Source: a bacterium (GTDB lineage: Bacteria; Patescibacteriota; Dojkabacteria; JAKAPS01; JAJZLI01). Taken from it: a stretch of 64,000 nt of DNA. The position numbers and the translations under genes were made by a program. This document shows positions 1-64,000 of this stretch, piece after piece. The stretch covers positions 71,484 through 135,483 of the forward strand of contig JAJZWL010000001.1 in assembly GCA_021846685.1 (NCBI GenBank), written 5' to 3'. The notes beneath the pieces were generated by a model that made no database searches, was not told where the DNA came from, and saw only the letters and a program-made list of their open reading frames with translations. Numbering within the stretch: position 1 is the first letter of the stretch; every line of letters begins with the position of its first letter.

Positions 1-20
1 GGAATTAAAAAATATATAAA

Positions 21-548
21 TTATAAATTTTTTAAAACGAGAAAATCTTCTAATAAAATTTTTTTCATATTAGGATTATATAATCCAACTGCTGGATGAT
101 AAAGTGGGATTACTTTATATTTTCCTAACTTAAAGACTTTTCCATGAATCTCTGATATTTTTCTATTCTTTATAAATAAAGATGCCGAGTATCTTCCTAG
201 AGTGCAAATTACAGTAGGATTTATAATTTTTATTTGTCTTTTTAAGTATGGAGAACATTTTTTAATTTCGTTTTCACTAGGATCTCTGTTTTCTGGAGGT
301 CTGCATTTTACAATATTGGTTATAAAAACATCATTTCTTTTAAGGTGTATACTATCTAGAAGTTCATCGAGTAATTTTCCTGATCTTCCACAAAAAGGAA
401 TTCCTTCTTTATCTTCATTTGCACCTGGCGCTTCTCCTATAAAAAATATTTTAGACTGTATAGATCCTTCTCCTGGAACTGCATTAGTTCTTAATTTACA
501 AAGATTACATTTTTTACAATTAAGGATTTCCTTTCTTAATTTATCCAC
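21..548 (-). CDS. Uracil-DNA glycosylase, family 4 (UDG superfamily)
   Basis: Family-4 UDG motif GEAPGANEDKEGIPFCGRSGKLL near the N-terminus, HPA/HPS-like C-terminal motif, 175 aa; start overlaps the upstream gene by 1 nt. Confidence 0.8.
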   Translation of the reverse strand: MDKLRKEILNCKKCNLCKLRTNAVPGEGSIQSKIFFIGEAPGANEDKEGIPFCGRSGKLLDELLDSIHLKRNDVFITNIVKCRPPENRDPSENEIKKCSPYLKRQIKIINPTVICTLGRYSASLFIKNRKISEIHGKVFKLGKYKVIPLYHPAVGLYNPNMKKILLEDFLVLKNL

Positions 549-1576
549 TAATATCCTATAGGTAAATATTCTTTTAAATTGCTTTTTGTTATTTGTACTG
601 AATCCACTTTATCCATGAGTATTTTTTTTGATACTCTTCTACCTATATTCATAAGGACTCTTTCAAGTTCTCTTATTCCTGCTTCATAGCCAAGAGGTCT
701 TATCATGTCATTCCAAACATCATCATCAAACTTAATTTGTGAAGAATTTAATCCTAGTCGAGTATAGAGTTTTGGTAATATAAAATCTTTAGCTATTTTT
801 AATTTTTCTTCATCTGAGTATGACGAGAATCTAATAATTTCTATCCTATCAAGAAGTGCACTAGATAAGGTGCTTAAATTGTTAGCAGTCAAGATAAACA
901 TAACATTAGATAGATTTACCGGATAATCTATGTAGTGATCTAGGAATGCAGTATTTTGCTCTGGATCCAATATTTCTAAAAATGTTGCCATTACAGAAGA
1001 TCGCACACTACCTTCATCTGAAATTTTATCAAATTCATCTAATAAAATAACAGGATTCATACTTTTTGCACGTATCAATGCTTTTATAATATATCCTGGT
1101 TCTGCATCAGCATTTACTTTTGATTGACCTCGAATTTCTAATACAGAGGCTAGTCCTCCAAGAGCTATTCTTACAAAATTTCTATTTAAAGCTTCGGCTA
1201 TTGAATTTGCTATTGTGGTTTTTCCAATACCTTGTAGTCCTACAAAACACAAAATTGGAGCTGGTTGTTGCTTATTGAAATTCATAGAAGCTAGATATTC
1301 TAAAACTCTTTCTTTCACAGGATCCATTCCATAATGATTTTTATCCATTATCATTTTCGCATTATTAATATCAAGATTATCTTCAGTTTTTTTATCCCAA
1401 GGTATTTGAGTTATAGTATCTATATATTTTGAGGCAATTTCATAATCAGAAGAATAACTTTTGAACTTAGACATCCTATCTAGTCTTCTTAATATAATTT
1501 CGCTATTTTCTCTTAAAGCATCAGGCAGGAAATTATTTGTGATTTTATCTTTTAATACTTGGATGTCATCTATCAT
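548..1576 (-). CDS. Lon-type AAA+ ATPase module lacking both the Lon N-domain and the S16 protease domain
   Basis: Walker A GLQGIGKTT, Walker B ILLDEFDK, sensor-1 FILTANN, Arg-finger LLDRIEII, and the Lon-specific segment GYEAGIRELERV at the C-terminus. The ORF ends where the S16 protease domain would begin, and the downstream UDG gene abuts it. Confidence 0.7.
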   Translation of the reverse strand: MIDDIQVLKDKITNNFLPDALRENSEIILRRLDRMSKFKSYSSDYEIASKYIDTITQIPWDKKTEDNLDINNAKMIMDKNHYGMDPVKERVLEYLASMNFNKQQPAPILCFVGLQGIGKTTIANSIAEALNRNFVRIALGGLASVLEIRGQSKVNADAEPGYIIKALIRAKSMNPVILLDEFDKISDEGSVRSSVMATFLEILDPEQNTAFLDHYIDYPVNLSNVMFILTANNLSTLSSALLDRIEIIRFSSYSDEEKLKIAKDFILPKLYTRLGLNSSQIKFDDDVWNDMIRPLGYEAGIRELERVLMNIGRRVSKKILMDKVDSVQITKSNLKEYLPIGY

Positions 1577-2226
1577 ACTATTCTTCCTATTAAATATCCT
1601 AATAAAGCAGCTATCATACCTATTGTCATTATTTCTATACCATTTATCAATCTAGATCTGCCTTTTTCAGTAGTCTTAACTAATCCTATTATAAATAAAG
1701 TCAGGGCTGATAACAACACTGAAATAATGATAGCTATATGAGGTACAAAAAACATGTATGATAAAGTTGGAATTATAGCTCCAATAAGAAAGGATATTCC
1801 CATAAATGTGGCATCAATTATTGGGCTTGAAATTTTATCTTTATCAAATCCAAGTACTAAATTAGACATTAGCTTACTTTCAAATGCAGGATATTTTTGA
1901 ATGATCTTTAAAAAAGCAAATATATCATCATTTTCAAGTTTTTCTAATTGAAGTTCTTTCTTGATTAATGAATCGGATTTTTCTTCAGAGTCTTTAGCTT
2001 TTACTTCCAAAACATCTCTTTGAGTTTTTGATCCTAGATATGTTCCTGTTGCCATAGAAATAGCCCCACCCACACCTGCTGTTAAAGCTGATATAATTAA
2101 TATTTTAGTATCGGTCACATATGCTAATGTAGTAGTGAGTATGATTGTCGTTACGAGTCCATCTTGGATACCAAATACAATTTGTTTGATTTGGTATAGA
2201 AGGTCATTTCTGAATTTTTTCATCAC
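1573..2226 (-). CDS. VIT1/CCC1-family (DUF125) membrane protein, putative iron/manganese transporter
   Basis: FGIQDGLVTT motif of the VIT family, N- and C-terminal hydrophobic helices, 217 aa; 4-nt overlap with the Lon-like gene. Confidence 0.7.
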   Translation of the reverse strand: MMKKFRNDLLYQIKQIVFGIQDGLVTTIILTTTLAYVTDTKILIISALTAGVGGAISMATGTYLGSKTQRDVLEVKAKDSEEKSDSLIKKELQLEKLENDDIFAFLKIIQKYPAFESKLMSNLVLGFDKDKISSPIIDATFMGISFLIGAIIPTLSYMFFVPHIAIIISVLLSALTLFIIGLVKTTEKGRSRLINGIEIMTIGMIAALLGYLIGRIV

Positions 2227-2331
2227 TCAAATATATCATAGATTTTATTAAAAATGAATCTATTTTTTTTACAGAATATTATTAATATGTTATACTTGCG
2301 TATAAATATATATAAATTATAGATAAATATT

Positions 2332-3393
2332 ATGGCTGCACAATCTGATTTTTTAATTGCTATTCATCAAATTGCTTCGGAAAGAGGCATTGATACTCAA
2401 TCTGTAATAGATGCTGTAAATGAAGCCTTGATTGCTGCATATAGAAAGGATTATCCTGCTGAAGAGGAAGATATTATTGAGGCAAAGATAGATGATACTA
2501 CTGGGCAATTCATTATTATTGTTAATGGAAAAGATTCTACTCCTAAAGACTTTGGTAGGATTGCATCTCAAACAGCTAAACAAGTTATACTTCAAAAGGT
2601 CTCTGAGGAGGAGAGGGATACATTACTTTCTCAGATAGAAAAAAGAATGGGATCCTTGGAAATAGCTACAGTACAAAGATTTGATGGCCAAAATATAATA
2701 GTTGAGGTAGGGAAAATATCTGCAATTATGCCTCAATCTGAACAAATTTATGGAGAAATCCTTCGTCCAGGGGCAAAAATAAAAGTATATTTGAAGGAAA
2801 TTCAAGAAATTCCAACTGGAGGTAGAAAATTAATAGTATCTAGATCCTCTGATTTATTTATAAAGGCTTTGTTTGAAAATGAAGTTCCTGAGATAGCTAA
2901 TTCTACTGTTATTATAAAAAATATTGCACGAGAAGCAGGTTCTAGGACTAAAGTTGCAGTATATTCAGACGCTCAAGGTATAGATCCTATAGGAGCTTGT
3001 GTTGGGCAAAGAGGTATGAGAATAATTTCTATGACTAATGAGTTAGGTAGTGAAAAGATAGATATTATTCTTTGGGATGATGATCTTGAAAAATATATAA
3101 AAAATTCTTTATCTCCAGCTAAACCGGTTGCATTAAGATTTAATAAAGAAGAAAATCATGTAAGTGTTATTGTTCCTGAGGAACAACTATCTTTAGCTAT
3201 TGGTAAGGATGGTCAAAATGTAAGGTTAGCAGCTAAACTAACTTCATGGAATATAGATATAGAATCTGATGGTGTAGTAACTTCTGATGAAGTCGTAACT
3301 GAAGACGCTAAAGAACCTATTGAAAATACTGATAAAGTTGATGAGAAAATTTCTACTAAAAATTCAACAAGCAAAACGAAAGAAAATAATTAA
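2332..3393 (+). CDS. nusA: Transcription termination/antitermination factor NusA
   Basis: N-terminal NusA domain, S1 and two KH-like regions (GACVGQRGMRI, LAIGKDGQNVRLA); conserved nusA-infB synteny. Confidence 0.9.
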   Translation: MAAQSDFLIAIHQIASERGIDTQSVIDAVNEALIAAYRKDYPAEEEDIIEAKIDDTTGQFIIIVNGKDSTPKDFGRIASQTAKQVILQKVSEEERDTLLSQIEKRMGSLEIATVQRFDGQNIIVEVGKISAIMPQSEQIYGEILRPGAKIKVYLKEIQEIPTGGRKLIVSRSSDLFIKALFENEVPEIANSTVIIKNIAREAGSRTKVAVYSDAQGIDPIGACVGQRGMRIISMTNELGSEKIDIILWDDDLEKYIKNSLSPAKPVALRFNKEENHVSVIVPEEQLSLAIGKDGQNVRLAAKLTSWNIDIESDGVVTSDEVVTEDAKEPIENTDKVDEKISTKNSTSKTKENN

Positions 3394-3460
3394 AAAAATC
3401 CAATAAGTATAGTATGTTTTTGTTTTAAGCTGTTTTTAGTGATATACTAGCCTATATATA

Positions 3461-4972
3461 ATGCATAAAAAAGAAAAAGAGATACAATTAAAAAGACCTC
3501 CAGTTGTCACAATTATGGGTCATGTTGACCATGGAAAGACTTCTATCCTTGATGCTATAAAAAATACTAATACTATAACTCAAGAGGCTGGTGGAATTAC
3601 TCAAAATATTAGTGCTTTTGATATTGAATTTAAAACAAGGCATATAACTTTTATAGATACTCCTGGTCATGAGTTATTTTCTAATATGAGAAAAAATGGG
3701 GTTTTAATAACTGATTTAGTTCTATTAGTTATTGCTGTTGATGATGGTATTATGCCTCAAACAAAAGAGGTTATAAATATAATAAAAGAAAATAATTTAA
3801 AAACAATAGTAGTTTTTAACAAGATTGATCTTCCTTCAAATAATATACATAAAATAAAATCTGATCTTGCAAGAGAGGGGATTTTACTAGAAGGTTATGG
3901 AGGAGATGTTCCATTTCAAGAAATATCTGCAAAGTCAAAACAAGGAATAGATGAATTAATGGAGTTAATTTTTCTTCAATATGACTTTTTAGATGATATA
4001 TATACTGCTGAAAATAATAATTCAATGGTTGTATTAGAGTCATATAAAGATAATCATGTAGGAAATATTAGTCTGTGTATTGTAGAAAATGGAATAGTTA
4101 AAGTAGGGCAATATATTTACTCTTTATCTACAGGAGAACTTGGAAAAATAAGGTCTATAAAAAATGATAGAATGATGAGTATAAAAGAAGCAGGAGAATC
4201 TTGTCCTATATATATATCAGGCTCTAATAATTTTTTACAAGTTGGAGAGCAAGTACTTTTTTCAGATGTAAAATTAAATATAAAACCAGAGGAAATAAAA
4301 TCACAAGAACAGGTCATAGAGAATACTGAAGAATTATCTGAAGAAGAGATTTTTAAACTTGAAAATCCTATTAAAAAGCTTTCAATAATTGTCAAAGCTG
4401 ATACAGTAGGTTCTTTAGATGCTATAGTCTCAGCTCTAAATGGAATAGAACTTAATAATATTGAAATTGATATATTTAGAAAAGAATTAGGAGATGTAAT
4501 TGAAGAAGATTTAAATACTGCTAAAGATACATATTCTGTAATAATTGGATTTAACATTAAATCTAATTCTAGAATTAAAAAAATGGCTCAAAATATGCAT
4601 GTCATTATTATGACATATGATATTCTGTATAGATTAGTTGAGGATGTTAAAGATGCAGCTGAGTCATTAATACCTCCTGAGTATATAGAAATTAATAATG
4701 GAAAGGCTGAAGTAAAGCAAATAATAAAATTATCCAACAAATCTTTAGTCTTAGGATCTTTAGTTTTTGAAGGTAAAATATTAAATTCGAGTAAGTGTAA
4801 AGTACTTAGAAAAGATGAGATTGTTTTTGAAGGCAAAATTATCTCTTTAAAGCATTTAAAAGATGAGGTTAAAGAAGTAAGTTCTGGTACAGAGTGTGGT
4901 ATAATAGTATCTCCTAGTTTTGAAGCTGAGATAGGAGATACTATAGTTTCATATATATTAGATAAAGTGTAA
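3461..4972 (+). CDS. infB: Translation initiation factor IF-2 (short form)
   Basis: G-domain motifs [18 protein letters not shown] directly after nusA; 503 aa, so it lacks the long N-terminal region of E. coli IF-2. Confidence 0.9.
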   Translation: MHKKEKEIQLKRPPVVTIMGHVDHGKTSILDAIKNTNTITQEAGGITQNISAFDIEFKTRHITFIDTPGHELFSNMRKNGVLITDLVLLVIAVDDGIMPQTKEVINIIKENNLKTIVVFNKIDLPSNNIHKIKSDLAREGILLEGYGGDVPFQEISAKSKQGIDELMELIFLQYDFLDDIYTAENNNSMVVLESYKDNHVGNISLCIVENGIVKVGQYIYSLSTGELGKIRSIKNDRMMSIKEAGESCPIYISGSNNFLQVGEQVLFSDVKLNIKPEEIKSQEQVIENTEELSEEEIFKLENPIKKLSIIVKADTVGSLDAIVSALNGIELNNIEIDIFRKELGDVIEEDLNTAKDTYSVIIGFNIKSNSRIKKMAQNMHVIIMTYDILYRLVEDVKDAAESLIPPEYIEINNGKAEVKQIIKLSNKSLVLGSLVFEGKILNSSKCKVLRKDEIVFEGKIISLKHLKDEVKEVSSGTECGIIVSPSFEAEIGDTIVSYILDKV

Positions 4973-5007
4973 TACAATTTTCTGCCCCATTTATTTATAA
5001 TATTTAA

Positions 5008-6117
5008 ATGGATAAAGAAAAAATTCTAACTAAATTAGATAAAATAATTACTTCAAGTAATAAGATTCTTTTAGTTACAAATACTAGACCAACCCTTGAT
5101 AGTGTTGCATCTCTTTTTTTGATGTGGCATTTTTTAACAGTTAATTTTAAAAAAAATGTTAATATTTATATCCCCAATTTTCCTCATAGGTTAGAATACT
5201 TATTCAATTATTCTATGTTAGAAAAAAAGGATATCATTAATCTATTTTTAAGAGAATATAAATTGTCAGTTAAAAAACAAGACGGACAAGTAGATCATGT
5301 CCGATATGCTGATGACAATAAAAGTTTTAATTTTTTTATTGCACTTAAAAAAGGAGCACTAGATTTATCTTCAGTAAAACTAGATAAAGCTTCTTTTGAA
5401 TATGATTTAATAGTGACTCTAGATGTGGAGGACCTTAATTTTATAGGAGATCTTTATAAGACATATAAATCTGATTTTGATAATTTTATTAAAATTGTGA
5501 ACATAGATAGTCATGATAAGAATCTTAAATTTGGAGATTTAAATATACTTTCAACAGAATATTCTTCTACATCTGAAATAGTATTTAATCTCATTTCTCA
5601 GTTTGATAGTATTACTTCTCAAAAAGAGTATCAATTAGTATTAATGAGTATTTTATCTAATACAGAGAACTTATCAGTAGGGAATATTCCTATAAAGACC
5701 TTCGAAAATTTGTCTATATTACAAACTAAGGGAGGCAGTATTAGAAATTCTATACTGGAAGTATATTCACCTTTGGATATACAAGATTTTAAAATTAAGG
5801 CTAATATATTAAAAAATATAACCGAATATAAATATAAAGGAAAGAAATATTTATACTCAGTTATAAATAAAGGGGATATTCGCTCTTCATATCTTTCAGA
5901 GATTTATATGAAAGATGTTGATTTGACCTGTATTGCAGTAAAAGGAGATTCATTAAAGATTTATATTAAGGATTTTAAAAATAGACTCAATGAGAAAGTT
6001 CTTTTAAGTCAATTTAAAGATGTGAAATTTGATAGTGGGGTATATTCTTTTAATTCAGATAGTGAAAATATTGAAGATGTATTAGAGTTAATAGCTAATA
6101 TTAAACTTGTTTCATAG
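5008..6117 (+). CDS. DHH-like phosphoesterase-fold protein with degenerate catalytic motifs (NrnA-like position after infB)
   Basis: N-terminal LLVTNTRPTLDSVAS aligns with DHH motif I (HxxPDxDxxGS) but His and Asp are replaced. VNIDSHD sits where the DHH motif would be. No clear DHHA1 GGGH motif. Confidence 0.3.
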   Translation: MDKEKILTKLDKIITSSNKILLVTNTRPTLDSVASLFLMWHFLTVNFKKNVNIYIPNFPHRLEYLFNYSMLEKKDIINLFLREYKLSVKKQDGQVDHVRYADDNKSFNFFIALKKGALDLSSVKLDKASFEYDLIVTLDVEDLNFIGDLYKTYKSDFDNFIKIVNIDSHDKNLKFGDLNILSTEYSSTSEIVFNLISQFDSITSQKEYQLVLMSILSNTENLSVGNIPIKTFENLSILQTKGGSIRNSILEVYSPLDIQDFKIKANILKNITEYKYKGKKYLYSVINKGDIRSSYLSEIYMKDVDLTCIAVKGDSLKIYIKDFKNRLNEKVLLSQFKDVKFDSGVYSFNSDSENIEDVLELIANIKLVS

Positions 6118-8155
6118 ATAATTTTAACCTTCCTTGATCATCTTCTCCTATTAATTTTACTAAAACCTCTTGACCTTCTTTTACTACAGTATTAGCATCT
6201 TTAACAAATTCATCAGACATTTCAGATACATGTACTAATCCAGAAATTGAAGGTGTTATATTAACAAATGCTCCAAAATTCATTACTTTTGCAACTTTTC
6301 CTTTATATATCTCTCCTATTTCTAATTCTTGTACTATAGCAGAAATCATTTCAAGTGCAATATTTTTACTTTCTTCTGAAGTTGTTGCGATTGAGATTAC
6401 TCCTTCATCAGAAATATCTATATCAGCTCCAGATTTTTCAATAATATTTTTTATAACTTTTCCGCCAGGACCAATAAGTTCTCCTATTCTATCTTGTTTT
6501 ACTTTCATAACCTCAATTTGAGGAGCATATTCAGAAATTTTTTCTCTTGGTTCTTTTAGTACTTTTAACATCTCTGAAAGTATGTATTCTCTAGCAGTTT
6601 TTGCCTGAATTAGGGCTTCAGATAATATATTAGCAGGGATACCTTTTAATTTATTATCCATTTGAAGTGCTGTAATACCATTAATAGTACCTGCAACTTT
6701 GAAATCCATATCTCCAAAATGATCCTCTGGTCCTTGTATATCAGTAAGAATAACGTAGTCTTTTTCTCCTTCTTCTTTAATTAATCCCATGGCAATACCA
6801 GATACTGGGGATTTAATTTTTACTCCTGCAGCCATTAAAGATAGAGTAGATCCACAGACTGAAGCCATTGATGAAGAACCGTTAGATGAAAGCGTTTCTG
6901 ATACAACTCTAATAGCATAAGGAAATTCTTCTACTTTTGGAATTTCATTCTCTAAAGCTCTTTCTGCTAATGCTCCATGTCCTATATCTCTTCTTCCTGG
7001 ATAATAAAGATTTCTACTTAATTCTCCAACTGACCAACCAGGAAAATTGTAATAATGAAGATATCTTTTTGTTTCTTCTCCATCAATACTCTCTATAGTT
7101 TGTTGATGCCTTAATGGTGCTATAGTTGCAATTGATAATACTTGAGTTTCTCCTCTTTGGAAAAGAGCTGAACCATGTGTTCTAGGAAGAATATCTATAT
7201 CTATAGATAATTTTCTGACTTCATCAAATTTTCTTTTATCAGGCCTTATTTTATTTTTCAATATACCCTCTCTTGTTGTTTTTTTAGTTAATAGTTCGAT
7301 AGCTTCACTAATTTGTCCATCTTCATACTTTTCACTAAAAGCGTCTTTAATTTTATGATGCAAGTGCTTATCTTCTTCTTCCCACATTGATTTTTCTATA
7401 TCTTTATAGAAGTCTTTGGTTATATCTTCTAATAATTCTTGTGGGACTTCTACACTTCTATATTCTAATTTTTCAGGTTTAAATTCTTTTATAAAATCTT
7501 CTTGGAATTTGATGAAATCCTCTGATGCTTTTTTCCCGAATTCGATAGCTTTTATCATTAAATCTTCTTTAATACTATCTGCGCCACACTCTATCATTGA
7601 TATAGAATCTTTAGTAGCTGATAAAGTTAAATTTAAAGGTAGGGTATTTATTATTTGTACTGAAGGATTTAATGTAAGTTCATCGTCTTTTAATCCTATA
7701 TTTACTGATGCTACTGGACCTTCAAGAGGTATTCCTCCCAACATTAAAGCGAGAGATGCTGCATTGATAGCTAATATTCCTGGATCATTAATTTTGTCAT
7801 AAGATAGCACATTTACTACTAATTGTACTTCATTTCTAAAATCCTCTGCAAATAAAGGTCGTAAAGATCTGTCTATAATTCTTGATTTTAATATTTCATC
7901 AGCAGAAGGTCTTCCTTCTCTTTTTATAAATCTAGAAGATGATATTATCCCACTGGCATATAACTTCTCTAAATACTCAACAGTTAATGGGAAAAAATTT
8001 ATATATTCATCTTTTTCTTTAGTAACTACAGTAGCTAAAACAACTGTATCTCCTGCGGAAGCTAAAACTGAAGATAGAGCTTGTTGTGCTAATCGACCAG
8101 TTTCAAATGAATATTTTGTTCCGGCAATTTCAACCTCTTTTCTTATCACACTCAT
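6101..8155 (-). CDS. pnp: Polynucleotide phosphorylase (PNPase)
   Basis: Two RNase PH-like domains, then KH and S1 at the C-terminus (GKVAKVMNFGAFVNI); 684 aa; pnp-rpsO synteny. Confidence 0.95.
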   Translation of the reverse strand: MSVIRKEVEIAGTKYSFETGRLAQQALSSVLASAGDTVVLATVVTKEKDEYINFFPLTVEYLEKLYASGIISSSRFIKREGRPSADEILKSRIIDRSLRPLFAEDFRNEVQLVVNVLSYDKINDPGILAINAASLALMLGGIPLEGPVASVNIGLKDDELTLNPSVQIINTLPLNLTLSATKDSISMIECGADSIKEDLMIKAIEFGKKASEDFIKFQEDFIKEFKPEKLEYRSVEVPQELLEDITKDFYKDIEKSMWEEEDKHLHHKIKDAFSEKYEDGQISEAIELLTKKTTREGILKNKIRPDKRKFDEVRKLSIDIDILPRTHGSALFQRGETQVLSIATIAPLRHQQTIESIDGEETKRYLHYYNFPGWSVGELSRNLYYPGRRDIGHGALAERALENEIPKVEEFPYAIRVVSETLSSNGSSSMASVCGSTLSLMAAGVKIKSPVSGIAMGLIKEEGEKDYVILTDIQGPEDHFGDMDFKVAGTINGITALQMDNKLKGIPANILSEALIQAKTAREYILSEMLKVLKEPREKISEYAPQIEVMKVKQDRIGELIGPGGKVIKNIIEKSGADIDISDEGVISIATTSEESKNIALEMISAIVQELEIGEIYKGKVAKVMNFGAFVNITPSISGLVHVSEMSDEFVKDANTVVKEGQEVLVKLIGEDDQGRLKLSMKQV

Positions 8156-8451
8156 TTCTTAAGACCCAGTTTCTTTATTAATACAGCATATCTTTCTTCG
8201 TCTATTGATCCAAGAAAAGAAATAATTCTTCTTCTTTTTCCAATAAGTTGTAATAATCCTCTTCTAGAGTGATTATCCTTTTTATTTTGTTTCAGATGTT
8301 CAGATAATTGAAGAATTCTTTGAGTAAATAATGCAGCTTGTACTTCAGGAGATCCATTATCACCTTCGTGAGTTGCAAAAGTTTTAATTATAGTATCCCT
8401 ACTTTCTCCTAGAAAATTAATTTGATTATCTTTTTTTTCTTTATCAACCAT
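8152..8451 (-). CDS. rpsO: 30S ribosomal protein S15
   Basis: S15 signature HLKQNKKDNHSRRGLLQLIGKRRR; 99 aa, immediately upstream of pnp. Confidence 0.9.
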   Translation of the reverse strand: MVDKEKKDNQINFLGESRDTIIKTFATHEGDNGSPEVQAALFTQRILQLSEHLKQNKKDNHSRRGLLQLIGKRRRIISFLGSIDEERYAVLIKKLGLKK

Positions 8452-8767
8452 GGTTTTTATTTAACAAAAACAGCTCAAAATCACAGAGCCATATACATAT
8501 ATTATATTTTTTAGTAAAAGAAGCTTTATGGGTTTAATATTAACACAAATCTTTTATAAAAGTCAAAATCATATAGTACGGATGTTAGTATAAGGTTATA
8601 AGTTAAATAGGTATGTATAAGATACATAGGTAGGGTATTTGAAGTTAGAGAATATTTGCAAAATAGAATTAGATAATTTGCCAAATACATTTATTTTAAA
8701 TCTTTGGTTTTTATGATAGATAATATGAAAAATTTACAATGTAAGGGGAATATTAACTTTGTTTATT

Positions 8768-8801
8768 GAGAAGAAAGGATTATTGAGAAGAAAGGATTAT
8801 T
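8768..8801. repeat. Perfect tandem duplication of 17 bp (GAGAAGAAAGGATTATT x2) inside a 620-bp AT-rich intergenic region
   Basis: Direct reading of the sequence at 8768-8801; only two copies. Confidence 0.6.
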
Positions 8802-9070
8802 TTTTTGAGAAAATAATAATCGATCTGTATTAGTAGGGGGTTATAGATTTTTGATACAAGGAATTAAGTTTGAAATTTTAGCAGATGCATGTACATCTTT
8901 ATATGGAACAAAAAATCATTTCTATTCCATTCATAGTTCAAGGTATATTCTTGGGAAGTACAATGTTGTCACTCTTTCTGAAATTTGATTAAAAATGATG
9001 ATTTAGTAAGATGTACTTTCATAAGTTGATTTACTAGTTATATCACAGATATTTAATTGAAAGAGTAGTA

Positions 9071-10048
9071 TTAATTACTATTTTGTACTATAAAATAACA
9101 GCTCCATTGGTTACCTTTTCCGTCATGTAGCATTCTTGCCATATCTGCAATTTGTGCATAAGGATTTTCTATTCCAAATGAGGCATAAGGATTTTTAGCT
9201 GTATTAAAAGTAGTAGCCATGAATTGAGCTATTCCATAAGCTCCTGATGGATTTTGTGCTGTAGGTTCAAAATGACTTTCACAAGTTATTATCTTATTCA
9301 TTAATATAGAATTTACTCCATAATTTGAAGCTGCTTGATTTATAAAATTTATATAATATTCTCTTCCAGTAGGATAGGATGATTCTGTAGGTATAGGCAA
9401 AATACTATTAGGAGGGCTTGGAGCTACTGGTTTAGGAGGGCTTGGAACTGCTGGTTTAGGAGAGCTCTGATTTACTTGTTTAACTTGTTTAAGAGGGCTT
9501 TGCTCTGTTAATTGAGTATTTTCTTCTTGAATGAGTTTATTTACAGCTTCTTTATTCAATAATGCTTCTTTAGAATTTGTTATTATAGGAGTAATTGGTC
9601 GTAGGCTTGTTGCTATAGGTATAAGATTGTTTGGTAGTAATCCTTGTTCTGGAGAATTTGTAATAGGAATAATTGGCAGTAATGTTGCGAGGGCTAATGT
9701 TCCTCGTCCTAATTTTTGTTTAAATGCAGTCAATCTATCTTTAATTACTACTTTTTCTCTGGTAGGAATATTGCTATTTAATGCTGCATTATTAATGATA
9801 GCTAACTTTTCAGGGTCTAATGGGTGAAAAGCCGCATTAGCTTCATTAAAAAAAACAGAAAAAGCATAAATAGTTTTACTATCCATACTTATATTCCCTG
9901 AATTAGGCTTTTTTTTCTCTATAGCTGAAGATGTTCTTCTTATAGAAGCTGATAAAAGTTCTTTTTCATCTGCTATAAGATGGTCACCCTCTTTTGCTAT
10001 TGCAACAGGAATTATATCCCTGTGCAAGACAGGTTCTCTTTCATACAT
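9071..10048 (-). CDS. Lytic transglycosylase (SLT-domain) protein with Pro-rich linker
   Basis: C-terminal CESHFEP...SGAYGIAQF matches the catalytic Glu and the GLMQ-type motif of family-1 SLT domains. Central PKPAVPSPPKPVAPSPP linker. Confidence 0.6.
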   Translation of the reverse strand: MYEREPVLHRDIIPVAIAKEGDHLIADEKELLSASIRRTSSAIEKKKPNSGNISMDSKTIYAFSVFFNEANAAFHPLDPEKLAIINNAALNSNIPTREKVVIKDRLTAFKQKLGRGTLALATLLPIIPITNSPEQGLLPNNLIPIATSLRPITPIITNSKEALLNKEAVNKLIQEENTQLTEQSPLKQVKQVNQSSPKPAVPSPPKPVAPSPPNSILPIPTESSYPTGREYYINFINQAASNYGVNSILMNKIITCESHFEPTAQNPSGAYGIAQFMATTFNTAKNPYASFGIENPYAQIADMARMLHDGKGNQWSCYFIVQNSN

Positions 10049-10178
10049 AGGCTATGTTACAAAATACAAAGGATCAGTCATTCTTGCACGAACTTATAGT
10101 TTTTGTCAAATATTGAGAACTAATGAATGCTTAATGCTATTGGGATAAGGGTTTTTAGATTGTCATAACCTTTATTAT

Positions 10179-11522
10179 TTGTGCAAAATCGAAAAGTATT
10201 TCCTTTTATCTTTAAATAGACAAGTGTATTGTTATTTGTTAATATTTTATATTATGAGTTATATTAAAAATATTAAGGAACTTTCTAAAAATAAGCAAAG
10301 AAGCGCAGTTTTGAGTTTGGTAGAAAGTGCTTATAAATCTATCGACCCTAAAAATATTTTAGATGAGAGTATTTTATATAATAATGGAATACTTACGGTT
10401 CAGAATCAAGAATTTATACTTAGTAAATATAAAAAAATATACCTTTTAGGTATAGGGAAAGGATCATCTTATATATCAGATTTAATTAATATAAAATTAG
10501 AAGGTGTAATAACAAAAGGTTTTGCAATAGATCTTATTAAAGAAGATAGTAAAAAGATAAAGACCACGATAGGATCTCACCCTCTTCCTTCTGAGATTAA
10601 TTTTGATTTTGCGACAAAAATGATTTCTGAATTTAATGGATTATCTTCAGAAGATTTAGTTATCACTATAATTTGCGGAGGAGGTTCTTCTCTTTTTGAA
10701 TATAGTACTATTGGTTTAGAAGATAAAATTAAAGTAGAGAATCAACTTTTACATTCTAGTGCAGATATATATGAGATTAATACATTAAGGAAACATATTT
10801 CTCTTGTTAAGGGGGGTAATTTTGCAAAGATTTGTTATCCAGCAACTGTAATTGATCTTGTTTTCTCTGATGTATTAGGAAATGATCTTTCCTTTATAGC
10901 TTCAGGTCCGATGGTCTATGATGAAACTACAAAGGAAGATGCCATTAATATTGCAAAAAAATATCAAATTAATATTGATGAAAAGTACATAAAAGAGACT
11001 CCTAAAGATAAGGATATATTTATTAATGTTAAAAATTTTTTAATACTTACAAATATGACGCCACTTAGAGCTATGAAGAAAAAAGCACAAGATTTAGGTC
11101 TTGATGCATTTATATATTCAGATAGAGTTAATGGAATTGCCAAAGATTTGGGCTGTACTCTTATAGAAAATTGTCCTAAAGGTAAAATTCTTCTTGCAGG
11201 AGGAGAGACTACTGTGTTAGTTAAAGGGAAAGGTCTTGGTGGAAGAAATCAAGAAGTTGTTGCAGGTGCATTTAAATGTATATCAAAAGATATAGTAATA
11301 TGTTCTTTTGGGTCAGATGGTTGGGACAATTACTTTTTGGCAGGGGCTATTGCAGATTCTGAGTCAATTAGTAGTGCAAAAAAAGAATTTTTAGAAGTAG
11401 ATGATTTCCTTAAAGATAATAATACTTTACCTTTTTTTCAGAAAATAGGAGATGGTATCAATACTGGTAAATTACCATCAAATGTATCGGATTTAATGAT
11501 AGTGTATAGATTTGCAACCTAG
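10179..11522 (+). CDS. Glycerate kinase, MOFRL family (GckA/TtuD-like)
   Basis: DUF4147-like N-terminal part (LLGIGKGS) and MOFRL C-terminal motif LLAGGETTVLVKGKGLGGRNQE. The real start is probably the Met at about 10254 (MSYIKNIKE). Confidence 0.7.
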   Translation: MCKIEKYFLLSLNRQVYCYLLIFYIMSYIKNIKELSKNKQRSAVLSLVESAYKSIDPKNILDESILYNNGILTVQNQEFILSKYKKIYLLGIGKGSSYISDLINIKLEGVITKGFAIDLIKEDSKKIKTTIGSHPLPSEINFDFATKMISEFNGLSSEDLVITIICGGGSSLFEYSTIGLEDKIKVENQLLHSSADIYEINTLRKHISLVKGGNFAKICYPATVIDLVFSDVLGNDLSFIASGPMVYDETTKEDAINIAKKYQINIDEKYIKETPKDKDIFINVKNFLILTNMTPLRAMKKKAQDLGLDAFIYSDRVNGIAKDLGCTLIENCPKGKILLAGGETTVLVKGKGLGGRNQEVVAGAFKCISKDIVICSFGSDGWDNYFLAGAIADSESISSAKKEFLEVDDFLKDNNTLPFFQKIGDGINTGKLPSNVSDLMIVYRFAT

Positions 11523-11548
11523 ATATATAGATGTTATATTTGTAGAGT

Positions 11549-12409
11549 ATGTTAGATGATATTTCCGATAAAAAAGTAAAATTTCTAGAAGAAAAATCGT
11601 TAGAAATAAGGGAGTTGATAATAGGTATGTTATTAAAAGCAAAATCAGGACATACTGCAGGTCCTTTAGGTTTAGCAGATATATTTTCAGTTCTATATTT
11701 CCACACTTTAAATCATTTTCCTCATGATCCAGATTGGGAAGATCGTGATAGATTAATTCTTTCAAATGGACATGTTTGCCCTGTTAGGTATGCTTCAATG
11801 GCTCTTTCTGGGTATTTCCCACTTAAAGAGCTTGATACTTTAAGACAGTTAAATACTAGATTGCAAGGACATCCTCATAGAAGTGCTCTCCCAGGGTTGG
11901 AAACTACCTCTGGACCATTAGGAGAAGGAATTTCTCAGGCTATTGGTATTGCATTATCAGCTAAATTAGATAAGAAAGATTATAGAGTATATGTAGTGAC
12001 TGGAGATGGAGAACATAACGAAGGAAATATCTGGGAATCTATAATGATGGGAGCTAGGTATAAATTAGATAATCTAGCGGTAATTGTAGATAGAAATAAT
12101 ATTCAAATTGATGGATTTACAGAAAATGTCATGCCATTAGATGATTTAAAAAATAAATATGAATCTTTTGGGTGGGTAGTCTTTGATATTGATGGTAATA
12201 ATATAAGAGATATTGCAGATGCTTTTTCCAAAACAAGAAGTATTCATGAGAAGCCTGTAGTTATAATAGCTCATACTGTACCTGGAAAAGGTGTTGATTT
12301 TATGCAAAATGATTTTAAATGGCATGGTATGCCTCCTCAAGAGGCACAAGCTAAGATTGCGTTAAAGGAGCTAAGAACTCTTAAAAATAAAATTGAAAAT
12401 GATTATTAA
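11549..12409 (+). CDS. Transketolase, N-terminal subunit (split tkt)
   Basis: TPP-binding motifs GHTAGPLGLADIF, GDGEHNEG; 286 aa followed directly by the C-terminal subunit gene. Confidence 0.85.
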   Translation: MLDDISDKKVKFLEEKSLEIRELIIGMLLKAKSGHTAGPLGLADIFSVLYFHTLNHFPHDPDWEDRDRLILSNGHVCPVRYASMALSGYFPLKELDTLRQLNTRLQGHPHRSALPGLETTSGPLGEGISQAIGIALSAKLDKKDYRVYVVTGDGEHNEGNIWESIMMGARYKLDNLAVIVDRNNIQIDGFTENVMPLDDLKNKYESFGWVVFDIDGNNIRDIADAFSKTRSIHEKPVVIIAHTVPGKGVDFMQNDFKWHGMPPQEAQAKIALKELRTLKNKIENDY

Positions 12410-12412
12410 ATT

Positions 12413-13405
12413 ATGTTAAATGAATCTTTATATTTAAATAAGAATATTTTTTCTGATAGTGTAGATAAAAAAGCTACAAGAGATGGATATGGGGATGAAT
12501 TATTAAAACTAGGAGAAGATAATGAGAATATTGTAGTTCTTACAGCAGATTTGACAGAATCTACTAAAGTAGATAAATTTGCAGAAAAATATCCAGAGAG
12601 ATTTTTTGAATGTGGAATAGCAGAGCAAAGTATGGTAGCTGTAGCTGCAGGTTTTGGAGTAAATGGGAAAAGAGCTTTTAGTTCTTCTTATGCAACTTTT
12701 TCTCCAGGAAAAAATTGGGAAACAATCAGGACAACTGTTGCATATAATGATTCTGATGTTAAAATTGCGGGTCATCATGCCGGATTAATGACTGCACAAG
12801 ATGGAGCTACTCATCAAGCTTTAGAAGATATAGCCTTGATGAGAGTATTGCCTAATATGAAAGTCCTATCCCCATGTGATTATTATGAGGCAATGAAAGT
12901 CACAAAAATTGCAGGAGAAACATATGGGCCTTTTTATCTTAGATTTACAAGAGAAGCAACCCCAATCATCACAACTCAAGATACTCCTTTTTCCTTAGGC
13001 GAGAACTATTCTTACTGGATAAGTGAAAAACCTAAATGTGTGATATTTGCAACAGGATATACATTATATTATGCCTTACTTGCTGCGAATACTTTAAAGA
13101 AAGATAATATAGATGTAGAAGTTATCAATGTCTCATCTATAAAACCTATAAATAAAGAATTTATTGTATCTCGTGTGAAGAATGTGAGAAAAGTATTGAC
13201 AGTAGAAGATCATCAGGTAGCTGGAGGCTTAGGGTCTTTAATATCTGAAATACTTGCAGAAGAGTGTCCTTCTTTAATTGAATTTGTAGGTATGCATGAT
13301 CAATTTGGTGAATCAGGAACTTCAAGTGAACTTATATCTAAATATGGTATAGATGATAAAGGTATTACTTCTTCAGTATATAAATTATTAAAAAAAGCAT
13401 TATGA
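12413..13405 (+). CDS. Transketolase, C-terminal subunit (split tkt)
   Basis: Pyrimidine-binding and C-terminal domains (FECGIAEQSMV, KIAGHHAGLMTAQDGATHQ); 330 aa. Confidence 0.85.
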   Translation: MLNESLYLNKNIFSDSVDKKATRDGYGDELLKLGEDNENIVVLTADLTESTKVDKFAEKYPERFFECGIAEQSMVAVAAGFGVNGKRAFSSSYATFSPGKNWETIRTTVAYNDSDVKIAGHHAGLMTAQDGATHQALEDIALMRVLPNMKVLSPCDYYEAMKVTKIAGETYGPFYLRFTREATPIITTQDTPFSLGENYSYWISEKPKCVIFATGYTLYYALLAANTLKKDNIDVEVINVSSIKPINKEFIVSRVKNVRKVLTVEDHQVAGGLGSLISEILAEECPSLIEFVGMHDQFGESGTSSELISKYGIDDKGITSSVYKLLKKAL

Positions 13406-15060
13406 ATGATTTAACAGACTTAAAACAGGAAATACAAAAAAGGATTAAAGGTGAAGTATCTACAGATAATGAGGTTTTAGAATTTCATAGTAGGGACACA
13501 TCTATTTTTAAAAGAAGACCTCAGCTAGTTGTTTTCCCTCATAATAGTGAAGATATAGAAGAATTAGTAAAGATAGTAAATGAAAATAAAAATAAAATAA
13601 AGAACCTTTCAATTACTCCTCGTTCTGGTGGAACATGTATGTCTGGAGGAACGATTACTGATTCAATTGCTTTAGATATGAAATATTTTGATAAACTTAA
13701 GAAATTTTCTAAAGAGGATATGTATGCAGTGGTAGAACCTGGCCTTTATTATAGGGATTTTGAAAAAGTGGCAGATCAAAATAATGTAGTCTATCCTTCT
13801 TATCCAGCTTCAAAAAATATTTGTGCTTGGGGAGGAATAGTTAATAATAACTCAGGTGGTGAAAAATCTCTAAATTATGGAAAAACTCAGAATTATGTAG
13901 AAGAAGTAAATATGATACTCAGGGATGGTCTTTTACATAATTTTAAAAAAATAAGTAAATCTGAATTAGATGAAAAAATGAAAAAAGAAGATTTAGAGGG
14001 TGAGATTTACAGAAAAGCTTTTGATCTTTTTGAAAAAAATGATGATTTAATTAAAAGATCTAAACCAAAAGTTTCGAAAAATTCATCAGGTTATAACATT
14101 TGGAATGTTTGGGATAAAGAGGCTCAAACATTTAATCTTTCTCAGGCATTTATAGGTGCTCAAGGCACTTTTGGTGTTATGACTGATGCAAAAATAAAAT
14201 TTGTTGAAAAAAAGAAATATGAAGGTATGTTAGTTGTATTTATGGAAAGTTTTGATAATCTTCCTCAGATCATTAATGAAGTCCTAAAGTACAAGCCTGA
14301 AAGTTTTGAATCTTTTGATAACTACACATTCAAATTAGCACTTAAATTCTTTTTTGCATTTTCAAAATTATTAGGCAGTAATGTTGTGAAGATGCCTTTT
14401 GAATTTTTTCCTGAATTTATGCTTGTTTTAAAAAATGGAGTTCCTAAATTAATTCTTTTAGTAGAATTTAATGAAAATGATAAAGGAATTATTGATACAA
14501 ATATTATGAATCTAAAAAAAGATCTGGCTAAATATAAGAATGTTTATATGAGACAAGCAAAAACAGACAAGGATATTGAAAAATATTTTGCTATTAGGAG
14601 AGAAAGTTTTAATCTGCTGAGACAAAGGATCAAAAATTTAAAATCTGCCGCTTTTATAGATGATATTATTGTAAGTCCAGAAAATCTTCCTGCATTTTTA
14701 CCTAAAATCTATGAAATACTAGATTCAGAAAAACTTTTATATACAGTTGCAGGACATATGGGAGATGGAAATTTTCATATTATTCCTTTAATGGATTTAA
14801 GAAAAAAAACTGAAAGAGATAAAATTTTTAGAATCGCTGATAGAGTATATGAATTGGTACTTTCTTTTGAAGGGGTTATTACCGCAGAACATAATGATGG
14901 ATTAATAAGGAGTCCTTATCTTGAGCAAGAGTATGGGAAGGATATATATTCTATTTTTAAACAATTAAAAGATATATTTGACCCTGATTTTATTTTTAAT
15001 CCAAATAAAAAGATTGGTGTGACAAAGGAATTTTCTGAATCTTTGATAGCTGAAGATTAA
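13402..15060 (+). CDS. FAD-linked oxidase (GlcD/D-lactate dehydrogenase-like, PCMH-type FAD-binding domain)
   Basis: N-terminal FAD-binding region PQLVVFPHNSEDIEELVKIV...RSGGTCMSGG and C-terminal FAD-oxidase domain (HMGDGNFH); ATGA overlap with the preceding gene. Confidence 0.7.
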   Translation: MNDLTDLKQEIQKRIKGEVSTDNEVLEFHSRDTSIFKRRPQLVVFPHNSEDIEELVKIVNENKNKIKNLSITPRSGGTCMSGGTITDSIALDMKYFDKLKKFSKEDMYAVVEPGLYYRDFEKVADQNNVVYPSYPASKNICAWGGIVNNNSGGEKSLNYGKTQNYVEEVNMILRDGLLHNFKKISKSELDEKMKKEDLEGEIYRKAFDLFEKNDDLIKRSKPKVSKNSSGYNIWNVWDKEAQTFNLSQAFIGAQGTFGVMTDAKIKFVEKKKYEGMLVVFMESFDNLPQIINEVLKYKPESFESFDNYTFKLALKFFFAFSKLLGSNVVKMPFEFFPEFMLVLKNGVPKLILLVEFNENDKGIIDTNIMNLKKDLAKYKNVYMRQAKTDKDIEKYFAIRRESFNLLRQRIKNLKSAAFIDDIIVSPENLPAFLPKIYEILDSEKLLYTVAGHMGDGNFHIIPLMDLRKKTERDKIFRIADRVYELVLSFEGVITAEHNDGLIRSPYLEQEYGKDIYSIFKQLKDIFDPDFIFNPNKKIGVTKEFSESLIAED

Positions 15061-15071
15061 ATAAATATTAA

Positions 15072-16379
15072 ATGAAATTGAGAAATATTAAAATTAATAG
15101 AGGAAGTCATCTTGGTCTTTTTTCGGCTATTTTATTTTCCATTGGGAGTATAGTAGGTGGTGGAATATTTGCTTTGACAGGGATGGCTATAAAAAATTCT
15201 GGATATTTTTCTTTAATATCATTTGTTATAGCATTTATTCTAATATTAATATCTGGATTATCATATTCTCAGTTATCGGTTATATATCCTTCAGATGGAG
15301 GTGGTTATCTTTTTGCAAAAGAATTATTAGGGAATTTTTGGGGATTTTTAACAGGTTGGGGAATATATATATCTAGTTGTATATTCATAGCTTTTGTATT
15401 GCATGTATTTGGAATTTATTTATCAGAGTTTTTTATTCACTCGTTAACAGATGTAAATGCTTCTATAATTGCATTTGTTGTGCTTTTTATAGTTGGGATT
15501 TTAAATATATCTGAAACGGGATGGTTTGAAGGAACTCTTGTATTTCTTAATATATTAATATTATTTATATTTATAATTTCTGGATTTTTCCACTTAGGGG
15601 GATTTGCCTCAAATTATAAGGGAGGTAGTATATCCTCCATTTTTCCTACTATTGGTATAATTTTCATTTCTTTTATGGGTTTTCAAGCAATAACCAATAT
15701 ATCTGAAGAGGTAAATAATCCAAAGAAGACTATCCCTAAAGCTATAGTGATAGCACTGCTATTTGTTTTAATTTTATATGTATTAATTGATATTGTTGTT
15801 TTATCTGTATTAAAAGGGAATTTCAATGTATCCTCAGTAATGATTGCTGCAGAAAAAACGATGGGACCATTGTTTATACTATTACCTTTTTCTGCATTAA
15901 TATCAACTCTTTCTGCTGCTAATTCTAATATTATATCGTCTTCAAAAACCATATTTTTCATGTCAGAAGAAAAACAGATTTCGAATAAATTTTCTAAAAC
16001 TAATAGGTTTAATTCTCCATATCGATCATTAGTATTCTTATCTATAATAGTTATTAGTTTTTTAATCTTCTCCAATACATCTTTTTTAGTAAGTGTTGCT
16101 GTAGTTTTGGTAATGTTTTTATTTATCTTAATCAATCTTTCATCTTTTATTTTTAACATGAAGTACAAACACATACGGGATAAGAGATCATTTAGAATTT
16201 TCAGTGATTATTTACCGTTATGTGGAGTTTTAATAACATTAAGTATATTTTTAAGTGTATCTTTTCTTTCTTTTGAAGTAGCTAGTGTACTCTTTTTCTC
16301 AGGTGTGATATACTATGAGTTAGAAGATTCTAGTTTTTTTAATCGATTATATAAATTTGTAAAGTATAGATATGCATGA
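15072..16379 (+). CDS. Amino acid/polyamine permease (APC superfamily)
   Basis: About 12 predicted TM helices; N-terminal GGGIFALTGMAI motif typical of APC transporters. Confidence 0.6.
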   Translation: MKLRNIKINRGSHLGLFSAILFSIGSIVGGGIFALTGMAIKNSGYFSLISFVIAFILILISGLSYSQLSVIYPSDGGGYLFAKELLGNFWGFLTGWGIYISSCIFIAFVLHVFGIYLSEFFIHSLTDVNASIIAFVVLFIVGILNISETGWFEGTLVFLNILILFIFIISGFFHLGGFASNYKGGSISSIFPTIGIIFISFMGFQAITNISEEVNNPKKTIPKAIVIALLFVLILYVLIDIVVLSVLKGNFNVSSVMIAAEKTMGPLFILLPFSALISTLSAANSNIISSSKTIFFMSEEKQISNKFSKTNRFNSPYRSLVFLSIIVISFLIFSNTSFLVSVAVVLVMFLFILINLSSFIFNMKYKHIRDKRSFRIFSDYLPLCGVLITLSIFLSVSFLSFEVASVLFFSGVIYYELEDSSFFNRLYKFVKYRYA

Positions 16380-17106
16380 AAGTAAGTTAGGTCTTGTTAC
16401 TGAGATACAAGAAAGTAAATTTCCGAGGCATATAATGATTATTCCTGATGGAAATGGAAGATGGGCGAAAGAAAGAGGTCGCGCTGTATCTTTTGGGCAC
16501 AAAAGAGGAGCAAAGGTTATGGAAGATCTTTTGAGAAAACTATCTAAATTAGATAAACTGAAGTATATTACTCTATGGGGATTTTCTTCGGATAATTGGA
16601 AAAGATCTCCTGCTGAAGTACATTTTTTAATGAAAACCTTCAATAATATGTTAGAAACTTTTTCGGGAGAATTTAAAAAAGAGAATACAAGGTTTATACA
16701 TATAGGAAGGAAGGATAGAATTCCAGCCTATTTAAAAAAGACAATAGAAAAATTAGAATATGATACAAAAGATAATAATTCTAGAATTGCTTCAATAGCT
16801 ATAGATTTTGGAGGTATGGATCAATTTCTTAGATTAGTAAATATGGTGATAGAACAGCATATAGAAAATGATATAGATATGAATGAGCTATTGTCTTTTT
16901 TAGATGGGAAAGGTATAATTCCTCCTGCAGATTTATTAATTAGAACGTCGGGTGAAAAACGTACCTCAGATATAGGATGGCTTAATGGTGCTCCAACGGA
17001 GCTTTACTTTGAAAAAAAATATTTTCCTGATATTAATATAGAGGATATATATGAAGCAATTATTGCTTTTTCATATAGAGATAGAAGATTAGGACAAAGA
17101 GTATAA
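16372..17106 (+). CDS. uppS: Isoprenyl transferase (undecaprenyl diphosphate synthase)
   Basis: HIMIIPDGNGRWA and the conserved ...SDNW(K)R... motif; 244 aa. Confidence 0.85.
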   Translation: MHESKLGLVTEIQESKFPRHIMIIPDGNGRWAKERGRAVSFGHKRGAKVMEDLLRKLSKLDKLKYITLWGFSSDNWKRSPAEVHFLMKTFNNMLETFSGEFKKENTRFIHIGRKDRIPAYLKKTIEKLEYDTKDNNSRIASIAIDFGGMDQFLRLVNMVIEQHIENDIDMNELLSFLDGKGIIPPADLLIRTSGEKRTSDIGWLNGAPTELYFEKKYFPDINIEDIYEAIIAFSYRDRRLGQRV

Positions 17107-17153
17107 CCTTAAGTAAAAAAAGGTTATATGTTTATTTAATTAAAAAATAATTT

Positions 17154-18824
17154 ATGGATAAAAAATTAAAAGTTATTACGCTAGGAGGCGTAGAAGAAGT
17201 AGGAATCAATTCTACTATTATAGAAAATGATAGAGATATTATTGTAATAGATTTCGGATTAGGATTTCCTGATGATAATTTATTTGGAATAGATCTATTG
17301 ATTCCAAATTTTGATTATTTAAAGGCAAATAAAGATAAAATAAGAGGGTTTATAATAACTCACGGTCATTTAGATCATATAGGAGGGTTACCTTATGTTA
17401 TGGAAGAATTAGGATTTCCACCAATATATGGAGCTAAAATGACTATTGAAATTATAAAAGAAAAAATGTCTGAAAAAACTTTCTCTTTAAAGAATAAAAT
17501 TAATGTAATTGAATTTTCTAAAGATGATAGTTTTAATTTAGGTAAATTTAAAATCAGTTTTTTTGGAGTTAATCATAATATTCCAGATTCTGTAGGTATT
17601 ATAGTAGGAACTGAATTTGGGAATATAGTACATACTGGAGATTTTAAATTTGACAATACTCCTTTTCAAGAACCTGTAACAGAATATGCAAAAATTGTGA
17701 AAGTCGGAGAAGAAGGAGTTTTATTAGCTATGTCTGATAGTACTAATGCTACTAAAACAGGGATGTCTGTCTCTGAAAGTGGTATTACCCCTGTTTTGGA
17801 GAATATATTTATAAAAGCTCAAGGTAGAATAGTTGCAGCAACTTTTTCATCTTTACTTACAAGGGTAAATCAGTTAATAACTCTTGCACAAAAATATAAT
17901 AGAAAAGTATCAATATCAGGTATTTCAATGGAAACAACAGTAAAGATTGCTAAAAACTTAGGGTATTTAAAAGTTCCTGAAAGTATTTTTATAAAGCCAG
18001 AAGAGGTATCTAAGTATAAAGATAGTGATGTCTTAATTGTTACTACAGGAGCTCAAGGAGAAGAGAATGCAGGTTTGATGAAAATGATTACAGGCGAACA
18101 TCAATATATAAATATAACTAATACAGATACAGTTGTACTTTCTTCTTCTGTAATACCTTCAAATGCAATATTAGTACAAAAACTTCTGGATACTATTATT
18201 TCTACAGGAGCTCATGTTATACATCAAAGTATAATGGATGTTCATGCAGGAGGTCATGCACACCAAGAAGATCACAAATTATTTCTAAATTTAGTCAAGC
18301 CACAATTCTTTATGCCTATAGAGGGATATCAATCTTTTCTTGCGGCTCATATCCAAACAGCAAAAACTGTCGGAATAAAAAATAGTCAAATCTTAATGCC
18401 AAAAAATGGATTAGTATATGAATATTTCCCAGGAAGAGGTTTTGTCAGGGGTGAAAGAATAAAGCATGTTCCTGTAAGAATTTCGAATAATGTTATGTGG
18501 GATTTTGGGAATAAAATTCTTAAAGAAAGAGAGCAATTATCTGAATATGGACTGGTTTTGATTGTATTGAATTCAAATTCAAAATTTAAGCTCAAAAAAG
18601 ATCCCTATATACTTTCTCGTGGTTTTACTATGTCTAATAAAAATATGAAAATGTTATCTTATATGGAAAATTTTATTAAAAATACATTTGCCGAAAAAAT
18701 AGAAGATAGAATGAAAGATTCTGCAGAGGTAAAGACATTTATAATTGGTCAGGTAGAACAGGAATTTCTGGGTAAATTTAAACAAGAACCTATTGTTCTT
18801 GTTGTTTTAAGTAATGATAAATAA
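17154..18824 (+). CDS. rnj: Ribonuclease J (metallo-beta-lactamase/beta-CASP)
   Basis: ITHGHLDHIGG metallo-beta-lactamase motif and beta-CASP His motif HAGGHAHQED; 556 aa. Confidence 0.85.
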   Translation: MDKKLKVITLGGVEEVGINSTIIENDRDIIVIDFGLGFPDDNLFGIDLLIPNFDYLKANKDKIRGFIITHGHLDHIGGLPYVMEELGFPPIYGAKMTIEIIKEKMSEKTFSLKNKINVIEFSKDDSFNLGKFKISFFGVNHNIPDSVGIIVGTEFGNIVHTGDFKFDNTPFQEPVTEYAKIVKVGEEGVLLAMSDSTNATKTGMSVSESGITPVLENIFIKAQGRIVAATFSSLLTRVNQLITLAQKYNRKVSISGISMETTVKIAKNLGYLKVPESIFIKPEEVSKYKDSDVLIVTTGAQGEENAGLMKMITGEHQYINITNTDTVVLSSSVIPSNAILVQKLLDTIISTGAHVIHQSIMDVHAGGHAHQEDHKLFLNLVKPQFFMPIEGYQSFLAAHIQTAKTVGIKNSQILMPKNGLVYEYFPGRGFVRGERIKHVPVRISNNVMWDFGNKILKEREQLSEYGLVLIVLNSNSKFKLKKDPYILSRGFTMSNKNMKMLSYMENFIKNTFAEKIEDRMKDSAEVKTFIIGQVEQEFLGKFKQEPIVLVVLSNDK

Positions 18825-19464
18825 AAAAGCTTTTATAAGTGATATTAATATCATCAATAATAAATATATCTTGCTCTATTTAGAATATGATGGAGAGTTT
18901 GTATATAAGCCAGGTCAGTACATAATAATTATTTTTAATGAAAAATTAAGGAGGTCTTATTCTATAGCTTCTGTTGAAAATGGAAAAATATTAATTGGAG
19001 TAAAATTAGATCAAGGTGAAGGTACCTCGGCTTTAATGAAGTTGAAATTGAAAGATAATATTGAATTTATAGGACCAATTGGTAATTTCTATTATAGAGA
19101 AAGTAAAAAAAATCCTATCTTTATAGCTACAGGCATAGGGATTACTCCTATAAACTCAATGATAGACTATCTAGTTTCAATTAATGCTTTGAATTTAAAA
19201 CTTTTTTGGGGAGTAAAATCTGAAATTGATTTTATATTTAATTTTGACTATTTAAAAGATAAATTTATCCCTATAATATCAGATAGAAATACACAATTTA
19301 AAAATAAAGGTTATGTTACAGATTATTTGTTTAAATATATAGATGATTTCTCTGAGAAAGATTTCTATATTTGTGGAGATCCTAAAAAAGTAAATGATAT
19401 TAGAGAATATTTGCAATTCAAATTCCAAGTGGAGAAGGATTCTATTTATATAGAGAAATTTTAA
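18814..19464 (+). CDS. Ferredoxin-NADP reductase-like FAD/NAD-binding oxidoreductase module
   Basis: RRSYSIAS (RxYS FAD motif), ATGIGITP NAD(P)-binding motif, C-terminal YICGDP; no Fe-S domain; overlaps rnj by 11 nt. Confidence 0.6.
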   Translation: MINKKAFISDINIINNKYILLYLEYDGEFVYKPGQYIIIIFNEKLRRSYSIASVENGKILIGVKLDQGEGTSALMKLKLKDNIEFIGPIGNFYYRESKKNPIFIATGIGITPINSMIDYLVSINALNLKLFWGVKSEIDFIFNFDYLKDKFIPIISDRNTQFKNKGYVTDYLFKYIDDFSEKDFYICGDPKKVNDIREYLQFKFQVEKDSIYIEKF

Positions 19465-19468
19465 TATT

Positions 19469-20104
19469 ATGGATCTAAAAATATCAGATAAAATTAAAGA
19501 ATTAATGTCTAAAGTTAATTATGATAATAGGAAATTATCATCAGAACTTGGGATAAAAGAATCTGAATTCAGAAAAATGCTAGAAGAAGATTCTGTCCCT
19601 GCAAATATTTTATTTAAAATTGTAAAAATAATAAATACTAGTATTCTTTATTTTTATCCTAATAATAAAGACATATTTTCTGATATTATAGAAAAATGGA
19701 GGTATAATGAGGGTAATTCTCCATACACAAATATTCCATTGGTAGAAGATATTTATCCAGATAATTTGCTTAAGACATTGTTTACTTCACAGACTTCGGT
19801 AATGGTTCCTTTTAATTGTATAAAATATTTTGATTCTATTTTGGCTATTCGAGTAAAAAAATTGAAACTAAAAGATAGTAATATTGAAAGGAATACTATT
19901 GCTGTAGTAAATTTTTCTTTTGTAAGTGTAAAAAATTCGGAATTAGTAATTTGCTATGATAAAAGGAATAATTTTCATATTAGAAATTATTATAATGAGG
20001 AGCTATTCTCTTTTTATCCGGATAAAAAACCTATTAAGCTTAAAAACACTACTATATTTGGTAAAATTATATATTTCCAATTAGATAATTTAATTTTACT
20101 TTAA
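19469..20104 (+). CDS. Hypothetical protein with N-terminal XRE-like HTH
   Basis: N-terminal SSELGIKESEFRKMLEEDSVPANILFKIVKI resembles a Cro/C1 HTH; the rest has no recognisable motif. Confidence 0.3.
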   Translation: MDLKISDKIKELMSKVNYDNRKLSSELGIKESEFRKMLEEDSVPANILFKIVKIINTSILYFYPNNKDIFSDIIEKWRYNEGNSPYTNIPLVEDIYPDNLLKTLFTSQTSVMVPFNCIKYFDSILAIRVKKLKLKDSNIERNTIAVVNFSFVSVKNSELVICYDKRNNFHIRNYYNEELFSFYPDKKPIKLKNTTIFGKIIYFQLDNLILL

Positions 20105-20125
20105 TCTTTTTTATATAAAATTCGT

Positions 20126-20617
20126 ATGACTATGAATTTTAGCAATGAATTATTGTCAAATAGAACTGATGAAACTAAGGATGGTTTGAGTGTGGATGAT
20201 TTAGGGGCTATTGAGGCATGTTTATTAGTAAAGAAAAAGATAGATACTGTTTTTTTATCTCCAGAAGAAATAAGAATTTTAAAAGACAAAGATAAATTAC
20301 CTAAAGATTATATTGAATATATCCCTACAAAATCAAATAAGGTTGCTCAATTAGGTTCTATGGTCAGGATAAAACAGATTTTACGAGATGGATCCGTTAT
20401 TGAAGAGGCAGTCATGATATTTAGTAGAATTACATTTTTAGCAACTGATGGAGAATATGAAGTCGGAAATGAAGATGGTGTATCTAGATTTTATCCTATT
20501 GTTCCATATACCTCTCCTTTAGGAAGTGCTATTCTTGGACATATGGTTGGGGGAGATTATCTGGTGTGGCATTCAAATGATACTCAGTCAAAAGTTTCTA
20601 TTCTAGAAATTGAATAA
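20126..20617 (+). CDS. GreA/GreB-family-like protein (C-terminal FKBP-like domain)
   Basis: C-terminal YTSPLGSAILGHMVGGDYLV matches the GreA C-domain motif SPLGKALLGKKVGD; the N-terminal part is divergent. Confidence 0.5.
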   Translation: MTMNFSNELLSNRTDETKDGLSVDDLGAIEACLLVKKKIDTVFLSPEEIRILKDKDKLPKDYIEYIPTKSNKVAQLGSMVRIKQILRDGSVIEEAVMIFSRITFLATDGEYEVGNEDGVSRFYPIVPYTSPLGSAILGHMVGGDYLVWHSNDTQSKVSILEIE

Positions 20618-20623
20618 ATATTT

Positions 20624-20836
20624 TTATTTATTTATTTCCTTTTCTTTATTTATAAGTATTCTGCCAAATACTACGTCTATTATTGCTAGTATAAAGAATA
20701 ATGAGGCATGTTTTAATTGATATGTATCTGGGTGGTTATTAAATACTAATATATGTTGAAATCCTGGAATTAAATAATATATTGTAATTAATATAAAAAT
20801 AACTGCAAGTATAATTACAATATTTTTTTTCTTCAT
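20624..20836 (-). CDS. Small membrane protein (2 TM)
   Basis: 70 aa with two hydrophobic helices; no homology assignable. Confidence 0.3.
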   Translation of the reverse strand: MKKKNIVIILAVIFILITIYYLIPGFQHILVFNNHPDTYQLKHASLFFILAIIDVVFGRILINKEKEINK

Positions 20837-21043
20837 TATTATATGTTATAAAGTTATGCGCTATAAGTAGATTTTATCAGATTATTTTAATACTTACAAA
20901 CATAGGAATATCATAAATGATATAATCGAATGCGTAGTTAAAGGAATAAATTTTTGTAATAAAAAATATTTAATCTTCTGTATTAGTCTAAATATCCCCA
21001 ATAATAAATGGAGTAATTCTATATTAATATAAATATGACATAT

Positions 21044-22549
21044 TTAATTTTCAAGTTCTCTTAAATTATTATAAAAATTAGAGATATCTGTTTGTAGTAT
21101 ATTTACATATGAGTTAATAGTTTGTATATTATTTTTTAATGTTTTTATATCTAATTTATAGTTAGTAATGTTTATTTGATTAGATAATGTGATAGATGAA
21201 TTAATCCCACTTTTAATTAATGTTAGATGACTTATATAACTATTATAATCATTTTTCATATTCGTCATGTAAATATTATTATTTATACATTGTGGTGAAT
21301 TATTACTATGTGTATTAATACTATTTAAAAAGCCAATAGCTATATTAATAGCATTTGGATATTTAGATATTTGAGGTATGTTTAACCAGTATCCATTTAC
21401 AAGTGATTTAGTCTTATTATAATCATTTAACATTTCTGTTGAATTTATTACATTATTTGTAGAAAGTCCTGAAAATATTAAATTGTTTTTATTTTGAACC
21501 CTGGCTATAGTGGTGGCATCCTTTATAAATGTATAGTATATATTACTATTTCTATATTGAGTCTCTTCATCTCTTTGAGATTGTATATTATATATATTAG
21601 AATATTGAGAACTAATTTTGACTAATCCAGATGAGAGATAAGTTTTCCATGTAGTAGTAGTATTATTAAATAAATTTTGAGCTGGTGTAAGAATTACCTT
21701 ATATCCATATTTATGTGCTAGATTGGCAAATAATATTTCATACTTTTTAGGATTTGAGGATTCTAATTTAGGGGTATTTGCTGAATTTTCATTATCATAC
21801 ATTACCCATTTTATGTTTGGATAAATACTTTTATTTGCTATGCTTGCGGCAAAAGTAGCATAGCTAGTAAAGTCTTCTACTGCATTATCATTTCCAATAG
21901 AATATTTAGGTGTATGAACTATTACATATGTATTAGTATTATTAAAATCTTTTGTTATAAGAGCAGGGTCTAATTTTTGTATATCTGTTAATACATTATA
22001 TGATATTAACCAATGTATATTATTGTTTGTAGTAGTCAAATTATTAATTTTACACAATTGAGTATTTTTCTTTGTAATTTCAAAATTTAAAATATTATTT
22101 AAATTGATAGCATTATTTTTATCGTTATTTTGAAAACTATTTTCAATCAAGAGATATATTTGGGCATAATATTTTGGTATTTGAAATCTATATATATGAT
22201 AATCATTAAATATTCCCAAAACCATTTCCTTTAACTTTGATATAGATACATTATTTTTATCTATACTATTTTGTAATTGTTCTAATGAATTTTCACTATT
22301 TTTAATACTATTTGTAATATTTGCTGCAGATTTATTATCTTTAGATATAATATTTTTTGTTTCTAATGTAGTTAATTTCGCTTGTATTTTATTTAAAGAA
22401 TTAATTCTTTGAGATATAAATCCATTTGCCTTCGAGATTAGTTGAACTGATTTGTTTTGCGTAGATCCTTGTGCATAGAGCACATTGGTACTTAATAGAG
22501 TTATGAGTGTTCCTATAATAAATATTTTTAATATCAAATTGAGTTTCAT
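21044..22549 (-). CDS. Secreted Asn-rich hypothetical protein with coiled-coil N-region
   Basis: Signal peptide MKLNLILKIFIIGTLITLLSTNVLYAQG, heptad-like region, Asn/Thr-rich C-terminal domain; no confident family. Confidence 0.4.
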   Translation of the reverse strand: MKLNLILKIFIIGTLITLLSTNVLYAQGSTQNKSVQLISKANGFISQRINSLNKIQAKLTTLETKNIISKDNKSAANITNSIKNSENSLEQLQNSIDKNNVSISKLKEMVLGIFNDYHIYRFQIPKYYAQIYLLIENSFQNNDKNNAINLNNILNFEITKKNTQLCKINNLTTTNNNIHWLISYNVLTDIQKLDPALITKDFNNTNTYVIVHTPKYSIGNDNAVEDFTSYATFAASIANKSIYPNIKWVMYDNENSANTPKLESSNPKKYEILFANLAHKYGYKVILTPAQNLFNNTTTTWKTYLSSGLVKISSQYSNIYNIQSQRDEETQYRNSNIYYTFIKDATTIARVQNKNNLIFSGLSTNNVINSTEMLNDYNKTKSLVNGYWLNIPQISKYPNAINIAIGFLNSINTHSNNSPQCINNNIYMTNMKNDYNSYISHLTLIKSGINSSITLSNQINITNYKLDIKTLKNNIQTINSYVNILQTDISNFYNNLRELEN

Positions 22550-22552
22550 TAC

Positions 22553-22948
22553 TTAATATTGTGATAAAATTAAGTTATATTGAACACTTCCCTGAGAATT
22601 ATTTTTCTGAGAAAGTACAAAATCATTATATGCTTTATTAGATATACTACTTTCATTTGAAAGATTTTTCTTTTCTGCGTTTAAAATACTTAATGCCTGT
22701 GCGCTAGTTTTTGGCGTTATAATAGGGCTATTCATTTGGTTGCTATTTTGATTTTTTAAAGTTATAGGTGGATTTGGAGTTATAGAATTAACATAAATTT
22801 CAAATAATATAATTAATATAAGTACTATTAGTAGTGATATAAATAAAATCATTACATGCTCAATTTTATTTTTTTTAGAGAATACTTTGTCATAAATAGT
22901 ACTTTCTGAGTTAGTCTTTTCCTGAGGGTCTTGTGTTAAATTATCCAT
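22553..22948 (-). CDS. Membrane-anchored hypothetical protein
   Basis: Single TM helix ILFISLLIVLILIILFEIYV then low-complexity ectodomain; probably in an operon with 21044-22549. Confidence 0.35.
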   Translation of the reverse strand: MDNLTQDPQEKTNSESTIYDKVFSKKNKIEHVMILFISLLIVLILIILFEIYVNSITPNPPITLKNQNSNQMNSPIITPKTSAQALSILNAEKKNLSNESSISNKAYNDFVLSQKNNSQGSVQYNLILSQY

Positions 22949-23041
22949 ATATTTATTATATATCTTTATAATTACATATATATTTTATTATTTCAATATA
23001 ACCTAAATAGAGTGTGTTCAGGAATCTTAAATGTATATTAG

Positions 23042-23935
23042 TTGCAATATATACTGGATTTTAATCATGATTCATATACCCAATCGACAAACTTTATAAG
23101 ATATGATATGCTCGTATTTATGATTATGCCAGAAGGAGAAATACCTAAAACAAAAGAAGCATTGACTCCTCAAGAAAGAGTTTCTATCTCTAATGATTTT
23201 TCATATGTAGTTGCAGATGTATTAAAAAGAGATCAAGACGATAAGACGCAAAAGGCATTGGCAGAATTTGTAGGGATATTCCCTGATGATCAAATTCGTG
23301 GGAGTAATGTATTGATTGTAGAATCCAAAGTCGGGGGAGAGATTGTAGAAATTAAATGTTCTTATGAAGGAGAGGCAGGTATTGCATACATGGCAAAGGA
23401 TGGATATTATTTTCTAGGAAAGGTTCTTGATTATTCAAGTTCAGATAAAGTAAGACATGCTGTTATTGCAAATTCTGATTGTATACAGATTCCTGAAGTA
23501 TCTCAACTTGTGGATGCTTTGGCACAAAGTGATTTGACTGATCAAAGTACACAATTTAGTAAGGAGAGTAGATCTATTGAATCTCAAAATCCAGAACTTT
23601 TTTATCCTTCTAAAGATTTGGGATACTTAGTAATAGATTTATTACAGAGGTTCCCAGGTTCTATTACACTTGATAGTGCTTTGGAATTAGCAAATATAAT
23701 ATCTGTTCCAGAGATTAGACGAGTTGTGAATGCTTATATATCAGAAGTTTTAAATGAAGAAATTAGTCCAGAAAAAATGAAAGAACTTAATTCAAGAAGA
23801 ATTGAGTATCCATCAAGCATTATTTATCCTGATAAAGATTTAGCATATAATGCTACTGAAAATCGATTATCTGGATTACCTTTTCAAATTCCTGAAATTG
23901 CCAGGGTTGTAAATGAAATAGTTAGAAGTAAATAA
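23042..23935 (+). CDS. Hypothetical protein with internal C-terminal repeats
   Basis: Two copies of a YP(S/D)KDL.Y ... IPEI.RVVN motif; local GC above surroundings; no known family. Confidence 0.4.
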   Translation: MQYILDFNHDSYTQSTNFIRYDMLVFMIMPEGEIPKTKEALTPQERVSISNDFSYVVADVLKRDQDDKTQKALAEFVGIFPDDQIRGSNVLIVESKVGGEIVEIKCSYEGEAGIAYMAKDGYYFLGKVLDYSSSDKVRHAVIANSDCIQIPEVSQLVDALAQSDLTDQSTQFSKESRSIESQNPELFYPSKDLGYLVIDLLQRFPGSITLDSALELANIISVPEIRRVVNAYISEVLNEEISPEKMKELNSRRIEYPSSIIYPDKDLAYNATENRLSGLPFQIPEIARVVNEIVRSK

Positions 23936-24052
23936 TTAAAATTATCTACTATACTATTCTCCTATTCTCTAATTTCATATTAAACAAAATCATAGAGCTT
24001 ATATTATAAGAAGATATAGTGTAAATTGAAAGATATATAATATATAACATAT

Positions 24053-25933
24053 ATGAATACTTTAGCCTTTACTGAAAATTTTGGATTATCAGTCCCAATA
24101 TCTGCATTAAGGGTAGAAAATGATTTTGGTATAGGGGATATATCTTCTGCTTATAAATTTATAGATTTTCTTCATAAAAGTAAATGTACTGTGTGGAAAA
24201 TGTTACCTATTAATGCAACATCTACATCTGGGTTTAATAGTCCTTATAGTGCAGAAAGTGCTTTTGCTTTAGATTTTTTATACATAGATATAATGAATCT
24301 TGAAGATATTAATTCAGAACTTTTTGCGGAAGGAAGGAAAAAATCAGATAATAAAAGAGTTGAATTTGAATCTGTGAGAAAATTAAAAATTAAAATTATT
24401 CAAAAAGCTTTTAAAAATTTTTATTTAAATGTATATAATAAAGATACTCAAAGGACAGATAGTTTTAATAAATTTATAGATAAAGAAAAATTTTGGCTGG
24501 ATAATTATGCTATTTATAAAGTTATACAAGAAGAATTCGGATATATATATCAAAATTTATGGCCAAAAGAATTAAAGGATTATGATACAGAATATATAGA
24601 AATGTATTCACATAAAAATAAATATGATATCCTTTTATATAAATATATTCAATGGATTATTCATATTCAATTTATAAATTTAAAAAAATATGCCAATAAA
24701 AATGGTGTATCTTTAATAGGTGATTTTCCTGCATTTCTAGATTCAAATAGTTCAGATATATGGGGAAATAGGAATTATTTTAATGTTGATGAAAATCTAA
24801 AGCCATATGTATATGTAGGTCATCCTCCTGATCAATTTAATTCTAAAGGACAAATTTGGAAATTAGCTATTCCTGATTGGAATAGTCAAAAAAAAGATGA
24901 TTATTATTGGTATAAAAGTAGAATTAATAAATTAATAAATTATTTTGATGGGCTAAGATTAGATTACTTTATGTTTTATACGGAATATTATGTGATAGAT
25001 TTAGATAAAAAAGCTACAGAAGGGAGGTGGGTTAAAGGTCCCGGAGAAAGTTTTATCAGTAAAGTATTAAATTCTATAAGTGACAATAATGCATTTAAAT
25101 TTTTTGCCGAAATTCCTGTAATTGACCCAGATAAACATTTTATAGATAAAAAAATTATAGATAATTTAAATAAAGTTTTAAAAAAAATGGGATGTGAAGT
25201 ATATACTATCTTTGCATTTGATTATAAATTCTTATTAAATTTATCTGATAAGAATTTAATCTCACTAGAAACAACCACTCATGATATGCCTCCATTAAAG
25301 TCTTATTGGCATAAGCTTCCTGAATATAAGAAAAAATATATTTTAAATAAATTAAATATTAGTATTAATAATATAGATATTCTTAATAATGATCTGACTT
25401 GGAAAATATTTAATGAAATTGTACTTCTAAATGCTCATAATGTTATTTTCCCAATTCAAGATATACTAGGAACAGAGGAGCAAATAAATATTCCAGGAAC
25501 TACAAATTCTACGAATTGGGGATTTAGGTTAAGTGAAAATATAGAAGATTTATTGCTAAACAAAGAATTAATAAAAAAGATGATTAATCTTTCTTCTATT
25601 TCTAATAGAGGGTTCTTTTATAAAGATTTTTCAGTAAAGACATTACCTTTGATTGATAAGGGAGTTGAAAGGAGAATTAATCTAGGTGAGAAGTTTATTA
25701 TTTGGGTTTTTTCTGAAAAAAAAGATGAAATTAATATTTTAACAGATATTTCAGTTAAAGGATCCAATAATAGTAGAATGAAAAAATTTTCATTAAAACA
25801 TCGTCAATATATCAATAATGGTTACTTATATAAGAAAATTATTATTCCTTCAAATAGAGGTGAATTTAAATTAAGTTTAGAGAAAAAAAGTATTGAGACT
25901 CAAAATGATTGGATAAAAATAATAGTTGTTTAA
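24053..25933 (+). CDS. malQ: 4-alpha-glucanotransferase (amylomaltase, GH77) with C-terminal extension
   Basis: GH77 motifs GIGDISSAY, LPINATS..GFNSPYSAESAFALD..YID, LRLDYF; 626 aa. Confidence 0.8.
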   Translation: MNTLAFTENFGLSVPISALRVENDFGIGDISSAYKFIDFLHKSKCTVWKMLPINATSTSGFNSPYSAESAFALDFLYIDIMNLEDINSELFAEGRKKSDNKRVEFESVRKLKIKIIQKAFKNFYLNVYNKDTQRTDSFNKFIDKEKFWLDNYAIYKVIQEEFGYIYQNLWPKELKDYDTEYIEMYSHKNKYDILLYKYIQWIIHIQFINLKKYANKNGVSLIGDFPAFLDSNSSDIWGNRNYFNVDENLKPYVYVGHPPDQFNSKGQIWKLAIPDWNSQKKDDYYWYKSRINKLINYFDGLRLDYFMFYTEYYVIDLDKKATEGRWVKGPGESFISKVLNSISDNNAFKFFAEIPVIDPDKHFIDKKIIDNLNKVLKKMGCEVYTIFAFDYKFLLNLSDKNLISLETTTHDMPPLKSYWHKLPEYKKKYILNKLNISINNIDILNNDLTWKIFNEIVLLNAHNVIFPIQDILGTEEQINIPGTTNSTNWGFRLSENIEDLLLNKELIKKMINLSSISNRGFFYKDFSVKTLPLIDKGVERRINLGEKFIIWVFSEKKDEINILTDISVKGSNNSRMKKFSLKHRQYINNGYLYKKIIIPSNRGEFKLSLEKKSIETQNDWIKIIVV

Positions 25934-25960
25934 GTAAGTTTGTGAGATTATATGATGAAG

Positions 25961-25990
25961 AATCTATTTAGACTGGTACTAAATAGATTA
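25961..25990. terminator. Bidirectional hairpin between convergent malQ and the nucleotidase gene
   Basis: AATCTATTTAG-actggtac-CTAAATAGATT, 11-bp arms, in the 90-bp gap between two convergent stop codons. Confidence 0.4.
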
Positions 25991-26024
25991 TTATAGTTAA
26001 TAACAGAAATGTATTTGTGATTCT

Positions 26025-26597
26025 CTATATTATATCTTCTAAAGAATATATTCTTTTTACTTTATTAGGTATCTTATATCTATTCCATGGTTGGTCAAAT
26101 AAATAAACCTTACTATTGCTATTCTGACATACATCTATTACATTATCGATTGAGTCATCTATAAATATATCTATATGAAGGGCATTACATATATCTGATT
26201 TTAGAAACTTATTTCCATTAAATTTATTTATAAAATGTATACTTTCAAATTTAGAGTGAAAAATATCTTTAATAGGTTCGATTGTTTCTTCATAAAATAT
26301 ACGATCCCTTGCTGTAATAATATACAGTTCATTATATTTAGATAATTCATTAATTCCTTTAATAGAACTTTTTATTGGTCTTAATTTTTTGAAATATTGA
26401 CTATTATAAAATTCTTCAAAGAGTTTTTCTGTTGCTTCTTCTGGAATATTAAGCAATTTGGCAATTTCATATTCTATAATATGCTCTTTCTTCATAGAAA
26501 GGTTTAATTTGAGATTTAGAAACGCAATAAGTTCATTAGCAAAATCTATAATTACGTCATCTAAATCGATCCCTATTTTTTTATTAAAAATTTTCAT
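26025..26597 (-). CDS. 5'(3')-deoxyribonucleotidase-like HAD-family phosphatase (NT5C family)
   Basis: N-terminal KIGIDLDDVIIDF (HAD motif I DxDxV), 190 aa, architecture of NT5C. Confidence 0.6.
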   Translation of the reverse strand: MKIFNKKIGIDLDDVIIDFANELIAFLNLKLNLSMKKEHIIEYEIAKLLNIPEEATEKLFEEFYNSQYFKKLRPIKSSIKGINELSKYNELYIITARDRIFYEETIEPIKDIFHSKFESIHFINKFNGNKFLKSDICNALHIDIFIDDSIDNVIDVCQNSNSKVYLFDQPWNRYKIPNKVKRIYSLEDII

Positions 26598-26726
26598 TTT
26601 ATTAAGTAATTAAATATTCTTTATTTATCTATATTGATCCAGTATTTAAAAATGAGTAATCATATTAAAATTATTCTATGTTTGTCATAATATATAAAAT
26701 CTATTAATTAGGTAAATTTATGTAAA

Positions 26727-27488
26727 CTAACTCTTATCTAAAAGTTCTATTAATGATAATTTTAGATGAGGAATAATATTTCTTTGTCTCAAAGGAAGGA
26801 ATTTATTCAAATCATTCTTTAATTTTTTATCATTAAAAATTTGAACTCTTTTTTTTATTTCTTCTAATGTTACAATATTTTCATATAATTTCATTTTTTT
26901 GGACAATAATTCATAGTCTATTTTTACACCACGACTAAGTAAAAGCCATATATCAAATATATCTCTTCCTTTAGACCTTGTCATTAATGCTCTAATCTTT
27001 TCTGATAATATTTCAGAAACTCCAAATACTTTAATAATTGATGAATAGGGTATAGGCATTGAGGATTTTAGTAAAGAAGTATTTTCTTCTAACCATTCTT
27101 CTTGAGTGTTGATATCAATTCTTATATTTAATGGTTGAGATAATAAGCTATTCTCATATTTCAGTTTTGCTTTGAAATTGTCATACTTATTCACAATAAT
27201 GTCTAATCTTATTCCAGGTAAGAAATTTTGAATATCCTTCGTACTTTTTTCAAATAATATTTCTAAATCTGAATAAGATAATTTAGAATCAAAATCAAGA
27301 TCTTCACTAAAACGTATTGAATCATATACTAATCTTAATGCAGTTCCTCCTTTAAAGAAAATCTTATCACTATTTTTTGTTTGATATAAAGCTCCTAGGA
27401 AAACTAACTGAATATATTCCCTAATAATAGTATATTCATCAATTTCCCAATTAGAAGAATATTTTTTGAAATCTATATCATTGATCAT
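26727..27488 (-). CDS. AbiEii/AbiGii-family nucleotidyltransferase toxin (type IV TA / abortive infection), copy 1
   Basis: FFKGGTALRLVYDSIRFSEDLDFD, the hallmark DUF1814 motif; 4-nt overlap with the upstream AbiEi gene. Confidence 0.75.
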   Translation of the reverse strand: MINDIDFKKYSSNWEIDEYTIIREYIQLVFLGALYQTKNSDKIFFKGGTALRLVYDSIRFSEDLDFDSKLSYSDLEILFEKSTKDIQNFLPGIRLDIIVNKYDNFKAKLKYENSLLSQPLNIRIDINTQEEWLEENTSLLKSSMPIPYSSIIKVFGVSEILSEKIRALMTRSKGRDIFDIWLLLSRGVKIDYELLSKKMKLYENIVTLEEIKKRVQIFNDKKLKNDLNKFLPLRQRNIIPHLKLSLIELLDKS

Positions 27489-28066
27489 GTTATTATATTA
27501 TTAAATAATTTATTAAAAGGTTTCGAATTTACTGTTGATGCTATCTGTTTTAGCTTTTTTATGTCTATTTCCGAAAGATCCCATTCATCATAGTTTAGAT
27601 CATTTCCTCTTAAAGATGCAAAATATATACTGTCAATAATTGTTTTTTCTTTAGATGCAATATTGAATTCTATATTTTTATTATCAGTGTAAAAAAGAGA
27701 TGTTTTTATTTTACTATATTTATATTCTTTATTATTAAAGATAAATGCTTTTGCTTCCTTAGTTGATATTGATGTTATTGTAAATGGTGACTGATTAACA
27801 ATTCCATAATATGCTAAGGCTGTATCCAATGAAATATAAGATGGATTGTAGATACTATTTGCTATTGAAAAATCAGAAGGAGTTTCATCTTTAATGTAAT
27901 AAAGTCCTCTTTTTATACTAATTAATAATCCTTTTTTCAACATTCTACTAATAAGAATTATTAGGTACCTGCTATTATTAATATCAAGAAGATTTCTAAT
28001 ATCTTGAGTAGTAAAGGTATCTTTTTTAGTATTTTTCAGTTTTATATAAGTATCTAATATTTTCAT
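27485..28066 (-). CDS. AbiEi-family antitoxin/transcriptional regulator, copy 1
   Basis: N-terminal wHTH region (TTQDIRNLLDINNSRYLIILISRMLKKGLLISIKRGLYYI) typical of AbiEi; operon with AbiEii. Confidence 0.6.
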   Translation of the reverse strand: MKILDTYIKLKNTKKDTFTTQDIRNLLDINNSRYLIILISRMLKKGLLISIKRGLYYIKDETPSDFSIANSIYNPSYISLDTALAYYGIVNQSPFTITSISTKEAKAFIFNNKEYKYSKIKTSLFYTDNKNIEFNIASKEKTIIDSIYFASLRGNDLNYDEWDLSEIDIKKLKQIASTVNSKPFNKLFNNIIT

Positions 28067-28166
28067 ACATTGTAATTAATATACATTATTGTATACTAAC
28101 TCCAGCATATATGTCAATTAAAGAATATTTTTTACTATAGATAATAAATTATATAAGTTTATATAT

Positions 28167-28246
28167 AGACTATATAAGAATATAGTGTGGAAATTTTAAA
28201 TTAAGATATATTTACTTCGGGAGACAGTAAACGCTATTCGAACTTT
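28167..28246 (-). repeat. Pseudo-tRNA-Ser 3'-end repeat (Y1) plus about 50 bp copy of the tRNA-Ser(TGA) downstream flank, inverted
   Basis: Reverse complement AAAGTTCGAATAGCGTTTACTGTCTCCCGAAGTAAATATATCTTAATTTAAAATTTCCACACTATATTCTTATATAGTCT is near-identical to 46760-46833, the 3' end and flank of tRNA-Ser(TGA). Confidence 0.7.
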
Positions 28247-28251
28247 TAGGA

Positions 28252-28293
28252 TTGACATATCAAGGAGTTCCTAATATACTAGGAACTAGGAAC
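28252..28293 (+). promoter_or_regulatory. Sigma70-like promoter (TTGACA-17-TATACT) overlapped by a palindromic operator GTTCCTAatatacTAGGAAC plus a third TAGGAAC half-site
   Basis: Direct reading at 28252-28293, 19 bp upstream of the ATG of the wHTH-PRTase gene. Confidence 0.45.
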
Positions 28294-28311
28294 TTGTATT
28301 AATTTAAAATT

Positions 28312-29292
28312 ATGAAACAAACAACTTCTGAGAAAATAATAGAGTATATAAATAAATTTGGCAGAGCTACTGGAAAAGAGCTATCTGACGCTATTCCCGC
28401 CATCACTAGTAGAGCTATAAGAAAACAGTTGAAATCTATGCTCGAGAAAAATATTCTTGAGAAGATAGGGAAACCTCCTAAAGTGTATTATCTTATTGCA
28501 ACCAGTAAAAATGTACCTAATCCAGTTTTAATTAATAAAAGTGTAATGGCACTTATCAATGATAGATATTTATATATATCTCCCACTGGCAAGATGAAGG
28601 AAGGTTTAGATGGGTTTGTTATGTGGTGTGAATACACTCACCAAGATATAAAAAATACTTCGATTAAATATCTAGAAACAATAAAAAAATATGATCAATT
28701 TAAGAAAAATAGCCTTATAGATGGAATGCCCAAAATGAAGAGTACTTTTGATCCTGTTTTTGTAGACAAACTTTTTTATTTAGATTTTTATAGTATAGAG
28801 AGATTTGGAAAAACAAAGCTCGGTCAAATGCTTCTTTATTCAAAACAAAGTCAAAATAAAGCACTTATACAAAAATTAATAGCTACTATCCGCCCTAAAA
28901 TCATAAAAGTTATTGAGGATTATAATATTGATGGAGTATTATTTATACCACCAACTGTAAAAAGAGAAATACAATTTATGAAAGAATTAGAAAAATTTCT
29001 GAAATTACCAATAAAAAGAATATCTGTCACAAAAATAAAAACAGAAATTATTATTCCTCAAAAAACATTATCAAAACTTGAAGATAGAGTTGAAAATGCT
29101 AAACGCACTATAATGGTAGATGATTTTGATTTATATACCAATATACTGATTATTGACGACGCTGTAGGCTCGGGTGCAACATTAAATGAAACAGCAAAAC
29201 AAATAAAAAATAAACATATAGTAAGAGGAGATATAATTGGACTTGCAATAACAGGGAGTTTTAAAGGATTTGATATTATTAGTGAAGTATAA
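28312..29292 (+). CDS. Winged-HTH plus type-I phosphoribosyltransferase-domain protein (PurR-like architecture)
   Basis: N-terminal wHTH (GRATGKELSDAIPAITSRAIRKQLKSMLEKNILEKIG), C-terminal PRPP-binding motif NILIIDDAVGSGATLNETAK. Confidence 0.55.
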   Translation: MKQTTSEKIIEYINKFGRATGKELSDAIPAITSRAIRKQLKSMLEKNILEKIGKPPKVYYLIATSKNVPNPVLINKSVMALINDRYLYISPTGKMKEGLDGFVMWCEYTHQDIKNTSIKYLETIKKYDQFKKNSLIDGMPKMKSTFDPVFVDKLFYLDFYSIERFGKTKLGQMLLYSKQSQNKALIQKLIATIRPKIIKVIEDYNIDGVLFIPPTVKREIQFMKELEKFLKLPIKRISVTKIKTEIIIPQKTLSKLEDRVENAKRTIMVDDFDLYTNILIIDDAVGSGATLNETAKQIKNKHIVRGDIIGLAITGSFKGFDIISEV

Positions 29293-29585
29293 ATATCTTT
29301 TCCATAAATTATAATTTACTATATATTCATTTCTTCAGGCTCATTGGGATTAATTTAGAACTTTTGTTAATAGTTATTCCACCACTCACTATCCTTATAT
29401 TAAGACAAATATATTAGTAATATCTAATATATTCTTAAATTAGGATATTTTATTCCCCAATAAGACTTTATTGAGCCCTTTGTCTTAAGAGATTTTACAC
29501 CTTAGAGGCTATTTTGAGTATAGGTATTTCTATTTCTAAATTTCAAATCAGTAGGAGGTCATGAAATTAATAACATTTCGTCTTA

Positions 29586-29614
29586 TTGACAAAAACTATA
29601 GGATCTTATATAGT
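29586..29614 (+). promoter_or_regulatory. Sigma70-like promoter TTGACA-17-TATAGT upstream of hydrolase paralog A; near-identical to the promoter of paralog B
   Basis: GTCTTATTGACAAAAACTATAGG... versus GTCATTGACAAAAATTATAGG... on the minus strand at 45868-45896. Confidence 0.5.
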
Positions 29615-29646
29615 ATACTCAATTATTTTTAACCTACTTAAATATA

Positions 29647-30693
29647 ATGAGTGCAGAAGAAACAGATAAGCAAATAAAAGATTCTCTTGGAACTATATCT
29701 GGACATTTTAGAGAATTCAATAATAATGCACCTCATTTTTTAGTGGATGGTGAAAACAAAGAGAATATAGAGGAGCTTCTTCCAGAAATAAAATTTGATG
29801 AAGTTAGAGATGCAGAAACCGAACAAGTATATAGAATTTTTATCATTAATAAAGAGATGCTCGAAGAAGGAAAGGTACCTCTTGTTCTTACATTCCAATA
29901 TAATAAATATAATATAGGAATAGATGACCCCTATTCTCAAGAGTTAGCGCAAGTAATGGCTCAAGGAGGAAGGCCTATTATCGGAATAGAAAGTCCGTCA
30001 GTTGGAGGTTCTTCTGATATGACTAAAGCACAAGAAGATAACTTAAATGTAGGAAAGAAACCTTTTGAAGAGATATCAAGAAGTCAATTAAGAGCACTTT
30101 CTGGGGAAATTTATCACAAAAGTAATAAGGATAAAGAAATAGATTTCGGAGGATATTCTCAAGGGGCAATTAATGCTTTGAGTAACGCTGAAGTAGCAGA
30201 TGAATTTGATTTAAAAGTTAGAAATGTTGTTATGCTCGATCCACCAGGCATAACAGATCATACTGAAGGTAAAGGAAGGAAGTGGGCAATTGTTGGATTG
30301 GGCAGAGCAATGAGATCAGAAACTTCAAATCTAAGTTTTTATGGATTTGATGATAAAAAATATTCTATTTTAGCAAAAAGTCTATCAATTAAAAATGATG
30401 ATATTTTTTTAAGAAAAATGCAAATTTTATATTCTGCTGCTACAGGCAGAATAGTTCTTCCTGAAATTTTAAGATCAGTATTATCAAAACAACCTCAGAT
30501 AAAAATAACTTTTATAAACGGATCTGAAAGTAAAATTACATTAACTGAGGATAGAAAAAAATTATTTAGAGAGTTTAGTAATGATAAGAGAATAAGATGG
30601 ATAGTTCTTCCAGGAGATACTCATTCAGTAGGCGTGAATGTTAGAAGAATCGGATGGTTATTTAAATTTATAATGAAAGATCAACGTATGTGA
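29647..30693 (+). CDS. Alpha/beta-hydrolase-fold protein, paralog A (putative esterase/lipase)
   Basis: GxSxG nucleophile elbow FGGYSQGA, C-terminal LPGDTHSVG (catalytic His candidate). Shares REFNNNAP.FL.DG, FINGS.S and RIG motifs with the 44786-45844 product at about 35-40% identity. Confidence 0.5.
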   Translation: MSAEETDKQIKDSLGTISGHFREFNNNAPHFLVDGENKENIEELLPEIKFDEVRDAETEQVYRIFIINKEMLEEGKVPLVLTFQYNKYNIGIDDPYSQELAQVMAQGGRPIIGIESPSVGGSSDMTKAQEDNLNVGKKPFEEISRSQLRALSGEIYHKSNKDKEIDFGGYSQGAINALSNAEVADEFDLKVRNVVMLDPPGITDHTEGKGRKWAIVGLGRAMRSETSNLSFYGFDDKKYSILAKSLSIKNDDIFLRKMQILYSAATGRIVLPEILRSVLSKQPQIKITFINGSESKITLTEDRKKLFREFSNDKRIRWIVLPGDTHSVGVNVRRIGWLFKFIMKDQRM

Positions 30694-30798
30694 ATCACCA
30701 CAGTCTAGGTATAATACCTGATTATCTGATAATCTAGATTGTAGATAACTCCATTGAATATATAATCCATATAATAATGAGATTTATTCTTAATATGT

Positions 30799-30834
30799 AA
30801 TCGGAGGCGATACGCCTTATTTTAAACTATTTTA
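30799..30834 (-). repeat. Pseudo-tRNA-Ser 3'-end repeat, hairpin subtype (X1)
   Basis: ATCGGAGGCGATACGCCTTATTTTAAACTATTTT; its reverse complement reads AGTTTAAAATAAGGCGTATCGCCTCCGAT, resembling the T-arm/acceptor 3' end of tRNA-Ser(GCT). Confidence 0.55.
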
Positions 30835-30863
30835 TAAATGGATTACAAAATTAATTTATAAAT

Positions 30864-31931
30864 TTAAGCTGTAGGGTTAAAATAGTTTTCCACTGCAAAT
30901 CTGGATTGTTGCATAAATATATTTTTTAATAAACTTAAATTGTTTATTTCATAAAATACTAACATTGCTTCCCTATATTCATTAACATCTACATTTCTAA
31001 AAGATAATGGAAAAGAATTATGCGATAGTAGTAAAGCATTTGCAATAATTCTTCCTGTTCTTTTATTTCCATCCTCAAATGGTTGTATATATCCAATTAA
31101 TGGTATTGTAAGTAAAGCTTTTTCAAACACATTAGTTTTATTGTTAATAATTTTACAATATTGCTCTAATGCCTCTCTTATCTGAAAAACATTATCTAGT
31201 GGTTTATAGTTTGTTCCTGTTATTCTAACCAAACTATTTCTAATGTTTTTTGTCACACCCAAGTTGTCAATTAACAGTGAATGAATATGTTCAATTATTC
31301 CAACATTTAGTTCTATAAATTGGTCACCATTCTGTAATATGAATTCTAACGCTTTTTTGTGATTTATAATCATTATGGCCTCCTCTTTCTTTTTACCTTT
31401 TGCTTCTATACCGTCTTTTAAAAGAGTTTCAGTTTCAAGTAGAGTATATGTATTACCTTCCAAAACAGAAGATTTCCAGCTTATTTCAATTATTGCTCTT
31501 TCAAACTCTTTTTTTCGAATAACATCACTTAACTGTTTTACATTACCATTAAAATTTTCATTTAGAGTATTTAATTCAGATAATTCTTCCTTCGTCAATA
31601 TTTCATTTTGAACCAATGAAAATATATTACTATTGAATCTCTCTATAATTTCTCTATGATCAATATCTTTTTCATAATATTCCTTAGTATTTATATTCCT
31701 GAGTAAATTATATTTTATACTTAATCTATAACTAGTAGCTTTACCATTACCATGCTTCTCGATTAAATTTAAATTTAATAAATAAGACAGATCTCTATTT
31801 ACAGTCATGAAAGAGACTTCTTCATCAACAGTTTTTAAAAAATCAGTTATTTGAGATCTACCTAGCCACTTTTGAGTGGAAAGAATATTTAAAAGTTTGG
31901 ATTGTCTTTTATTTAATTTCATAATATTCAT
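30864..31931 (-). CDS. Fic/DOC-family protein with N-terminal wHTH
   Basis: Fic motif HPFEDGNKRTGRIIANALL (HPFx[DE]GNGR) and N-terminal HTH (SQITDFLKTVDEEVSFMTVNRDLSYLLNLNLIEK); 355 aa. Confidence 0.8.
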   Translation of the reverse strand: MNIMKLNKRQSKLLNILSTQKWLGRSQITDFLKTVDEEVSFMTVNRDLSYLLNLNLIEKHGNGKATSYRLSIKYNLLRNINTKEYYEKDIDHREIIERFNSNIFSLVQNEILTKEELSELNTLNENFNGNVKQLSDVIRKKEFERAIIEISWKSSVLEGNTYTLLETETLLKDGIEAKGKKKEEAIMIINHKKALEFILQNGDQFIELNVGIIEHIHSLLIDNLGVTKNIRNSLVRITGTNYKPLDNVFQIREALEQYCKIINNKTNVFEKALLTIPLIGYIQPFEDGNKRTGRIIANALLLSHNSFPLSFRNVDVNEYREAMLVFYEINNLSLLKNIFMQQSRFAVENYFNPTA

Positions 31932-32065
31932 AACATAATAGCAATATAATCATAACATTTCGTTACATATTTGTAAATAATATGTTACGTAAATATAGTG
32001 AATGGCAGTAAGGAAAGACTAAATTCGTAAGCTATATCAACATTGTATGGATATTTATAATGGGG

Positions 32066-32112
32066 TTGTCACATCAATCGGAGGCGATGCGCCTTATTTC
32101 GAACTATTTTTG
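32066..32112 (-). repeat. Pseudo-tRNA-Ser 3'-end repeat, hairpin subtype (X2)
   Basis: AATCGGAGGCGATGCGCCTTATTTCGAACTATTTTTGTGTTGG; its reverse complement AGTTCGAAATAAGGCGCATCGCCTCCGATTGATGTGACAACCCCAT parallels the tRNA-Ser(GCT) 3' end and its flank TGGATGCGACAAC. Confidence 0.6.
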
Positions 32113-32143
32113 TGTTGGCTCACTAAATTAATGGACATTTATT

Positions 32144-32440
32144 TCAATAAACTTGATTATGACTTCCAGTATCAACAAATACAAAGACAACATTATTTTC
32201 TTTCTCATAGTAGATAATCCTGCAATCTCCTGTTACTGAAAACGATCGGTACATTTTCAACTTTCCAGTTAATCGATGATCTTGTAGTATAGGGGTAAAA
32301 CGATCTTCTAAAAATAAATCAATGCGCTGTTGAACACGTTGTTCTAAATTTGTTTGATTGCTGATTCTTGCTTTAAAATGTTTAATAAAATCCTTTGTGT
32401 ATTCAATTCTCTTCTTCATCTTTGAAATTTCTAACTGCAT
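32144..32440 (-). CDS. RelE/ParE-family type II toxin
   Basis: 98 aa; IEYTKDFIKHFK...RIIYYEKENNVVFVFVDTGSHNQVY matches RelE/ParE; overlaps the upstream antitoxin gene. Confidence 0.7.
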   Translation of the reverse strand: MQLEISKMKKRIEYTKDFIKHFKARISNQTNLEQRVQQRIDLFLEDRFTPILQDHRLTGKLKMYRSFSVTGDCRIIYYEKENNVVFVFVDTGSHNQVY

Positions 32441-32729
32441 CTATAATGTTTTTCCCGGAATAGGCAGTATACAAATTGCCATTCTTGGTCTCTGCTTCTA
32501 TTTCTGCTCGTTTTTTATCTAGATATTCTTCAAATTCTGGAGAAATATGTTCATCAGCATGTGGAGAAGAAAGAGTAAGCTGAATGTCTCCTTTGGAAAA
32601 ACTCATAATAAATATCCTTATTACCTCTTGAAGAGAACTATAGCCATAATCATGGGCTACCTTTTCTGCCTGTTTTTTTACAGATTTATTAAGAGGAACT
32701 TGTATTTTAGCGTAATCTGTTTGAATCAT
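32403..32729 (-). CDS. Putative antitoxin partner of the RelE/ParE toxin
   Basis: 108 aa acidic protein immediately upstream and overlapping the toxin gene; family not assigned. Confidence 0.45.
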   Translation of the reverse strand: MIQTDYAKIQVPLNKSVKKQAEKVAHDYGYSSLQEVIRIFIMSFSKGDIQLTLSSPHADEHISPEFEEYLDKKRAEIEAETKNGNLYTAYSGKNIIDAVRNFKDEEEN

Positions 32730-32941
32730 AATTCTTTATTTATTATTTACTTTCATTATTATACCACTTTGATACTTTTTGTCAACATATTACATCTGTT
32801 CAGATTCTTATCAGGTTGAAAAATTAAAACATTAATGAATAATTTATTAAGCAAGAATAGAAACTTTAAACTGAAAAATGAATCCCTTTATCAAGATTAT
32901 TGCTTGGCTTATTGATTTTTGTATTATGTTGTCGCATCCAT

Positions 32942-33029
32942 CGGAGAGAGAGAGATTCGAACTCTCGCGAGGATTTCTCCTCCTAAGGGTTTAGCAAACC
33001 CTCCCCTTCAGCCACTTGGGTACCTCTCC
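32942..33029 (-). tRNA. tRNA-Ser (anticodon GCU)
   Basis: Minus-strand read GGAGAGGTACCCAAGTGGCTGAAGGGGAGGGTTTGCTAAACCCTTAGGAGGAGAAATCCTCGCGAGAGTTCGAATCTCTCTCTCTCCG. Anticodon loop TTGCTAA, long variable arm, T-loop TTCGAAT, no encoded CCA. Confidence 0.85.
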
Positions 33030-33078
33030 AAATATAATAAAGTATATCAAAAAATGAGTTTATATAAAAGTTAATTGT

Positions 33079-34011
33079 ATGTTGTATAATATATTATTAA
33101 TGAATAATAAAAATAAAATCTTAATATTTTTTCTTGTAGTTATAGTATATTTTTCTATATTAGTTTTAGTTTTTATACACTTTATAAATATTCCTGTAGT
33201 AGGGAACAAAGAAAGAAAGGTGGGCATAAATTCTAAGATAAATATAGTTGCATCTGTAAATTATTTCAATCCTTTTAATTTCAAAACTCAAAATTCATCA
33301 ATATCAAGTACCTCTTCAGGAAAGGTTATTCAGTCAAATATTGTTGCAAATTTTGCAAGTATAAAAAATGAGACAATTATCTACTTCGTGCATAAACAAT
33401 GGAAATATACAATAAACGCCACAAATACTCTATTTAAAAAGGATAATGTAATAGTTTATTATAAAAAAAATGGACATAATACTTTATTGGAAATATACAT
33501 ACCAAATAGCTTTAAAATATCTGACTTAGTATCATTATTTGATGTTAACTATAGTACCTATTCATATCCCTTTGACTATACTCAGATGAATGATACTTTG
33601 GCTTCTTTAGATACGACATATACTCCATATATAAGAAGTACTTCTTTTGTTTTTTATAAAAATAATTTCAATAATGTTGGTCATTTCCAGTACAACACAC
33701 CAATAGAAGAAATTAAGGGTGTCTCAATGATTAATACTTCTTCACAAGGGAGTATTAATAGTCTTCTACATGAGTATATGTCAAGGTTTTCTATATGGGG
33801 ATATATTCCTTTTACTGTATATGGAGCTATAATTGATAATAATACAATATATTATCTTAAGTATGGTTTAGGGGGTGCGAGTATAAAAGTTTTAGTTAAA
33901 CCTGAAAATGGATATTCTTTTGTATATTATAGTATAAAAGTCTCTGCTTCTTCTTCAAACAATAATTTATCCTTGTTTAATAGATTGGGATGGAGTAGTG
34001 TATTTAATTAA
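33079..34011 (+). CDS. Hypothetical membrane-anchored/secreted protein
   Basis: N-terminal signal-anchor ILIFFLVVIVYFSILVLVFIHFINIPVV; Asn/Ser/Tyr-rich ectodomain; no family. Confidence 0.35.
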   Translation: MLYNILLMNNKNKILIFFLVVIVYFSILVLVFIHFINIPVVGNKERKVGINSKINIVASVNYFNPFNFKTQNSSISSTSSGKVIQSNIVANFASIKNETIIYFVHKQWKYTINATNTLFKKDNVIVYYKKNGHNTLLEIYIPNSFKISDLVSLFDVNYSTYSYPFDYTQMNDTLASLDTTYTPYIRSTSFVFYKNNFNNVGHFQYNTPIEEIKGVSMINTSSQGSINSLLHEYMSRFSIWGYIPFTVYGAIIDNNTIYYLKYGLGGASIKVLVKPENGYSFVYYSIKVSASSSNNNLSLFNRLGWSSVFN

Positions 34012-35079
34012 GCTTTGAGAGTTTAATTTTATTTGTGTATACCAATTAGATAGGTTGTGGATTAAATCTTTATCCTTAGTATTTAATGCAATTTCAGATG
34101 TTCCAAATAATACTCCGAATGTTGAAAAGTTATGTGATCCTATTATTAAAGAAGAATTAGGGGCATTTTTATCTAAAATTATCATTTTTGCATGTATATA
34201 CTTTTCAGACTGCTCATATAAATTAGAAAGATTTATATTGCTTAAATTAAATAGTATTTGCTCTATTTTATGTCTAATTTTTTTTTCGGCAATACTATTT
34301 GAATGTACAATAATCTCAACTGCAAGACCTCTTTTAACGGCTTTCTGAAGTGCAAAAAGAATTTTAAAATCTGGTAGGAATTGAGATATATAGCTAATAT
34401 CTTCTTTCGCATTATTTATAGCATTAATGGCCTCATTATATATGATAGATTGTCCTTTTTTCCCAGAATCTATAAGAAGTGAATTTTCTTTATTAATATT
34501 GACTATCTTGTCACTATATTTTATTCCTGTACTGTTCTTTAAGAAGATACTTTTTAAATTATTTCTAATTTCTCTGTCTTTTGTTTTCACCATGAAGTCA
34601 TAATAATTAAAAGATTTTTTCCCAAAATTCATTCCACCTATATATGAATAATTATCAATTATAGTTATTTTCATATGATTTCTTCCTATAAAGGGGAAAT
34701 ATTCAGCTATAGCTTTATTATATCTATATTCATTGATAAAATTGATTTCAATATCAGCAGATGTCATTTCTTTGAAATATTTTTGACTTATTTGAATATT
34801 ATTTTTACATTTATCTCTTTTTTCTTTATTTATATGTATAAAATACTTGTGTCCTTGGATATATTGATTTGAGTAATTATCAATATTGAATTTAACTGAG
34901 ACCCCTCTTTTTTTAGCTGCTATAACTTCTTTTGTAAATTCTTTTAAAGAATCATCAAAATATACATACATTGCTTGTATATATATATTTTTTTTTGCCT
35001 TTTTAACAAGTTGAATAAGATCACTTAGATATTCTTCTGAAGGTATTAATTCATACATTACTAATATACAATATATCAA
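33967..35079 (-). CDS. Phospholipase D-family protein with two HKD motifs (cardiolipin-synthase-like, no TM)
   Basis: HMKITIIDNYSYIGGMNFG and HAKMIILDKNAPNSSLIIGSHNFS, i.e. two HxK(x4)D(x6)G(S/G)xN motifs. Confidence 0.75.
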   Translation of the reverse strand: MIYCILVMYELIPSEEYLSDLIQLVKKAKKNIYIQAMYVYFDDSLKEFTKEVIAAKKRGVSVKFNIDNYSNQYIQGHKYFIHINKEKRDKCKNNIQISQKYFKEMTSADIEINFINEYRYNKAIAEYFPFIGRNHMKITIIDNYSYIGGMNFGKKSFNYYDFMVKTKDREIRNNLKSIFLKNSTGIKYSDKIVNINKENSLLIDSGKKGQSIIYNEAINAINNAKEDISYISQFLPDFKILFALQKAVKRGLAVEIIVHSNSIAEKKIRHKIEQILFNLSNINLSNLYEQSEKYIHAKMIILDKNAPNSSLIIGSHNFSTFGVLFGTSEIALNTKDKDLIHNLSNWYTQIKLNSQSLIKYTTPSQSIKQG

Positions 35080-37853
35080 ATATTTTTATTATAATCAAAA
35101 CTTATTTTCCTTGTTATAAATTTCCTTATTTCTTCTGAGAATAATAATATGAATATTACTATAACATAAAGTAAGAGTATATTATATCTTAAAGGATATG
35201 TATGTAAGATTGTATTAAAAAAAGGTGTGAATATAAATATATTTTGGAATATAAGTATAAATATTATTCCTATAAAAATCTTAAAGTAAGATTTGAGTTG
35301 AAATGAAAAGATTGAGAATTTATATGACCTAGAGGACAGTAGGTTTGCTATTTGAGCAAAGACTAGAGTAGAGTATGTTGCTGTAGTTGCCATTTGATAA
35401 TTTCCAAATTCTTTAAATGTTATATAAAATATTATTACAGAAAGTATCGCAATAATTGATCCATTTATCATTATTGGTATTACTGTTTCTTTATCAAAAA
35501 GATGTGATTTCTTAGACCTAGGAGGTCTAGACATAATATCAGGATCTGGAGTGTCTGATGCTAGGATCAATGCTGGAATTATATTAACAATAAGGTCAAT
35601 TGTTAATATTTGTAGTACATACATGACAGGTTCGAAGTGTAAAATTGAACCAATAAAGATAGCAAGCATTTCTGCTATGTCTATAGCTACAGTAAATCGT
35701 ATGAATTTTTTAATATTATCATATATAATTCTCCCTTCTTTAATGGCATATACTATTGCAGAAAAACTATCATTAAGAAGGATCATGTCTGCACTTTCTT
35801 TTGCCACATCTGTTCCTGTAATTCCCATTGCCACACCTATATCTGCTGATTTTAAAGCAGGGGCATCATTAACCCCATCTCCTGTTACTGCTACTATATT
35901 ATCCATATCTTTTAGTAGTTGCACTATTTTAAGTTTATTTAATGGTGTTACTCTAGCAAAGATGGCTGTTTGTCCTTTTAAAATTTCTTTAATTTTTTCA
36001 TCACTTAATTTGTCAATATCTTTTCCTTCTATAACGGGAGTGTTTTTATCTGCTATATTTACTATCTGACCTATTTTAAGAGCTATATCAGGAGAGTCTC
36101 CTGTACACATAAATATCTTGATACCTGCTTTTTTTGCAGATTCAACTGCAGCAGGGACTTCATCTCTAGGTGAATCAAATATACCTAAGAGTCCAATTAT
36201 TGTGAGATTTTTTTCTACATCTTTTTTACTTACACTTTCATTACCATTTAATTTTCTGTATGCTAGTGCAATTACCCTTAAAGTACCATTCTCATATTGT
36301 TTCGCCTTTTCAATAATGGTATTTTTCAAATGTGTGTCCAATGTGATTTTTTTCCCATCCATTAAAATACTATTAGAAGAAGATATAATACTTTCAATTG
36401 CACCTTTCGAATATATATATTCGTTATTATCTTCATGTACCAATACAGACATCATTTTTCTTTGAGGGTCAAATGGAAGTTCTATAATTCTTTTAAATTT
36501 ATTTCGTATATTATCTGCATCTTTGTTTATCTTTCTAGCAAATGCTATTAAAGCTCCTTCTAATGGGTCTCCTATTAAATCATATTTATTTTTTTTAGGA
36601 TCAAAATTAATATATGAGTTATTACAAAGTATGGATCCTTTGAACATTAGATCCATTACATCCTGGTTATAGCTATTAGGGGTAATATCTCCTTTGTCTG
36701 TATATCCTACTCCAGATACAGAATAGTCTTGAGATTTTGCATTCATAAAGAAAAATTTTTCAACACTCATTTCATTTTTTGTAAGAGTCCCTGTTTTATC
36801 AGTTACAATTACATTACAAGCACCTAGTGTTTCTGTAGATGTTAATTTTTTAACTACTACATTTACTTTTGAAAGTTTTTTTAAAGCAATTGCAAGAGCT
36901 GCAGTGACAGTAGAGGGTAGACCTTCTGGGACTACTCCAACAGCAAGTCCTAAAGATAGTATTAATGTGGCTTGTACAGATAATTTAGAATAAAAAAAGT
37001 TGATAATAAAGGCAAAGAATGCCACTACTAAAGCAATCATAATAAGGTATTCACCTGTTCTGAAAATTTCTTTTTGTAGAGGAGATTTACCTTTTTTTTC
37101 TTCTTCCGTTGTTACTGCTATTTTTCCAAATTCAGTGTTCATTCCAGTTCCTACGACAACTGCTTTTCCTGACCCAGAAGATACTGTTGTCCCCATAAAT
37201 ATTAGATTAGATATTTCAAAAATCGAAAGTTTAGATTTTGGATGAGGTGATGTAGTTTTTAATACTGGTTTATTTTCTCCTGTAATTGAAGATTCTAAAC
37301 AAGAAAGGTTATTTGATTCAATTACTCTAGAGTCAGCAGGTATGTCGTCTCCTGCTTTTAGAATTATTATATCTCCAGGAACTACAAGTTGTGTATCGAT
37401 CTCAGTAATTGTCCCGTCTCTTATTACAGTGGTTTTTTTTGAAATTAGTTTTTCTAAAGACTCTACTGTCTTACTTGCACTATATTCTTGTAAAAACCCT
37501 ATTGTAGAGTTAAAGAGAATAAGTAATATTAATATGATCCCAACTATTTCTTGTTGAGTTAAGAATGCTGCAATAGCAGCAATCAATAGTAATAGCATTA
37601 AAAAATCTTTAAATTGAGAGAAATATATTCCAGAGACCTTTAATCTATTAGTAACTTTTAGCTCATTATAACCATGTTCAGTTATTAGCTCTTTTGCCTT
37701 TTCACTTTTAATCCCAGTATATTCATCTGTTTGTAATATTTTTAATACACTTTTTGTATCTAATGAATATACAAAAGTTTCTTCATCTAGTGTTTTTTTA
37801 AAGATAGAAGGGTATAATAGACTTGAGTATGTTTTATGTTTAATCTGGGACAT
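35076..37853 (-). CDS. P-type cation-transporting ATPase (P2-type, Ca2+/Mg2+-like)
   Basis: DKTGTLT phosphorylation motif, TGDGVNDAPALK hinge motif, TGE-like actuator region, about 10 TM helices; 925 aa. Confidence 0.85.
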   Translation of the reverse strand: MSQIKHKTYSSLLYPSIFKKTLDEETFVYSLDTKSVLKILQTDEYTGIKSEKAKELITEHGYNELKVTNRLKVSGIYFSQFKDFLMLLLLIAAIAAFLTQQEIVGIILILLILFNSTIGFLQEYSASKTVESLEKLISKKTTVIRDGTITEIDTQLVVPGDIIILKAGDDIPADSRVIESNNLSCLESSITGENKPVLKTTSPHPKSKLSIFEISNLIFMGTTVSSGSGKAVVVGTGMNTEFGKIAVTTEEEKKGKSPLQKEIFRTGEYLIMIALVVAFFAFIINFFYSKLSVQATLILSLGLAVGVVPEGLPSTVTAALAIALKKLSKVNVVVKKLTSTETLGACNVIVTDKTGTLTKNEMSVEKFFFMNAKSQDYSVSGVGYTDKGDITPNSYNQDVMDLMFKGSILCNNSYINFDPKKNKYDLIGDPLEGALIAFARKINKDADNIRNKFKRIIELPFDPQRKMMSVLVHEDNNEYIYSKGAIESIISSSNSILMDGKKITLDTHLKNTIIEKAKQYENGTLRVIALAYRKLNGNESVSKKDVEKNLTIIGLLGIFDSPRDEVPAAVESAKKAGIKIFMCTGDSPDIALKIGQIVNIADKNTPVIEGKDIDKLSDEKIKEILKGQTAIFARVTPLNKLKIVQLLKDMDNIVAVTGDGVNDAPALKSADIGVAMGITGTDVAKESADMILLNDSFSAIVYAIKEGRIIYDNIKKFIRFTVAIDIAEMLAIFIGSILHFEPVMYVLQILTIDLIVNIIPALILASDTPDPDIMSRPPRSKKSHLFDKETVIPIMINGSIIAILSVIIFYITFKEFGNYQMATTATYSTLVFAQIANLLSSRSYKFSIFSFQLKSYFKIFIGIIFILIFQNIFIFTPFFNTILHTYPLRYNILLLYVIVIFILLFSEEIRKFITRKISFDYNKNI

Positions 37854-37931
37854 AATTAATCTTAAAACTATTAATGCTCTAATGCAAGTTGGTCTTGATT
37901 TTTAAATTTCTTAAAAGTAATATGTTTTAGT

Positions 37932-38525
37932 ATGGAAAATGCAAGAGATAAAAAAATAAGAGAGTTGGAATCTGAATTAGAAAATTTGAAAGTTGAGATA
38001 TCTTCTGTAAATAAATCTAAGAGTAGAGAAAAAAAACAAAAAAAGGATGCCAAAGTTATATATAAGTGGAAATCACCATCAAGAGTTTTTAGAAAATGGG
38101 AGAAGGAGAAATTATTTACTGTATTCCTTTGGTTATTGGTAATTGTCATATTACTTCTCTTTGTAAAACAATATATAACTATTTTTGTAGTTTTTGCATT
38201 AGGATTTGTTATCTATGCAATGACAAATTTTTCACCAGAAACAGTAGAGCATGTATTAACAGATAGTTATTTAGTTTGGTTTGAGAAGGAGTATAACTTT
38301 GACGATTTGAAAGAATTTTGGTTTTCAGAAAGGTCAGGTCAAATAGTGCTTAATGTGGAGACAAAGTATAGAATTCCCGCAAGATTAGTTTTTCTTGTAA
38401 GTGAAAAAGAAAAAGAAGAGTTATATGGACTACTATCTGAATATATTCCATATAAAGAATTAAGTAAAAAGCAAAATTTATTTTCTAAATTGATAGATGG
38501 TGAATATATTAATTTAGAACAGTAA
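37932..38525 (+). CDS. Hypothetical membrane protein with N-terminal coiled coil
   Basis: Charged coiled-coil N-terminus, two TM helices (LFTVFLWLLVIVILLLF, ITIFVVFALGFVIYA); no family. Confidence 0.35.
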   Translation: MENARDKKIRELESELENLKVEISSVNKSKSREKKQKKDAKVIYKWKSPSRVFRKWEKEKLFTVFLWLLVIVILLLFVKQYITIFVVFALGFVIYAMTNFSPETVEHVLTDSYLVWFEKEYNFDDLKEFWFSERSGQIVLNVETKYRIPARLVFLVSEKEKEELYGLLSEYIPYKELSKKQNLFSKLIDGEYINLEQ

Positions 38526-38534
38526 TATATATCT

Positions 38535-38608
38535 GCTTCTGTAGCTTAATTGGATAAAGCATCAGATTGCGGATCTGAAGAGTATAGGTTCGAATCCTAT
38601 CAGAAGCA
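38535..38608 (+). tRNA. tRNA-Arg (anticodon GCG as read)
   Basis: GCTTCTGTAGCTTAATTGGATAAAGCATCAGATTGCGGATCTGAAGAGTATAGGTTCGAATCCTATCAGAAGCA; 7/4/5/5 stems, anticodon loop TTGCGGA. Confidence 0.7.
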
Positions 38609-38620
38609 AAGATAAATTAA

Positions 38621-38710
38621 GGAGAGATGCTGGAGTGGTTTATCAGGCTGTTCTCGAAAAACAGTATTCTTCTAAACAAAGGATCGTAAGTTCGAATCTT
38701 ACTCTCTCCG
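38621..38710 (+). tRNA. tRNA-Ser (anticodon CGA)
   Basis: GGAGAGATGCTGGAGTGG...CTGTTCTCGAAAAACAG...GTAAGTTCGAATCTTACTCTCTCCG; anticodon loop CTCGAAA, long variable arm. Confidence 0.8.
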
Positions 38711-38775
38711 ATTTTATTACTAAAGTTTAAATAAGATTTAATATATATATTCTATATGATGATAATGTATATCAT

Positions 38776-39030
38776 ATGAAAACTATGATTGTACAAGACA
38801 ATAAGATACTTAATGGTAAACCTATTATAAAAGGCACTAGGATGTCTGTTGAAATAATATTAGAACTTTTGTCATCAGGATTAGAAATTAATGATATTCT
38901 TAAAGAATATGAATATTTAAATAGAACTCAAGTTTTGTCTGCTATATCATATGCATCAAATTTGATGAAGAAGGAAGATACATATATATTCAATAATCAG
39001 AAAAGTGTTATAAAGGAAATTCCTAATTGA
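38776..39030 (+). CDS. DUF433-family protein (putative antitoxin of a DUF433/DUF5615 pair)
   Basis: GKPIIKGTRMSVEIILELLSSGLEINDILKEY matches the DUF433 core. Confidence 0.65.
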   Translation: MKTMIVQDNKILNGKPIIKGTRMSVEIILELLSSGLEINDILKEYEYLNRTQVLSAISYASNLMKKEDTYIFNNQKSVIKEIPN

Positions 39031-39373
39031 TGCAAATATTCCTAAATCTGTAATAGATTATTTAATAAATAATAATTTTGATGTTATTGATATTAAAAAG
39101 GTTAATATAACAATGTCAGATATAGATATTATTAAATTAGCTCAAAAAGAACAAAGAATAATCATCACATTAGATAAAGATTTTATAACTTTAATACAAT
39201 ATCCTAAATATCAAGTATCAACAATAGTTATAAGATTAAAAATTTTAAAATCAGAGAATATTATTTCCTATTTAGATGAACTTTTTGTTGTCAAACCATT
39301 AAGATTGAGAATGAAAATCCACAAAAACAGGAGAGTTTTCTATGGTCTTAATTGGTATCTTCATATAGGTTAA
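39014..39373 (+). pseudogene. DUF5615-family (PIN-like) gene lacking a canonical start and 3'-truncated by an IS3 insertion
   Basis: The frame open from 39014 reads ...LIDANIPKSVIDYLINNNFDVIDIKKVNITMSDIDIIKLAQKEQRIIITLDKDF, a full DUF5615 N-terminal motif. There is no ATG/GTG/TTG upstream of the internal Met at 39113, only an ATT at 39026. The reading frame runs into the IS left end at about 39306. Confidence 0.5.
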
Positions 39374-40099
39374 TTTCTCTGGTTTTATGTTTAAAGGATT
39401 AACAGGTATTTTTACTTTTTTATGTTCTTTAAGGTAATTTTCAAGCTTTTGTAAAGGTGTCTTGTACTTATTTGTTGAATGAGGTCTTTGCGTATTGTAG
39501 AAGTATGCCCATTCTCTAAATATATCTTGTATATTATCGTTAGAGAGTATAAATGATGCTAATCCTTCATATTTATCTGTTTTCCACGATCTTTCTATTA
39601 CCCCATTGTGTTCTGGTGTATATGCCTTTGTGTAAGAAAGGAGTACATTTAATCCATGTGCTAGATCTCTGTATGATGATGCTTTGTAACAGGATCCATT
39701 ATCCATGATTAAGGTTATTGGAAACGATATACATGTTTTTACAAGTTGTCTTAGTATTGCCTCTGATGTAATTGATCCTGAGAATGTTGATACTTCTAGT
39801 GCTACTATTTCTCTATTGAATATATCTATGACCTTAAATGCATAAACCCAACCTTTATTTATCCATAGATGTGTGAAATCAGTTTGAAATATTGATCTTG
39901 GGATATCACATTGAATCTTTTTATGATTAAATTCATATGTACCTTTTTCAGGTTTTCTTCCTATGATATTTTCTTCTTTCATGAAGTAATATACACCCCT
40001 ATATGATATTGTTTGGCCTCGTACTTTTAGATATGCTGTTATCATTAGATATCCCCATCCATACAACAAATCAAGCTCTTTTATTGCATTCTTATTCAC
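39299..40099 (-). CDS. IS3-family transposase OrfB (rve integrase core)
   Basis: DDE-region motifs QTDFTHL, IMDNGSCYKA, HNGVIERSWKT, NTQRPHS. The frame is open upstream to the slippery site, so it is expressed as an OrfAB fusion. Confidence 0.75.
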   Translation of the reverse strand: MNKNAIKELDLLYGWGYLMITAYLKVRGQTISYRGVYYFMKEENIIGRKPEKGTYEFNHKKIQCDIPRSIFQTDFTHLWINKGWVYAFKVIDIFNREIVALEVSTFSGSITSEAILRQLVKTCISFPITLIMDNGSCYKASSYRDLAHGLNVLLSYTKAYTPEHNGVIERSWKTDKYEGLASFILSNDNIQDIFREWAYFYNTQRPHSTNKYKTPLQKLENYLKEHKKVKIPVNPLNIKPEKLTYMKIPIKTIENSPVFVDFHSQS

Positions 40100-40254
40100 A
40101 TCAGGTAATTCTTCCCTTTTATTCTTTTTTTGAGAATAACCCTTTTTTTTGTAATATATTTTATTACAAGATATCCCTAAAAGTTTAATGATCTTTGTTA
40201 TCCTTATTCCATTTACACAAACCTCTAATATATCATCCCTAGTTACCTTCTTTA

Positions 40255-40533
40255 CTAAATCTTTTTTTTTAACACTGATAGAGCAGTTTGAGATTCTGCA
40301 AGTGCAAGTTTAGTATCTTCTAGATCTTGTTTTACCCTTACTAATTCTTGGTTATCAGACCTATCATCAGATAGTGCTTTATATGCATTGTTCAAAAACT
40401 TATCCTTAACCTTTAAAAAGTATGATACAGATATATCATATTTAGCAGAAATAGCTGAAAGAGATAATCTGTTACCTAAATGATCTAAAACCATGTTTGT
40501 TTTTTGTTCTGTTGTAAATTTTTTCATATTCAT
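40255..40533 (-). CDS. IS3-family transposase OrfA (HTH)
   Basis: 92 aa, ...LSLSAISAKYDISVSYFLKVKDKF... HTH and C-terminal leucine-zipper-like heptads; ends in KKKI at the slippery run. Confidence 0.7.
   Translation of the reverse strand: MNMKKFTTEQKTNMVLDHLGNRLSLSAISAKYDISVSYFLKVKDKFLNNAYKALSDDRSDNQELVRVKQDLEDTKLALAESQTALSVLKKKI
40262..40270 (-). other. Programmed -1 ribosomal frameshift site A_AAA_AAG joining orfA to orfB
   Basis: Minus-strand TTA AAA AAA AAG ATT TAG. Reading on in the -1 frame gives KKKDLVKKVTRDDILEVCVNGIRI... with no stop, continuous into OrfB. Confidence 0.6.
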
Positions 40534-40754
40534 ATTTTATCACCTCCTTATATATTTAATTGTAAAAGATCTAACGTTTGTGAATGAAAGTTTTAATTAA
40601 AAAACTCTCATTCACTTATTCTCATTTTACCTGTTGAAGTACATTTTTGAAAAACAAAATCAAAATTTATTAAATAATTCATTAACTATTATTAATAATG
40701 ATCAAGCAGATTCTTTTGAATTTGAATAATATTTAGATTTTTAATAATACAAAA

Positions 40755-40795
40755 AGTTCGAATATCGTCTACAGTCTCCCGATGGATGCGACAAC
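40755..40795 (+). repeat. Pseudo-tRNA-Ser 3'-end repeat (Y2) carrying the tRNA-Ser(GCT) downstream flank
   Basis: AGTTCGAATATCGTCTACAGTCTCCCGATGGATGCGACAAC; the last 15 nt are identical to the flank just 3' of the genuine tRNA-Ser(GCT) at 32927-32941. Confidence 0.65.
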
Positions 40796-40821
40796 ACTTG
40801 AGAAAGTGACTGAATATATTG

Positions 40822-40848
40822 TAGTTTCGAACTAAATAAGGTGTTCGA
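40822..40848 (+). repeat. Truncated hairpin-subtype pseudo-tRNA-Ser repeat (X4)
   Basis: AGTTTCGAACTAAATAAGGTGTTCGATG, related to X1-X3. Confidence 0.4.
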
Positions 40849-40958
40849 TGATAGAATTTTGAAGCCTTTATATGCCCTTATATGACAATAAATCTATATT
40901 ATAGGAGATTTTTGCTCGAACTCATACATATATTAAGATCGCCATTGACTATTTCACA

Positions 40959-41582
40959 ATGACCCCGTATAATGGGGGTATTATGAAACAGTTTAAAGAT
41001 GTAGAGAGATTAGAATACTTTGACCTAAAGACTTTAAAGAACTTTGTACCACTAGAGAGTAAATCCTTGTATAAACTGGTAAATAGGAGAGTAAAAGATC
41101 TGACTTTTATACAATTGAAAAAAGGATTATACACTACAAAAGCATTTATAGAAAATAATGATATGCTTTTATATAAAGAAAATATTGCAAATATTCTTAA
41201 AACTCCTTCATATATAAGCTTAGAGTATATGTTGTCAAAATACTCAATACTCACAGAAAGTGTATTCTCATTTACCTCTGTATCTACTAAGAAGACCAGA
41301 AGCTATATAAATACTTTAGGGACATATTCTTATAGAAATATCAAAGAAGATCTTTTTACAGGTTATGTAATAAGAAATAATATATATTATGCAACAAAGG
41401 CTAAATCGCTATTTGACTATATTTACTTTAAAAAAGAAGTATTAGAACTTGAGTCATTGAGATTAAACTTAGATGAATTTACTAAGTCAGATATAAAAGA
41501 ATTTAAAATATATTGCAAGAAATCTTCACGTATGCTTAAAATATATAATTTATTATTGAAATATAAAAAAAATGTTTATTGA
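40959..41582 (+). CDS. AbiEi-family antitoxin/regulator, copy 2
   Basis: 207 aa immediately upstream of and overlapping a DUF1814 toxin gene; same architecture as copy 1. Confidence 0.55.
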   Translation: MTPYNGGIMKQFKDVERLEYFDLKTLKNFVPLESKSLYKLVNRRVKDLTFIQLKKGLYTTKAFIENNDMLLYKENIANILKTPSYISLEYMLSKYSILTESVFSFTSVSTKKTRSYINTLGTYSYRNIKEDLFTGYVIRNNIYYATKAKSLFDYIYFKKEVLELESLRLNLDEFTKSDIKEFKIYCKKSSRMLKIYNLLLKYKKNVY

Positions 41583-42573
41583 AAAACTAAAACAAATAGT
41601 AAAGATGAAAAGTATAAAAAATCCGGAACTTCTAAGGGTTATTTTGAAGATGGAGCTTATTGAATATGTTTTACAGTATATTTATACGTCAAAATACCGT
41701 AATTTAATATTTAAAGGGGGAACATGTTTAAATATCTGTTATGATTTACCTAGACTTTCAGAAGATATAGATTTGGATTTTGTTAACGAGATAGATATAA
41801 GCTCATTAAGAGAAGATTTGATATCATATTTTAAAACTGAACTTGCATATGATAGGCTTTACGCCTCAGTAACAAATAATAATCAAACTATAACTTTAAA
41901 ATTTCCTGTTCTTAGGGATTTAGGTTTAGCAAATCAAAGCGAAAGTGATTTGTTATATATAAAACTTGATATACAAAAATCTCCATTCTTTAATATTACT
42001 ACTGACTTAGTTCCGAGAAAAAACTATGTAATTAAAGCTTATTCTCTTCCTCTGTTATTTACTGGGAAAGTAAATGCCATTTTTACTAGAAATAAGTTAG
42101 TTGGAAAAGAAAATAAATTTGTACCAAAAGGAAGAGATTATTTTGATTTACTTTGGTTTCTACAAAAAGGAATAAGACCAGATATTTCAATGCTTGAACA
42201 GGAACTGAATATATCTTCAAATATTGAATTTAAAGTTCGTTTAGATCAAAGAGTAATCGGTATGTTTACTAAATATAAGGATGAAATAATAAACGACCTA
42301 AAGCCATTTATTGAAAACACCGACATTCTTAATCAATTTGTAGAATCATTTTTACCATTATATTTAAAATATTCATTAGAGATTTTTGATTATAGAGTTC
42401 CTGATGAAGTATCAAGGCGAAATTATTTAATTGATGAGCTTAATTCTATTATAAAAGGGAAAAAGCTACAGGGCAAAGAAATTATGAAGGTTCTTAATGA
42501 TATGGATACTTATAAGAAAGGTTCTAACAATCTAGATATTCTAGGAATATACAATTATTTAATATCTTTATAG
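41572..42573 (+). CDS. AbiEii/AbiGii-family nucleotidyltransferase toxin, copy 2
   Basis: LIFKGGTCLNICYDLPRLSEDIDLDFV DUF1814 hallmark; 333 aa. Confidence 0.7.
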   Translation: MFIEKLKQIVKMKSIKNPELLRVILKMELIEYVLQYIYTSKYRNLIFKGGTCLNICYDLPRLSEDIDLDFVNEIDISSLREDLISYFKTELAYDRLYASVTNNNQTITLKFPVLRDLGLANQSESDLLYIKLDIQKSPFFNITTDLVPRKNYVIKAYSLPLLFTGKVNAIFTRNKLVGKENKFVPKGRDYFDLLWFLQKGIRPDISMLEQELNISSNIEFKVRLDQRVIGMFTKYKDEIINDLKPFIENTDILNQFVESFLPLYLKYSLEIFDYRVPDEVSRRNYLIDELNSIIKGKKLQGKEIMKVLNDMDTYKKGSNNLDILGIYNYLISL

Positions 42574-42656
42574 CTCCAGTAATAACTAATACTATTATTG
42601 GAATTTTATGGGTAATTATATTTAATAGATCTTTACTTGCATTATACATATATATT

Positions 42657-42845
42657 TCAGTAATTATTATTTGTCTGATCTTTTATATAATAAAGAATAT
42701 GAGTTTTACCAACTTGCCTTGCGCCATGCAAGACTATTATATTACTGTCATTGATATAACGCATTATATCCTCCACAATGTCTCTTTCTATTACCTTTGT
42801 ATTCATAGTCACGACAATATTGTAATACTCTAAAATTAGAGTCAA
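42657..42845 (-). pseudogene. N-terminal fragment of a P-loop ATPase (DUF4143/AAA-like)
   Basis: 62 aa ORF with IIVLHGARQVGKTHILYYI Walker A and nothing downstream; full-length relatives are about 400 aa. Confidence 0.5.
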
Positions 42846-42906
42846 TCTTGTTTTTAGAGTATTTTCTTAAGAGATTATTTATTATAGATTTTCATAAATT
42901 TTGCAA

Positions 42907-42949
42907 TCCAACACAAAAATAGTTCAAAATAAGGCATATCACCTCAGAT
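42907..42949 (+). repeat. Pseudo-tRNA-Ser 3'-end repeat, hairpin subtype (X3)
   Basis: CCAACACAAAAATAGTTCAAAATAAGGCATATCACCTCAGATT, the reverse complement of the X2 sequence with a few substitutions. Confidence 0.6.
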
Positions 42950-42962
42950 TTAATATGATGTA

Positions 42963-43955
42963 TTGAATTTTTATTATATAATTAAAGATATGGATTCAAT
43001 ATTATCTCCAATAAAAAAAGTTTTACCATTAATGACGAATGTTTTGATTGACGAAGAATCAATTTATAAATTTTCAATAAATATAGATAAATCATATCTT
43101 TTAAAATCTGAATATAATAAAGATACTTTGTTAGGCGAAAATTATGGAGAAGAAGAATATATAGCTTTTGTATTTGTATATAACAGTTTAAATTTTTCAT
43201 ACTGGGGATATCCTAAGTGGACTATAAATATACAAGGTAATAACTATGATGGAAGTGCAGCAATGATAAGAGCTATTAAGAGAGCAATCACAGAAGGACA
43301 TAATATATTAAATTCCAAATTCCTTATAAATTTAACAAAGAAACAATTAAGTGAAATATTTAGAGGAAATATAGAGATTCCCTTATTTAAAGAGAGATTA
43401 AAATTATTAAATATTCTTGGGGAATTGATAGAAAATAAATATCAAGGTTCATTTAAAAAATTTATTGATGAGGCAAAATGGGATGCAGAGTTGATAGTAG
43501 AAAAATTATCAAAAGAACTACCAGATATATTTAATGATACTAATATATATATAGGACAAAATATTAATTTTTATAAAAGAGCGCAATTAATACCAGCCCA
43601 TTTATATGATTTATATAATTTAAATATTATAAAATCTCCAATTTATAATATTGACAAATTAACAGCATTTGCTGATTATAAAGTTCCTCAATTAATGAGA
43701 AATTTAGGTATTATTAAATATTCATCTGATCTATCTTATAAAATTGATAATCTAATAGAGATACCAGCAGGGAGTAATGACGAGATAGAAATCAGAATAG
43801 CTACTATTTGGGCAATTGAATTGTGTACAAGGCAAATTAAAAAATATATTCCTCAAGTTACTTCAACACAAGTACATGGAGTTTTTTGGTTTTCAGGACA
43901 AAAATCTAATATTGAAATTAAGCCATATCATCGTACACGAACCATTTGGTATTAA
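42963..43955 (+). CDS. Queuosine-salvage-family protein (DUF2419/Qng1-like), tentative
   Basis: YNSLNFSYWGY and FADYKVPQLMRNLGII resemble conserved blocks of the Q_salvage family; 330 aa; start may be the internal Met at about 42990. Confidence 0.45.
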   Translation: MNFYYIIKDMDSILSPIKKVLPLMTNVLIDEESIYKFSINIDKSYLLKSEYNKDTLLGENYGEEEYIAFVFVYNSLNFSYWGYPKWTINIQGNNYDGSAAMIRAIKRAITEGHNILNSKFLINLTKKQLSEIFRGNIEIPLFKERLKLLNILGELIENKYQGSFKKFIDEAKWDAELIVEKLSKELPDIFNDTNIYIGQNINFYKRAQLIPAHLYDLYNLNIIKSPIYNIDKLTAFADYKVPQLMRNLGIIKYSSDLSYKIDNLIEIPAGSNDEIEIRIATIWAIELCTRQIKKYIPQVTSTQVHGVFWFSGQKSNIEIKPYHRTRTIWY

Positions 43956-43959
43956 TAAA

Positions 43960-43997
43960 AGTTCGATTCTCTCTCTCCGATGGATCCGACAACCCCA
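43960..43997 (+). repeat. Pseudo-tRNA-Ser 3'-end repeat (Y4), closest to the genuine tRNA-Ser(GCT) end
   Basis: AGTTCGATTCTCTCTCTCCGATGGATCCGACAACCCC versus genuine AGTTCGAATCTCTCTCTCTCCGATGGATGCGACAAC. Confidence 0.65.
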
Positions 43998-44166
43998 TTG
44001 CAAATGTCTATCAAATGTTGATACGTCGGGATGATTTATCAGTTATATTAATTGATAATAATTTTGGATTACAAAAATAATGAGATTAAAATGTTCCGGT
44101 ACTAATAGGTACTTGACAGTACTTCTGAGTGTAGTATAATATAAATTATAGTTTAGAAACATTCAT

Positions 44167-44427
44167 ATGGCTACAACAATACAGGTAAAATTAACATTAC
44201 CAAAAAAGATAAAGGATTATTATGATTCAAAAGCAGCAGAATTTGATATGCAAACTTCTACTTTCATAAAATATCTACTTATCAAGAATATTGAAGATGA
44301 GAGTATTCCAACATATCAAGCTTCTAAATATACAGAAAAATATATTACTAATGGGTTGCAAGAATATAAAACTGGAAAACTTAAAAAATTTACTAGTCAT
44401 AAAGATTTTATTAAAACGGTATCTTAA
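44167..44427 (+). CDS. Putative RHH-type antitoxin of a RelE/ParE pair
   Basis: 86 aa, 2-nt gap to the toxin gene; paralogous in architecture to 46933-47214. Confidence 0.45.
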   Translation: MATTIQVKLTLPKKIKDYYDSKAAEFDMQTSTFIKYLLIKNIEDESIPTYQASKYTEKYITNGLQEYKTGKLKKFTSHKDFIKTVS

Positions 44428-44429
44428 GG

Positions 44430-44702
44430 TTGATAATAAACTATTCATCAAAATTTACTAATCAGTATAAAGAGCTTATAAAAACTAATAAGAAACTTAC
44501 TCTCAAGGTTGATAAGAAGATAGGCTTTTTTATAAATAATCCTTATCATCCGTCATTAAGAACGCATAAAGTAAGTACAACTAAGGCGGGAGTAGCATTT
44601 TCATTTTGGGTGGCAGGAGATCTACGTATAATATTTACATGGGTAGGAAAAAATGAAGTACTATTTTTGCTAATAGGAAATCATAAAGAAGTTTATAAGT
44701 AG
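44430..44702 (+). CDS. RelE/ParE-superfamily type II toxin (YafQ/RelE-like)
   Basis: HPSLRTHKV...GDLRIIFTWVGKNEVLFLLIGNHKEVY; 90 aa; paralog of 47207-47482. Confidence 0.65.
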   Translation: MIINYSSKFTNQYKELIKTNKKLTLKVDKKIGFFINNPYHPSLRTHKVSTTKAGVAFSFWVAGDLRIIFTWVGKNEVLFLLIGNHKEVYK

Positions 44703-44785
44703 AAGTAATTTTTAAATTAAATATAAAATTTTTTATCTTTGGAATTTTGTTTAATCCTACAATCTTATATTGGGGGATATATTTA

Positions 44786-45844
44786 TTATTTTGTAGTTAA
44801 TCTATAGAGATTTCCAATCCGTTTAGCTCTTTCTCCTACTGCATGAGTATCTCCTGGGAGTATAATTCTTCTCACTCTAGATTGCATTCCTTGAGGAATG
44901 CTATTGTTTAAATCTTTAGAGGAGCTGATTGTACTTTTTGATCCATTTATGAAAATAACCCTCATATCAGGCTGACTTTCTAATGCTGATTTCAACATAT
45001 AGGGAACTATACGTCTTGACATTCCTGCAGGATAAGCAGTAAACATGCCTTTTCTTCTCATTGGTTTTAATACTAAATCTTTTCCTAATTTTGCATATGT
45101 TTTTACAGGATTTTTCTTATTATCAACACCACTAGCTTCTCTTTGTTTTTTGTCATGAGGGTCTTTTTCGTAAAAACTTAAGTTAGGGGCATCTGAAGCA
45201 AAAGCTTTCATTATTCCAATACTTGCTTTGGTTTTTTTTAATTTTTTTCTTTCAGTAAAATCTTTTACTCCTGGAATCTCAAGAGCAAATAAAGTTTTGA
45301 CTGTAAATCCAAAATCATCAGCTTGTTCTGCTAAACTTAAAGCTATAAGAGCTCCTTGAGAATAACCAGCCAAATCAATTTCACAAGTATTCCCAAGTAG
45401 AGGCTCTAATGCTCTATACATTGATTTAGATAATTGTGAAAAGGGATTATCATTTTCTCTTAAAGATTTTGCTTGTGTTCTAGTCATATCAGAAGACTCT
45501 CCTACAGAATGACTCTCCACTATTATAATGGGCTTAGATTCTGCTGCCATTTCTTGAGCTAGGTATAATATTGGTTTGTGTTCTATTCCTATATTATATT
45601 GTAATGTGAGTATTGTAGGGGTATCTCCTTTTTTTAATGCTTCCTCATTTAAGATAGCTACTCTTAATGTTTGTCTTGTTTCTGGGTCTTCAATTTCAGT
45701 ATAAGTAATAGGGGATTCAGATATATTTTTTGGATCTTTGCCATCAATTAAAAAAGAAGGAGCGTTATTGTTAAATTCCCTCAAATTCTGAGACGCAGAA
45801 TTGCTCCCAGTAGTATTTCCTTCTATAAATGTCTCTATTCCCAT
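44786..45844 (-). CDS. Alpha/beta-hydrolase-fold protein, paralog B
   Basis: LAGYSQGA nucleophile elbow, LPGDTHAVG; same motif set as the 29647-30693 product. Confidence 0.5.
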   Translation of the reverse strand: MGIETFIEGNTTGSNSASQNLREFNNNAPSFLIDGKDPKNISESPITYTEIEDPETRQTLRVAILNEEALKKGDTPTILTLQYNIGIEHKPILYLAQEMAAESKPIIIVESHSVGESSDMTRTQAKSLRENDNPFSQLSKSMYRALEPLLGNTCEIDLAGYSQGALIALSLAEQADDFGFTVKTLFALEIPGVKDFTERKKLKKTKASIGIMKAFASDAPNLSFYEKDPHDKKQREASGVDNKKNPVKTYAKLGKDLVLKPMRRKGMFTAYPAGMSRRIVPYMLKSALESQPDMRVIFINGSKSTISSSKDLNNSIPQGMQSRVRRIILPGDTHAVGERAKRIGNLYRLTTK

Positions 45845-45867
45845 AATATTTTTTAATATAAAAACAG

Positions 45868-45896
45868 ATTATATTCTAACCTATAATTTTTGTCAA
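45868..45896 (-). promoter_or_regulatory. Sigma70-like promoter TTGACA-17-TATAAT for hydrolase paralog B, conserved with the paralog A promoter
   Basis: Minus-strand GTCATTGACAAAAATTATAGGTTAGAATATAAT. Confidence 0.5.
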
Positions 45897-46009
45897 TGAC
45901 AACATTCTCGTCATATATATATGCTTATGTACTGCAATATTATTTACATGTTTGACATTTTCTATGGGGTGTAATAATATATTTATATTAATTTTAGTTT
46001 TATATATTT

Positions 46010-46600
46010 ATGGGGACAGAGACAGATTTAAACTTACGTTTTAATGGTGATATTGTAGCTGTTGGAATAACTGATCAAGGTATAAGATATGAAAAATCTG
46101 AAACTCAGGAAGTTCTTCCTAATGATGGATATGAAGTAACTACCAGTACTAAGTATTCTGATGGACATAGAAGTAAGGAGAGGTATGTTCATAGAAATGA
46201 TGAGCAAGGAAATCCTATTGAAAATATTGTGTCTGTAGAAGATAGTAATACTCAAGATGTTGTAACATTTTTTAAATTTGAAAGAACTTCTTTTATAGAT
46301 AATACGCGTATTACAACTGAAGTGATAAGAGATGATGAAGGGAACTTAAAGGAATATACCTATAGAGGTTTTGTTTCTGGAAGCAGAGTTTTAACATCAC
46401 ATCACATAGAATATGGAGATGATAATAAAAGATTAAGAGAAGTAATAGTGAAATCAAATAATCGTACTATAAGTACATTTAATGATAATGGTGAATTATT
46501 AAGGAGGGAAATTGTAAGGGTAAAAGGAAATCAAGAAATAACTGCGATTTATGGAAGTGATGGTAAAATCATAGAACATAAGAAAACTTTTTTAAGATAA
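46010..46600 (+). CDS. Hypothetical protein with degenerate beta-rich repeats
   Basis: 196 aa; recurring DG..(E/K)Y...G short repeats; no family; divergent from hydrolase B. Confidence 0.35.
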   Translation: MGTETDLNLRFNGDIVAVGITDQGIRYEKSETQEVLPNDGYEVTTSTKYSDGHRSKERYVHRNDEQGNPIENIVSVEDSNTQDVVTFFKFERTSFIDNTRITTEVIRDDEGNLKEYTYRGFVSGSRVLTSHHIEYGDDNKRLREVIVKSNNRTISTFNDNGELLRREIVRVKGNQEITAIYGSDGKIIEHKKTFLR

Positions 46601-46692
46601 AGTTTGGTTAATTTAAATTTGCATGTATTATAATCTCTATTTGGATGATATAATCATTTTTATAAATAATTTCTATTTATATGAAACTGTAA

Positions 46693-46779
46693 GGAGAGGT
46701 GGCCGAGTGGTTGATGGTAACAGTCTTGAAAACTGTCGGGGGTGAAAGCTCCTCGTGGGTTCGAATCCCACCCTCTCCG
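46693..46779 (+). tRNA. tRNA-Ser (anticodon UGA)
   Basis: GGAGAGGTGGCCGAGTGGTTGATGGTAACAGTCTTGAAAACTGTCGGGGGTGAAAGCTCCTCGTGGGTTCGAATCCCACCCTCTCCG; anticodon loop CTTGAAA, long variable arm. Confidence 0.85.
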
Positions 46780-46932
46780 AAGTAGATATATCTTAACTTG
46801 AAATTTCCACACTATATTCTTATATAATCTATTTATAAACGTATATAATTATTATCTATAGTAAAAAATATTCTTTAATTGACAAAAACTAACTAAAATG
46901 GTATTGTTTAGTATATACTTATCAATAATAAT

Positions 46933-47214
46933 ATGAGTGATACAAATTTAATACAAATAAAAGTAAATAAAGAATTTAGAGCAAAACTTGAAGATATTGC
47001 CTCTGAGTATGATTTACCTGTATCTTCTTTTATAAAGGTAGTAATAGGTGATTTTATAAGAAATAAAAGAACTAATATATTAACAGAGAATGGCTTCTCT
47101 AAAAAAGAAGAACAAAGAATATTGGATAGTATTAATATAACCAATAAAGATATAAAAAATAAAAAAGTAAATATAATCAATACTAAAGATTTCATATCTT
47201 CCTTGAATGATTAA
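46933..47214 (+). CDS. Putative antitoxin of a RelE/ParE pair, copy 2
   Basis: 93 aa; overlaps the toxin gene by 8 nt; PVSSFIKVVIGDFI parallels STFIKYLLIKNI of copy 1. Confidence 0.4.
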   Translation: MSDTNLIQIKVNKEFRAKLEDIASEYDLPVSSFIKVVIGDFIRNKRTNILTENGFSKKEEQRILDSINITNKDIKNKKVNIINTKDFISSLND

Positions 47215-47482
47215 AAGAGTGATCTATTCTAATAATTTCAAAAAATCCTATAGGAAAGTTATTCTGAAGAATAGAAAATTTAAAGACTCATTTGATAAGA
47301 AGTGGAATATATTTATTAATAATCCAGAATATCCAAGTTTAAAAAATCATGATTTAAAGGGAAATTTAAAAGGGTTAAAATCAATTTCTATAAAATATAA
47401 CATGAGATTAATATATAAAGAAGTATCTAAAGATATAATTATTGTATATGATATAGGGACACATGATGAAGTTTATAAATAA
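47207..47482 (+). CDS. RelE/ParE-superfamily type II toxin, copy 2
   Basis: NNPEYPSLKNHDLKG...MRLIYKEVSKDIIIVYDIGTHDEVYK; paralog of 44430-44702. Confidence 0.6.
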   Translation: MIKRVIYSNNFKKSYRKVILKNRKFKDSFDKKWNIFINNPEYPSLKNHDLKGNLKGLKSISIKYNMRLIYKEVSKDIIIVYDIGTHDEVYK

Positions 47483-47506
47483 ATTCTAAATTATATTTAT
47501 AATAAA

Positions 47507-47536
47507 AGTTTGAATAGCGTCTACGGTCTCCCGAAG
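47507..47536 (+). repeat. Pseudo-tRNA-Ser 3'-end repeat (Y3), direct relative to tRNA-Ser(TGA)
   Basis: AGTTTGAATAGCGTCTACGGTCTCCCGAAG, near-identical to the core of Y1 (reverse complement of 28217-28246). Confidence 0.6.
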
Positions 47537-47583
47537 TCACGCCACATCGCGTCTCATAGTAAGGAAGCACTCATAGATGGAGT

Positions 47584-47889
47584 ATGGCTTATCAAATCAA
47601 ACAGAACATTCAAGTATACAAGAAACAAGCGGATATTGAACATGCATTTGATATCATAAAGAATGTTCTTGATATACGCCCTGTATACCATCATAACGAT
47701 GACAGGGTAAATGGACATGTATTCGTATGTGTATTAGCATATGCAGTTGCAAGAATTCTTGAGATTAAATCAAAAGATACAATACATAATATTATTGAAA
47801 GATACAGAAACTCTATTATCCTATCAATCAACAACAAACCACACATAGTTGGAGAACAAACATTGTTAAACCAACTAAAACAGACATAG
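47584..47889 (+). pseudogene. C-terminal fragment of an IS4/IS1634-like DDE transposase
   Basis: IEHAFDIIKNVLDIRPVYHHNDDRVNGHVFVCVLAYAV matches the conserved C-terminal block (E...RPI.H......H.F...LAY) of IS4-superfamily transposases; only 101 aa. Confidence 0.55.
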
Positions 47890-47975
47890 TGGGGGCTAGA
47901 ATTTAAACAGAAATCACATTACAACAGCATTTATTCAATTTAACTGTCGAACCTGAGTTAGAAGACTCCAATCAT

Positions 47976-48190
47976 CAGAAGGCTTAGTGTTACCAAAAAG
48001 TATTGGAGGATCTCTTGTTCTCATAGGAATCCAATCAGCAGAGAAGATAGAATTAAGAAGAAATTATCCTAATATAAGGATTTTGTAGATAATCTGGAAG
48101 TTCAAATAATGTGCACAATCTCTTCGAATTTGAGTTTTAATATATTGAAAATTAGAACTTCTAAATCTTTAAATAGTACAAGTATAAAAT
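47976..48190 (+). repeat. About 215-bp repeat, copy A (direct repeat of 49684-49906)
   Basis: About 85% identity over GTTAGTGTT(A/G)CCA(A/G)AAAGTATTGGA...AATATAAGGATTTT...AGTACAAGTATAAAAT. Confidence 0.7.
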
Positions 48191-48362
48191 CCTTATTTTG
48201 TTGTTAAACTAACAAGATTATAATTAGTGGAAGGTTTGTTTTTATGATAACATAAAGGTGAATATGAGAGGTATATATTTATCACAAGGCATTTTTTAGC
48301 TCCCTCGAAGATCTCAGGGAATTAAGTATACACCTTATTATTATAGTGATATAATTTAGAAA

Positions 48363-48755
48363 ATGGATTCAGATAACAAGGCAGTAGAGACAAAAAATAA
48401 CAAGAAGACCCGACCTACACTTGTTGGGGTAATAGCTATATTTGTAATACTTTCTGGTATTATGAGTTTGGCATTTTCATTAATATTCTTAGTATCTGGA
48501 ATTTTAACTTCTATTTTAATTGGTGTTGTATTTTTCATTATTGGCGTATTAAATATAATTACTTCTATTGGATTATTTAAAATGACTAAATGGGGATTAT
48601 ATTTATTTATAATTTTAGGTGTTATAGCAATAATTTATTTAATATTTACTAATTTTTATCCTAATATATCTTTAAATTCTACTTCTGATATTTCAATATT
48701 AATATATTTAGCTATATTTTTCTATTTTTCACGAATTATCAAAAGGTTTGAATAG
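48363..48755 (+). CDS. Hypothetical polytopic membrane protein
   Basis: 130 aa, 3-4 TM helices; no family. Confidence 0.35.
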   Translation: MDSDNKAVETKNNKKTRPTLVGVIAIFVILSGIMSLAFSLIFLVSGILTSILIGVVFFIIGVLNIITSIGLFKMTKWGLYLFIILGVIAIIYLIFTNFYPNISLNSTSDISILIYLAIFFYFSRIIKRFE

Positions 48756-48793
48756 TATTAATAATCTATGATAATACTTGTTAGGAGAAGCTA

Positions 48794-49591
48794 ATGGAAG
48801 ATAAAATTAATAAAAATACCACGATAGAAGAGGATATATTAAATAATGTTGAAATTACGAAAAAAGATACTTCTAGGAAAATTTTGATTTATCCATTTGA
48901 TACCAATTTAAATCCCATAATAATAACTGAAGGTTGGTTTTATTCTGAAGAAGAAAACTCAATCCATGGAACAACAGATCATGAAGGAATTGATTTTGCA
49001 CTACCCATAGGGACTCCAATTAAAGCAGCCTTTGATGGGTATGCTGTCTCCACTTATGGATTTAGTTGGGTGACAGACATTAATCCTGATACTCAAAAAG
49101 AAGAATTCCGATTATTTTATGGTGATAAAATAAGCATGGATATAGGTTTATTTGTACAAATATATAATCCTAAGACGACATTATTTACCCAGTATGGACA
49201 TTTATCTAAAATTAACGAACAAATACCTTTCACAAAACCTTTATTTGAGGAGGAAACTGAAACATATTTTCCTGCAGGAAATAGAATTGACCCTAAAAAA
49301 TATTCTTTATCAAGAAATGCTGTATATGTTAAAAAGGGAACTGTTATTGGATATTCTGGAATTAGTGGTATTACAAAAGGTTTTATAGATTATCCCGAAT
49401 GTATGAATACAGTGAGAAGAGATCCTATATGGGATGAACCTCATTTACATTTTCAATTATTTAAAAGGAGCCCTAATCAAAAATATGCCAAACTTATAGA
49501 TCCATATGGAATATATTCAACATGCGATTTATATAAAGAGTCTACGGAAAAAGACTTTGACAGGAAACATATATCTTTATGGAGATCTTAA
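48794..49591 (+). CDS. M23-family (LytM-like) metallopeptidase
   Basis: HEGIDFALPIGTPIKAAFDGYAV (HxxxD), TQYGHLSKI and PHLHFQLF (HxH), the canonical M23 motif set. Confidence 0.7.
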   Translation: MEDKINKNTTIEEDILNNVEITKKDTSRKILIYPFDTNLNPIIITEGWFYSEEENSIHGTTDHEGIDFALPIGTPIKAAFDGYAVSTYGFSWVTDINPDTQKEEFRLFYGDKISMDIGLFVQIYNPKTTLFTQYGHLSKINEQIPFTKPLFEEETETYFPAGNRIDPKKYSLSRNAVYVKKGTVIGYSGISGITKGFIDYPECMNTVRRDPIWDEPHLHFQLFKRSPNQKYAKLIDPYGIYSTCDLYKESTEKDFDRKHISLWRS

Positions 49592-49683
49592 TTTTAGGCA
49601 TGTTAATCTCAGTGATCTAAAATCAGTAGTAACAAAATTTTGGGAGAGAGTTGGTGGAACTCTTGATCTTAGTAGTCTAGAGT

Positions 49684-49906
49684 CAGAAGAAGGGTTAGTG
49701 TTGCCAGAAAGTATTGGAAGAGCTCTTGTTCTCAGAGGACTAAAATCAGAAGAAGAGAGAGAATTAAAAAGAAATTATCTTAATATAAGGATTTTTAGAT
49801 AATAGATAATATAGAAGTTTGAATAATGTACACAATCTCTTAAAATTTGAGCTTTAACATGTTGAAAGTCAAAACTACTAAATCGTTAAATAGTACAAGT
49901 ATAAAA
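49684..49906 (+). repeat. About 220-bp repeat, copy B
   Basis: See 47976-48190. The listed ORF 49506-49802 lies inside this repeat and is probably not a real gene. Confidence 0.7.
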
Positions 49907-49915
49907 TGTTTATTT

Positions 49916-50470
49916 TAAATGTCTTACTATCATAGGAATTTCTGTCATTCGATATCTTTGTAAGCTTAATATTTTTAAAGCTGCAATTCTATATCTGCCA
50001 TCATTTATTATATAATATTTACCTTCTTTTTCCATACAATCAATAGGAAATTAAACTAAGAAATTATTATCTCCTGATAAAATTTCTGTATCATATCTTT
50101 AAGATCTGCAATATTTCTTAAACTTTCATTATGTAAAAAACTGTCTACATAAATATTCTAACCTATAACCTTATTTATATCTATAAATTTTAATTCTTCA
50201 CTTGAGATGTTTGTTCTTATAATATCTATCTTTTAAGGAATTATTTTTTGTAATATTTCTATTGCTTGATCAATTATTATAGAATCTTGTTCTTTTGTAT
50301 CTATATTATCTATATAGGACAAGGCTAACTTTTTAGAATCGTCACTATCTATGTAGTCGCCCATAACTATATCTAATTCACTCCCTATATTTATGATTGC
50401 AAGAAATGTATTTGGATGTATAGGATCTATTTTTTCTGCATTTTTTGATTACCTAATGAATCTGAATCAA
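49916..50470 (-). pseudogene. Degraded ORF with ParB/Srx-like motif (multiple frameshifts/stops)
   Basis: Minus-strand translation gives consecutive open pieces ...IINDGRYRIAALKILSLQRYRMTEIPMIV... (ParB-box-like DGxxR..A) and ...EKIDPIHPNTFLAIINIGSELDIV... separated by stops in different frames. Confidence 0.3.
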
Positions 50471-50570
50471 ACACACTCTTATTTTTACATAGATATCCTA
50501 TAGAAGCCAGTATGGTGGATGTTTTTTATGAGTGTAAAACAAATAATAATAATAATATGTATATTAATAT

Positions 50571-51338
50571 ATGGAGTATTATTATTTATTAAATTATTTA
50601 AATTCAAATCTAAGTCTTTTTATAGATGATATTATCCTGAAGAAAGATTACAGTCTCTTTTTTTCTGATACAGATAGAAGGGAATATTGGAATTCTTGTT
50701 TTAATTTTAATTTGGAAAGTGTTTCTTTGAAGAAAATTGAAGATGAATTTTATTCAAGAAATCTTAATCCTTCATTTTGGATAACTGATAGTGATTATAA
50801 AACACGTCAAATATTACAAAATTCTTCTTATATAAATAGGAAGACAGATTATTGGATGATATTAGAGGATAAAAAAAAGTTTCAAATAGATAAATTAGAT
50901 ATTCAGAAAGTTATTAATCAGAAACATATTAATGATTATATGGAAGTATTCTTTTCTGAGTATAATGATAAATATTTAAAATATCACAAGATGTTAAATG
51001 ATAGATTATGGAGTAAATCTATTCAGTCATATATTCTCTATGAAGATAAAGTGCCTGTATCAATAGGTTCTGAAACTGAATTTGATGATATAGGATTAAT
51101 ACAGTCCTTAGTAACAAGAGAAGAATATCGTCATAAAAGTTATGGATATAATGTGTGTAGGAGTATTATTAATGATTCTAATGCGAGTAAATTTTTTTTA
51201 AGATCTGATATTAATGGTAGCGGTATTAAGTTATATCAAAATTTAGGATTTAAAGAATTAATGAGAATAGGAATTTTTTCAAAGAAGAAAATAAAAGATC
51301 TGAAATTTATTCAAAAAATGAAATATTATAGAAAATAG
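50571..51338 (+). CDS. GNAT-family N-acetyltransferase-like protein, tentative
   Basis: C-terminal IGLIQSLVTREEYRHKSYGYNVCRSII...GIKLYQNLGFKE resembles GNAT motifs A/B. Confidence 0.4.
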   Translation: MEYYYLLNYLNSNLSLFIDDIILKKDYSLFFSDTDRREYWNSCFNFNLESVSLKKIEDEFYSRNLNPSFWITDSDYKTRQILQNSSYINRKTDYWMILEDKKKFQIDKLDIQKVINQKHINDYMEVFFSEYNDKYLKYHKMLNDRLWSKSIQSYILYEDKVPVSIGSETEFDDIGLIQSLVTREEYRHKSYGYNVCRSIINDSNASKFFLRSDINGSGIKLYQNLGFKELMRIGIFSKKKIKDLKFIQKMKYYRK

Positions 51339-51525
51339 ATTAAATTTTTGATATAATCCATTTATGTCGTCAGTAATAGATATGTTAACAGATATACTAA
51401 TAAGTTTTTTGACTTGTGGTACCGCTGTGTTTATTCTACTTTTTTCTTTAGCCTTGATATTAGGCTTTTCTGCTTCTATTTTCTTTCATATACACATATA
51501 ATGTTTATTATTAATAATAAATCTA

Positions 51526-52071
51526 ATGCCTTATATATATATAGGTAATAAAAAAATATCTTATACTGTAAAGAAAAGTAAAAAGGCTAGAAATATAAGG
51601 TTGTCAGTATATAAAGATAATGAAATTAGGGTTACTGTCCCTTATCGTTATAATATAGATAATATTGATCAGTTATTACTTAATAAATCTGATTGGATAC
51701 TAAAGTCAATTTCAGAAAATAGTAAAAATTTTATAATAGAAGAAGCTGCTGAATTTTCCGTTTTAAAAAATGAGTATTTAAAATATATCACAGGTAGAGT
51801 TATATATTTAAATTCTTTTTATAATTTTAATTATCAAAAAATCACTTTGAGAAAATCAAAAACCAGATGGGGCAGTTGTTCTATAAATGGCAATTTAAAT
51901 TTTAATTATAAAATATATTATTTACCTCAAAAATTTTCTGATTACATAATTATTCATGAGCTTTGTCATCTAAAAGAGTTTAATCATTCTTCGAATTTTT
52001 GGGCTCTAGTAAAGGGTAGGATTCCTGAGTATAAAGAGATAAAAAAAGAATTAAAAAGGTATTCTTTATAA
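51526..52071 (+). CDS. DUF45/YgjP-like zinc-dependent hydrolase (M48/WLM-like HExxH)
   Basis: RWGSCS...N and IIHELCHLKEFNHSSNFW motifs. Confidence 0.65.
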   Translation: MPYIYIGNKKISYTVKKSKKARNIRLSVYKDNEIRVTVPYRYNIDNIDQLLLNKSDWILKSISENSKNFIIEEAAEFSVLKNEYLKYITGRVIYLNSFYNFNYQKITLRKSKTRWGSCSINGNLNFNYKIYYLPQKFSDYIIIHELCHLKEFNHSSNFWALVKGRIPEYKEIKKELKRYSL

Positions 52072-52141
52072 TTTATATAAATTACTCTATAATTATATAA
52101 AATACAGATTTACAAATATTAGTATATATGATATATTGTTC

Positions 52142-52170
52142 TTGCAATATAACTTGTTTATTTGTATAAT
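52142..52170 (+). promoter_or_regulatory. Sigma70-like promoter TTGCAA-17-TATAAT upstream of tuf
   Basis: CTTGCAATATAACTTGTTTATTTGTATAAT, 30 bp upstream of the tuf ATG. Confidence 0.45.
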
Positions 52171-52199
52171 CTCTTTGTTTAATTTAGTTAAAAAAAAAT

Positions 52200-53399
52200 A
52201 TGGCAGCCTTTGATAGAACAAAACCTCATAAAAACGTTGGTACTATTGGTCACGTTGATCATGGTAAGACAACTTTAACAGCAGCAATATTAAAAGTATT
52301 GTCAGCAGCTGGTTACGCAGCACAAAATAAGAGTGTAGATAATTTAGACGCAGCTCCTGAAGAAAAAGCTAGAGGAGTAACTATAGCTACAGCTCATACA
52401 GAGTATGAAACTGAGAAAAATCACTATGCTCATGTTGATTGTCCAGGACACGCAGATTATGTTAAGAATATGATTACAGGGGCAGCTCAAATGGATGGAG
52501 CTATATTAGTTGTTGCAGCTACAGATGGACCTATGCCTCAAACAAGAGAACATATACTTTTAGCAAGACAAGTTGGAGTACCTAAGATAGTTGTATTCCT
52601 TAATAAGGTAGATATGGTAGATGATCCTGAATTGGTTGATCTAGTAGAAATGGAAGTAAGAGAATTACTTTCTAAGTATGATTTTGATGGAGACGAAACT
52701 CCAATAGTTAGAGGAAGTGCTTTGAAAGCATTAGAATGTGGATGCGGAAAATCTGACTGTGAATGGTGTGGTCCAATTTTAACATTAATGAATAATGTAG
52801 ATGATTATATTCCTATTCCAGACAGAGAAGTAGATAAACCTTTCTTAATGCCTATCGAAGATGTATTTTCTATAGAAGGTAGAGGGACAGTTGCTACAGG
52901 AAGAGTCGAAAGAGGAACTCTTAAAGTAGGAGAAGAAGTTGATATTGTCGGATTAAGAGAAGATATCAGAAAATCAGTTGTTACAGGTGTAGAAATGTTT
53001 AATAAGTCATTGGAGACTGCACAAGCAGGAGATAATGTTGGTTTATTACTAAGAGGATTTAAAAGAGAGGATATTCAAAGAGGAGAGGTTGTTGCTAAAG
53101 TTGGGAGTGTTACTCCTCATACTGAATTTGAAAGTGAAGTATATATATTGACTAAAGAAGAAGGTGGAAGGCATTCTCAATTTGTTTCTGGATATAGACC
53201 TCAATTTTATATTAGAACTACAGATGTTACAGGAGAGATACAATTACCAGAGGGTGTAGAGTGTGCTCTTCCTGGAGATAATATAAAAATGATAGTAAGG
53301 TTAATTAATCCAGTAGCATTAGAAGCTGGAGTTAGATTTGCTATTAGAGAAGGTGGTAGAACAGTTGGAGCAGGAGTTATAAGTAAGATTATTAAGTAA
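52200..53399 (+). CDS. tuf: Elongation factor Tu
   Basis: [26 protein letters not shown], full 399 aa; contains the unusual segment [15 protein letters not shown] in domain I. Confidence 0.95.
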
Positions 53400-53419
53400 A
53401 AAGGTTCTTTTATATATTT

Positions 53420-53725
53420 ATGGAAAACAAGAGAATAAGGGTAAAATTGAAAGGTTTTGATGTACAGATTTTGGATAAATCTGCTCAAAAGATTATTGAT
53501 GCAGCAATTTCTTCTGGTGCAAAAACATCTGGGCCGATACCATTACCTACTTCTATTAAAAAATATACAGTAGTAAGGTCTCCTCATATAGATAAAAGAT
53601 CTATGGAGACCTTTGAAATGAAGATTCATAAAAGACTTATTGATATACTCTCTCCTACAGGAAAAACAATTGATACTCTTACTCATTTACAACTCCCTGT
53701 AGGTGTTGGAATAGAAATTAAATAG
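53420..53725 (+). CDS. rpsJ: 30S ribosomal protein S10
   Basis: MENKRIRVKLKGFD...RSPHIDKRSMETFE. Confidence 0.9.
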   Translation: MENKRIRVKLKGFDVQILDKSAQKIIDAAISSGAKTSGPIPLPTSIKKYTVVRSPHIDKRSMETFEMKIHKRLIDILSPTGKTIDTLTHLQLPVGVGIEIK

Positions 53726-53774
53726 ATTTTAAATTAGTTTTTTTAAATACAGAGGTTTTATCTGTATTATTATT

Positions 53775-54371
53775 ATGAAAGGAATATTAGGTATTAAAAA
53801 AGATATGACTCAAATTTTCAGAGAGGATGGAAATGTAATTCCGGTAACCTTGATAGATACTGAAGGTTGTTTTGTATGTGCTGAAAAAAAATCTAAAACA
53901 GATGGATATGATGCAACAGTCTTGGGAATTGGATTAAAAAAGCATCCTACAAAGCCTGAAAAGGGTAAATATAAAAAATTGCATACTCCTCAGTTTGCAA
54001 GAGAATTTGGAAGAATTGAAGAGGTAACGGTAGGAGATAAAATTTTATCAAATATTTTTGAGGTAGGAGAAAAGGTGAATATTTCTGGAGTTAGTAAAGG
54101 TAAAGGTTTTACTGGTGTTGTTAAAAGATGGGGATTTCATGGTGGACCAAGGACTCATGGACAATCTGATAAAGAAAGGCATGGAGGTTCAATAGGATCA
54201 GGGACTACTCCAGGTAATGTTAAAAAGGGGAAAAAAATGCCAGGTAGATCTGGAGGAGATAAGATCATTGTTAAAAATTTGGAAATTGTTGAAATTAAAG
54301 ATGACATTTTAGTAGTAAAAGGAGCAATTCCTGGAGCTAGAGGTGGTTTAGTTATTATAAAGTCAGAATGA
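53775..54371 (+). CDS. rplC: 50S ribosomal protein L3
   Basis: GKGFTGVVKRWGFHGGPRTHGQS. Confidence 0.9.
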   Translation: MKGILGIKKDMTQIFREDGNVIPVTLIDTEGCFVCAEKKSKTDGYDATVLGIGLKKHPTKPEKGKYKKLHTPQFAREFGRIEEVTVGDKILSNIFEVGEKVNISGVSKGKGFTGVVKRWGFHGGPRTHGQSDKERHGGSIGSGTTPGNVKKGKKMPGRSGGDKIIVKNLEIVEIKDDILVVKGAIPGARGGLVIIKSE

Positions 54372-55003
54372 AGATAGATTTATACTCTCAAAAAGGAGTT
54401 AAAAGTACAAAAAAAATAGATATTAAAGATGAAATTTTTAAATATGAAGTTAATCAAAATTTGATTAATCAGTATATCTATATACATCTTGTTAATACAA
54501 GGCAAGGTACTAGATCTACAAAAGGAAGAGGTGAGGTATCAGGAACTGGGAAAAAACCTTGGAAGAATAATAAAGTTGCTAAGGCAAGGACTGGAAGTTT
54601 AAGAACTAATATTTTTAGAGGAGGAGGAGTTTCTCATGGGCCTAAACCTATGCGATTTGAATTATCAATGCCTTTAAAAATGAGAAGAAGAGCTTTGTAT
54701 TCTGCTTTATCTACAAAAATGAATGCTAAAGAAATTATTTTTATAGATAAACTCAAATTTTCCGAAGGAAAATTAACTAAACAAGGGTTAGAATTTTTAT
54801 CTGGATTTTCTTTAGAAGGTGTTAAAACATTGATTGTTACAGATAAAAAAGATGATAAACTTCTGAATGTATTCTCTAATATTGACAAAATTAGATTATT
54901 GTCTTCTAATTATATTAATGCATATGATATCCTAAATTATAGAAAAATATTATTTTTGAAAGATTCTTTGGAAAATATTCCGGGATATAAAGATTTAAAA
55001 TGA
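54368..55003 (+). CDS. rplD: 50S ribosomal protein L4
   Basis: TRQGTRSTKGRGEVSGTGKKPWKNNKVAKARTGSLRTNIFRGGGVSHGPKP. Confidence 0.9.
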   Translation: MKIDLYSQKGVKSTKKIDIKDEIFKYEVNQNLINQYIYIHLVNTRQGTRSTKGRGEVSGTGKKPWKNNKVAKARTGSLRTNIFRGGGVSHGPKPMRFELSMPLKMRRRALYSALSTKMNAKEIIFIDKLKFSEGKLTKQGLEFLSGFSLEGVKTLIVTDKKDDKLLNVFSNIDKIRLLSSNYINAYDILNYRKILFLKDSLENIPGYKDLK

Positions 55004-55386
55004 GAAAGTCCGATGTTTTAATAAAACCTATATTATCTGAAAAAGTACTAAGAGGAGTTGCTTCTGGTTGGTATGGTTTTGTAGTAGAGAGACATTCTGA
55101 TAAAATAGGTGTAAAATCTGCAGTAGAAAAAGCTTTTGGTGTTGATGTTATTGAAGTAAGATTGCTAGCTAAGAAAGGAAAGCAGGTAAGAGATATAAAT
55201 ATAAAGACAAGGTTAGTCAGACATAAAAGAACTGATCTTAAGAAAGCATATGTGAAATTAAAAGCTGGACAAGTAATTAATTTGTTAGGAGAGGATAAAG
55301 AGAAAGATGCAAAGAAGTTAAAAACTAAGAAAGGAAAAGTAGAAGATAAAAAGAAATTAAAAGAGGTTAAGAATGAAAAAGAATAA
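55000..55386 (+). CDS. rplW: 50S ribosomal protein L23 with about 30-aa Lys/Glu-rich C-terminal extension
   Basis: L23 core ILSEKVLRGVASGWYGFVVERHSDKIGVKSAVEKAFGVDVIEVRL then ...GEDKEKDAKKLKTKKGKVEDKKKLKEVKNEKE. Confidence 0.85.
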   Translation: MRKSDVLIKPILSEKVLRGVASGWYGFVVERHSDKIGVKSAVEKAFGVDVIEVRLLAKKGKQVRDINIKTRLVRHKRTDLKKAYVKLKAGQVINLLGEDKEKDAKKLKTKKGKVEDKKKLKEVKNEKE

Positions 55387-56227
55387 TATAAAAACAATGA
55401 AGACATATAATCCAGTAACACCTACGTTAAGGCATACTGTATTGGTTTCTAAAGATGGAGTAAGGAAAAATAATCCAGAAAAATCTTTATTAAAGAAGTT
55501 AAAATCTCACTCAGGTAGAAATTCTAGAGGAGTAATCACAGTAAGGCATCAGGGCGGAGGAGTAAAGAGAATGTATAGAATTATTGATTTTAAAAGAGAT
55601 AAATATGATATACCTTCTAAAGTTGCAAGAATAGAATATGATCCATATAGAACCGCTAGAATAGCTTTATTACACTATACAGACGGAGAAAAAAGGTATA
55701 TAATTGCTCCTGTTGGGCTTAAAGAAGGAGACTCTGTTATTTCTGGGAATAATGTTCCAATAGAAATTGGAAATTCACTTCCCTTGAGAAATATACCAAT
55801 AGGTTCTGAGATATATAATATTGAGCTTACTAAAGGTAGAGGTGGAATTTTAGTTAGAAGCGCAGGAAATGCCGCAAAGTTACAATCAATAGAGAATGAT
55901 ATAGCATTGGTTAAACTTCCTTCAGGAGAAGTAAGATATATCAGAGCTGAAAATTTTGCTAGTCTTGGTAGAGTTGGAAATACTGATCATGGAAATCAGA
56001 AGCTTGGAAAAGCAGGTAGGTCAAGGTATTTGGGAATAAGACCTTCAGTAAGAGGTATGGCTATGCATCCTAATCAGCATCCTCATGGAGGAGGAGAAGG
56101 AAAGGGACAAGTCGGAGGTATATCTAAAGATCTTTGGGGTCACAGAAGAGGAACTAAAACTAGAAGGAATAAAAGGACAGAAAAGTATATATTAATTACC
56201 AGAAAAGGTAGAAGATTAAAGAGATAA
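55373..56227 (+). CDS. rplB: 50S ribosomal protein L2
   Basis: SGRNSRGVITVRHQGGG...RGMAMHPNQHPHGGGEGKG. Confidence 0.95.
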   Translation: MKKNNIKTMKTYNPVTPTLRHTVLVSKDGVRKNNPEKSLLKKLKSHSGRNSRGVITVRHQGGGVKRMYRIIDFKRDKYDIPSKVARIEYDPYRTARIALLHYTDGEKRYIIAPVGLKEGDSVISGNNVPIEIGNSLPLRNIPIGSEIYNIELTKGRGGILVRSAGNAAKLQSIENDIALVKLPSGEVRYIRAENFASLGRVGNTDHGNQKLGKAGRSRYLGIRPSVRGMAMHPNQHPHGGGEGKGQVGGISKDLWGHRRGTKTRRNKRTEKYILITRKGRRLKR

Positions 56228-56230
56228 ATT

Positions 56231-56533
56231 ATGTCAAGATCAAGTAAAAAAGGTCCTTACGTAGACCAAAAATTATTAAAAAAGATATTAAGACAGAAAG
56301 AGAGTGGAGATAGAAAGCCTATCAAAACTTGGGCTAGAAACTGTACTATTGCGCCTGAAATGGTAGGATTTACTATCGCAGTACATAATGGGAGACATCA
56401 TATTCCTGTTTTAGTGAATGAATCAATGGTAGGACATAAATTAGGTGAGTTTTCTATAACAAGGACATTTAGAGGTCATAGTAAAAAGGGTAAAATTGCT
56501 CAATCACATGGTAGTGTAGGAAGAGTTGAATAA
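56231..56533 (+). CDS. rpsS: 30S ribosomal protein S19
   Basis: [12 protein letters not shown]...[25 protein letters not shown]. Confidence 0.95.
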
Positions 56534-56550
56534 TATAGAATATATAAAAT

Positions 56551-56910
56551 ATGGAAAATAAAAAAATAGCATTAGCAAAAATTAAAAACATAAAAGGATC
56601 TGCAAGAAAGACTAGATTGGTTGTGAATGCTATTAGAAAATTATCTCCAGAGGTTGCTTTGGAAAATTTGCAATTTATGAATTATAGAAATTCTGAAGTT
56701 GTTTCTAAAGTTATAAAAACTGCTATTAATAATGCTAATCTTTCAAAGATGCAAACTCCATATAAGTTTGAAGAGATAAGAGTAGATGAAGGTATAACAA
56801 GAAAGGGATTAAGGTTTAAGGGTAGGGCTAATGTTGAAATCTTAAGTAAGAGATATTGTAATATTACTGTTAAAATTAGTGAATTAAAAAAAGATGGGAA
56901 GGAAAGTTAA
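56551..56910 (+). CDS. rplV: 50S ribosomal protein L22
   Basis: ARKTRLVVNAIRKLSPEVALENLQFMN...RVDEGITRKGLRFKGRANVEI. Confidence 0.9.
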   Translation: MENKKIALAKIKNIKGSARKTRLVVNAIRKLSPEVALENLQFMNYRNSEVVSKVIKTAINNANLSKMQTPYKFEEIRVDEGITRKGLRFKGRANVEILSKRYCNITVKISELKKDGKES

Positions 56911-57547
56911 TCCTGTAGGATTCAGGATAGGAATAAATAAAAATTATAAATCTTTATGGTTTGCTGAGGGAGATATATACAAAAAACAGCTCCAGGAAGA
57001 TTTAAATGTTAGAAAATTTCTTAAAAAATCTTTGAAATCTGCGGGAATAGGAGAAATTACTATAAAAAGGTCTTTAAATAATGTAATTATAGATATTTCT
57101 GTCGCAAGGCCAGGGGTAGTTATAGGAAAAGGTGGTCAAGGTTTGGAAGATTTAAAAAAGACACTAGATGTAATGTTTGGAAGTGGTGTACATTTAGATG
57201 TTCACGATATCAAAAAGCCAGAGTTATGTGCTATGATTGTCTCTCAAAATATTGTTGATGGAGTATTGAAAAGGATGTCAGCAAAATTTTTGATGGAAAG
57301 AGAATTGATTAAAATTAGGGAGGGAGGAGCATTAGGTGCTAAAATACAGGTGTCAGGAAGAGTTAATGGATCTGAAATTCATAGAACTGATAAAGTAAAA
57401 TTTGGATCAGTTCCACTTCAGACACTTAGAGCAGATATAGATTATTCTGATAATTATGCTAAAACAAAAAGTTTTGGTGTTTTAGGTGTAAAGGTTTGGA
57501 TCTATAAAGGAGAAAAAAATTATATGGATGAGGATACTGGATCATGA
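56894..57547 (+). CDS. rpsC: 30S ribosomal protein S3
   Basis: MGRKVNPVGFRIGINKNYKSLWFA, KH domain GKGGQGLEDLKKTL. Confidence 0.95.
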   Translation: MGRKVNPVGFRIGINKNYKSLWFAEGDIYKKQLQEDLNVRKFLKKSLKSAGIGEITIKRSLNNVIIDISVARPGVVIGKGGQGLEDLKKTLDVMFGSGVHLDVHDIKKPELCAMIVSQNIVDGVLKRMSAKFLMERELIKIREGGALGAKIQVSGRVNGSEIHRTDKVKFGSVPLQTLRADIDYSDNYAKTKSFGVLGVKVWIYKGEKNYMDEDTGS

Positions 57548-57963
57548 TAATGCAACCAAAAAGACAAAAATATAGAAGAACTTTTAGAGGTGATCTTACT
57601 AAGGTTGCTAGTAATGGTTATACTTTGAGCTTTGGAGAATATGGACTAAAAGCTATGACTTCTGGGTTGATGACTGCAAGGCAAATTGAGTCTGCAAGGA
57701 AAACCATTACACATTATACTAAGAGAGGTGGTAAAATATGGATAAGAGTTTTTCCATATATGCCTCTTACAAAAAAATCAGAAGGTTCCAAAATGGGTTC
57801 TGGTAAAGGAAATGTTGTAGGTTTTGGGACTCCTATAAAAGCTGGTAGTATTTTATTTGAAATCGTAGGAGTTAATGAAGATATTGCAAAAGAAGCATTT
57901 AGATTAGCTTCTCATAAAATACCTTTTAAAGTAAAATTTGTTAGAGTTTCGGATCAATTTTAA
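57544..57963 (+). CDS. rplP: 50S ribosomal protein L16
   Basis: MQPKRQKYRRTFRG...RVFPYMPLTKKSEGSKMGSGKG. Confidence 0.95.
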   Translation: MIMQPKRQKYRRTFRGDLTKVASNGYTLSFGEYGLKAMTSGLMTARQIESARKTITHYTKRGGKIWIRVFPYMPLTKKSEGSKMGSGKGNVVGFGTPIKAGSILFEIVGVNEDIAKEAFRLASHKIPFKVKFVRVSDQF

Positions 57964-57968
57964 AAATT

Positions 57969-58193
57969 ATGGATACAGTAAATATAAGAAAATTAAATAG
58001 AATAGAGATTCATAAGGAAATTAATAAACTTCAGGATGAATTATTGAAGAAAAAAATGTCTTTGAGGTTACAGTTAACTCAAAAATCTTCAAGTGAAGGT
58101 ATAAATGTATCTGAAATAGGTAAAATAAAAAAACAAATAGCAAGATTTCAAACTATTTTAAATGAAAAAGTTTACTTAGAAAATAAAGAATAA
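57969..58193 (+). CDS. rpmC: 50S ribosomal protein L29
   Basis: 74 aa, ELLKKKMSLRLQLTQKSS coiled-coil, positioned between rplP and rpsQ. Confidence 0.85.
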   Translation: MDTVNIRKLNRIEIHKEINKLQDELLKKKMSLRLQLTQKSSSEGINVSEIGKIKKQIARFQTILNEKVYLENKE

Positions 58194-58642
58194 TGGCAGA
58201 TAAAAAAATAATAAAAAAAACAATAACAGAGAAAAAAGTACCAGTAGCTAAAAAAACTGTTACTAAAGAAGTATCATCTAAGATAGTGAAGCCAGTAGCT
58301 AAAAAAACTGTTTTAAAAACAAAGAGTGTGAAGAAGGATGTCCTTGTTAAAAAAGTGAAGACACCTAAAAAAGAGATCTTAGATATAGATAAGAAAATTT
58401 CTCATAAAAGAAGATTAAAGGCTATTGTATTAAAAGATAATAGTGTGGCTCATAAATTCTTGAATGTAGAAGTTACTAGATATGTTGCACATCCTTTATA
58501 TAAGAAAATGATAAAGAGAAAAAAGAAATATTTGGTATCATGTCCTCAAGATGTGGATTTTGTATTAGGAGAGAGAGTTTTGATAGAAGAGACAAGCCCT
58601 ATATCAAAAAGAATTAAATTTAAATATATATCTAAGGTATAA
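58193..58642 (+). CDS. rpsQ: 30S ribosomal protein S17 with about 65-aa Lys-rich repetitive N-terminal extension
   Basis: S17 core RRLKAIVLKDNSVAHKFLNVEVTRYVAHPLYKKMIKRKKKYLVSCPQ...GERVLIEETSPISKRIKF. N-terminal KKTVTKEV/KKTVLKTK repeats. TAATG overlap with the rpmC stop supports the ATG. Confidence 0.85.
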   Translation: MADKKIIKKTITEKKVPVAKKTVTKEVSSKIVKPVAKKTVLKTKSVKKDVLVKKVKTPKKEILDIDKKISHKRRLKAIVLKDNSVAHKFLNVEVTRYVAHPLYKKMIKRKKKYLVSCPQDVDFVLGERVLIEETSPISKRIKFKYISKV

Positions 58643-58645
58643 ATT

Positions 58646-59017
58646 ATGTTACAAAAAGAATCTGTAATAAAATGTATTGATAATACTGGGGCAAAAGAGC
58701 TTAGGATAATTGGAACTTTAGGTGCTTCATTCAGAAGGTATTCTCGTATAGGAGATCGAGTAAAATGTTCTGTAGTAAAAGCTACTCCTTCTGGACAAAT
58801 ATCTATGCATGAAAAGGTAACTGCAGTTATTGTTAGAACTCGAAAAGAAACTAGAAGAAAAGATGGGTCATATATTAGGTTTGATGATAATGCGGCTGTT
58901 ATAATAGATGATAAAAATGGAGAACCTAAGGGGACTGCTGTTTTTGGGCCTGTTGCACGTGAATTAAGAGAGAGAGGCTATAATAAATTAGTTAGTTTAG
59001 CAAATGAAGTACTATGA
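58646..59017 (+). CDS. rplN: 50S ribosomal protein L14
   Basis: [23 protein letters not shown]...[23 protein letters not shown]. Confidence 0.95.
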
Positions 59018-59304
59018 AAATAAAACTAAATGATTCTGTAAAAATATTAAGTGGAAATAATAAAGGAAAAGTAGCAAAAGTTACTAAGGTGCTTTCTTCA
59101 AAAGGGAAAGCATATGTAGATGGTATTAATATCTATAAAAAGAATGTAAGAGGTCAAGGTATAGTAGATATTCAAAAGCCTATAAATGCTTCTATTTTAG
59201 GAGTTGTATGTCCTAAATGTGGGAAAACAACTAGAGTTGGTTATTCTATTAATGAAAAAGGATTTAAAGACAGAATTTGTATGAAGTGTAAGGATGTAAT
59301 ATGA
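59014..59304 (+). CDS. rplX: 50S ribosomal protein L24 with C-terminal CxxC...CxxC motif
   Basis: KOW region [18 protein letters not shown]; C-terminal [30 protein letters not shown]. Confidence 0.85.
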
Positions 59305-60020
59305 GAGGATTTATAGCAGGAAGGAATCCTGTTTTGTCTATTTTAAAAAAAAATAATATAAAAGTTGTAACTGTTAAAATAGATAAAAATGCTAAAGAAG
59401 ATAGTAAAATAAATGAAATCTTAGCTCTTTGTGAAAATAAAAATGTAAATATTATTTATGTAGATAGGAATACTTTAAGAGATTATTCTCAAAATCAAGG
59501 TATTGTTGCAGAATTTACAAAAGAAGATAATTTTGATTTGGAAGAAATTTTATTGAATAATCCTTTTATTATTATTTTAAGAGAGATTATGTATAAACAG
59601 AATTTTGGTGCTATAATAAGAACTTGTGATATAGCAGGTGTTAATCTTTTGGTGTTACCTAAAAAGAATAAGAATTTACATTTAGATAGTGAAGTTGCAA
59701 GAATCTCTGAGGGAGCTTCATTAAATATGAATTTTCTATATACGAATCTTTTTGAATTTATAGATAAATTAAAATTATTTAATGTTTCTATATTTGGAAT
59801 TGAAAATATAGGAGATGATATTTACTTTAACACTAACCTTAAAGGTTCTGTAGCATTTTTATTTGGATCTGAAGCTAGTTCAATATCAGAACCACTCACT
59901 AAAAGATGTGATAAAATACTAAAGATTCCTCAAAGTGAAAAAAGCACTTTGAATTCTTTAAATATAGCATCGTCTGTTAGTATAGTGGTTTATGAAAAAG
60001 TAAGACAAAATAGTATATGA
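59301..60020 (+). CDS. SpoU/TrmH-family RNA 2'-O-methyltransferase (RlmB-like) embedded in the spc operon
   Basis: N-terminal SpoU substrate-binding-like region GRNPVLSILKK, SPOUT motifs NFGAIIRTCDIAGV, FLFGSEASSIS, IPQSEKSTLNSLNIASSVSIVVYE; ATGA overlaps with rplX and rplE. Confidence 0.75.
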   Translation: MRGFIAGRNPVLSILKKNNIKVVTVKIDKNAKEDSKINEILALCENKNVNIIYVDRNTLRDYSQNQGIVAEFTKEDNFDLEEILLNNPFIIILREIMYKQNFGAIIRTCDIAGVNLLVLPKKNKNLHLDSEVARISEGASLNMNFLYTNLFEFIDKLKLFNVSIFGIENIGDDIYFNTNLKGSVAFLFGSEASSISEPLTKRCDKILKIPQSEKSTLNSLNIASSVSIVVYEKVRQNSI

Positions 60021-60556
60021 GTAATTTAAAAGAACAATATTACAATAAAATAAGAAAAGATATAAAAAAAGAGTTAAAACTTGATAATATATATGCTGTG
60101 CCTAATTTATCTAAGATTGTTATTAATTCAGGGGTATCAAGTGCTGTTTCTAATCCTGATTCATTAAATGATGTAAAGGATATTATGATAGCTATTTCAG
60201 GGCAATTACCTTTAGTTACAAAAGCAAGAGAATCTATCTCTAATTTTCATCTTAGAGAAGGTATGAATATAGGCTTAATGGTAACATTGAGGAATGATAG
60301 AATGTGGGATTTTTATGAAAAACTGGTAGAGATAGTTATTCCTAGATTTAGAGATTTTAGAGGTTTGAAAAAAAGTTCTTTTGATAAAAATGGTAATTAC
60401 AATTTAGGTATTCCAGATCATTCTGTGTTTCCTGAGGTTGTACAAATACACCTAGATAAGGTAAAATCACTACAGGTAACTATAGTGACTACTGCAAAAA
60501 ATAAAGAAGATGCAATAGTTTTATTTAATCACTTAGGGTTTCCTTTAGAAAAGTAA
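60017..60556 (+). CDS. rplE: 50S ribosomal protein L5
   Basis: [34 protein letters not shown]...RDFRGL. Confidence 0.95.
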
Positions 60557-60560
60557 TATT

Positions 60561-60755
60561 ATGGCAAGAAAAGCTTTATTAGATAAACAACAAGAAAGAG
60601 TTAAAAAAATCAAGTATGATGTTAGAAAATATACAAGATGTTTACAGTGTGGTAGGTCTAAATCTGTATTTAGAGATTTTGGATTATGTAGGATATGTCT
60701 TAGGCATTTTATTTTAGAAGGAAAAATTCCAGGAGTTAGGAAATCTTCCTGGTAA
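60561..60755 (+). CDS. rpsZ: 30S ribosomal protein S14 type Z (zinc-binding)
   Basis: 64 aa, CLQCGRS...CRICLR Cys4. Confidence 0.9.
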
Positions 60756-60765
60756 TATTATAATT

Positions 60766-61143
60766 ATGAGTGATCCAATAGCTGATTTATTAACAAGAAT
60801 AAGAAATGCAATTATGAGAGGTCATACTGTTGTATCTATACCTAAGAGTATAATAAAGGAGGATATTGTCAAAGTATTGCTTGAAAAGAAATTTATTAAA
60901 TCATATGAAGTAGTAGATAATGATATAGTAGTAACGTTAAAATATAAGAAAGGAGAGAATAGGATATCTGGGATAGCAAGAGTTTCAAAACCTAGTTTAA
61001 GAAGATATTCTTCATATAGGAATATCCCTAAAGTTTTGAATGGGTTAGGTTTTTATATAATTTCCACTCCTGAGGGTGTGATTTCTGATAAAGAAGCAAT
61101 CACAAAAAAGGTTGGAGGAGAATTAATTTGTAAAGTTTGGTAA
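60766..61143 (+). CDS. rpsH: 30S ribosomal protein S8
   Basis: MSDPIADLLTRIRNA...GGELICKVW. Confidence 0.95.
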   Translation: MSDPIADLLTRIRNAIMRGHTVVSIPKSIIKEDIVKVLLEKKFIKSYEVVDNDIVVTLKYKKGENRISGIARVSKPSLRRYSSYRNIPKVLNGLGFYIISTPEGVISDKEAITKKVGGELICKVW

Positions 61144-61149
61144 AATATT

Positions 61150-61695
61150 ATGTCAAGAATAGGAAAAATTCCAATACAAATAAAAGAAGGTATAACGGTA
61201 GATATATCAGAAGAAAGGATTACTGTAAAAGGTCCTAAGGGTGAATTATCTATTCCAAATTCTTTTAGAGTAAAAGTTGAATTAAAAAATGGAGAAGTAA
61301 CTGTTCAAAGAAGAAGTGACCAGAAAGAAGATAAAGCTTTTCATGGGTTATATAGATCTTTAATTAATAATATGGTAATTGGAGTTGCAGAAGGTTTTTC
61401 TAAAGAACTTGAAATAAGAGGTATTGGATATAGAGTTGTTCTAGATAATGATAATCTTGTTATTAATGTAGGTTATTCACATTCTGTAATTGTTAAAAAA
61501 GTTGAAGGTATAGAATTTAATATTACAGATAATAATTTTATTAAAATTTCTGGTATTGATAAACAATTAGTTGGACAAGTAGCTGCTAATATTAGAAGTA
61601 TAAGAAAGCCTGAGCCATATAAAGGTAAGGGAATTAGATATAAAGATGAAATTGTTGTTAAAAAAGCTGGAAAGTCAGCAAAGGCTGCTAAATAA
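61150..61695 (+). CDS. rplF: 50S ribosomal protein L6
   Basis: MSRIGKIPIQIKEGITVDI...KGPKGEL...EPYKGKGIRY. Confidence 0.95.
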   Translation: MSRIGKIPIQIKEGITVDISEERITVKGPKGELSIPNSFRVKVELKNGEVTVQRRSDQKEDKAFHGLYRSLINNMVIGVAEGFSKELEIRGIGYRVVLDNDNLVINVGYSHSVIVKKVEGIEFNITDNNFIKISGIDKQLVGQVAANIRSIRKPEPYKGKGIRYKDEIVVKKAGKSAKAAK

Positions 61696-61697
61696 TT

Positions 61698-62039
61698 ATG
61701 AAAATAATAAATAATAAAACAAAAAGACATTTAGTCATAAGAAAAAAAATAAAAGGAGTAAGTAATAGACCTAGATTATCTGTATTTAGATCTAATAAAG
61801 AGATGTATGTACAGTTAATAGATGATGAATTAGCAGTTACTATTTTAGGAATGAGTTCTAAGGTTATTAGTAAAGGAAAAAATAAGACAGATAAGTCATA
61901 TAATCTAGGTTTAGAGTTTGGTAAATTAGCTAAAAAGAAAGGATATGATAAAATAGTTTTTGATAGAGGTGGAAATAAATATCATGGAAGAGTTAAAGCT
62001 TTTGCAGATGGTGCAAGAGAGAGTGGTTTAATATTTTAA
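61698..62039 (+). CDS. rplR: 50S ribosomal protein L18
   Basis: RPRLSVFRSNKEMYVQLIDD...GNKYHGRVKAFADGARESGLIF. Confidence 0.9.
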   Translation: MKIINNKTKRHLVIRKKIKGVSNRPRLSVFRSNKEMYVQLIDDELAVTILGMSSKVISKGKNKTDKSYNLGLEFGKLAKKKGYDKIVFDRGGNKYHGRVKAFADGARESGLIF

Positions 62040-62051
62040 TAAATTGATAAC

Positions 62052-62543
62052 ATGAATGATAATAATATTGATAAATCTATAAATAATGAAATAGAAGATA
62101 ATTCAAATAATATTGAATTGGATAACTATATACTTGAGACTACTAGGGTTACTAAAGTAACAAAAGGAGCTAAAAGATTTAGATTTTCAGCTATGGTTGT
62201 TGTTGGAAACAGAAATGGTACTCTAGGAATAGGTAAAGGTGTGGGAGCAGATCCTAAGTCAGCTATTGAGAAGGCTATAAGGAGGGCAAAAGCTTCTTTA
62301 GTTAAAATTAATATAACTGATAACACAATTACTCATGAATTAGTACAAGATTTTAAAGCTTCTCGCATAATATTTAAACCAGCTGTTCCTGGAACTGGTA
62401 TTATTGCTGGGAAAAATATAAAACCTATTCTAGAATTGGCAGGAGTGAAGGATGTTTTATCAAAAAGAGTGGGTTCGTCAAATAAAAAATCAAACATATA
62501 TTGTTGTTTTTTAGCTTTAAAAAATTTAAAACCAAGAAAATAA
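62052..62543 (+). CDS. rpsE: 30S ribosomal protein S5
   Basis: VTKVTKGAKRFRFSAMVVVGNRNGTLGIGKGVGADPKSAIEKA; about 30-aa Asn/Asp-rich N-terminal extension. Confidence 0.9.
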   Translation: MNDNNIDKSINNEIEDNSNNIELDNYILETTRVTKVTKGAKRFRFSAMVVVGNRNGTLGIGKGVGADPKSAIEKAIRRAKASLVKINITDNTITHELVQDFKASRIIFKPAVPGTGIIAGKNIKPILELAGVKDVLSKRVGSSNKKSNIYCCFLALKNLKPRK

Positions 62544-62544
62544 T

Positions 62545-62973
62545 ATGATTATAAAAGGAAAAGTAAAAGATAAAAAGAAAAAAATAATAGGAAGAGGATT
62601 TGGATCTGGGAAAGGTGGTCATACTTCTACTAGGGGTATGAAAGGACAAAATAGTAGAGCAGGTTCACATATTTCTAAATATTTTGAAGGAGGTCAAAAT
62701 CCCTTAATACAAAGAGTCCCATATCTTAAAGGATTTAAAAGATATAGTGTGAAAATCGAAATTTTGAATTTGGGATTTATAGATAAATATTTTAATGATG
62801 GAGATAGTATTAGTCTGAAAAGTTTACAAGACAGAGGTTTTGTAAGAAAAAACAAAGTAAAAATACTTTCTTTCGGAGATATTTCTAAAAATCTTAAATT
62901 TATAGCCTCAGATTTTGCTTTTTCAAAAAAGGCATTAGAAAAAATAGAAAAGTCAAAATCTGAATTAATATAA
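62545..62973 (+). CDS. rplO: 50S ribosomal protein L15 (directly after rpsE; no rpmD/L30 gene between)
   Basis: GRGFGSGKGGHTSTRGMKGQNSRAG...; only 1 nt separates the rpsE stop and the rplO start. Confidence 0.9.
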   Translation: MIIKGKVKDKKKKIIGRGFGSGKGGHTSTRGMKGQNSRAGSHISKYFEGGQNPLIQRVPYLKGFKRYSVKIEILNLGFIDKYFNDGDSISLKSLQDRGFVRKNKVKILSFGDISKNLKFIASDFAFSKKALEKIEKSKSELI

Positions 62974-62974
62974 T

Positions 62975-64000
62975 ATGCAAAAAATTGTAAATTCTATTAG
63001 ACAAATAATATCAGCTCCTGATTTAAGGAAGAAGATTGTATTCACATTTTTTTTGGTTGTTATATTTAGAATTTTTGCATCTATTCCTACTCCAGGAGTT
63101 AATGTAACTGTATTAGCATCAATATTTAAAGGAAATCAAGCTTTAAGTGTTTTAAATATTTTTTCAGGAGGAACACTTTCAACTGCTTCAATAGTTGGTA
63201 TAGGATTAGGTCCTTTTATTACAGCTACTGTTATATTCCAATTTTTAGCATACATTGTTCCCAAAATTAAAGATTTACAAGAACAAGGAGAAAGAGGTCA
63301 AAAGATTATTAATCAATATACAAGGATTATAACTGTTCCTATTGCAGTTCTTCAATCTTACGGTATCTATTTGTTTTTACTTAGCGCATCTAGTACTCCA
63401 ATTATCTCTCATTTAAATACATTAGGAGTGATAACATTTATATTGACAATGACAGCAGGATCTATTTTCCTTATGTGGTTAGGAGAATTAATTACTGAGT
63501 ATGGAATAGGAGATGGTATTTCATTACTAATAGCTTTAGGTATATTGGCAACTTTACCAGAAGGTATAATATCTACAGCATTAACTCAGGGAATTAATGG
63601 TATAGTTGGAATAGTCATTATTTTACTATTTTTAGCTATGATTGTAGCTATAATTATAATTAATGAATCTTCAAGGAATATTCCTGTAAATTACACTAGA
63701 ATGGCAAGGGGTGTAGAACTAGTTGGAGGAGAAAAGTCATATATTCCTATCAAAATTAATACAGCAGGGGTAATGCCTATAATTTTTGCATTATCTTTAA
63801 TTTTAGTTCCAACTGAGTTATCTCAAATCCTTGAAAAAAATAAAATTCCTATTGTACATACAGTAGCTACTAATGTATTTACATTTTTGTCCAATCAAAC
63901 TTACTATGGAATTATATATGCTTTACTTATAATATTCATGACATATTTCTATACATTTATAGTATTTAAACCTGAAGATGTAGCGCGAGATATTCAAAAA
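62975..64000 (+). CDS. secY: Preprotein translocase SecY (5' partial; runs off window end)
   Basis: ATG at 62975 two nt after the rplO stop; open frame to 64000 reads MQKIVNSIRQIISAPDLRKKIVFTFFLVVIFRIFASIPTPGVN...; not in the supplied ORF track because it has no stop inside the window. Confidence 0.85.
   Translation, partial: MQKIVNSIRQIISAPDLRKKIVFTFFLVVIFRIFASIPTPGVNVTVLASIFKGNQALSVLNIFSGGTLSTASIVGIGLGPFITATVIFQFLAYIVPKIKDLQEQGERGQKIINQYTRIITVPIAVLQSYGIYLFLLSASSTPIISHLNTLGVITFILTMTAGSIFLMWLGELITEYGIGDGISLLIALGILATLPEGIISTALTQGINGIVGIVIILLFLAMIVAIIIINESSRNIPVNYTRMARGVELVGGEKSYIPIKINTAGVMPIIFALSLILVPTELSQILEKNKIPIVHTVATNVFTFLSNQTYYGIIYALLIIFMTYFYTFIVFKPEDVARDIQK

Follow-up and report, generated by a model that had tools for sequence, protein, structure and literature searches.

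Defence and toxin-antitoxin cassettes of 0.7-2 kb are apparently inserted, swapped and shared between species at tRNA-Ser ends in a small group of ultra-small bacteria (Patescibacteria/CPR)

Integrons have the integrase IntI and sites with the attC fold, and tycheposons are a documented case of tandem accretion in which partial tRNA repeats accompany degraded elements. The locus considered here lies in a window of 64,000 nt, by which we mean the whole stretch of DNA analysed. Its three tRNA-Ser genes appear to act as attachment sites for small gene cassettes that carry no recombinase, and we put at about 0.65 the probability that this is an active cassette system operating at tRNA-Ser 3' ends.

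ARAGORN calls four tRNA genes in the window (Ser-GCU, Arg-GCG, Ser-CGA and Ser-UGA; Table 1), and agrees to within 1 nt with the three tRNA-Ser genes, GCU on the minus and CGA and UGA on the plus strand, of an initial annotation made from the letters alone. Two of these face outward from a core block, which in species L005 has the opposite orientation with respect to the ribosomal-protein operon, and it is at this block (33.0-38.6 kb) that the orientation of the short sites flips, as had been described. There are at least twelve such sites, or arms, 31 nt long in families A, B, D and A2 and 26 nt in family C; all lie within 28.2-49.85 kb and have the orientation of the nearest tRNA-Ser gene. 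In a window-wide identity scan every site scoring at least 26/31 fell inside that interval, scores of 20-21/31 being at shuffle level, and the shuffles yielded no match to families A and B. The copies listed in the initial annotation are real sites, if fewer than are present, except for that at 40822-40848, which is no more than a B-like relic with heavy deletions, an interpretation that is plausible and cannot be proved.

All copies had been taken for partial tRNA-Ser 3' ends. This holds for family C; in families A, B, D and A2, the span from GTTCGAA to CCGA is 27 nt, as against 22 nt in the three tRNAs, and what they have in common with the tRNA-Ser end is a terminal CTCC(C)GA and, in the T-loop, the box GTTCGAA. 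A surplus of 5 nt over the tRNA end rules out that arms A, B and D are displaced tRNA halves; on sequence grounds family C alone copies a tRNA end, the pseudo-tRNA ends of the other four families being mimics. The sites gave no Rfam match. The tRNA-Ser(GCU) flank TGGATGCGACAAC reported at 40783-40795 is indeed there, and variants of it occur after 43980 and before 32078 as well. The supposed copy of about 50 bp of tRNA-Ser(UGA) flank is in reality 105-109 nt long (28112-28220 against 46777-46884, 92-100% identical) and represents a stub left by another copy of the RelE cassette found behind tRNA-Ser(UGA). The initial annotation had also placed one module in each interval between repeats; the PRTase and hydrolase A genes, treated as one, have arm D between them and are therefore two cassettes. 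Numerous gene and cassette stubs occur in the array.

Table 1. Coordinates of tRNA genes, arms and cassettes in the window, with their counterparts in related loci (L numbers)
Feature	Position	Strand	Content and basis	Related loci
tRNA-Ser(GCU)	32941-33030	-	minus-array docking site; junction between 32941 and 32940, directly after CTCTCCGA; ARAGORN, empty-site comparison	L011
Core block	33031-38533	.	310-aa membrane protein, ClsB-like PLD protein, P-type ATPase, 197-aa membrane protein; between outward-facing tRNA-Ser(GCU) and tRNA-Ser(CGA); Pfam, locus comparison	
tRNA-Arg(GCG)	38534-38609	+	precedes tRNA-Ser(CGA); ARAGORN	
tRNA-Ser(CGA)	38621-38710	+	plus-array docking site; junction between 38711 and 38712; ARAGORN	L011: followed by a cassette other than the window's
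tRNA-Ser(UGA)	46693-46779	+	third docking site; junction between 46780 and 46781; ARAGORN	
Family A	28217-28247(-), 40752-40782(+), 47504-47534(+)		AAAAGTTCGAATAGCGTCTACGGTCTCCCGA, 1-2 mismatches; 0 matches in shuffles	
Family B	32078-32108, 30801-30831	-	AATAGTTCGAAATAAGGCGCATCGCCTCCGA; 0 expected	
Decayed B	42918-42948	+	26/31; identity scan	
Family C	43955-43980	+	real tRNA-Ser(GCU) 3' end, 2 nt shorter, GCU-type flank behind	
Arm D	29335-29365	-	between PRTase and hydrolase A genes; overlooked initially	
Arms A2, A2'	48097-48127, 49814-49844	+	overlooked initially	
c1, 863 bp	32078-32940	-	flank TGGATGCGACAAC, RelE/YafQ-type toxin 32144-32440, partner 32403-32729, B arm 32078-32108; Pfam, comparisons	L011, L012: absent; L005: after tRNA-UGA, 93% identical
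c2	30801-32077	-	flank TTGATGTGACAACCCC, Fic 30864-31931 (SoFic/PDC-S04-like), B arm 30801-30831	L026: tRNA-CGA array, behind B arm; L038: behind A arm; 92.5% identical; L011: immediately behind tRNA-GCU
c3	29335-30800	-	serine hydrolase A 29647-30693 (GYSQG motif, opposite orientation), decayed arm D 29335-29365	L005: intact A arm at homologous junction
c4	28217-29334	-	flank AGAAATGAATATATA, HTH-PRTase 28312-29292 (opposite orientation; like PsyrT and retron III-A PRTase), A arm 28217-28247	L005, L009: 89% identical
c5, distal unit	26727-28216	-	RelE#3 stub 28112-28216 (105 nt of second RelE#3 cassette, inverted copy of 46781-46884), AbiEi 27485-28066, AbiEii 26727-27488; no distal arm found	L011: longer stub, extra genes (adh_short, ResIII helicase)
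c6	38712-40782	+	flank TTTTATTACTAAAG, DUF433 38776-39030, DUF5615 from 39113 (interrupted by IS3-family IS, ~39288-40643), A arm 40752-40782	L004, L005: uninterrupted 720-bp unit behind B arm, 96-98.6% identical
c7, relic	40783-40848	+	GCU-type flank TGGATGCGACAACACTTGAG, deleted B-like arm 40822-40848	L005: flank directly behind tRNA-GCU
c8	40849-42948	+	AbiEi 40959-41582, AbiEii 41572-42573, AAA_14 gene stub 42657-42845 (-), decayed B arm 42918-42948	L005: 95.8% identical
c9	42949-43980	+	queuosine-salvage (DUF2419) gene 42963-43955, C arm 43955-43980	L005: A arm; L026: flank follows tRNA-UGA
c10, composite	43981-46692	+	RelE/ParE-type pair 44167-44702, serine hydrolase B 44786-45844 (-), 196-aa repeat protein 46010-46600; internal arms not detectable	
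c11, 754 bp	46781-47534	+	flank AGTAGATATATC, antitoxin-like gene 46933-47214, YafQ-type toxin 47207-47482, A arm 47504-47534	L038: 3' end and arm recur
Decayed distal units	47535-49844	+	DDE_Tnp_1 stub 47584-47889, arm A2, membrane protein 48363-48755, M23 peptidase 48794-49591, arm A2'; same ~140-nt stub of a gene 3' end upstream of each A2 arm	

The deciding evidence comes from related genomes, all of them metagenome assemblies of which only a few dozen kb each were inspected. In the same-species strain L011, tRNA-GCU ends in CTCCGA and is followed at once by TTGATGTGACAAC, and the window has an exact 863-bp RelE-type insert at that point. Both L011 and L012 read CTCTCCGA and then TTGATGTGACAACCCC and Fic; in the window CTCTCCGA is followed by TGGATGCGACAAC, the RelE pair, arm B ending in CCTCCGA, and only then TTGATGTGACAACCCC and Fic, the DNA on either side being 97-98.6% identical. 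As the tRNA keeps its native 3' end, the crossover is to be placed within the CTCCGAT common to both, outside the T-loop. The same cassettes stand behind differing tRNA-Ser genes and arms in five related species, with different partners and a join that always falls immediately after CCGA: the PRTase flank meets arm D (window, L011), arm A (L005) or tRNA-CGA (L009); the RelE#1/BrnA flank tRNA-GCU (window), tRNA-UGA (L005, L009), tRNA-CGA (L026) or arm A (L005); the Fic flank arm B (window, L026), tRNA-GCU (L011) or arm A (L038); the Q_salvage flank arm B, tRNA-UGA or a decayed A arm; and the DUF433 flank tRNA-CGA or arm B.

Half of the synteny breakpoints (12/24) are no more than 15 nt away from a junction, against an expected 1.8% per point, and none of 20,000 random sets did as well; the remainder are mostly at the IS3 boundary or at a site's opposite edge. 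Together with the empty site in L011 and its occupied counterpart, this is a positive outcome of a comparison, decisive here, that the initial annotation had proposed, namely whether presence/absence breakpoints in related genomes coincide with the repeats. Its accretion hot spot is supported as well, the sister species L031 and L035 having the same tRNA and core backbone with no arm and no array. Between species, cassettes are 88-98.6% identical and core genes 66-77%, and L005 and L009, which are 99.97% identical over 2.9 kb, differ at one junction through a rearrangement at the core, which argues that the system was recently active; the suggestion that the array is simply old can thus be rejected.

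A recombinase is missing from what could be searched. Pfam found no Phage_integrase or Resolvase domain in ORFs of at least 60 aa at 26-52 kb or at least 150 aa at 1-24 kb, the only transposase matches being the IS3-family DDE transposase and the DDE_Tnp_1 stub. Within those ORFs the earlier statement that the window has no tyrosine or serine recombinase stands; 52-64 kb, outside the scan, is by ORF order EF-Tu and the ribosomal-protein operon, in agreement with precomputed Pfam annotation for the corresponding orthologous DNA of sister-species loci. Two non-coding stretches, 47535-48362 and 49845-50570, yielded only a ParB-like pseudogene and the end of a repeat-protein gene when translated in six frames. 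Precomputed Pfam annotation of called genes likewise revealed no integrase, resolvase or remnant in some ten related contexts or in the 10 kb adjoining the window on its left, and more than 25 cassettes from five species contain no integrase gene or fragment. The mobilising enzyme must therefore act in trans, the alternative that we favour, and is unidentified, its existence and class being inferred.

In the cassette system that we propose, each unit, read in the tRNA sense, would consist of its own specific 5' flank, one module, of the defence or toxin-antitoxin kind and in either orientation, preceded by non-coding DNA long enough for a promoter of its own, and a 3' arm of ~31 nt that imitates the tRNA-Ser 3' end only in its T-loop box (AAAAGTTCGAA) and terminal CTCC(C)GA. 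A recombinase encoded elsewhere, most likely the tyrosine integrase of a tRNA-Ser-targeting element, would exchange DNA within the last 7-8 bp, CTCCGA(T/A), a stretch that runs from the final bases of the acceptor stem through the discriminator base to the base after it. Since a crossover at the extreme 3' end would leave the tRNA intact with any arm, arms need not be functional tRNA halves; with the crossover in those last 7-8 bp, the sites are not classical displaced tRNA 3' ends. Recombination between tRNA ends and arms could then insert or excise single cassettes, presumably through a circle, build tandem arrays and move cassettes between tRNA-Ser isoacceptors, and oppositely oriented sites could invert the DNA between them, the central ATPase block included; cassettes also pass between species, by a transfer route that can only be inferred. 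Several observations sit uneasily with this: its central actor has not been found, the identity at family A/tRNA junctions is only 4-5 bases (TCTCC/CCGA), short for the overlap region of a tyrosine recombinase, the right-hand flanks have no motif in common outside a TKGATSYGACAAC subgroup, and arms are undetectable in c10 and around the RelE#2 pair of L026, which is inverted. Neither an excised circle nor an arm joined to its own flank was seen in the short contigs examined. The Q_salvage cassette, with arm C in the window and arm A in L005, calls for either gene conversion or a further site of exchange at the GTTCGAA box.

Similar arrays might be expected if integrase-carrying islands had serially entered the tRNA-Ser genes and later lost their integrases and most of their cargo, leaving att scars and single modules, with present variation due to deletion and to homologous recombination or transformation between strains and not to mobility of single cassettes. 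Family C, a true tRNA-GCU 3' end with 13 nt of flank, does look just like a classical attR, tycheposons offer a documented precedent and the many stubs would be in keeping with it. We nevertheless regard this account as unlikely: the more than 25 cassettes examined lack even integrase fragments, arms A, B and D have the wrong length, two nearly identical contigs are rearranged, and minimal units (863-bp RelE, 1.28-kb Fic, 0.72-kb DUF433/5615 and 1.1-kb PRTase) recur with the same ends and different partners, so that independent decay is not their source.

It is also conceivable that no site-specific enzyme is involved, and that tRNA genes, arms (31-70 nt) and shared flanks merely anchor segments swapped by RecA-dependent or microhomology-mediated recombination. 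Patescibacteria are thought to take up DNA; similarity among family B arms reaches 57-70 nt, several flanks have 13-49 nt in common, the presence or absence of c1 could spread within a species if crossovers occurred on both sides, one in the tRNA and one in the Fic cassette, and the A-to-C arm change after Q_salvage could be gene conversion. This becomes improbable, however, at the junctions themselves, where left partners (three tRNAs and arms A, B and D) that have only GTTCGAA and CTCCGA in common meet the same flanks exactly after CCGA, with an identity of 4-8 bp, far below the RecA requirement; nor was any chimeric tRNA or arm seen, and site polarity is kept in every array. Least credible of all is that the repeats merely resemble one another by chance in AT-rich sequence or were created by metagenome assembly. 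The genome has a GC content of 28%, and the 40822-40848 copy and the 20-21/31 matches are at noise level, but independent assemblies (ENA, NCBI, JGI and Logan) have these arms at homologous junctions, and the shuffles, identity scan, junction comparison and breakpoint test already refute this reading.

The comparison with integrons drawn by the initial annotation is apt as a functional analogy, for the tRNA-Ser cassettes behave in an integron-like manner, and does not extend to identity. In contrast to an integron, the tRNA-Ser system has no IntI and its sites no attC-like fold, and its cassettes occur in either orientation and have space for promoters of their own.

Comparison with two loci of the same species as the window (L011 and L012, 97-98.6% identical) provides an exact pair of empty and occupied sites. 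In both, tRNA-Ser(GCU) ends in ...CTCTCCGA and runs across the junction, through TTGATGTGACAACCCC, directly into the Fic cassette; in the window the same point holds an 863-bp insert that opens with TGGATGCGACAAC..., carries a RelE pair and closes with a 31-nt site, arm B, ending ...CCTCCGA, after which the same TTGATGTGACAACCCC resumes. The 3' end of tRNA-Ser(GCU) is thus unaltered by the insertion, which places the crossover in the shared CTCCGAT; a T-loop crossover, the classical sublocation, is ruled out by the empty site of L011, which shows the native tRNA 3' end before and after insertion. The target tRNA is intact, and the empty site is present in relatives. Elsewhere, L011 has a methyltransferase cassette after tRNA-Ser(CGA), where the window has DUF433/DUF5615, and extra genes beside its AbiE pair. 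These and the other relatives were recovered from several assemblies by exact-protein-sequence look-ups; all are metagenome assemblies, of which a few tens of kb were read per genome.

Single cassettes are thus seen to be inserted or excised at a recombination site, and between genomes they are also reordered. Species were told apart by the identity of core genes (EF-Tu and ribosomal proteins, the ATPase, UDG), which to the window is 66-77% in L005, L006, L007 and L009, 66-71% in L026 and 74.5% in L038, whereas the cassettes common to the window and these six loci are 88-98.6% identical and differ in order and partners. In the table of junctions compiled from these comparisons, the PRTase flank stands behind arm D, arm A or tRNA-Ser(CGA), the RelE#1/BrnA flank behind tRNA-Ser(GCU), tRNA-Ser(UGA), tRNA-Ser(CGA) or arm A, the Q_salvage flank behind arm B, tRNA-Ser(UGA) or a decayed A arm, and the DUF433 flank behind tRNA-Ser(CGA) or arm B; with L038 added, the Fic flank is found behind arm B, tRNA-Ser(GCU) or arm A. 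The point of every tabulated join is the end of CCGA, and half of the synteny breakpoints (12/24) fall at most 15 nt from a junction, a result matched by 0/20000 random sets. One rearrangement is very recent: over 2.9 kb L005 and L009 share 99.97% identity, yet the PRTase cassette follows tRNA-Ser(CGA) in L009 and a family A arm in L005. Two short contigs break close to sites: the 8.5-kb L003 has one end ~250 nt past the PRTase gene, near the position of the window's family A site and a 105-nt inverted repeat, and the 4.8-kb L008 starts 23 nt past a decayed A site; branching from population heterogeneity would give assembly breaks of this kind.

The short repeats described in the initial annotation are real, as neither family A (AAAAGTTCGAATAGCGTCTACGGTCTCCCGA; three copies in the window with at most two mismatches) nor family B (AATAGTTCGAAATAAGGCGCATCGCCTCCGA; two copies with at most three) has a single match in shuffled sequence. 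They had been read as partial copies of a tRNA-Ser 3' end, a description that survives only for family C, the one direct repeat at an element flank that copies the 3' part of a tRNA. The distance from GTTCGAA to CCGA is 22 nt in the three tRNAs and 20 nt in family C, and 27 nt in families A, B, D and A2, so that most sites are 5 nt too long to be tRNA ends; these four families resemble the tRNAs in two elements alone, the terminal CTCC(C)GA and the T-loop box, in front of which an A-run stands where a tRNA has its T-stem. Judged by their sequence, they are mimics of tRNA and not pieces of it. Sites scoring at least 26/31 all lie within 28.2-49.85 kb of the window, weaker matches being at shuffle level, and a single orientation is common to all sites within an array arm, with no inverted pairs flanking modules: left of the central 33.0-38.6 kb block they are on the minus strand, like tRNA-Ser(GCU), and right of it on the plus strand, like tRNA-Ser(CGA) and tRNA-Ser(UGA). 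The window as a whole has a GC content of 28%, with housekeeping genes in its left third and EF-Tu and a ribosomal-protein operon at its right end, and the organism belongs to the 'Patescibacteria group' according to the NCBI name of a Fic protein nearly identical to that of the window.

Positions of tRNA genes, individually located sites and the insertion element in the window
Feature	Position	Strand	Remarks
tRNA-Ser(GCU)	32941-33030	-	ARAGORN
tRNA-Arg	38534-38609	+	ARAGORN
tRNA-Ser(CGA)	38621-38710	+	ARAGORN
tRNA-Ser(UGA)	46693-46779	+	ARAGORN
Site D	29335-29365		overlooked in the initial annotation
Family B copy	42918-42948		decayed
Family C	43955-43980		genuine tRNA-Ser(GCU) 3' end
Site A2	48097-48127		overlooked in the initial annotation
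Site A2	49814-49844		overlooked in the initial annotation
IS3-family element	39288-40643	-	orfA 40255-40533, rve-domain orfB 39299-40099; interrupts DUF5615

Two sister species share the backbone without any arms: in L031, tRNA-Ser(GCU) adjoins AhpC and tRNA-Ser(CGA) and tRNA-Ser(UGA) are 950 nt apart, and in L035, tRNA-Ser(GCU) and tRNA-Ser(UGA) are in tandem and PAP2, YgjP and EF-Tu follow within 1.4 kb of tRNA-Ser(CGA). The arrays are therefore lineage-specific accretions. The window and L005 have the central ATPase block in opposite orientations with respect to the ribosomal-protein operon, and in L005 tRNA-Ser(GCU) borders the flank found in the window after arm A (at 40782). Inversion between two oppositely oriented sites would give such a junction, the reciprocal of which was not seen, and would also explain why two layouts exist, GCU to UGA (L005, L035) and CGA to UGA (window, L031). 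The discriminator of tRNA-Ser(CGA) and of tRNA-Ser(UGA) is followed by T (CTCTCCGT) in an array-less sister species (L031 17000/18039, L034 10633/11689) and by A (CTCTCCGA) in every array-bearing genome, which may be a difference in the target site; strain L032, of that same sister species, has CTCTCCGA and then a different flank. L032 also carries, between genes for 303-aa and 424-aa proteins and not at a tRNA site, a strain-specific insertion (10913-14362) encoding proteins of 705 aa (with a faint HNH_5 match) and 369 aa.

The units bounded by sites measure 0.7-2.1 kb and contain no recombinase and no recombination or transfer genes; some modules have no detectable arm. The array intervals hold two AbiEi/AbiEii pairs, an HTH-PRTase resembling PsyrT and retron III-A PRTase effectors, two paralogous serine hydrolases without a family match, a SoFic-like Fic protein, three RelE/YafQ/ParE-type pairs, a DUF433/DUF5615 pair split by an IS3-family element, a queuosine-salvage gene, an M23 peptidase with a small membrane protein, and several gene stubs. 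The genes for the PRTase and for hydrolases A and B run against site polarity, and each cassette has 60-350 nt of upstream sequence of its own, room enough for a promoter, for which no scan was made. The hydrolase paralogues (~350 aa, with a GYSQG serine-hydrolase motif; 29647-30693 and 44786-45844) occupy one cassette each and have no Pfam match above threshold and no NCBIfam or PADLOC family match. The HTH-PRTase (28312-29292) has 4265 homologues, the best 120 listed outside the lineage being 62-70% identical and including, among those named, Roizmanbacteria and Saccharimonadales; a palindromic operator-like motif (GTTCCTAATATACTAGGAACTAGGAAC in the window) precedes it in both loci read, and it seems to have been transferred widely as a gene in its own right. 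A distant CPR homologue (L018 6074-7386) lies 260 nt from tRNA-Glu with no such arms beside it, which argues that the site system is confined to the window's lineage.

DUF5615 is uninterrupted in L004 and L005, and a 70-nt copy of one end of the IS (window 39284-39353) recurs at L011 5504-5573, where it replaces part of a family A site, and at L006 20016-20085. The unit encoding the membrane protein and M23 peptidase is bracketed by a ~240-nt direct repeat (47958-48199 and 49669-49916; 83-85% identical), in each copy of which a decayed A-like site follows the 3'-terminal part of a repeat-protein gene (...LVLPKSIGGSLVL...NYPNIRIL*). Just before the B site at 42918 is a 62-aa N-terminal stub of an AAA_14 ATPase (42657-42845, minus strand); a full-length AAA_14/DUF4143 gene (L026 1-256) adjoins the tRNA-Ser(UGA) array in L026. 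The Fic cassette (32035-32083) and the unit that starts with the RelE#2 pair (43975-44023) share 82% identity in the 49 nt next to the junction and diverge beyond, so the 5' flanks of cassettes are themselves mosaic.

Four features make up the pattern: joins that are exact at a 4-8-bp core, constant site polarity, left and right partners that reassort, and inversion where sites face opposite ways. As a set they are the signature of conservative site-specific recombination. Crossover would take place at the very end of the acceptor stem, a position that would leave all three tRNAs intact and the arms free to differ from tRNA. The enzyme is another matter. The earlier remark that the window has no recombinase is borne out for the ORFs scanned (at least 60 aa in 26-52 kb, at least 150 aa in 1-24 kb), none of which matches Phage_integrase, another tyrosine recombinase or a serine recombinase; none was found in the 10 kb to the left of the window, the precomputed annotation of related loci (about ten contexts) lists no IntI or other recombinase, and viral, plasmid and phage collections searched with arms or cassettes yielded no recombinase either. 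From these absences we infer that an enzyme of unidentified class acts in trans. Local candidates were set aside: the PLD protein of the central block is ClsB-like (a cardiolipin synthase), proteins of 310, 197, 196, 211, 297 and 501 aa have no family match and nothing recombinase-like in their sequences, and the non-coding stretch at 49900-50520 on the minus strand, with no ORF of at least 50 aa, is not an integrase remnant but a ParB-like pseudogene (motif YYIINDGRYRIAALKIL) with frameshifts and stops. Viral contigs contain no match to family A, family B or the CTCCGATGGATGYGAYAAC core; across 185,579 species genomes (one per species) family A occurs in one other genome, L004; and the single match of the family B core in JGI metagenomes, inside a GC-rich gene of L010, is due to chance. 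The Fic and PRTase cassette proteins have no relatives in viral contigs, and the plus-strand array has only tRNA-Ser similarity to plasmids and phages. No excised circles were seen, short Logan contigs with the RelE#1 toxin being collinear with the chromosome; the circle junction of the excised 863-bp RelE cassette would read arm B ...CGCCTCCGA joined to TGGATGCGACAACATAAT.

Four features speak against a simple tyrosine integrase: the identity between family A and the tRNAs at the junction is very short, the right-hand flanks have no common motif except in a subgroup with TKGATSYGACAAC, the T-loop box of the arms is shifted by 5 nt relative to that of the tRNAs, and the arm that closes the Q_salvage cassette is C in the window but A in L005. 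Sites folded like attC of integrons are ruled out, because single-stranded folds, computed on either strand for families A, B, D and A2, are no better than those of shuffles (z -1.5 to +1.3) and a sensitive Rfam scan of 24-53 kb gave only tRNA-type matches and sub-threshold chance matches; nor is there any 11-6-11 dyad symmetry, the sites being asymmetric when their sequences are read directly. It is tempting to speculate that Patescibacteria have here a platform dedicated to cassette capture that functions as an analogue of the integron, in which tRNA-Ser 3' ends serve as attI, tRNA-mimic arms serve as attC, and a single trans-encoded recombinase services three isoacceptor genes, spreading defence cassettes between species. 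We hold this only tentatively, with a probability of roughly 0.3. For such an analogue, the arm would consist of the T-loop box, 12-13 variable nt and CTCC(C)GA, and the recombinase would possibly be unusual in needing one conserved arm and a 4-8-bp core.

How the tiny genomes of Patescibacteria acquire and exchange defence genes is poorly understood, and in a paper on gene exchange in the group (PMC12455944) the words tRNA, integrase, recombinase and integron are absent. The locus here offers a concrete, sequence-defined route, by which defence and toxin-antitoxin modules dock at tRNA-Ser ends as units of 0.7-2 kb. Because the junctions are known to the base, existing metagenomic reads allow a direct test for excised and circular cassettes and for an inverted central block, and comparison of array-bearing with array-less sister genomes could reveal the recombinase, whose identity is the key to the novelty of the system: if its substrate proves to be an asymmetric site that has a very short core and a single conserved arm, this would be a cassette system outside the integron family.

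Among known systems, integrons share with the arrays one small module per cassette with one site at its 3' end, insertion at a fixed platform, reshuffling of order and an abundance of toxin-antitoxin cassettes, and CALINs share the lack of a nearby integrase. However, tests of integron membership failed for IntI, which was not found, for attC, with no hairpin fold or Rfam match, and for cassette orientation, as cassettes lie in both orientations with room for their own promoters instead of being co-oriented behind Pc and mostly promoterless; moreover, the platform is the end of a tRNA gene and not an attI with a Pc promoter. The pdif modules of Acinetobacter plasmids, moved by XerC/XerD, are likewise small, single-function and often toxin-antitoxin modules bounded by short sites, with the recombinase encoded elsewhere, but their 28-bp sites are 11-6-11 dyads that flank each module in inverted orientation, whereas those of the window are asymmetric, directly oriented and tied to tRNA-Ser ends. 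CIMEs (cis-mobilizable elements, subject to accretion-mobilization at the att sites of ICEs) and psi-SCC (in composite SCC arrays at rlmH, without ccr) are also att-bounded units lacking their own recombinase that accrete in tandem at one chromosomal site and rely on the recombinase of another element. They derive from, and adjoin, recombinase-bearing parents; here no parent element was seen, and the units are much smaller, more numerous and individually reassorted.

The nearest published parallel is the tandem accretion seen at tRNA genes of streamlined genomes, as in the tycheposons of Prochlorococcus, whose neighbours are separated only by partial tRNA, whose degraded remnants are common, and whose figure-legend labels include tRNA-Ser(UGA) (10.1101/2020.12.28.424599). 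Like tycheposons and classical tRNA islands, the units here integrate at the 3' part of a tRNA, repeated integration pushes older units outward to give tandem arrays and degraded remnants, the cargo is of defence and niche genes, and the host genomes are small with few other mobile elements. Tycheposons, in contrast, encode a tyrosine or large serine recombinase of their own, in most cases with replication genes as well, measure several kb or more, and have integrases that cluster by target tRNA gene (10.1101/2020.12.28.424599); the units of the window are 0.7-2.1 kb without a recombinase, most of their repeats are mimics 5 nt too long rather than tRNA copies, and one cassette pool supplies three isoacceptor genes. 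We therefore file the system as a variant of tRNA-targeted integrative elements, distinguished by recombinase-less mini-cassettes, tRNA-mimic arms and the use of three isoacceptor genes.

Follow-up and report, generated by a model that had tools for sequence, protein, structure and literature searches.

A candidate tRNA-Ser-anchored hotspot of cassette exchange and inversion in a Patescibacteria genome, with one toxin-antitoxin module at two opposed sites

The window analysed here is a 64-kb stretch, with a GC content of 27%, from the genome of a candidate-phyla-radiation bacterium (Patescibacteria). Three tRNA-Ser genes lie in it, together with eight pseudo-sites: three of type X, three of type B, one J element and one partial copy of a tRNA. 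All are confined to 28.2-47.5 kb. The best explanation of this island of about 20 kb, and one that we consider probable, is that the tRNA-Ser 3' ends and the 31-55-nt pseudo-elements X and B serve as recombination junctions. The tRNA-Ser genes and pseudo-sites jointly mark off small modules, most of which carry toxin-antitoxin or defence genes. The locus thus described is probably a tRNA-Ser-anchored hotspot of cassette exchange and inversion, in which one toxin-antitoxin module occurs twice, at opposed sites. The anatomy of the junctions, the precise presence, absence and swapping of modules, the near identity of modules across divergent species, and an inversion relative to a related species are all directly observed. 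The events would be catalysed by a putative site-specific recombinase, most likely a tyrosine recombinase whose gene lies elsewhere in the genome, and not by homologous recombination.

A search of the window for the pattern GTTYGAA-N8-26-CTCC(C)GA returned seven sites against 0.03 expected, all at 28.2-47.5 kb; strand follows position, with minus-strand sites before 33 kb and plus-strand sites beyond 38.6 kb. The minus-strand array is anchored by tRNA-Ser(GCT) (32941-33030, minus strand), and the plus-strand array by the pair tRNA-Arg(GCG) and tRNA-Ser(CGA) (38534-38710, plus strand). All three tRNA-Ser genes are intact, with modules starting directly after ...CTCTCCGA. The X and B elements are not true copies of tRNA 3' ends. 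X1 (28217-28247, minus strand; AAAAGTTCGAAT..GTCTCCCGA), a 31-nt pseudo tRNA-Ser 3' element whose orthologue in the related species S is Xc, resembles tRNA-Ser in two places only, its T-loop box (GTTCGAAT) and its CTCC(C)GA terminus; the spacer between them is longer and unrelated. X folds no better than shuffled sequences, or inconsistently (z from -2.4 to +0.3), giving no sign of an attC-like fold; B forms only a 5-bp hairpin, and no convincing fold common to X and B was found. A scan of 185,579 species genomes for the X pattern identified just one other species, so the cassette system, if real, is narrowly distributed.

Read from the left, the minus-strand array begins with X1 and a 326-amino-acid protein with HTH and phosphoribosyltransferase domains (28312-29292, plus strand; PsyrT-like phosphoribosyltransferase match), which is conserved across Patescibacteria and, at 87% identity, lies between Xb and Xc in species S. 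The module that it forms is delimited by X1 on one side and on the other by J (29335-29365, minus strand; AAAAGTTCTAAAT..GCCTGA), a degenerate junction element behind which stands the leader AGAAATGAATAT. The next module carries the gene for a 348-amino-acid protein with a GYSQG motif (29647-30693, plus strand), whose 352-amino-acid paralogue is encoded near the other end of the segment (44786-45844, minus strand). The initial annotation called these two genes paralogous hydrolases that point inward. Their paralogy and direction stand (41% identity over 349 amino acids, E = 6e-78, each gene facing the segment interior); the hydrolase label is putative: neither protein matched Pfam, PADLOC or PDB sequences, and the label is backed only by the nucleophile-elbow-like GYSQG motif, read from the alignment of the paralogues. 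Between B2 and B1 lies a module with a Fic-domain gene (30864-31931, minus strand; Pfam Fic, PADLOC SoFic/PDC-S04), which ends in B1 (30801-30855, minus strand; ..GGCGTATCGCCTCCGA), a 3' element of about 55 nt that forms a direct repeat with B2. The module adjoining the anchor, 863 bp long (32078-32940, minus strand), consists of the leader TGGATGCGACAAC.., a gene for a 108-amino-acid protein, a YafQ-family toxin gene and B2 (32078-32132, minus strand).

A conserved core block separates the two arrays (33079-38525, both strands) and encodes a 310-amino-acid membrane-anchored protein (plus strand), a PLD-family protein and a P-type ATPase (both minus strand), and a 197-amino-acid membrane protein (plus strand). 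The plus-strand array opens with a DUF433 and DUF5615 (PIN-like) module (38711-40782, plus strand) that ends in X3 (40751-40782, plus strand) and in which an IS3-family element (39288-40643) splits the DUF5615 gene. An AbiEi/AbiEii module (40783-42948, plus strand), found directly after tRNA-Ser(GCT) in species S, ends in B3 (about 42894-42948, plus strand), which is degenerate. A queuosine-salvage gene follows (42963-43980, plus strand, with the partial tRNA), and behind it is the one true partial copy of a tRNA-Ser 3' end, from tRNA-Ser(GCT) (43957-43980, plus strand), at a position where species S has an X element; most separators (X, B and J) are not tRNA copies. The array closes with tRNA-Ser(UGA) and the shared A after it (46693-46780, plus strand), and behind this an intact module, F.

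Module boundaries in related genomes fall precisely at ...CCGA|. The 863-bp module is exactly absent from the close strain L020, in which the Fic module directly follows tRNA-Ser(GCT); two imperfect copies of a direct repeat some 24 nt long (CTCCGATKGATGYGACAAC) bracket it, and a deletion between these could account for the precise loss. In species S the same module stands behind tRNA-Ser(UGA), at 93% identity. No downstream leader family is tied to a single upstream site; each occurs behind two or more. Leader F is found behind tRNA-Ser(UGA) and X1; leader TGGATGCGACAAC behind tRNA-Ser(GCT) here and tRNA-Ser(UGA) in species S, and also behind X3, Xa, the partial tRNA copy and B2; leader TTTTATTACTAAAG behind tRNA-Ser(CGA) here and a B element in species S; and leader AGAAATGAATAT behind J, behind Xb (L015) and, in species S, behind tRNA-Ser(CGA) (L019, L029). 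Species S also has the DUF433/DUF5615 module, at 96-98.6% identity, downstream of a B element. Between the window and species S, module identity is 93-98.6% overall, as against 77% for the tuf-S10 operon and 70% for the ATPase-PLD region. This comparison supports transfer of modules between species. On the favoured explanation, the tRNA-Ser, X and B junctions are where modules are gained, lost and swapped.

The inverted repeat that drew attention to this locus exists, and reaches further outward than the initial annotation had placed it: in a local alignment, 28112-28224 (minus strand) pairs with 46774-46884 (plus strand) over 113 columns, with six mismatches and two single-base gaps (about 93% identity). 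A 36-nt exact block inside it matches twice in the window, against none expected from shuffles. A TTGACA -35 box forms the outer end of each arm. The tRNA-Ser(UGA) gene (46693-46779) contributes only its last 6 nt to the repeat, and 28225-28246 is part of X1 (AAAAGTTCGAATAGCGTTTACTGTCTCCCGA), a separate element. The proposal that the left arm is a copy of the tRNA 3' end consequently fails, X1 and the tRNA having only the two short boxes in common. The proposal that the arms lie at att-like sites was borne out, since they sit exactly at opposed junctions, the inner edge of the left arm at X1 (minus strand) and that of the right arm at the 3' end of tRNA-Ser(UGA) (plus strand).

The repeat is best read as the leader, about 105 nt long, of a RelB-like/YafQ-like toxin-antitoxin module present in two copies. 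The intact copy behind tRNA-Ser(UGA) (46781-47534, plus strand) comprises leader F, which is the right arm (46781-46884), an antitoxin-like gene (46933-47214), a YafQ-like toxin gene (47207-47482) and X2 (47504-47534), with a predicted promoter TTGACA-17-TATTGT at 46879-46907. Of the other copy only the leader F' is left (28112-28216, minus strand, from local alignment), the module genes being deleted; it is joined at TTTAATTGACA to the AbiEi promoter, and a promoter TTGACA-18-TACAAT is predicted at 28117-28088. The repeat was once longer, because the left F copy of strain L020 continues 63 nt past TTGACA into the module promoter, the start codon and gene fragments, and because the relative L036 keeps the whole module (about 650 nt), followed by a decayed X, directly upstream of AbiEi/AbiEii. 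Each copy, consisting of leader, RelB-like antitoxin, YafQ-like toxin and 3' X, would have been inserted right after a ...CTCC(C)GA junction; the minus-strand copy behind X1 would then have decayed and, in this strain, have lost everything but its leader through a deletion at 11 nt of microhomology.

An inversion of the 18.5-kb segment between X1 and tRNA-Ser(UGA) had been suggested, and comparison with relatives agrees with it. The segment is oriented opposite to that of the related species O1. When 28224-46774 is re-inverted in silico, all BLAST matches to O1 become collinear and lie on the same strand, and each conserved gene matches O1 in order and direction. As found, homology to O1 is inverted over 32941-46780, with its ends at the 3' ends of tRNA-Ser(GCT) and tRNA-Ser(UGA), the latter being where the BLAST homology stops; the left end of the inversion could equally lie anywhere in 28.2-32.9 kb. 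The orientation of the core block relative to tuf varies among related species, and in species O2 it is as in the window. O1 and O2 differ by inversion of a block bounded by tRNA-Ser(CGA) and tRNA-Ser(GCT). The three tRNA-Ser genes are arranged differently in each of four species, and inversions between opposed copies of these genes would convert any of the four arrangements into another. Species S has an analogous inverted repeat of 260 bp beside tRNA-Ser(CGA) and Xb, and contig L019, a single 3.6-kb metagenome contig, carries the inverted-isomer junction for it, with the switch at most 104 nt from the core. These comparisons support a past inversion at att-like sites, in which recombination between oppositely oriented junctions would flip the intervening segment.

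Homologous recombination at the junctions themselves is disfavoured because the longest exact identity is at most 11 nt among the tRNA-Ser genes and at most 10 nt between X elements and tRNA-Ser genes. We propose instead that a recombinase encoded elsewhere would use the common tRNA-Ser 3' end as anchor and X or B (31-55 nt) as the cassette-borne site, moving toxin-antitoxin and defence modules from one tRNA-Ser gene, or one species, to another, with the flipping of segments between opposed sites as a side reaction. The stronger claim, that this is a hitherto undescribed integron-like system of gene capture and inversion in Patescibacteria, we advance only tentatively. The checked ORFs of the window and the Pfam columns for related loci yielded no integrase, resolvase or invertase domain, in a search that covered about 64 kb of this genome and 10-kb flanks of its relatives; the only mobile-element enzymes were an IS3 transposase and a DDE fragment. 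The conserved neighbours of the tRNAs that lack a family resemble membrane, secreted or unassigned proteins.

The window's lack of a recombinase is also what would be expected if the island consisted of decayed tRNA-integrating elements. Integrase-bearing elements would have hit the tRNA-Ser genes repeatedly and lost their integrases and most of their cargo, leaving X, B and the partial tRNA as att remnants, with no dedicated cassette system; the inversion could come from RecA recombination between two longer F module copies. The true partial tRNA-Ser(GCT) copy at 43957-43980 is consistent with this explanation, as is an ancestral repeat longer than 113 nt (at least 63 nt more in L020, the full module of about 650 nt in L036), and tycheposons show both tandem accretion with partial tRNAs and inversion between duplicated cargo (10.1101/2020.12.28.424599). 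However, X and B are conserved non-tRNA elements of 31-55 nt that end different small modules in two divergent species, and modules of 0.75-2 kb, each equipped with a leader and promoter, are 93-99% identical between species despite 77% identity in tuf. Furthermore, the O1/O2 inversions end at tRNA-Ser genes with no regex-detectable X or B nearby, and exact identity among the tRNA-Ser genes of the window does not exceed 11 nt. We regard decay combined with RecA inversion as somewhat unlikely.

Present-day switching of the segment, which the initial annotation had left open, is not supported. Every arm-spanning contig of this species has the same orientation (L001-L004 at the left arm, L007-L010 at the right arm), and look-ups from either arm found no alternative junction among the matches listed. 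These matches amount to about six distinct contigs, because L001, L007 and L010 all derive from a single contig of 83 kb; four or five further similar contigs exist beyond the matches listed, and assemblies of this kind would miss minor subpopulations. An inverted isomer may exist for the analogous segment of species S (contig L019), and promoter-like -35 boxes stand at the outer ends of both arms here, as a programmed switch would have them if the 18.5-kb segment flipped often, in the manner of a shufflon or of Hin/Gin, and changed the genes behind outward promoters. Yet no invertase gene was found in the window, the arms have diverged by about 7%, the contigs show a single orientation, and flipping would not rewire the promoters because those at the arm ends face outward, to fixed genes; such a switch is very improbable. 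Mis-joining of metagenome contigs at the repeat, suggested by four short Logan contigs that break inside it (L005, L006, L011, L012), can be dismissed almost entirely, since the 113-nt repeat is shorter than the k of 141 used for the ENA contigs, the 83-kb contig ERZ27237478:k141_217578 covers both arms, and the same junctions recur, at 100% identity, in NCBI MAGs and in independently assembled contigs of other samples.

The proposed hotspot resembles several known systems in part. CIME/ICE accretion in streptococci is a tandem accretion of tRNA-targeting elements. In Prochlorococcus tycheposons, tandem integrations are set apart by partial tRNAs (10.1101/2020.12.28.424599). As in tandem accretion, the island is tRNA-adjacent and built of successive insertions split by att-like repeats, newer ones pushing older ones outward, with integrase-less remnants and an inversion tied to duplicated cargo; insertion was found at the tRNA 3' end and leaves the tRNA intact. 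It differs in that its modules are 0.75-2 kb, that neither the window nor any module from related loci encodes an integrase, and that most separators (X, B) are conserved elements with two short boxes in common with tRNA-Ser.

Sedentary chromosomal integrons are rich in toxin-antitoxin cassettes. Like them, the locus has an array of small modules, each with a conserved 3' recombination element, insertion at a fixed anchor or between resident modules, strain-specific presence and absence, and many toxin-antitoxin genes; discrete cassettes vary in presence at the recombination point, as shown by 32078-32940, absent from L020, and by DUF433/DUF5615, which stands behind different sites in different genomes. 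In contrast to integrons, the anchor is the end of a tRNA gene, the modules have their own promoters and some antisense genes, the 3' elements are not attC-like hairpins, and there is no attI/Pc platform and no IntI-type tyrosine recombinase gene beside the array (among the window ORFs checked and in the Pfam columns of related loci). Shufflons and Hin/Gin-type segments have several short sites and an adjacent invertase (Rci, Hin). They are similar in their short sites in both orientations and in inversions that give multiple arrangements, whereas the window has no adjacent site-specific invertase gene, the contigs of the species show no switching within populations, and the segments hold an ATPase gene and housekeeping tRNAs, not alternative gene ends.

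In Thermococcus, inverted tRNA genes have been described as the end points of inversions driven by an integrase, that of pTN3 (PMC5495485). As in Thermococcales, breakpoints were found at oppositely oriented tRNA-Ser genes, pairs that would double as mobile-element attachment sites, the inversions recur in close relatives, and breakpoint homology is too short for ordinary homologous recombination. The present case differs in being bacterial, in the segments of 6-18 kb instead of 70-140 kb, in sites made of the 3' ends of three tRNA-Ser isoacceptors and non-tRNA pseudo-sites, and in that the search turned up neither an integrase nor an integrated plasmid.

The genomes of Patescibacteria are tiny, and to our knowledge few of their mobile elements are well characterised and the exchange of defence and toxin-antitoxin genes among them is poorly understood. 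This locus is a hotspot defined by its sequence, with exact junctions, modules 93-99% identical despite 77% tuf identity, and four inversion isomers in four relatives. If a dedicated recombinase is at work, it would constitute a new cassette platform built on tRNA-Ser ends, and also a bacterial counterpart of the integrase-driven chromosome flipping of Thermococcales. If there is none, the locus would still be a clean example of short tRNA-derived sites shaping the plasticity of a streamlined genome.

Local alignment bears out the inverted repeat described in the initial annotation: 28112-28224 on the minus strand pairs with 46774-46884 on the plus strand over 113 columns, with six mismatches and two 1-base gaps, and its true outward reach is about 55 nt greater than had been claimed. 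A 36-nt exact block is present in one copy per strand in the window, against 0 expected from shuffles. Both arms terminate in a TTGACA box, which a promoter scan pairs with a -10 element in each case. The left arm had been taken for a copy of the tRNA-Ser(UGA) 3' end, and this reading did not hold. The repeat takes in just the last 6 nt of tRNA-Ser(UGA) (46693-46779), and the left-hand sequence at 28217-28247 (minus strand) is X1 (AAAAGTTCGAATAGCGTTTACTGTCTCCCGA), one of the pseudo tRNA-Ser 3' elements that serve as module junctions. X1 and tRNA-Ser have in common the T-loop box GTTCGAAT and the terminal CTCC(C)GA; the X1 spacer between these motifs is longer than that of tRNA-Ser and unrelated to it. 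The pair of paralogous genes (29647-30693, plus; 44786-45844, minus) proved real, at 41% identity (E 6e-78), but the claim that they encode hydrolases was not confirmed.

The right arm opens an intact toxin-antitoxin module, made up of the leader F (46781-46884), an antitoxin-like gene (46933-47214), a YafQ-like toxin gene (47207-47482) and then X2. Judged from sequence comparisons, the left arm is the remnant of a second copy of this module. In the close strain L020 the sequence behind X1 runs past TTGACA into a promoter, 5' untranslated region and first codons that it shares with the right arm, and then through toxin-antitoxin gene fragments to helicase and dehydrogenase genes and an AbiEi promoter that opens with ..TTTAATTGACA. 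In another relative (L036/L037) a short F, a pseudogenised toxin-antitoxin pair and a decayed X all lie directly 5' of AbiEi/AbiEii. These left-copy structures indicate that the window strain has lost everything between two TTTAATTGACA motifs, which explains why the repeat ends at the -35 box. The duplication is not recent, given the divergence of about 7% between the arms. We conclude that the repeat is the scar of one module inserted twice, at opposed att-like sites bracketing a segment that is inverted relative to a related species. The initial proposal, a duplication with inversion or recombination between att-like sites, was right in kind and wrong in detail.

Source names of homologues place the host among the Patescibacteria (CPR); its GC content is 27%. 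The pattern GTTYGAA-N8-26-CTCC(C)GA has seven matches in the window, versus 0.03 in shuffles; three of them are real tRNA-Ser genes and the other four are pseudo-sites. All sites fall within 28.2-47.5 kb. Those left of 33 kb are all on the minus strand and those right of 38.6 kb all on the plus strand, so that they form two diverging arrays. The leftward array starts at tRNA-Ser(GCT) (32941-33030); the rightward array starts at tRNA-Arg and tRNA-Ser(CGA) (38534-38710) and passes through tRNA-Ser(UGA). Besides X1, the arrays hold X3 (40751-40782, plus), X2 (47504-47534, plus), the degenerate element J (29335-29365, minus) and three copies of the B element, which is about 55 nt long with the terminus GGCGCATCGCCTCCGA (30801-30855 and 32078-32132, both minus; a degenerate copy near 42894-42948, plus). 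One true partial copy of the tRNA-Ser(GCT) 3' end lies at 43957-43980 (plus). Rfam at gathering thresholds returned three tRNA matches and nothing else. The modules between sites are small, and most carry toxin-antitoxin or defence genes; module genes comprise two AbiEi/AbiEii pairs, two YafQ-family pairs, DUF433/DUF5615, Fic, a queuosine-salvage gene and two unknown paralogues.

The sequence right after X2 (AGTCACGCCACATCGCG.., 47535-47889) leads into an ORF of 101 aa that weakly matches the DDE_Tnp_1 transposase family, an apparent transposase remnant that abuts the junction and has no counterpart in related loci; for this reason we dropped the idea that X2|AGTCACGCC preserves the original tRNA-Ser(UGA) flank, which predicted an empty site tRNA|CACGCC. 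An IS3-family element at 39288-40643 (rve-domain ORF 39299-40099, minus; 92-aa ORF 40255-40533) splits the DUF5615 (PIN-like) toxin gene, which is uninterrupted in the related species S and in L036. In strains L020 and L021 the X1 3' end is replaced by a solo piece of the same IS end, about 70 bp long. Downstream of the island, near an M23-peptidase-like gene, two direct-repeat pairs at 47958-48199 and 49669-49916 (127 and 114 nt, 83-85% identical, spacing about 1714 nt) look like a diverged local duplication.

Related genomes, found via window-encoded proteins and one DNA-pattern scan, reveal that modules change places among sites. When sites are read in their own orientation, the sequences after ...CC(C)GA sort into a small number of leader families, and every family occurs behind two or more distinct upstream sites. 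Leader F (AGTARATATATC..) follows both tRNA-Ser(UGA) and X1. Leader TGGATGCGACAAC.. follows tRNA-Ser(GCT) in the window and tRNA-Ser(UGA) in species S (L013, L015-L019, L029-L031), as well as the X elements X3 and Xa, B2 and the partial tRNA copy. In the window, leader TTTTATTACTAAAG.. is behind tRNA-Ser(CGA) and leader AGAAATGAATAT.. behind J; in species S, the former follows a B element and the latter both tRNA-Ser(CGA) and the X element Xb. The close strain L020, with an ATPase 99% identical and DNA 97-98% identical to the window, is without exactly the 863-bp module 32078-32940, and its tRNA-Ser(GCT) abuts the Fic leader that lies behind B2 in the window. Behind tRNA-Ser(CGA), L020 carries a methyltransferase module and the window the DUF433/DUF5615 module. 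After the queuosine-salvage stop codon (TAATAAAAGTTCGA..) the site itself differs, being the tRNA-Ser(GCT) 3' end copy in the window (43957-43980) and X in species S (L013, about 3270-3300); this swap covers no more than some 20 nt, bounded by the conserved GTTCGA box on one side and the CGATGGAT.. leader on the other.

DNA identity between the window and species S (L015, L029) is 93-98.6% for modules, compared with 77% for the tuf-S10 operon and 70% for the ATPase-PLD block, a disparity that points to recent horizontal exchange of modules between the two species. The data suggest that exchange is ongoing between co-resident populations; the two share a sample series, in which ERZ27237063, for example, gives contigs of both. 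A genome-collection scan found X in only one other species, and scans of viral contigs gave no match to F or X. Screening JGI metagenomes with a 22-nt stretch of F returned one match, rejected as chance, with nothing else in common with the window.

The gene next to X1 (28312-29292, plus) encodes a 326-aa HTH and phosphoribosyltransferase protein, the C-terminal part of which matches the PsyrT PRTase model; over 4000 Patescibacteria homologues share 60-70% identity with it. A conserved palindrome, GTTCCTAGTTCCTAGTATATTAGGAAC, lies 5' of it (28248-28311) and overlaps a predicted promoter. Homologues from two distant lineages sit just 3' of a tRNA gene (tRNA-Lys, tRNA-Glu); more distant homologues (67-69% identity) occupy unrelated contexts without X or B and are uninformative on the island. 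In species S (L029, 7991-8461), directly 3' of tRNA-Ser(CGA), there is a second copy of the whole 328-aa gene module, decayed and with an internal deletion, which stops exactly at the expected X start (..CAATCCTA|). This end is a hint of a possible second point of crossover at the GTTCGAA box.

Relative to the related species O1 (L032-L034), 32941-46780 is inverted, while the flanks at 14.5-20.9 kb and 51.7-54.4 kb are direct. Flipping 28224-46774 in silico makes every O1 match collinear and same-strand. Flipping 32941-46780 restores collinearity equally well, since the modules at 28.2-32.9 kb have no O1 counterpart, and the left breakpoint is therefore only bracketed. A third interval, 26.7-37.9 kb, was rejected; it gave no O1 collinearity on flipping and has no repeats at its ends. 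With U, C and G denoting tRNA-Ser(UGA), (CGA) and (GCT), < and > the strand with tuf rightward, and core the ATPase-PLD block with its own direction, the arrangements are U< C< core> G> in O1, U< G< core< C> in O2 (L038), G< core< C> U> in the window and C< core> G> U> in species S (L029). The four species thus have four arrangements, and a single inversion between a pair of opposed tRNA-Ser genes suffices to turn each into another. The arrangements give no polarity for the inversions, since in core genes the three other species all lie at about the same distance from the window; a scheme with species S as sister and O1 as outgroup was given up, as core genes are equally divergent (70-77%) and the O2 core block is oriented as in the window.

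Species S has an analogous structure, a 260-bp inverted repeat (98.8% identical) by tRNA-Ser(CGA) and by Xb that brackets 11 kb. L019, a contig from another sample, has the junction expected of the species S inverted isomer; beginning at nucleotide 105 after the core its alleles are those of the Xb side, which places the switch within 104 nt of the core. The suggestion that the window segment is still invertible found no support: every arm-spanning contig listed for the window species, about six distinct contigs (loci L001-L004 left, L007-L010 right, with L001, L007 and L010 excerpts of one 83-kb contig), has the same orientation. A further 4-5 similar contigs are on record beyond those listed. 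Outside the island (1-26000, 47000-64000) cumulative GC skew climbs at a steady rate, and over 26-46 kb it is flat, which fits a mosaic, repeatedly inverted region inside one replichore.

The favoured mechanism is site-specific: a recombinase whose gene lies in another part of the genome would act at the ...CTCC(C)GA junction. It is favoured because breakpoints are precise and recurrent and RecA-type recombination between tRNA-Ser/X sites is unlikely. The three tRNA-Ser genes are 60-70% identical with a longest exact match of 11 nt, and X matches them over at most 10 nt, lengths that argue against the RecA route. Pfam annotations gave no recombinase domain in the window ORFs checked or in any related locus. 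The conserved unknown tRNA neighbours, which in translation appear membrane-anchored (310 aa), two-helix membrane (197 aa) and soluble repeat-like (196 aa), were judged not recombinase-like. The missing recombinase is the main gap of the model. The main rival holds that classical integrase-bearing islands decayed and that homologous recombination then took place between two copies of the F module that were once longer.

The closest precedents are found in Thermococcales and Prochlorococcus and, for the cassette logic, in integrons. Integrase-driven inversions in Thermococcales have breakpoints in inverted tRNA gene pairs (PMC5495485), and breakpoints here likewise lie in inverted tRNA genes. 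Prochlorococcus tycheposons accrete in tandem at tRNA genes, with partial-tRNA separators and inversion between duplicated cargo (10.1101/2020.12.28.424599); as in tRNA-targeting elements, insertion here is at an intact tRNA 3' end. The locus lacks the defining features of a programmed invertible switch, as no invertase gene was found and only one orientation was seen. The defining features of an integron are lacking too: no IntI gene was found, and attC-like folding of X and B was rejected after a fold test. New here are the phylum of the host, the very small size of modules that carry no integrase, 3' elements (X and B) that are not tRNA sequences, and the fact that three tRNA-Ser isoacceptors are used interchangeably.

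Follow-up and report, generated by a model that had tools for sequence, protein, structure and literature searches.

A candidate autorepressor joining a winged helix to a phosphoribosyltransferase-like domain, from a family centred on Patescibacteria

The window analysed here, i.e., the whole stretch of 64,000 nt, carries a gene for a 326-aa protein in which a winged helix-turn-helix (wHTH) precedes a type I phosphoribosyltransferase (PRTase)-like domain. An abiEi gene adjoins it in divergent orientation, the two promoters being separate, and the adjacent genes also include one for a 348-aa “hydrolase”. The features of the wHTH-PRTase gene, all on the + strand, are the following:

28252 to 28257, + strand: −35 hexamer TTGACA of the gene’s own promoter (sequence reading, promoter scan).
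28267 to 28273, + strand: left half-site GTTCCTA, the inverted copy of TAGGAAC, within the promoter spacer; kept at orthologues.
28275 to 28280, + strand: −10 hexamer TATACT, made up of the 6-nt operator spacer and the first T of the next half-site (sequence, promoter scan).
28280 to 28286, + strand: right half-site 1, TAGGAAC, forming a perfect palindrome with 28267 to 28273.
28287 to 28293, + strand: right half-site 2, TAGGAAC, which repeats half-site 1 immediately after it in the same orientation and covers the point where transcription is expected to begin.
28312 to 29292 (stop codon included), + strand: coding sequence of the 326-aa wHTH-PRTase-like protein, ending ...NILIIDDAVGSGATLNET...
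28312 to 28506, + strand: winged helix-turn-helix, residues 1–65 (AlphaFold model; weak HxlR/ArsR/MarR-type matches).
28408 to 28446, + strand: predicted recognition helix, residues 33–45, SRAIRKQLKSMLE (AlphaFold model; co-varies with the half-site among 81 orthologues).
28537 to 28926, + strand: helical/beta subdomain, residues ~76–205, labelled PRTase “hood” by its position, with the invariant block YLDFYSIERFGKTKLGQ.LLY.KQSQN.
28927 to 29265, + strand: type I PRTase core, residues ~206–318 (Foldseek against the PDB; invariant motifs).
29140 to 29181, + strand: PRPP-binding loop NILIIDDAVGSGAT, residues 277–290 (sequence reading).

The promoter and operator form a single block (28252–28293) that ends 18 nt before the ORF and its ATG at 28312. 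As a preliminary description had it, a TTGACA-17-TATACT promoter is overlapped by a perfect palindrome, GTTCCTA-N6-TAGGAAC with the 6-nt spacer atatac, as well as by an extra TAGGAAC, all of which can be read directly in the sequence. Promoter assignments are consensus matches only, and by that measure this promoter is the best + strand match of the scan between 26 and 31 kb (11 of 12 positions). The word TAGGAAC is not over-represented in the window, with nine copies versus 7.1 expected; three of the nine fall within 27 bp, at the operator. The palindrome has no other exact match in the 64 kb, the remaining six matches carrying 3 mismatches each. Neither the 5′ region nor the flanks matched an Rfam family of RNA elements, and a transcribed 5′ hairpin was discarded since, in this window, the −10 comes after the left arm of the palindrome, so that the hairpin would not be transcribed.

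The AlphaFold model (pLDDT 85) contains a winged helix (residues 1–62; helices 5–16, 21–27 and 33–45, strands 49–54 and 57–62) and a Rossmann-like alpha/beta domain. In the PDB, Foldseek placed H. pylori ComF first (7p0h, E = 3.8e-4), then PyrR, HPRT and APRT, with probabilities of 0.93–1.0 for these matches. HMM matches were weak and concordant (HxlR-type HTH, Pribosyltran, PRTase-CE, comF), the Pfam Pribosyltran and PRTase-CE matches both lying under their cut-offs; the latter family (PF24390, 18.3 bits versus a cut-off of 27), for which our literature search found no definition, was not retained as a basis for the assignment. Residues 278–290 (ILIIDDAVGSGAT) follow the PRPP-loop pattern of four hydrophobic and two acidic residues, x3 and [ST]-G-x-[ST], and D282, D283, G286, S287, G288 and T290 are invariant across the 37 aligned sequences; the invariant core motifs are PPxV.R..Q, T.I..PQK.L..L.DR..N and D-D-x-x-G-S-G-x-T. 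Loop, model and fold matches together place the C-terminal domain in the type I PRTase fold superfamily. The two-domain architecture first proposed from the letters alone is thus borne out, including by structure prediction, the check suggested at the time, which did return a PRTase fold, with every PRPP-loop residue invariant. A profile match to ferritin over residues 69–121 (E = 0.008) was regarded as spurious: it covers a short segment that is part of no ferritin fold of the model, and the fold search lends it no support.

Among known families, the best-scoring model is the C-terminal PRTase of the PsyrT/RqlH toxin (PDLC03928, E = 5.5e-14), which aligns residues 111–314 with model positions 479–682 of 689; retron PRTase_III-A models follow (E = 9e-5 to 7e-4), the retron and ShosT matches, weak throughout, ranging from 9e-5 to 7e-3. 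The alignment also indicates that the C-terminal two-thirds of the protein are better conserved than the DNA-binding domain.

With ComF as the top solved-structure match, one may ask whether the protein serves Patescibacteria as a competence protein of the ComFC type, in which a winged HTH replaces the zinc finger and which acts on incoming DNA during natural transformation. Its ComF-like motifs are conserved, the TIGR00201 comF model matches residues 174–301, and Patescibacteria depend on DNA uptake for nucleotides. However, this comF match reaches 21 bits against a cut-off of 233.55; the Cys4 zinc finger is absent from a protein with one cysteine; the N-terminal domain is predicted to read a specific double-stranded sequence in its own promoter, which is how a regulator behaves rather than a handler of single-stranded DNA; the gene is linked to comFA, comEC or dprA at none of 81 loci and occurs in a small minority of Patescibacteria species. 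We consider this reading very improbable.

Comparison of orthologues gives the operator its weight. Of the 81 non-redundant orthologues, 57 carry the three-half-site element (at most one mismatch in 14) in their upstream 130 nt, versus 2 of 3,866 control windows drawn from the same loci; allowing two mismatches, the figures become 68 of 81 and 23 of 3,866. Essentially every orthologue has the third half-site, which may flank the palindrome on the left or on the right, and the element is found in both orientations and at varied positions relative to the −35 and −10, always on the core promoter. Among 133 unique exact operator sites, the spacer fits TAnnnT in 91 (TATACT in 47, TACACT in 30), and at 33 a hexamer sharing at least five of six positions with TTGACA stands 16–18 nt 5′ of a TAnnnT spacer.

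Within each site, all three half-sites vary jointly, and they do so along with the recognition helix. R[AG][VI]RKQL occurs in the helix of all 38 orthologues with TAGGAAC sites, whereas RAVFKQL goes with TATGAAC or TATGCAC, QALFK[HQ]L with GTCAAC, [VM]AV[HS][RK]QL with TGTAAAC, TAIHKQL with TATAAAC, and ASVHRQL with TGTATAC; this covariation, a plain count across the 81 orthologues, is partly confounded by shared descent. The palindrome, whose presence at orthologous loci had been named as a check, is indeed found there. As the operator is conserved in unrelated contexts and its half-site co-varies with the recognition helix, the protein very probably binds to its own promoter and represses it, a prediction for which the comparative evidence is strong. 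The autoregulation suggested initially thereby gains support from an operator that sits on the gene’s own core promoter, is conserved and tracks the helix, as befits an autoregulated winged-helix repressor.

The neighbouring genes are another matter. It had been suggested that the neighbouring 348-aa “hydrolase” gene is under the protein’s control and/or that the protein works with AbiEi/AbiEii as a third component, an idea that the adjacency to a divergent abiEi invites and that gains something from AbiE genes near four orthologues (L001, L018, L041 and L059). Yet the co-occurrence analysis proposed along with this idea went against it: AbiEi or AbiEii was found within ~6 kb at 4–5 of the 81 non-redundant loci, whose neighbourhoods vary, and a homologue of the 348-aa protein at none of the 85 other loci. 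The “hydrolase” gene has its own TTGACA-17-TATAGT promoter without an operator-like site, and abiEi has its own promoter, ~135 bp away, with an imperfect inverted repeat distinct from the operator; an orthologue of 67% identity whose operator is identical lies between glycosyltransferase genes and a tRNA. The comparative sequence data thus appear to have largely refuted such a partnership already, and we find it hardly credible. One has to keep in mind that adjacency to AbiE in one genome was misleading.

The gene is stand-alone, lodged in a variable island rich in toxin-antitoxin genes, and in our reading it neither belongs to AbiE nor controls the orphan “hydrolase” gene downstream. Close and distant orthologues alike sit in quite different neighbourhoods, the flanking DNA being otherwise unrelated; genes for RelE/YafQ, a DUF4143 ATPase, AbiE and Fic recur among the 81 loci, and a tRNA gene lies within 400 nt at 12 of them (~3.5 expected). 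Its family is large, uncharacterised and centred on the ultra-small Patescibacteria: we found 4,265 homologues, typically 62–70% identical over the full length, and more than 4,000 clusters at 90% identity, in Patescibacteria, Melainabacteria and Saganbacteria. Clusters at 50% identity number 201, 419 and 652 at E ≤ 1e-30, 1e-10 and 1e-3, respectively. The distribution is patchy, with matches in 325 of ~185,000 species genomes; sequence conservation across candidate phyla is 55–70%, and MAGs classified in two of them encode the very same protein. Two paralogues (L018 and L023) on one 679-kb contig differ both in their helices and in their operators. In the window, the other 325-aa ORF (9071–10048) was considered as a paralogue and proved unrelated. 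A phage or plasmid origin was also set aside: the searches of IMG/VR, INPHARED phages and PLSDB plasmids returned no relative, and the fold search of BFVD no full-length match. Our literature search found no description of this wHTH-PRTase family.

Copies of the operator away from the family gene were sought as well. None was found elsewhere in the 64-kb window, nor, allowing up to two mismatches, beyond chance-like matches in 666 kb of orthologue flanks; therefore, any trans regulon would be small. In metagenomes, 18 of the 108 decidable exact operator sites lack an adjacent family gene (~15% precede other genes); the genes that follow such non-self sites include groES (Cpn10, 1.5e-30), HicB-like genes and small genes on phage-like contigs. 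With the same operator ahead of a few other genes, the protein probably has a small trans regulon, judging from these sites. Some of the non-self sites may be relics of lost copies; one locus (L120) is a decayed family gene. The sole operator match in IMG/VR falls within coding DNA (VPNWLGTRN) and was, on that ground, taken as a coincidence.

Taken as a whole, these data are best explained by an autorepressor, from a large family centred on Patescibacteria, with a PRTase domain as ligand sensor and a small trans regulon, a reading to which we give a probability of roughly 60%. The N-terminal winged HTH would read a tripartite operator made of two inverted 7-bp half-sites 6 bp apart and an abutting third one, which in the genomes compared always overlaps the core promoter of the protein’s own gene; in the window, the −10 is placed in the operator spacer and the third half-site covers the start-site region. 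Type I PRTases are usually dimers, so the protein would presumably bind as a dimer and block RNA polymerase, which would hold its own level low; the three half-sites would offer this dimer two alternative registers, 13 and 20 bp from centre to centre. The C-terminal domain, seemingly a ComF/PsyrT-like type I PRTase that keeps every residue of the PRPP loop, has PRPP, or else a phosphorylated sugar or nucleotide akin to it, as its most likely ligand, with altered DNA binding as the outcome, and it may also still turn over PRPP. Sensing of a small molecule by this domain is plausible, the PRPP-like ligand being a guess drawn from the conserved loop residues; PRT domains do serve as ligand sensors in PurR (PMC8789054) and GfcR (PMC10838023).

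The same domain could, on the other hand, be an effector. The nearest PRTase relatives are toxins or effectors working through PRPP binding (PMC4670107, PMC11961720, PMC12746101), and acidic residues equivalent to the pair in the PRPP loop are needed for toxicity in ShosT (PMC11961720) and RqlH (PMC4670107); given these relatives and the better conserved C-terminal two-thirds, an active enzyme or effector fits at least as well as a passive sensor. The gene might thus be a stand-alone, autoregulated toxic PRTase effector, i.e., a one-gene defence or addiction module, in which a PRTase that consumes PRPP or is genotoxic would be held in check by tight self-repression and by tethering to the operator, until lost repression or release from DNA (phage infection, DNA damage) leads to PRPP depletion and cell arrest. 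The closest family model points that way, as do the retron III-A and ShosT matches: PsyrT/RqlH, ShosT and retron-type domains are toxic via their PRPP pocket (PMC4670107, PMC11961720, PMC12961424), and PRPP is depleted by Retron-Eco11, which pairs its PRTase with a winged helix (PMC12746101). So do the patchy distribution of a gene standing alone in shifting neighbourhoods with recurrent RelE/YafQ, DUF4143 ATPase, AbiE and Fic genes, the excess of nearby tRNA genes, the identical protein shared by two candidate phyla, the paralogues with orthogonal operators, as in toxin-antitoxin systems, and the operator on a phage-like contig. Nevertheless, no recurrent antitoxin partner (DprA-like PsyrA/ShosA), reverse transcriptase (RT) or ncRNA stands beside the gene at the 81 loci; a defence gene would not normally be this well conserved between candidate phyla; the phage, virus and plasmid collections searched are devoid of relatives; the operator ahead of groES points to ordinary gene regulation; and the protein is without the retron-specific Gx14PNNxP motif. 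On balance, we regard a toxic effector as unlikely, albeit the strongest competitor of the ligand-responsive autorepressor.

A bolder and still less likely version would make the DNA-tethered PRTase sensor and effector in one: a single-gene module for immunity or addiction that is programmed by sequence, with orthogonal paralogues and a helix-to-half-site code that can be read. Each tiny cell would contain a handful of molecules, seated on the three-half-site operator with its alternative 13- and 20-bp dimer registers; copies of the site on phage-like or conjugative DNA would either draw the protein to the invader or titrate it away from its promoter, and either event would turn on a PsyrT-like, PRPP-consuming activity.

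To our knowledge, transcriptional regulation in Patescibacteria is almost uncharted, as few members have been cultivated. This family offers a ready-made regulator-operator pair, with at least six helix/half-site classes as a natural “specificity table”, and an operator that flags candidate targets such as groES and mobile-element genes. The biochemical role of the ComF/PsyrT/ShosT/retron branch of PRTases is still debated, and a simple, soluble, single-gene setting may lend itself better to dissection than defence systems of several components. If the domain is a sensor, HTH-PRT regulators would, counting PurR and GfcR, have arisen independently three times; if it is an effector, the family would be a new minimal defence or addiction module.

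Several known systems resemble the protein in part. ComFC/GntX shares the fold match 7p0h and common motifs around the PPi and flexible loops. Unlike in ComFC, where there is a four-cysteine zinc finger, residues 1–65 form a winged helix, a predicted sequence-specific reader of double-stranded DNA, and the single cysteine is C106; the TIGR00201 match (E = 2.5e-4) is confined to residues 174–301, and the context holds no competence genes. PsyrT/RqlH has a homologous C-terminal PRTase, likewise joined physically to a DNA-binding or DNA-processing module, and its PRPP-pocket aspartates are functionally essential (PMC4670107). In contrast, its N-terminal RecQ-like helicase is absent here, with a wHTH instead, so that only the last ~200 model positions match, and no DprA-like neighbour comparable to its antitoxin PsyrA/RqlI recurs at the 81 loci. 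Retron type III-A effectors such as Retron-Eco11, as well as ShosT, act via PRPP binding or depletion (PMC12746101, PMC11961720). The retron effectors, however, have their winged helix at the C-terminus, the reverse of the order seen here; the present protein has no PNN, RT is not among the recurrent neighbours at the 81 loci, and the flanks gave no Rfam match. ShosT differs in its pyrophosphatase-like N-terminal domain and its DprA-like partner.

Two regulators likewise join an HTH to a PRT domain. GfcR of Haloferax volcanii, an “orotate phosphoribosyltransferase-like protein”, also carries an N-terminal HTH on a PRT domain that has turned into a ligand-binding regulator, which indicates that PRT regulators arose more than once and that PRPP sensing is not required (PMC10838023). 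It is nonetheless an archaeal activator of sugar catabolism of ~200 aa; its model NF002620 gives 17.8 bits against a cut-off of 115, and only the PRPP loop aligns (residues 269–301). PurR of Bacillus subtilis and other Firmicutes, the parallel drawn in the preliminary description, has a winged helix at the N-terminus followed by a type I PRT-like domain that contains a PRPP loop; it represses as a dimer from inverted repeats located at or close to promoters, its own included, as we would expect of the dimer proposed here. Its PRT domain is an effector pocket, with PRPP as inducer and (p)ppGpp as anti-inducer (PMC8789054). In PurR, PRPP is bound but not turned over, and its binding frees the repressor from the DNA. 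The analogy holds for the architecture and stops at family membership: the PuR_N and TIGR01743 models did not match at E ≤ 0.1, PurR is missing from the sequence hits, neither the profile search of the PDB (E ≤ 10) nor the 50 best fold matches contained a PurR chain, and we therefore rejected a place in the PurR family. PurR binds two 14-bp CGAA PurBoxes 16–17 bp apart, whereas the operator here consists of three 7-bp half-sites; PurR operators belong to purine genes, whereas the non-self sites here precede groES, hicB-like and phage-like genes; and an extra subdomain of ~125 residues separates the wHTH from the PRT core. By its profile and fold matches, the PRTase domain is closest to the PsyrT/RqlH and ComF-type PRTases rather than to that of PurR, and the resemblance to PurR is best explained by a separate fusion event that drew on the ComF/PsyrT branch.

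Read directly from the sequence, all the elements named in the preliminary description were found in front of the family gene, which encodes a winged helix followed by a phosphoribosyltransferase (PRTase)-like domain:

28252-28257, + strand: -35 hexamer TTGACA, with a 17-nt spacer before TATACT
28267-28273, + strand: left half-site GTTCCTA (L), followed by the spacer atatac
28275-28280, + strand: -10 hexamer TATACT
28280-28286, + strand: first right half-site TAGGAAC (R)
28287-28293, + strand: second right half-site TAGGAAC, abutting the first
28312-29292, + strand: family-gene ORF, ATG at 28312, 326 aa

This promoter scores 11/12 and is the top + strand match of the promoter scan between 26 and 31 kb. 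The window holds nine TAGGAAC copies versus 7.1 expected, i.e., no enrichment, and three of the nine fall inside the 27 bp at the operator; the palindrome has no further match at fewer than three mismatches anywhere in the 64 kb. An Rfam search of the intergenic region matched no family.

We took the upstream DNA of every orthologue and searched for the element within 130 nt of the 81 orthologues compared, whose upstream sequences and flanking genes are otherwise unrelated; a 67%-identical orthologue, for example, sits between glycosyltransferase genes and a tRNA and still has an operator-type element. The palindrome is indeed present at orthologous loci, the three-half-site element occurring in 57 of 81 at ≤1/14 mismatches (versus 2 of 3,866 control windows from the same loci) and in 68 of 81 at ≤2/14 (versus 23 of 3,866). 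In almost every copy, two 7-bp half-sites stand in inverted orientation across a 6-bp gap and a third abuts one of them; the orientation of the element relative to the gene varies (L-6-R-R or L-L-6-R). In all cases, the element lies on the core promoter, with three layouts: the operator spacer is itself the -10 (window type); the element spans the -35 and the spacer and the -10 follows closely (other TAGGAAC types); or the half-site contains the -35 TTGACA (AGTTGAC type). The spacer position fits TAnnnT at 91 of 133 unique exact sites, and at 33 of these a -35 hexamer precedes it by 16-18 nt. In four Melainabacteria loci (L050, L062, L068, and L076), the gene is preceded by longer, nested palindromes of mixed half-sites, as in AGTTCCT AGTTCAC T GTGAACT AGGAACT, where inner and outer pairs give four heptads and not three.

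The half-site sequence varies by clade; its three copies shift jointly and track the predicted recognition helix.

Recognition helix and half-site pairing
R[AG][VI]RKQL: TAGGAAC, in 38/38 (counts ignore kinship)
RAVFKQL: TATGAAC or TATGCAC
QALFK[HQ]L: GTCAAC
[VM]AV[HS][RK]QL: TGTAAAC
TAIHKQL: TATAAAC
ASVHRQL: TGTATAC

A single Levybacteria contig of 679 kb (CAVRKE010000002.1) holds two paralogues, one (L018, gene at 5992) pairing RAVRKQL with a TAGGAAC operator and the other (L023, gene at 6001) pairing TAIHKQL with a TATAAAC operator, which suggests insulated, orthogonal circuits. At locus L041 (~5900-5976), two operator types stand in tandem before one gene: the first, AGTTGAT-AGTTGAC...ATCAACT, carries a TTGACA-17-TATAAT promoter, and a TAGGAAC-type element comes after it. 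This arrangement, of which L053 and L065 carry similar remnants, suggests paralogue cross-regulation or promoter shuffling.

Comparison across loci thus shows a winged-helix protein with its putative cognate tripartite operator over its own promoter. Conservation combined with covariation is the pattern expected of a repressor acting on its own promoter, unlike that of a neutral relic, and, as far as sequence can tell, it bears out the autoregulation proposed in the preliminary description. A dimer would bind the operator and occlude RNA polymerase, resulting in negative autoregulation; two binding registers are conceivable, at centre-to-centre half-site distances of 13 or 20 bp. The PRTase-like domain may modulate DNA binding through a bound ligand, either PRPP or a related phosphorylated metabolite, by analogy with PurR, whose PRT domain does so through PRPP and (p)ppGpp (PMC8789054), and with archaeal GfcR, through sugar phosphates (PMC10838023). 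We give this regulator reading a probability of about 0.6.

HMM matches to the protein are each weak singly and concordant with the others: the N-terminus matches an HxlR-type HTH model, and the C-terminus matches Pribosyltran and PRTase-CE, both under cut-off, and comF TIGR00201 (E = 2.5e-4). An AlphaFold model built from a 37-sequence family alignment (mean pLDDT 85) has a winged helix at residues 1-62, a short disordered linker, and an alpha/beta domain. Since its best matches among solved structures are H. pylori ComF (7p0h), then PyrR, HPRT, and APRT, the modelled C-terminal domain is a type I PRTase fold, as the preliminary description had it. The PRPP loop ILIIDDAVGSGAT is invariant across the family, and so are the ComF-shared motifs PPTVKR..Q and T..I.PQK.L..L.DR..N; a ComFC-like competence role nevertheless seems highly improbable to us.

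Among defence-system models, the PsyrT/RqlH C-terminal PRTase is by far the top match (E = 5.5e-14, residues 111-314), followed by retron type III-A PRTases (9e-5) and ShosT (7e-3). The main rival, that the PRTase domain is an effector and not a sensor, starts from these relatives, which are toxic through the PRPP pocket: PsyrT/RqlH (PMC4670107), ShosT (PMC11961720, PMC12961424), and the Retron-Eco11 effector, a PRPP-depleting protein that likewise has a winged helix (PMC12746101, PMC7736814). That the C-terminal domain is so highly conserved also speaks for an effector, which we hold to be possible, if doubtful.

The surroundings of the family gene are a variable, toxin-antitoxin-rich stretch, in the order NT5C nucleotidase, AbiEii, AbiEi, family gene, orphan 348-aa gene, HTH-Fic, YafQ-type toxin/antitoxin, tRNA-Ser, and PLD:

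26727-28066, - strand: complete AbiEi (193 aa)/AbiEii (253 aa) pair, 4-nt overlap
28117-28088, - strand: the pair's own promoter, TTGACA-18-TACAAT
28071-28085/28090-28104: imperfect inverted repeat near that promoter, separate from the TAGGAAC element, which could be an AbiEi operator
29586-30693: orphan 348-aa ORF, near-consensus TTGACA-17-TATAGT promoter
30864-31931, - strand: HTH-Fic protein (PADLOC candidate PDC-S04, 2e-19; SoFic, 6e-16)
32144-32729, - strand: YafQ/ParE-type toxin (98 aa) overlapping an upstream 108-aa putative antitoxin
32941-33030: tRNA-Ser(GCT)
33967-35079, - strand: two-HKD PLD-family protein

With its AbiE, Fic, YafQ/ParE, tRNA-Ser, and PLD genes, the 26-35 kb region is a toxin-antitoxin/defence-rich island. 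The preliminary description had the regulator controlling the orphan gene, taken for a hydrolase, and/or acting with AbiEi/AbiEii. The orphan protein has a GxSxG-like motif (GYSQG) and no match in Pfam, NCBIfam, PADLOC, or PHROGs; its gene has its own promoter without the operator, and none of 85 related loci has a homologue, which argues against such control. AbiE adjacency is incidental: no neighbour is conserved across 81 loci, the commonest being RelE/YafQ (6), DUF4143 ATPase (6), AbiEii (5), and Fic (4-5). In 12 of the 81 loci, versus about 3.5 expected, the family gene has a tRNA gene no more than 400 nt away. The family gene thus stands on its own, with a tendency to settle in variable islands. 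Such a context would suit an effector; the lack of any partner gene speaks against one.

An exact search for GTTCCTA-N6-TAGGAAC-TAGGAAC (21 specified bases, chance matches estimated at roughly zero) found at least 120 sites in metagenome contigs. The matches listed comprise:

64 adjoining the family gene in the window orientation (L-6-R-R)
26 adjoining it in the opposite orientation
12 with a contig end within 300 nt, whose class is undecidable
18 with the family gene on neither side, including one decayed copy (L120) and some duplicates

Among the matches listed, three contigs have a non-self site before groES (Cpn10, E = 1.5e-30; L124 12059-12085, L154, and L176 2712-2738) with no family gene nearby; 8 nt separate the exact operator from the -35 of a TTGACA/TATAAT promoter that follows it, and the site is kept in two diverged genomes. 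A groES site speaks against an effector. Other listed non-self sites precede HicB-like and small zinc-ribbon genes, and one lies in a region adjoining a PrgI (type IV secretion) gene. On short contigs, the exact operator stands 14-29 nt before small genes (L127 8402-8428, also L130 and L132; L112, L156, L174, and L189). L127 is phage-like, with a phrog_27831 gene behind the operator, a DnaD-like loader, HNH endonucleases, an exonuclease, and a peptidase; its operator follows a promoter-like TTGACA-17-TAATGT and so would be part of the transcript, where it might additionally fold into an RNA hairpin. These non-self sites make a small trans regulon reaching mobile elements likely, although the 64-kb window and 666 kb of DNA flanking the orthologues contain no second site. 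Two variants with an extra TAGGAAC have four half-sites (L170 5859-5892 and L175 1569-1602), of which one adjoins a PrgI gene, while a divergent S1-domain (rpsA-like) gene lies 153 nt from the other. The sole IMG/VR match to the operator (L206 4717-4743, UViG_3300005077_000011) is probably a coding coincidence, as it lies within a 150-aa ORF and encodes VPNWLGTRN.

The 90%-clustered database holds 4,265 homologues, the best 120 of which have full-length identities of 62-100% and are in majority unnamed; clustering at 50% gives 201 clusters at E ≤ 1e-30 and 652 at E ≤ 1e-3, with members nearly all of ~325 aa. Relatives are encoded on 325 stretches of species-representative genomes. The family is confined mainly to Patescibacteria (Levybacteria, Roizmanbacteria, Woesebacteria, Moranbacteria, Falkowbacteria, Zambryskibacteria, Saccharibacteria, Peregrinibacteria/Peribacteria, and Gracilibacteria), with Melainabacteria and Saganbacteria beyond them. 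Such a patchy distribution would fit an effector, but no family member turned up in IMG/VR, INPHARED phages, or PLSDB plasmids, which speaks against one. One identical 324-aa protein (P0082) occurs in MAGs labelled Roizmanbacteria and Levybacteria and also on 34 contigs, reflecting either recent inter-lineage transfer or binning/labelling noise. Decayed gene copies also occur: behind an intact operator, L120 (12684-12962) retains no more than a truncated winged helix; L187 is internally deleted, and L203 is apparently frameshifted. Public annotation reads “hypothetical protein” or “HTH type 11 domain-containing protein”, and our literature search found no paper describing the family.

The family is large, its regulator-operator pairing and recognition code stand out for their clarity and can be tested directly, and it makes an enigmatic PRTase branch simpler to approach. 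The likeness to PurR drawn in the preliminary description holds for architecture, as it does for GfcR; no PurR-specific match was found by sequence (HMM, profile) or by fold. By descent, the PRTase domain belongs to the ComF/PsyrT/ShosT/retron branch, whose members are consistently linked to partners that bind or process DNA (PMC5512222). By the defining tests of PurR, GfcR, ComF, PsyrT, ShosT, and retron families, the protein falls outside each; we would class it as an HTH-PRT-type regulator of a new, uncharacterised variety, probably an independent fusion.
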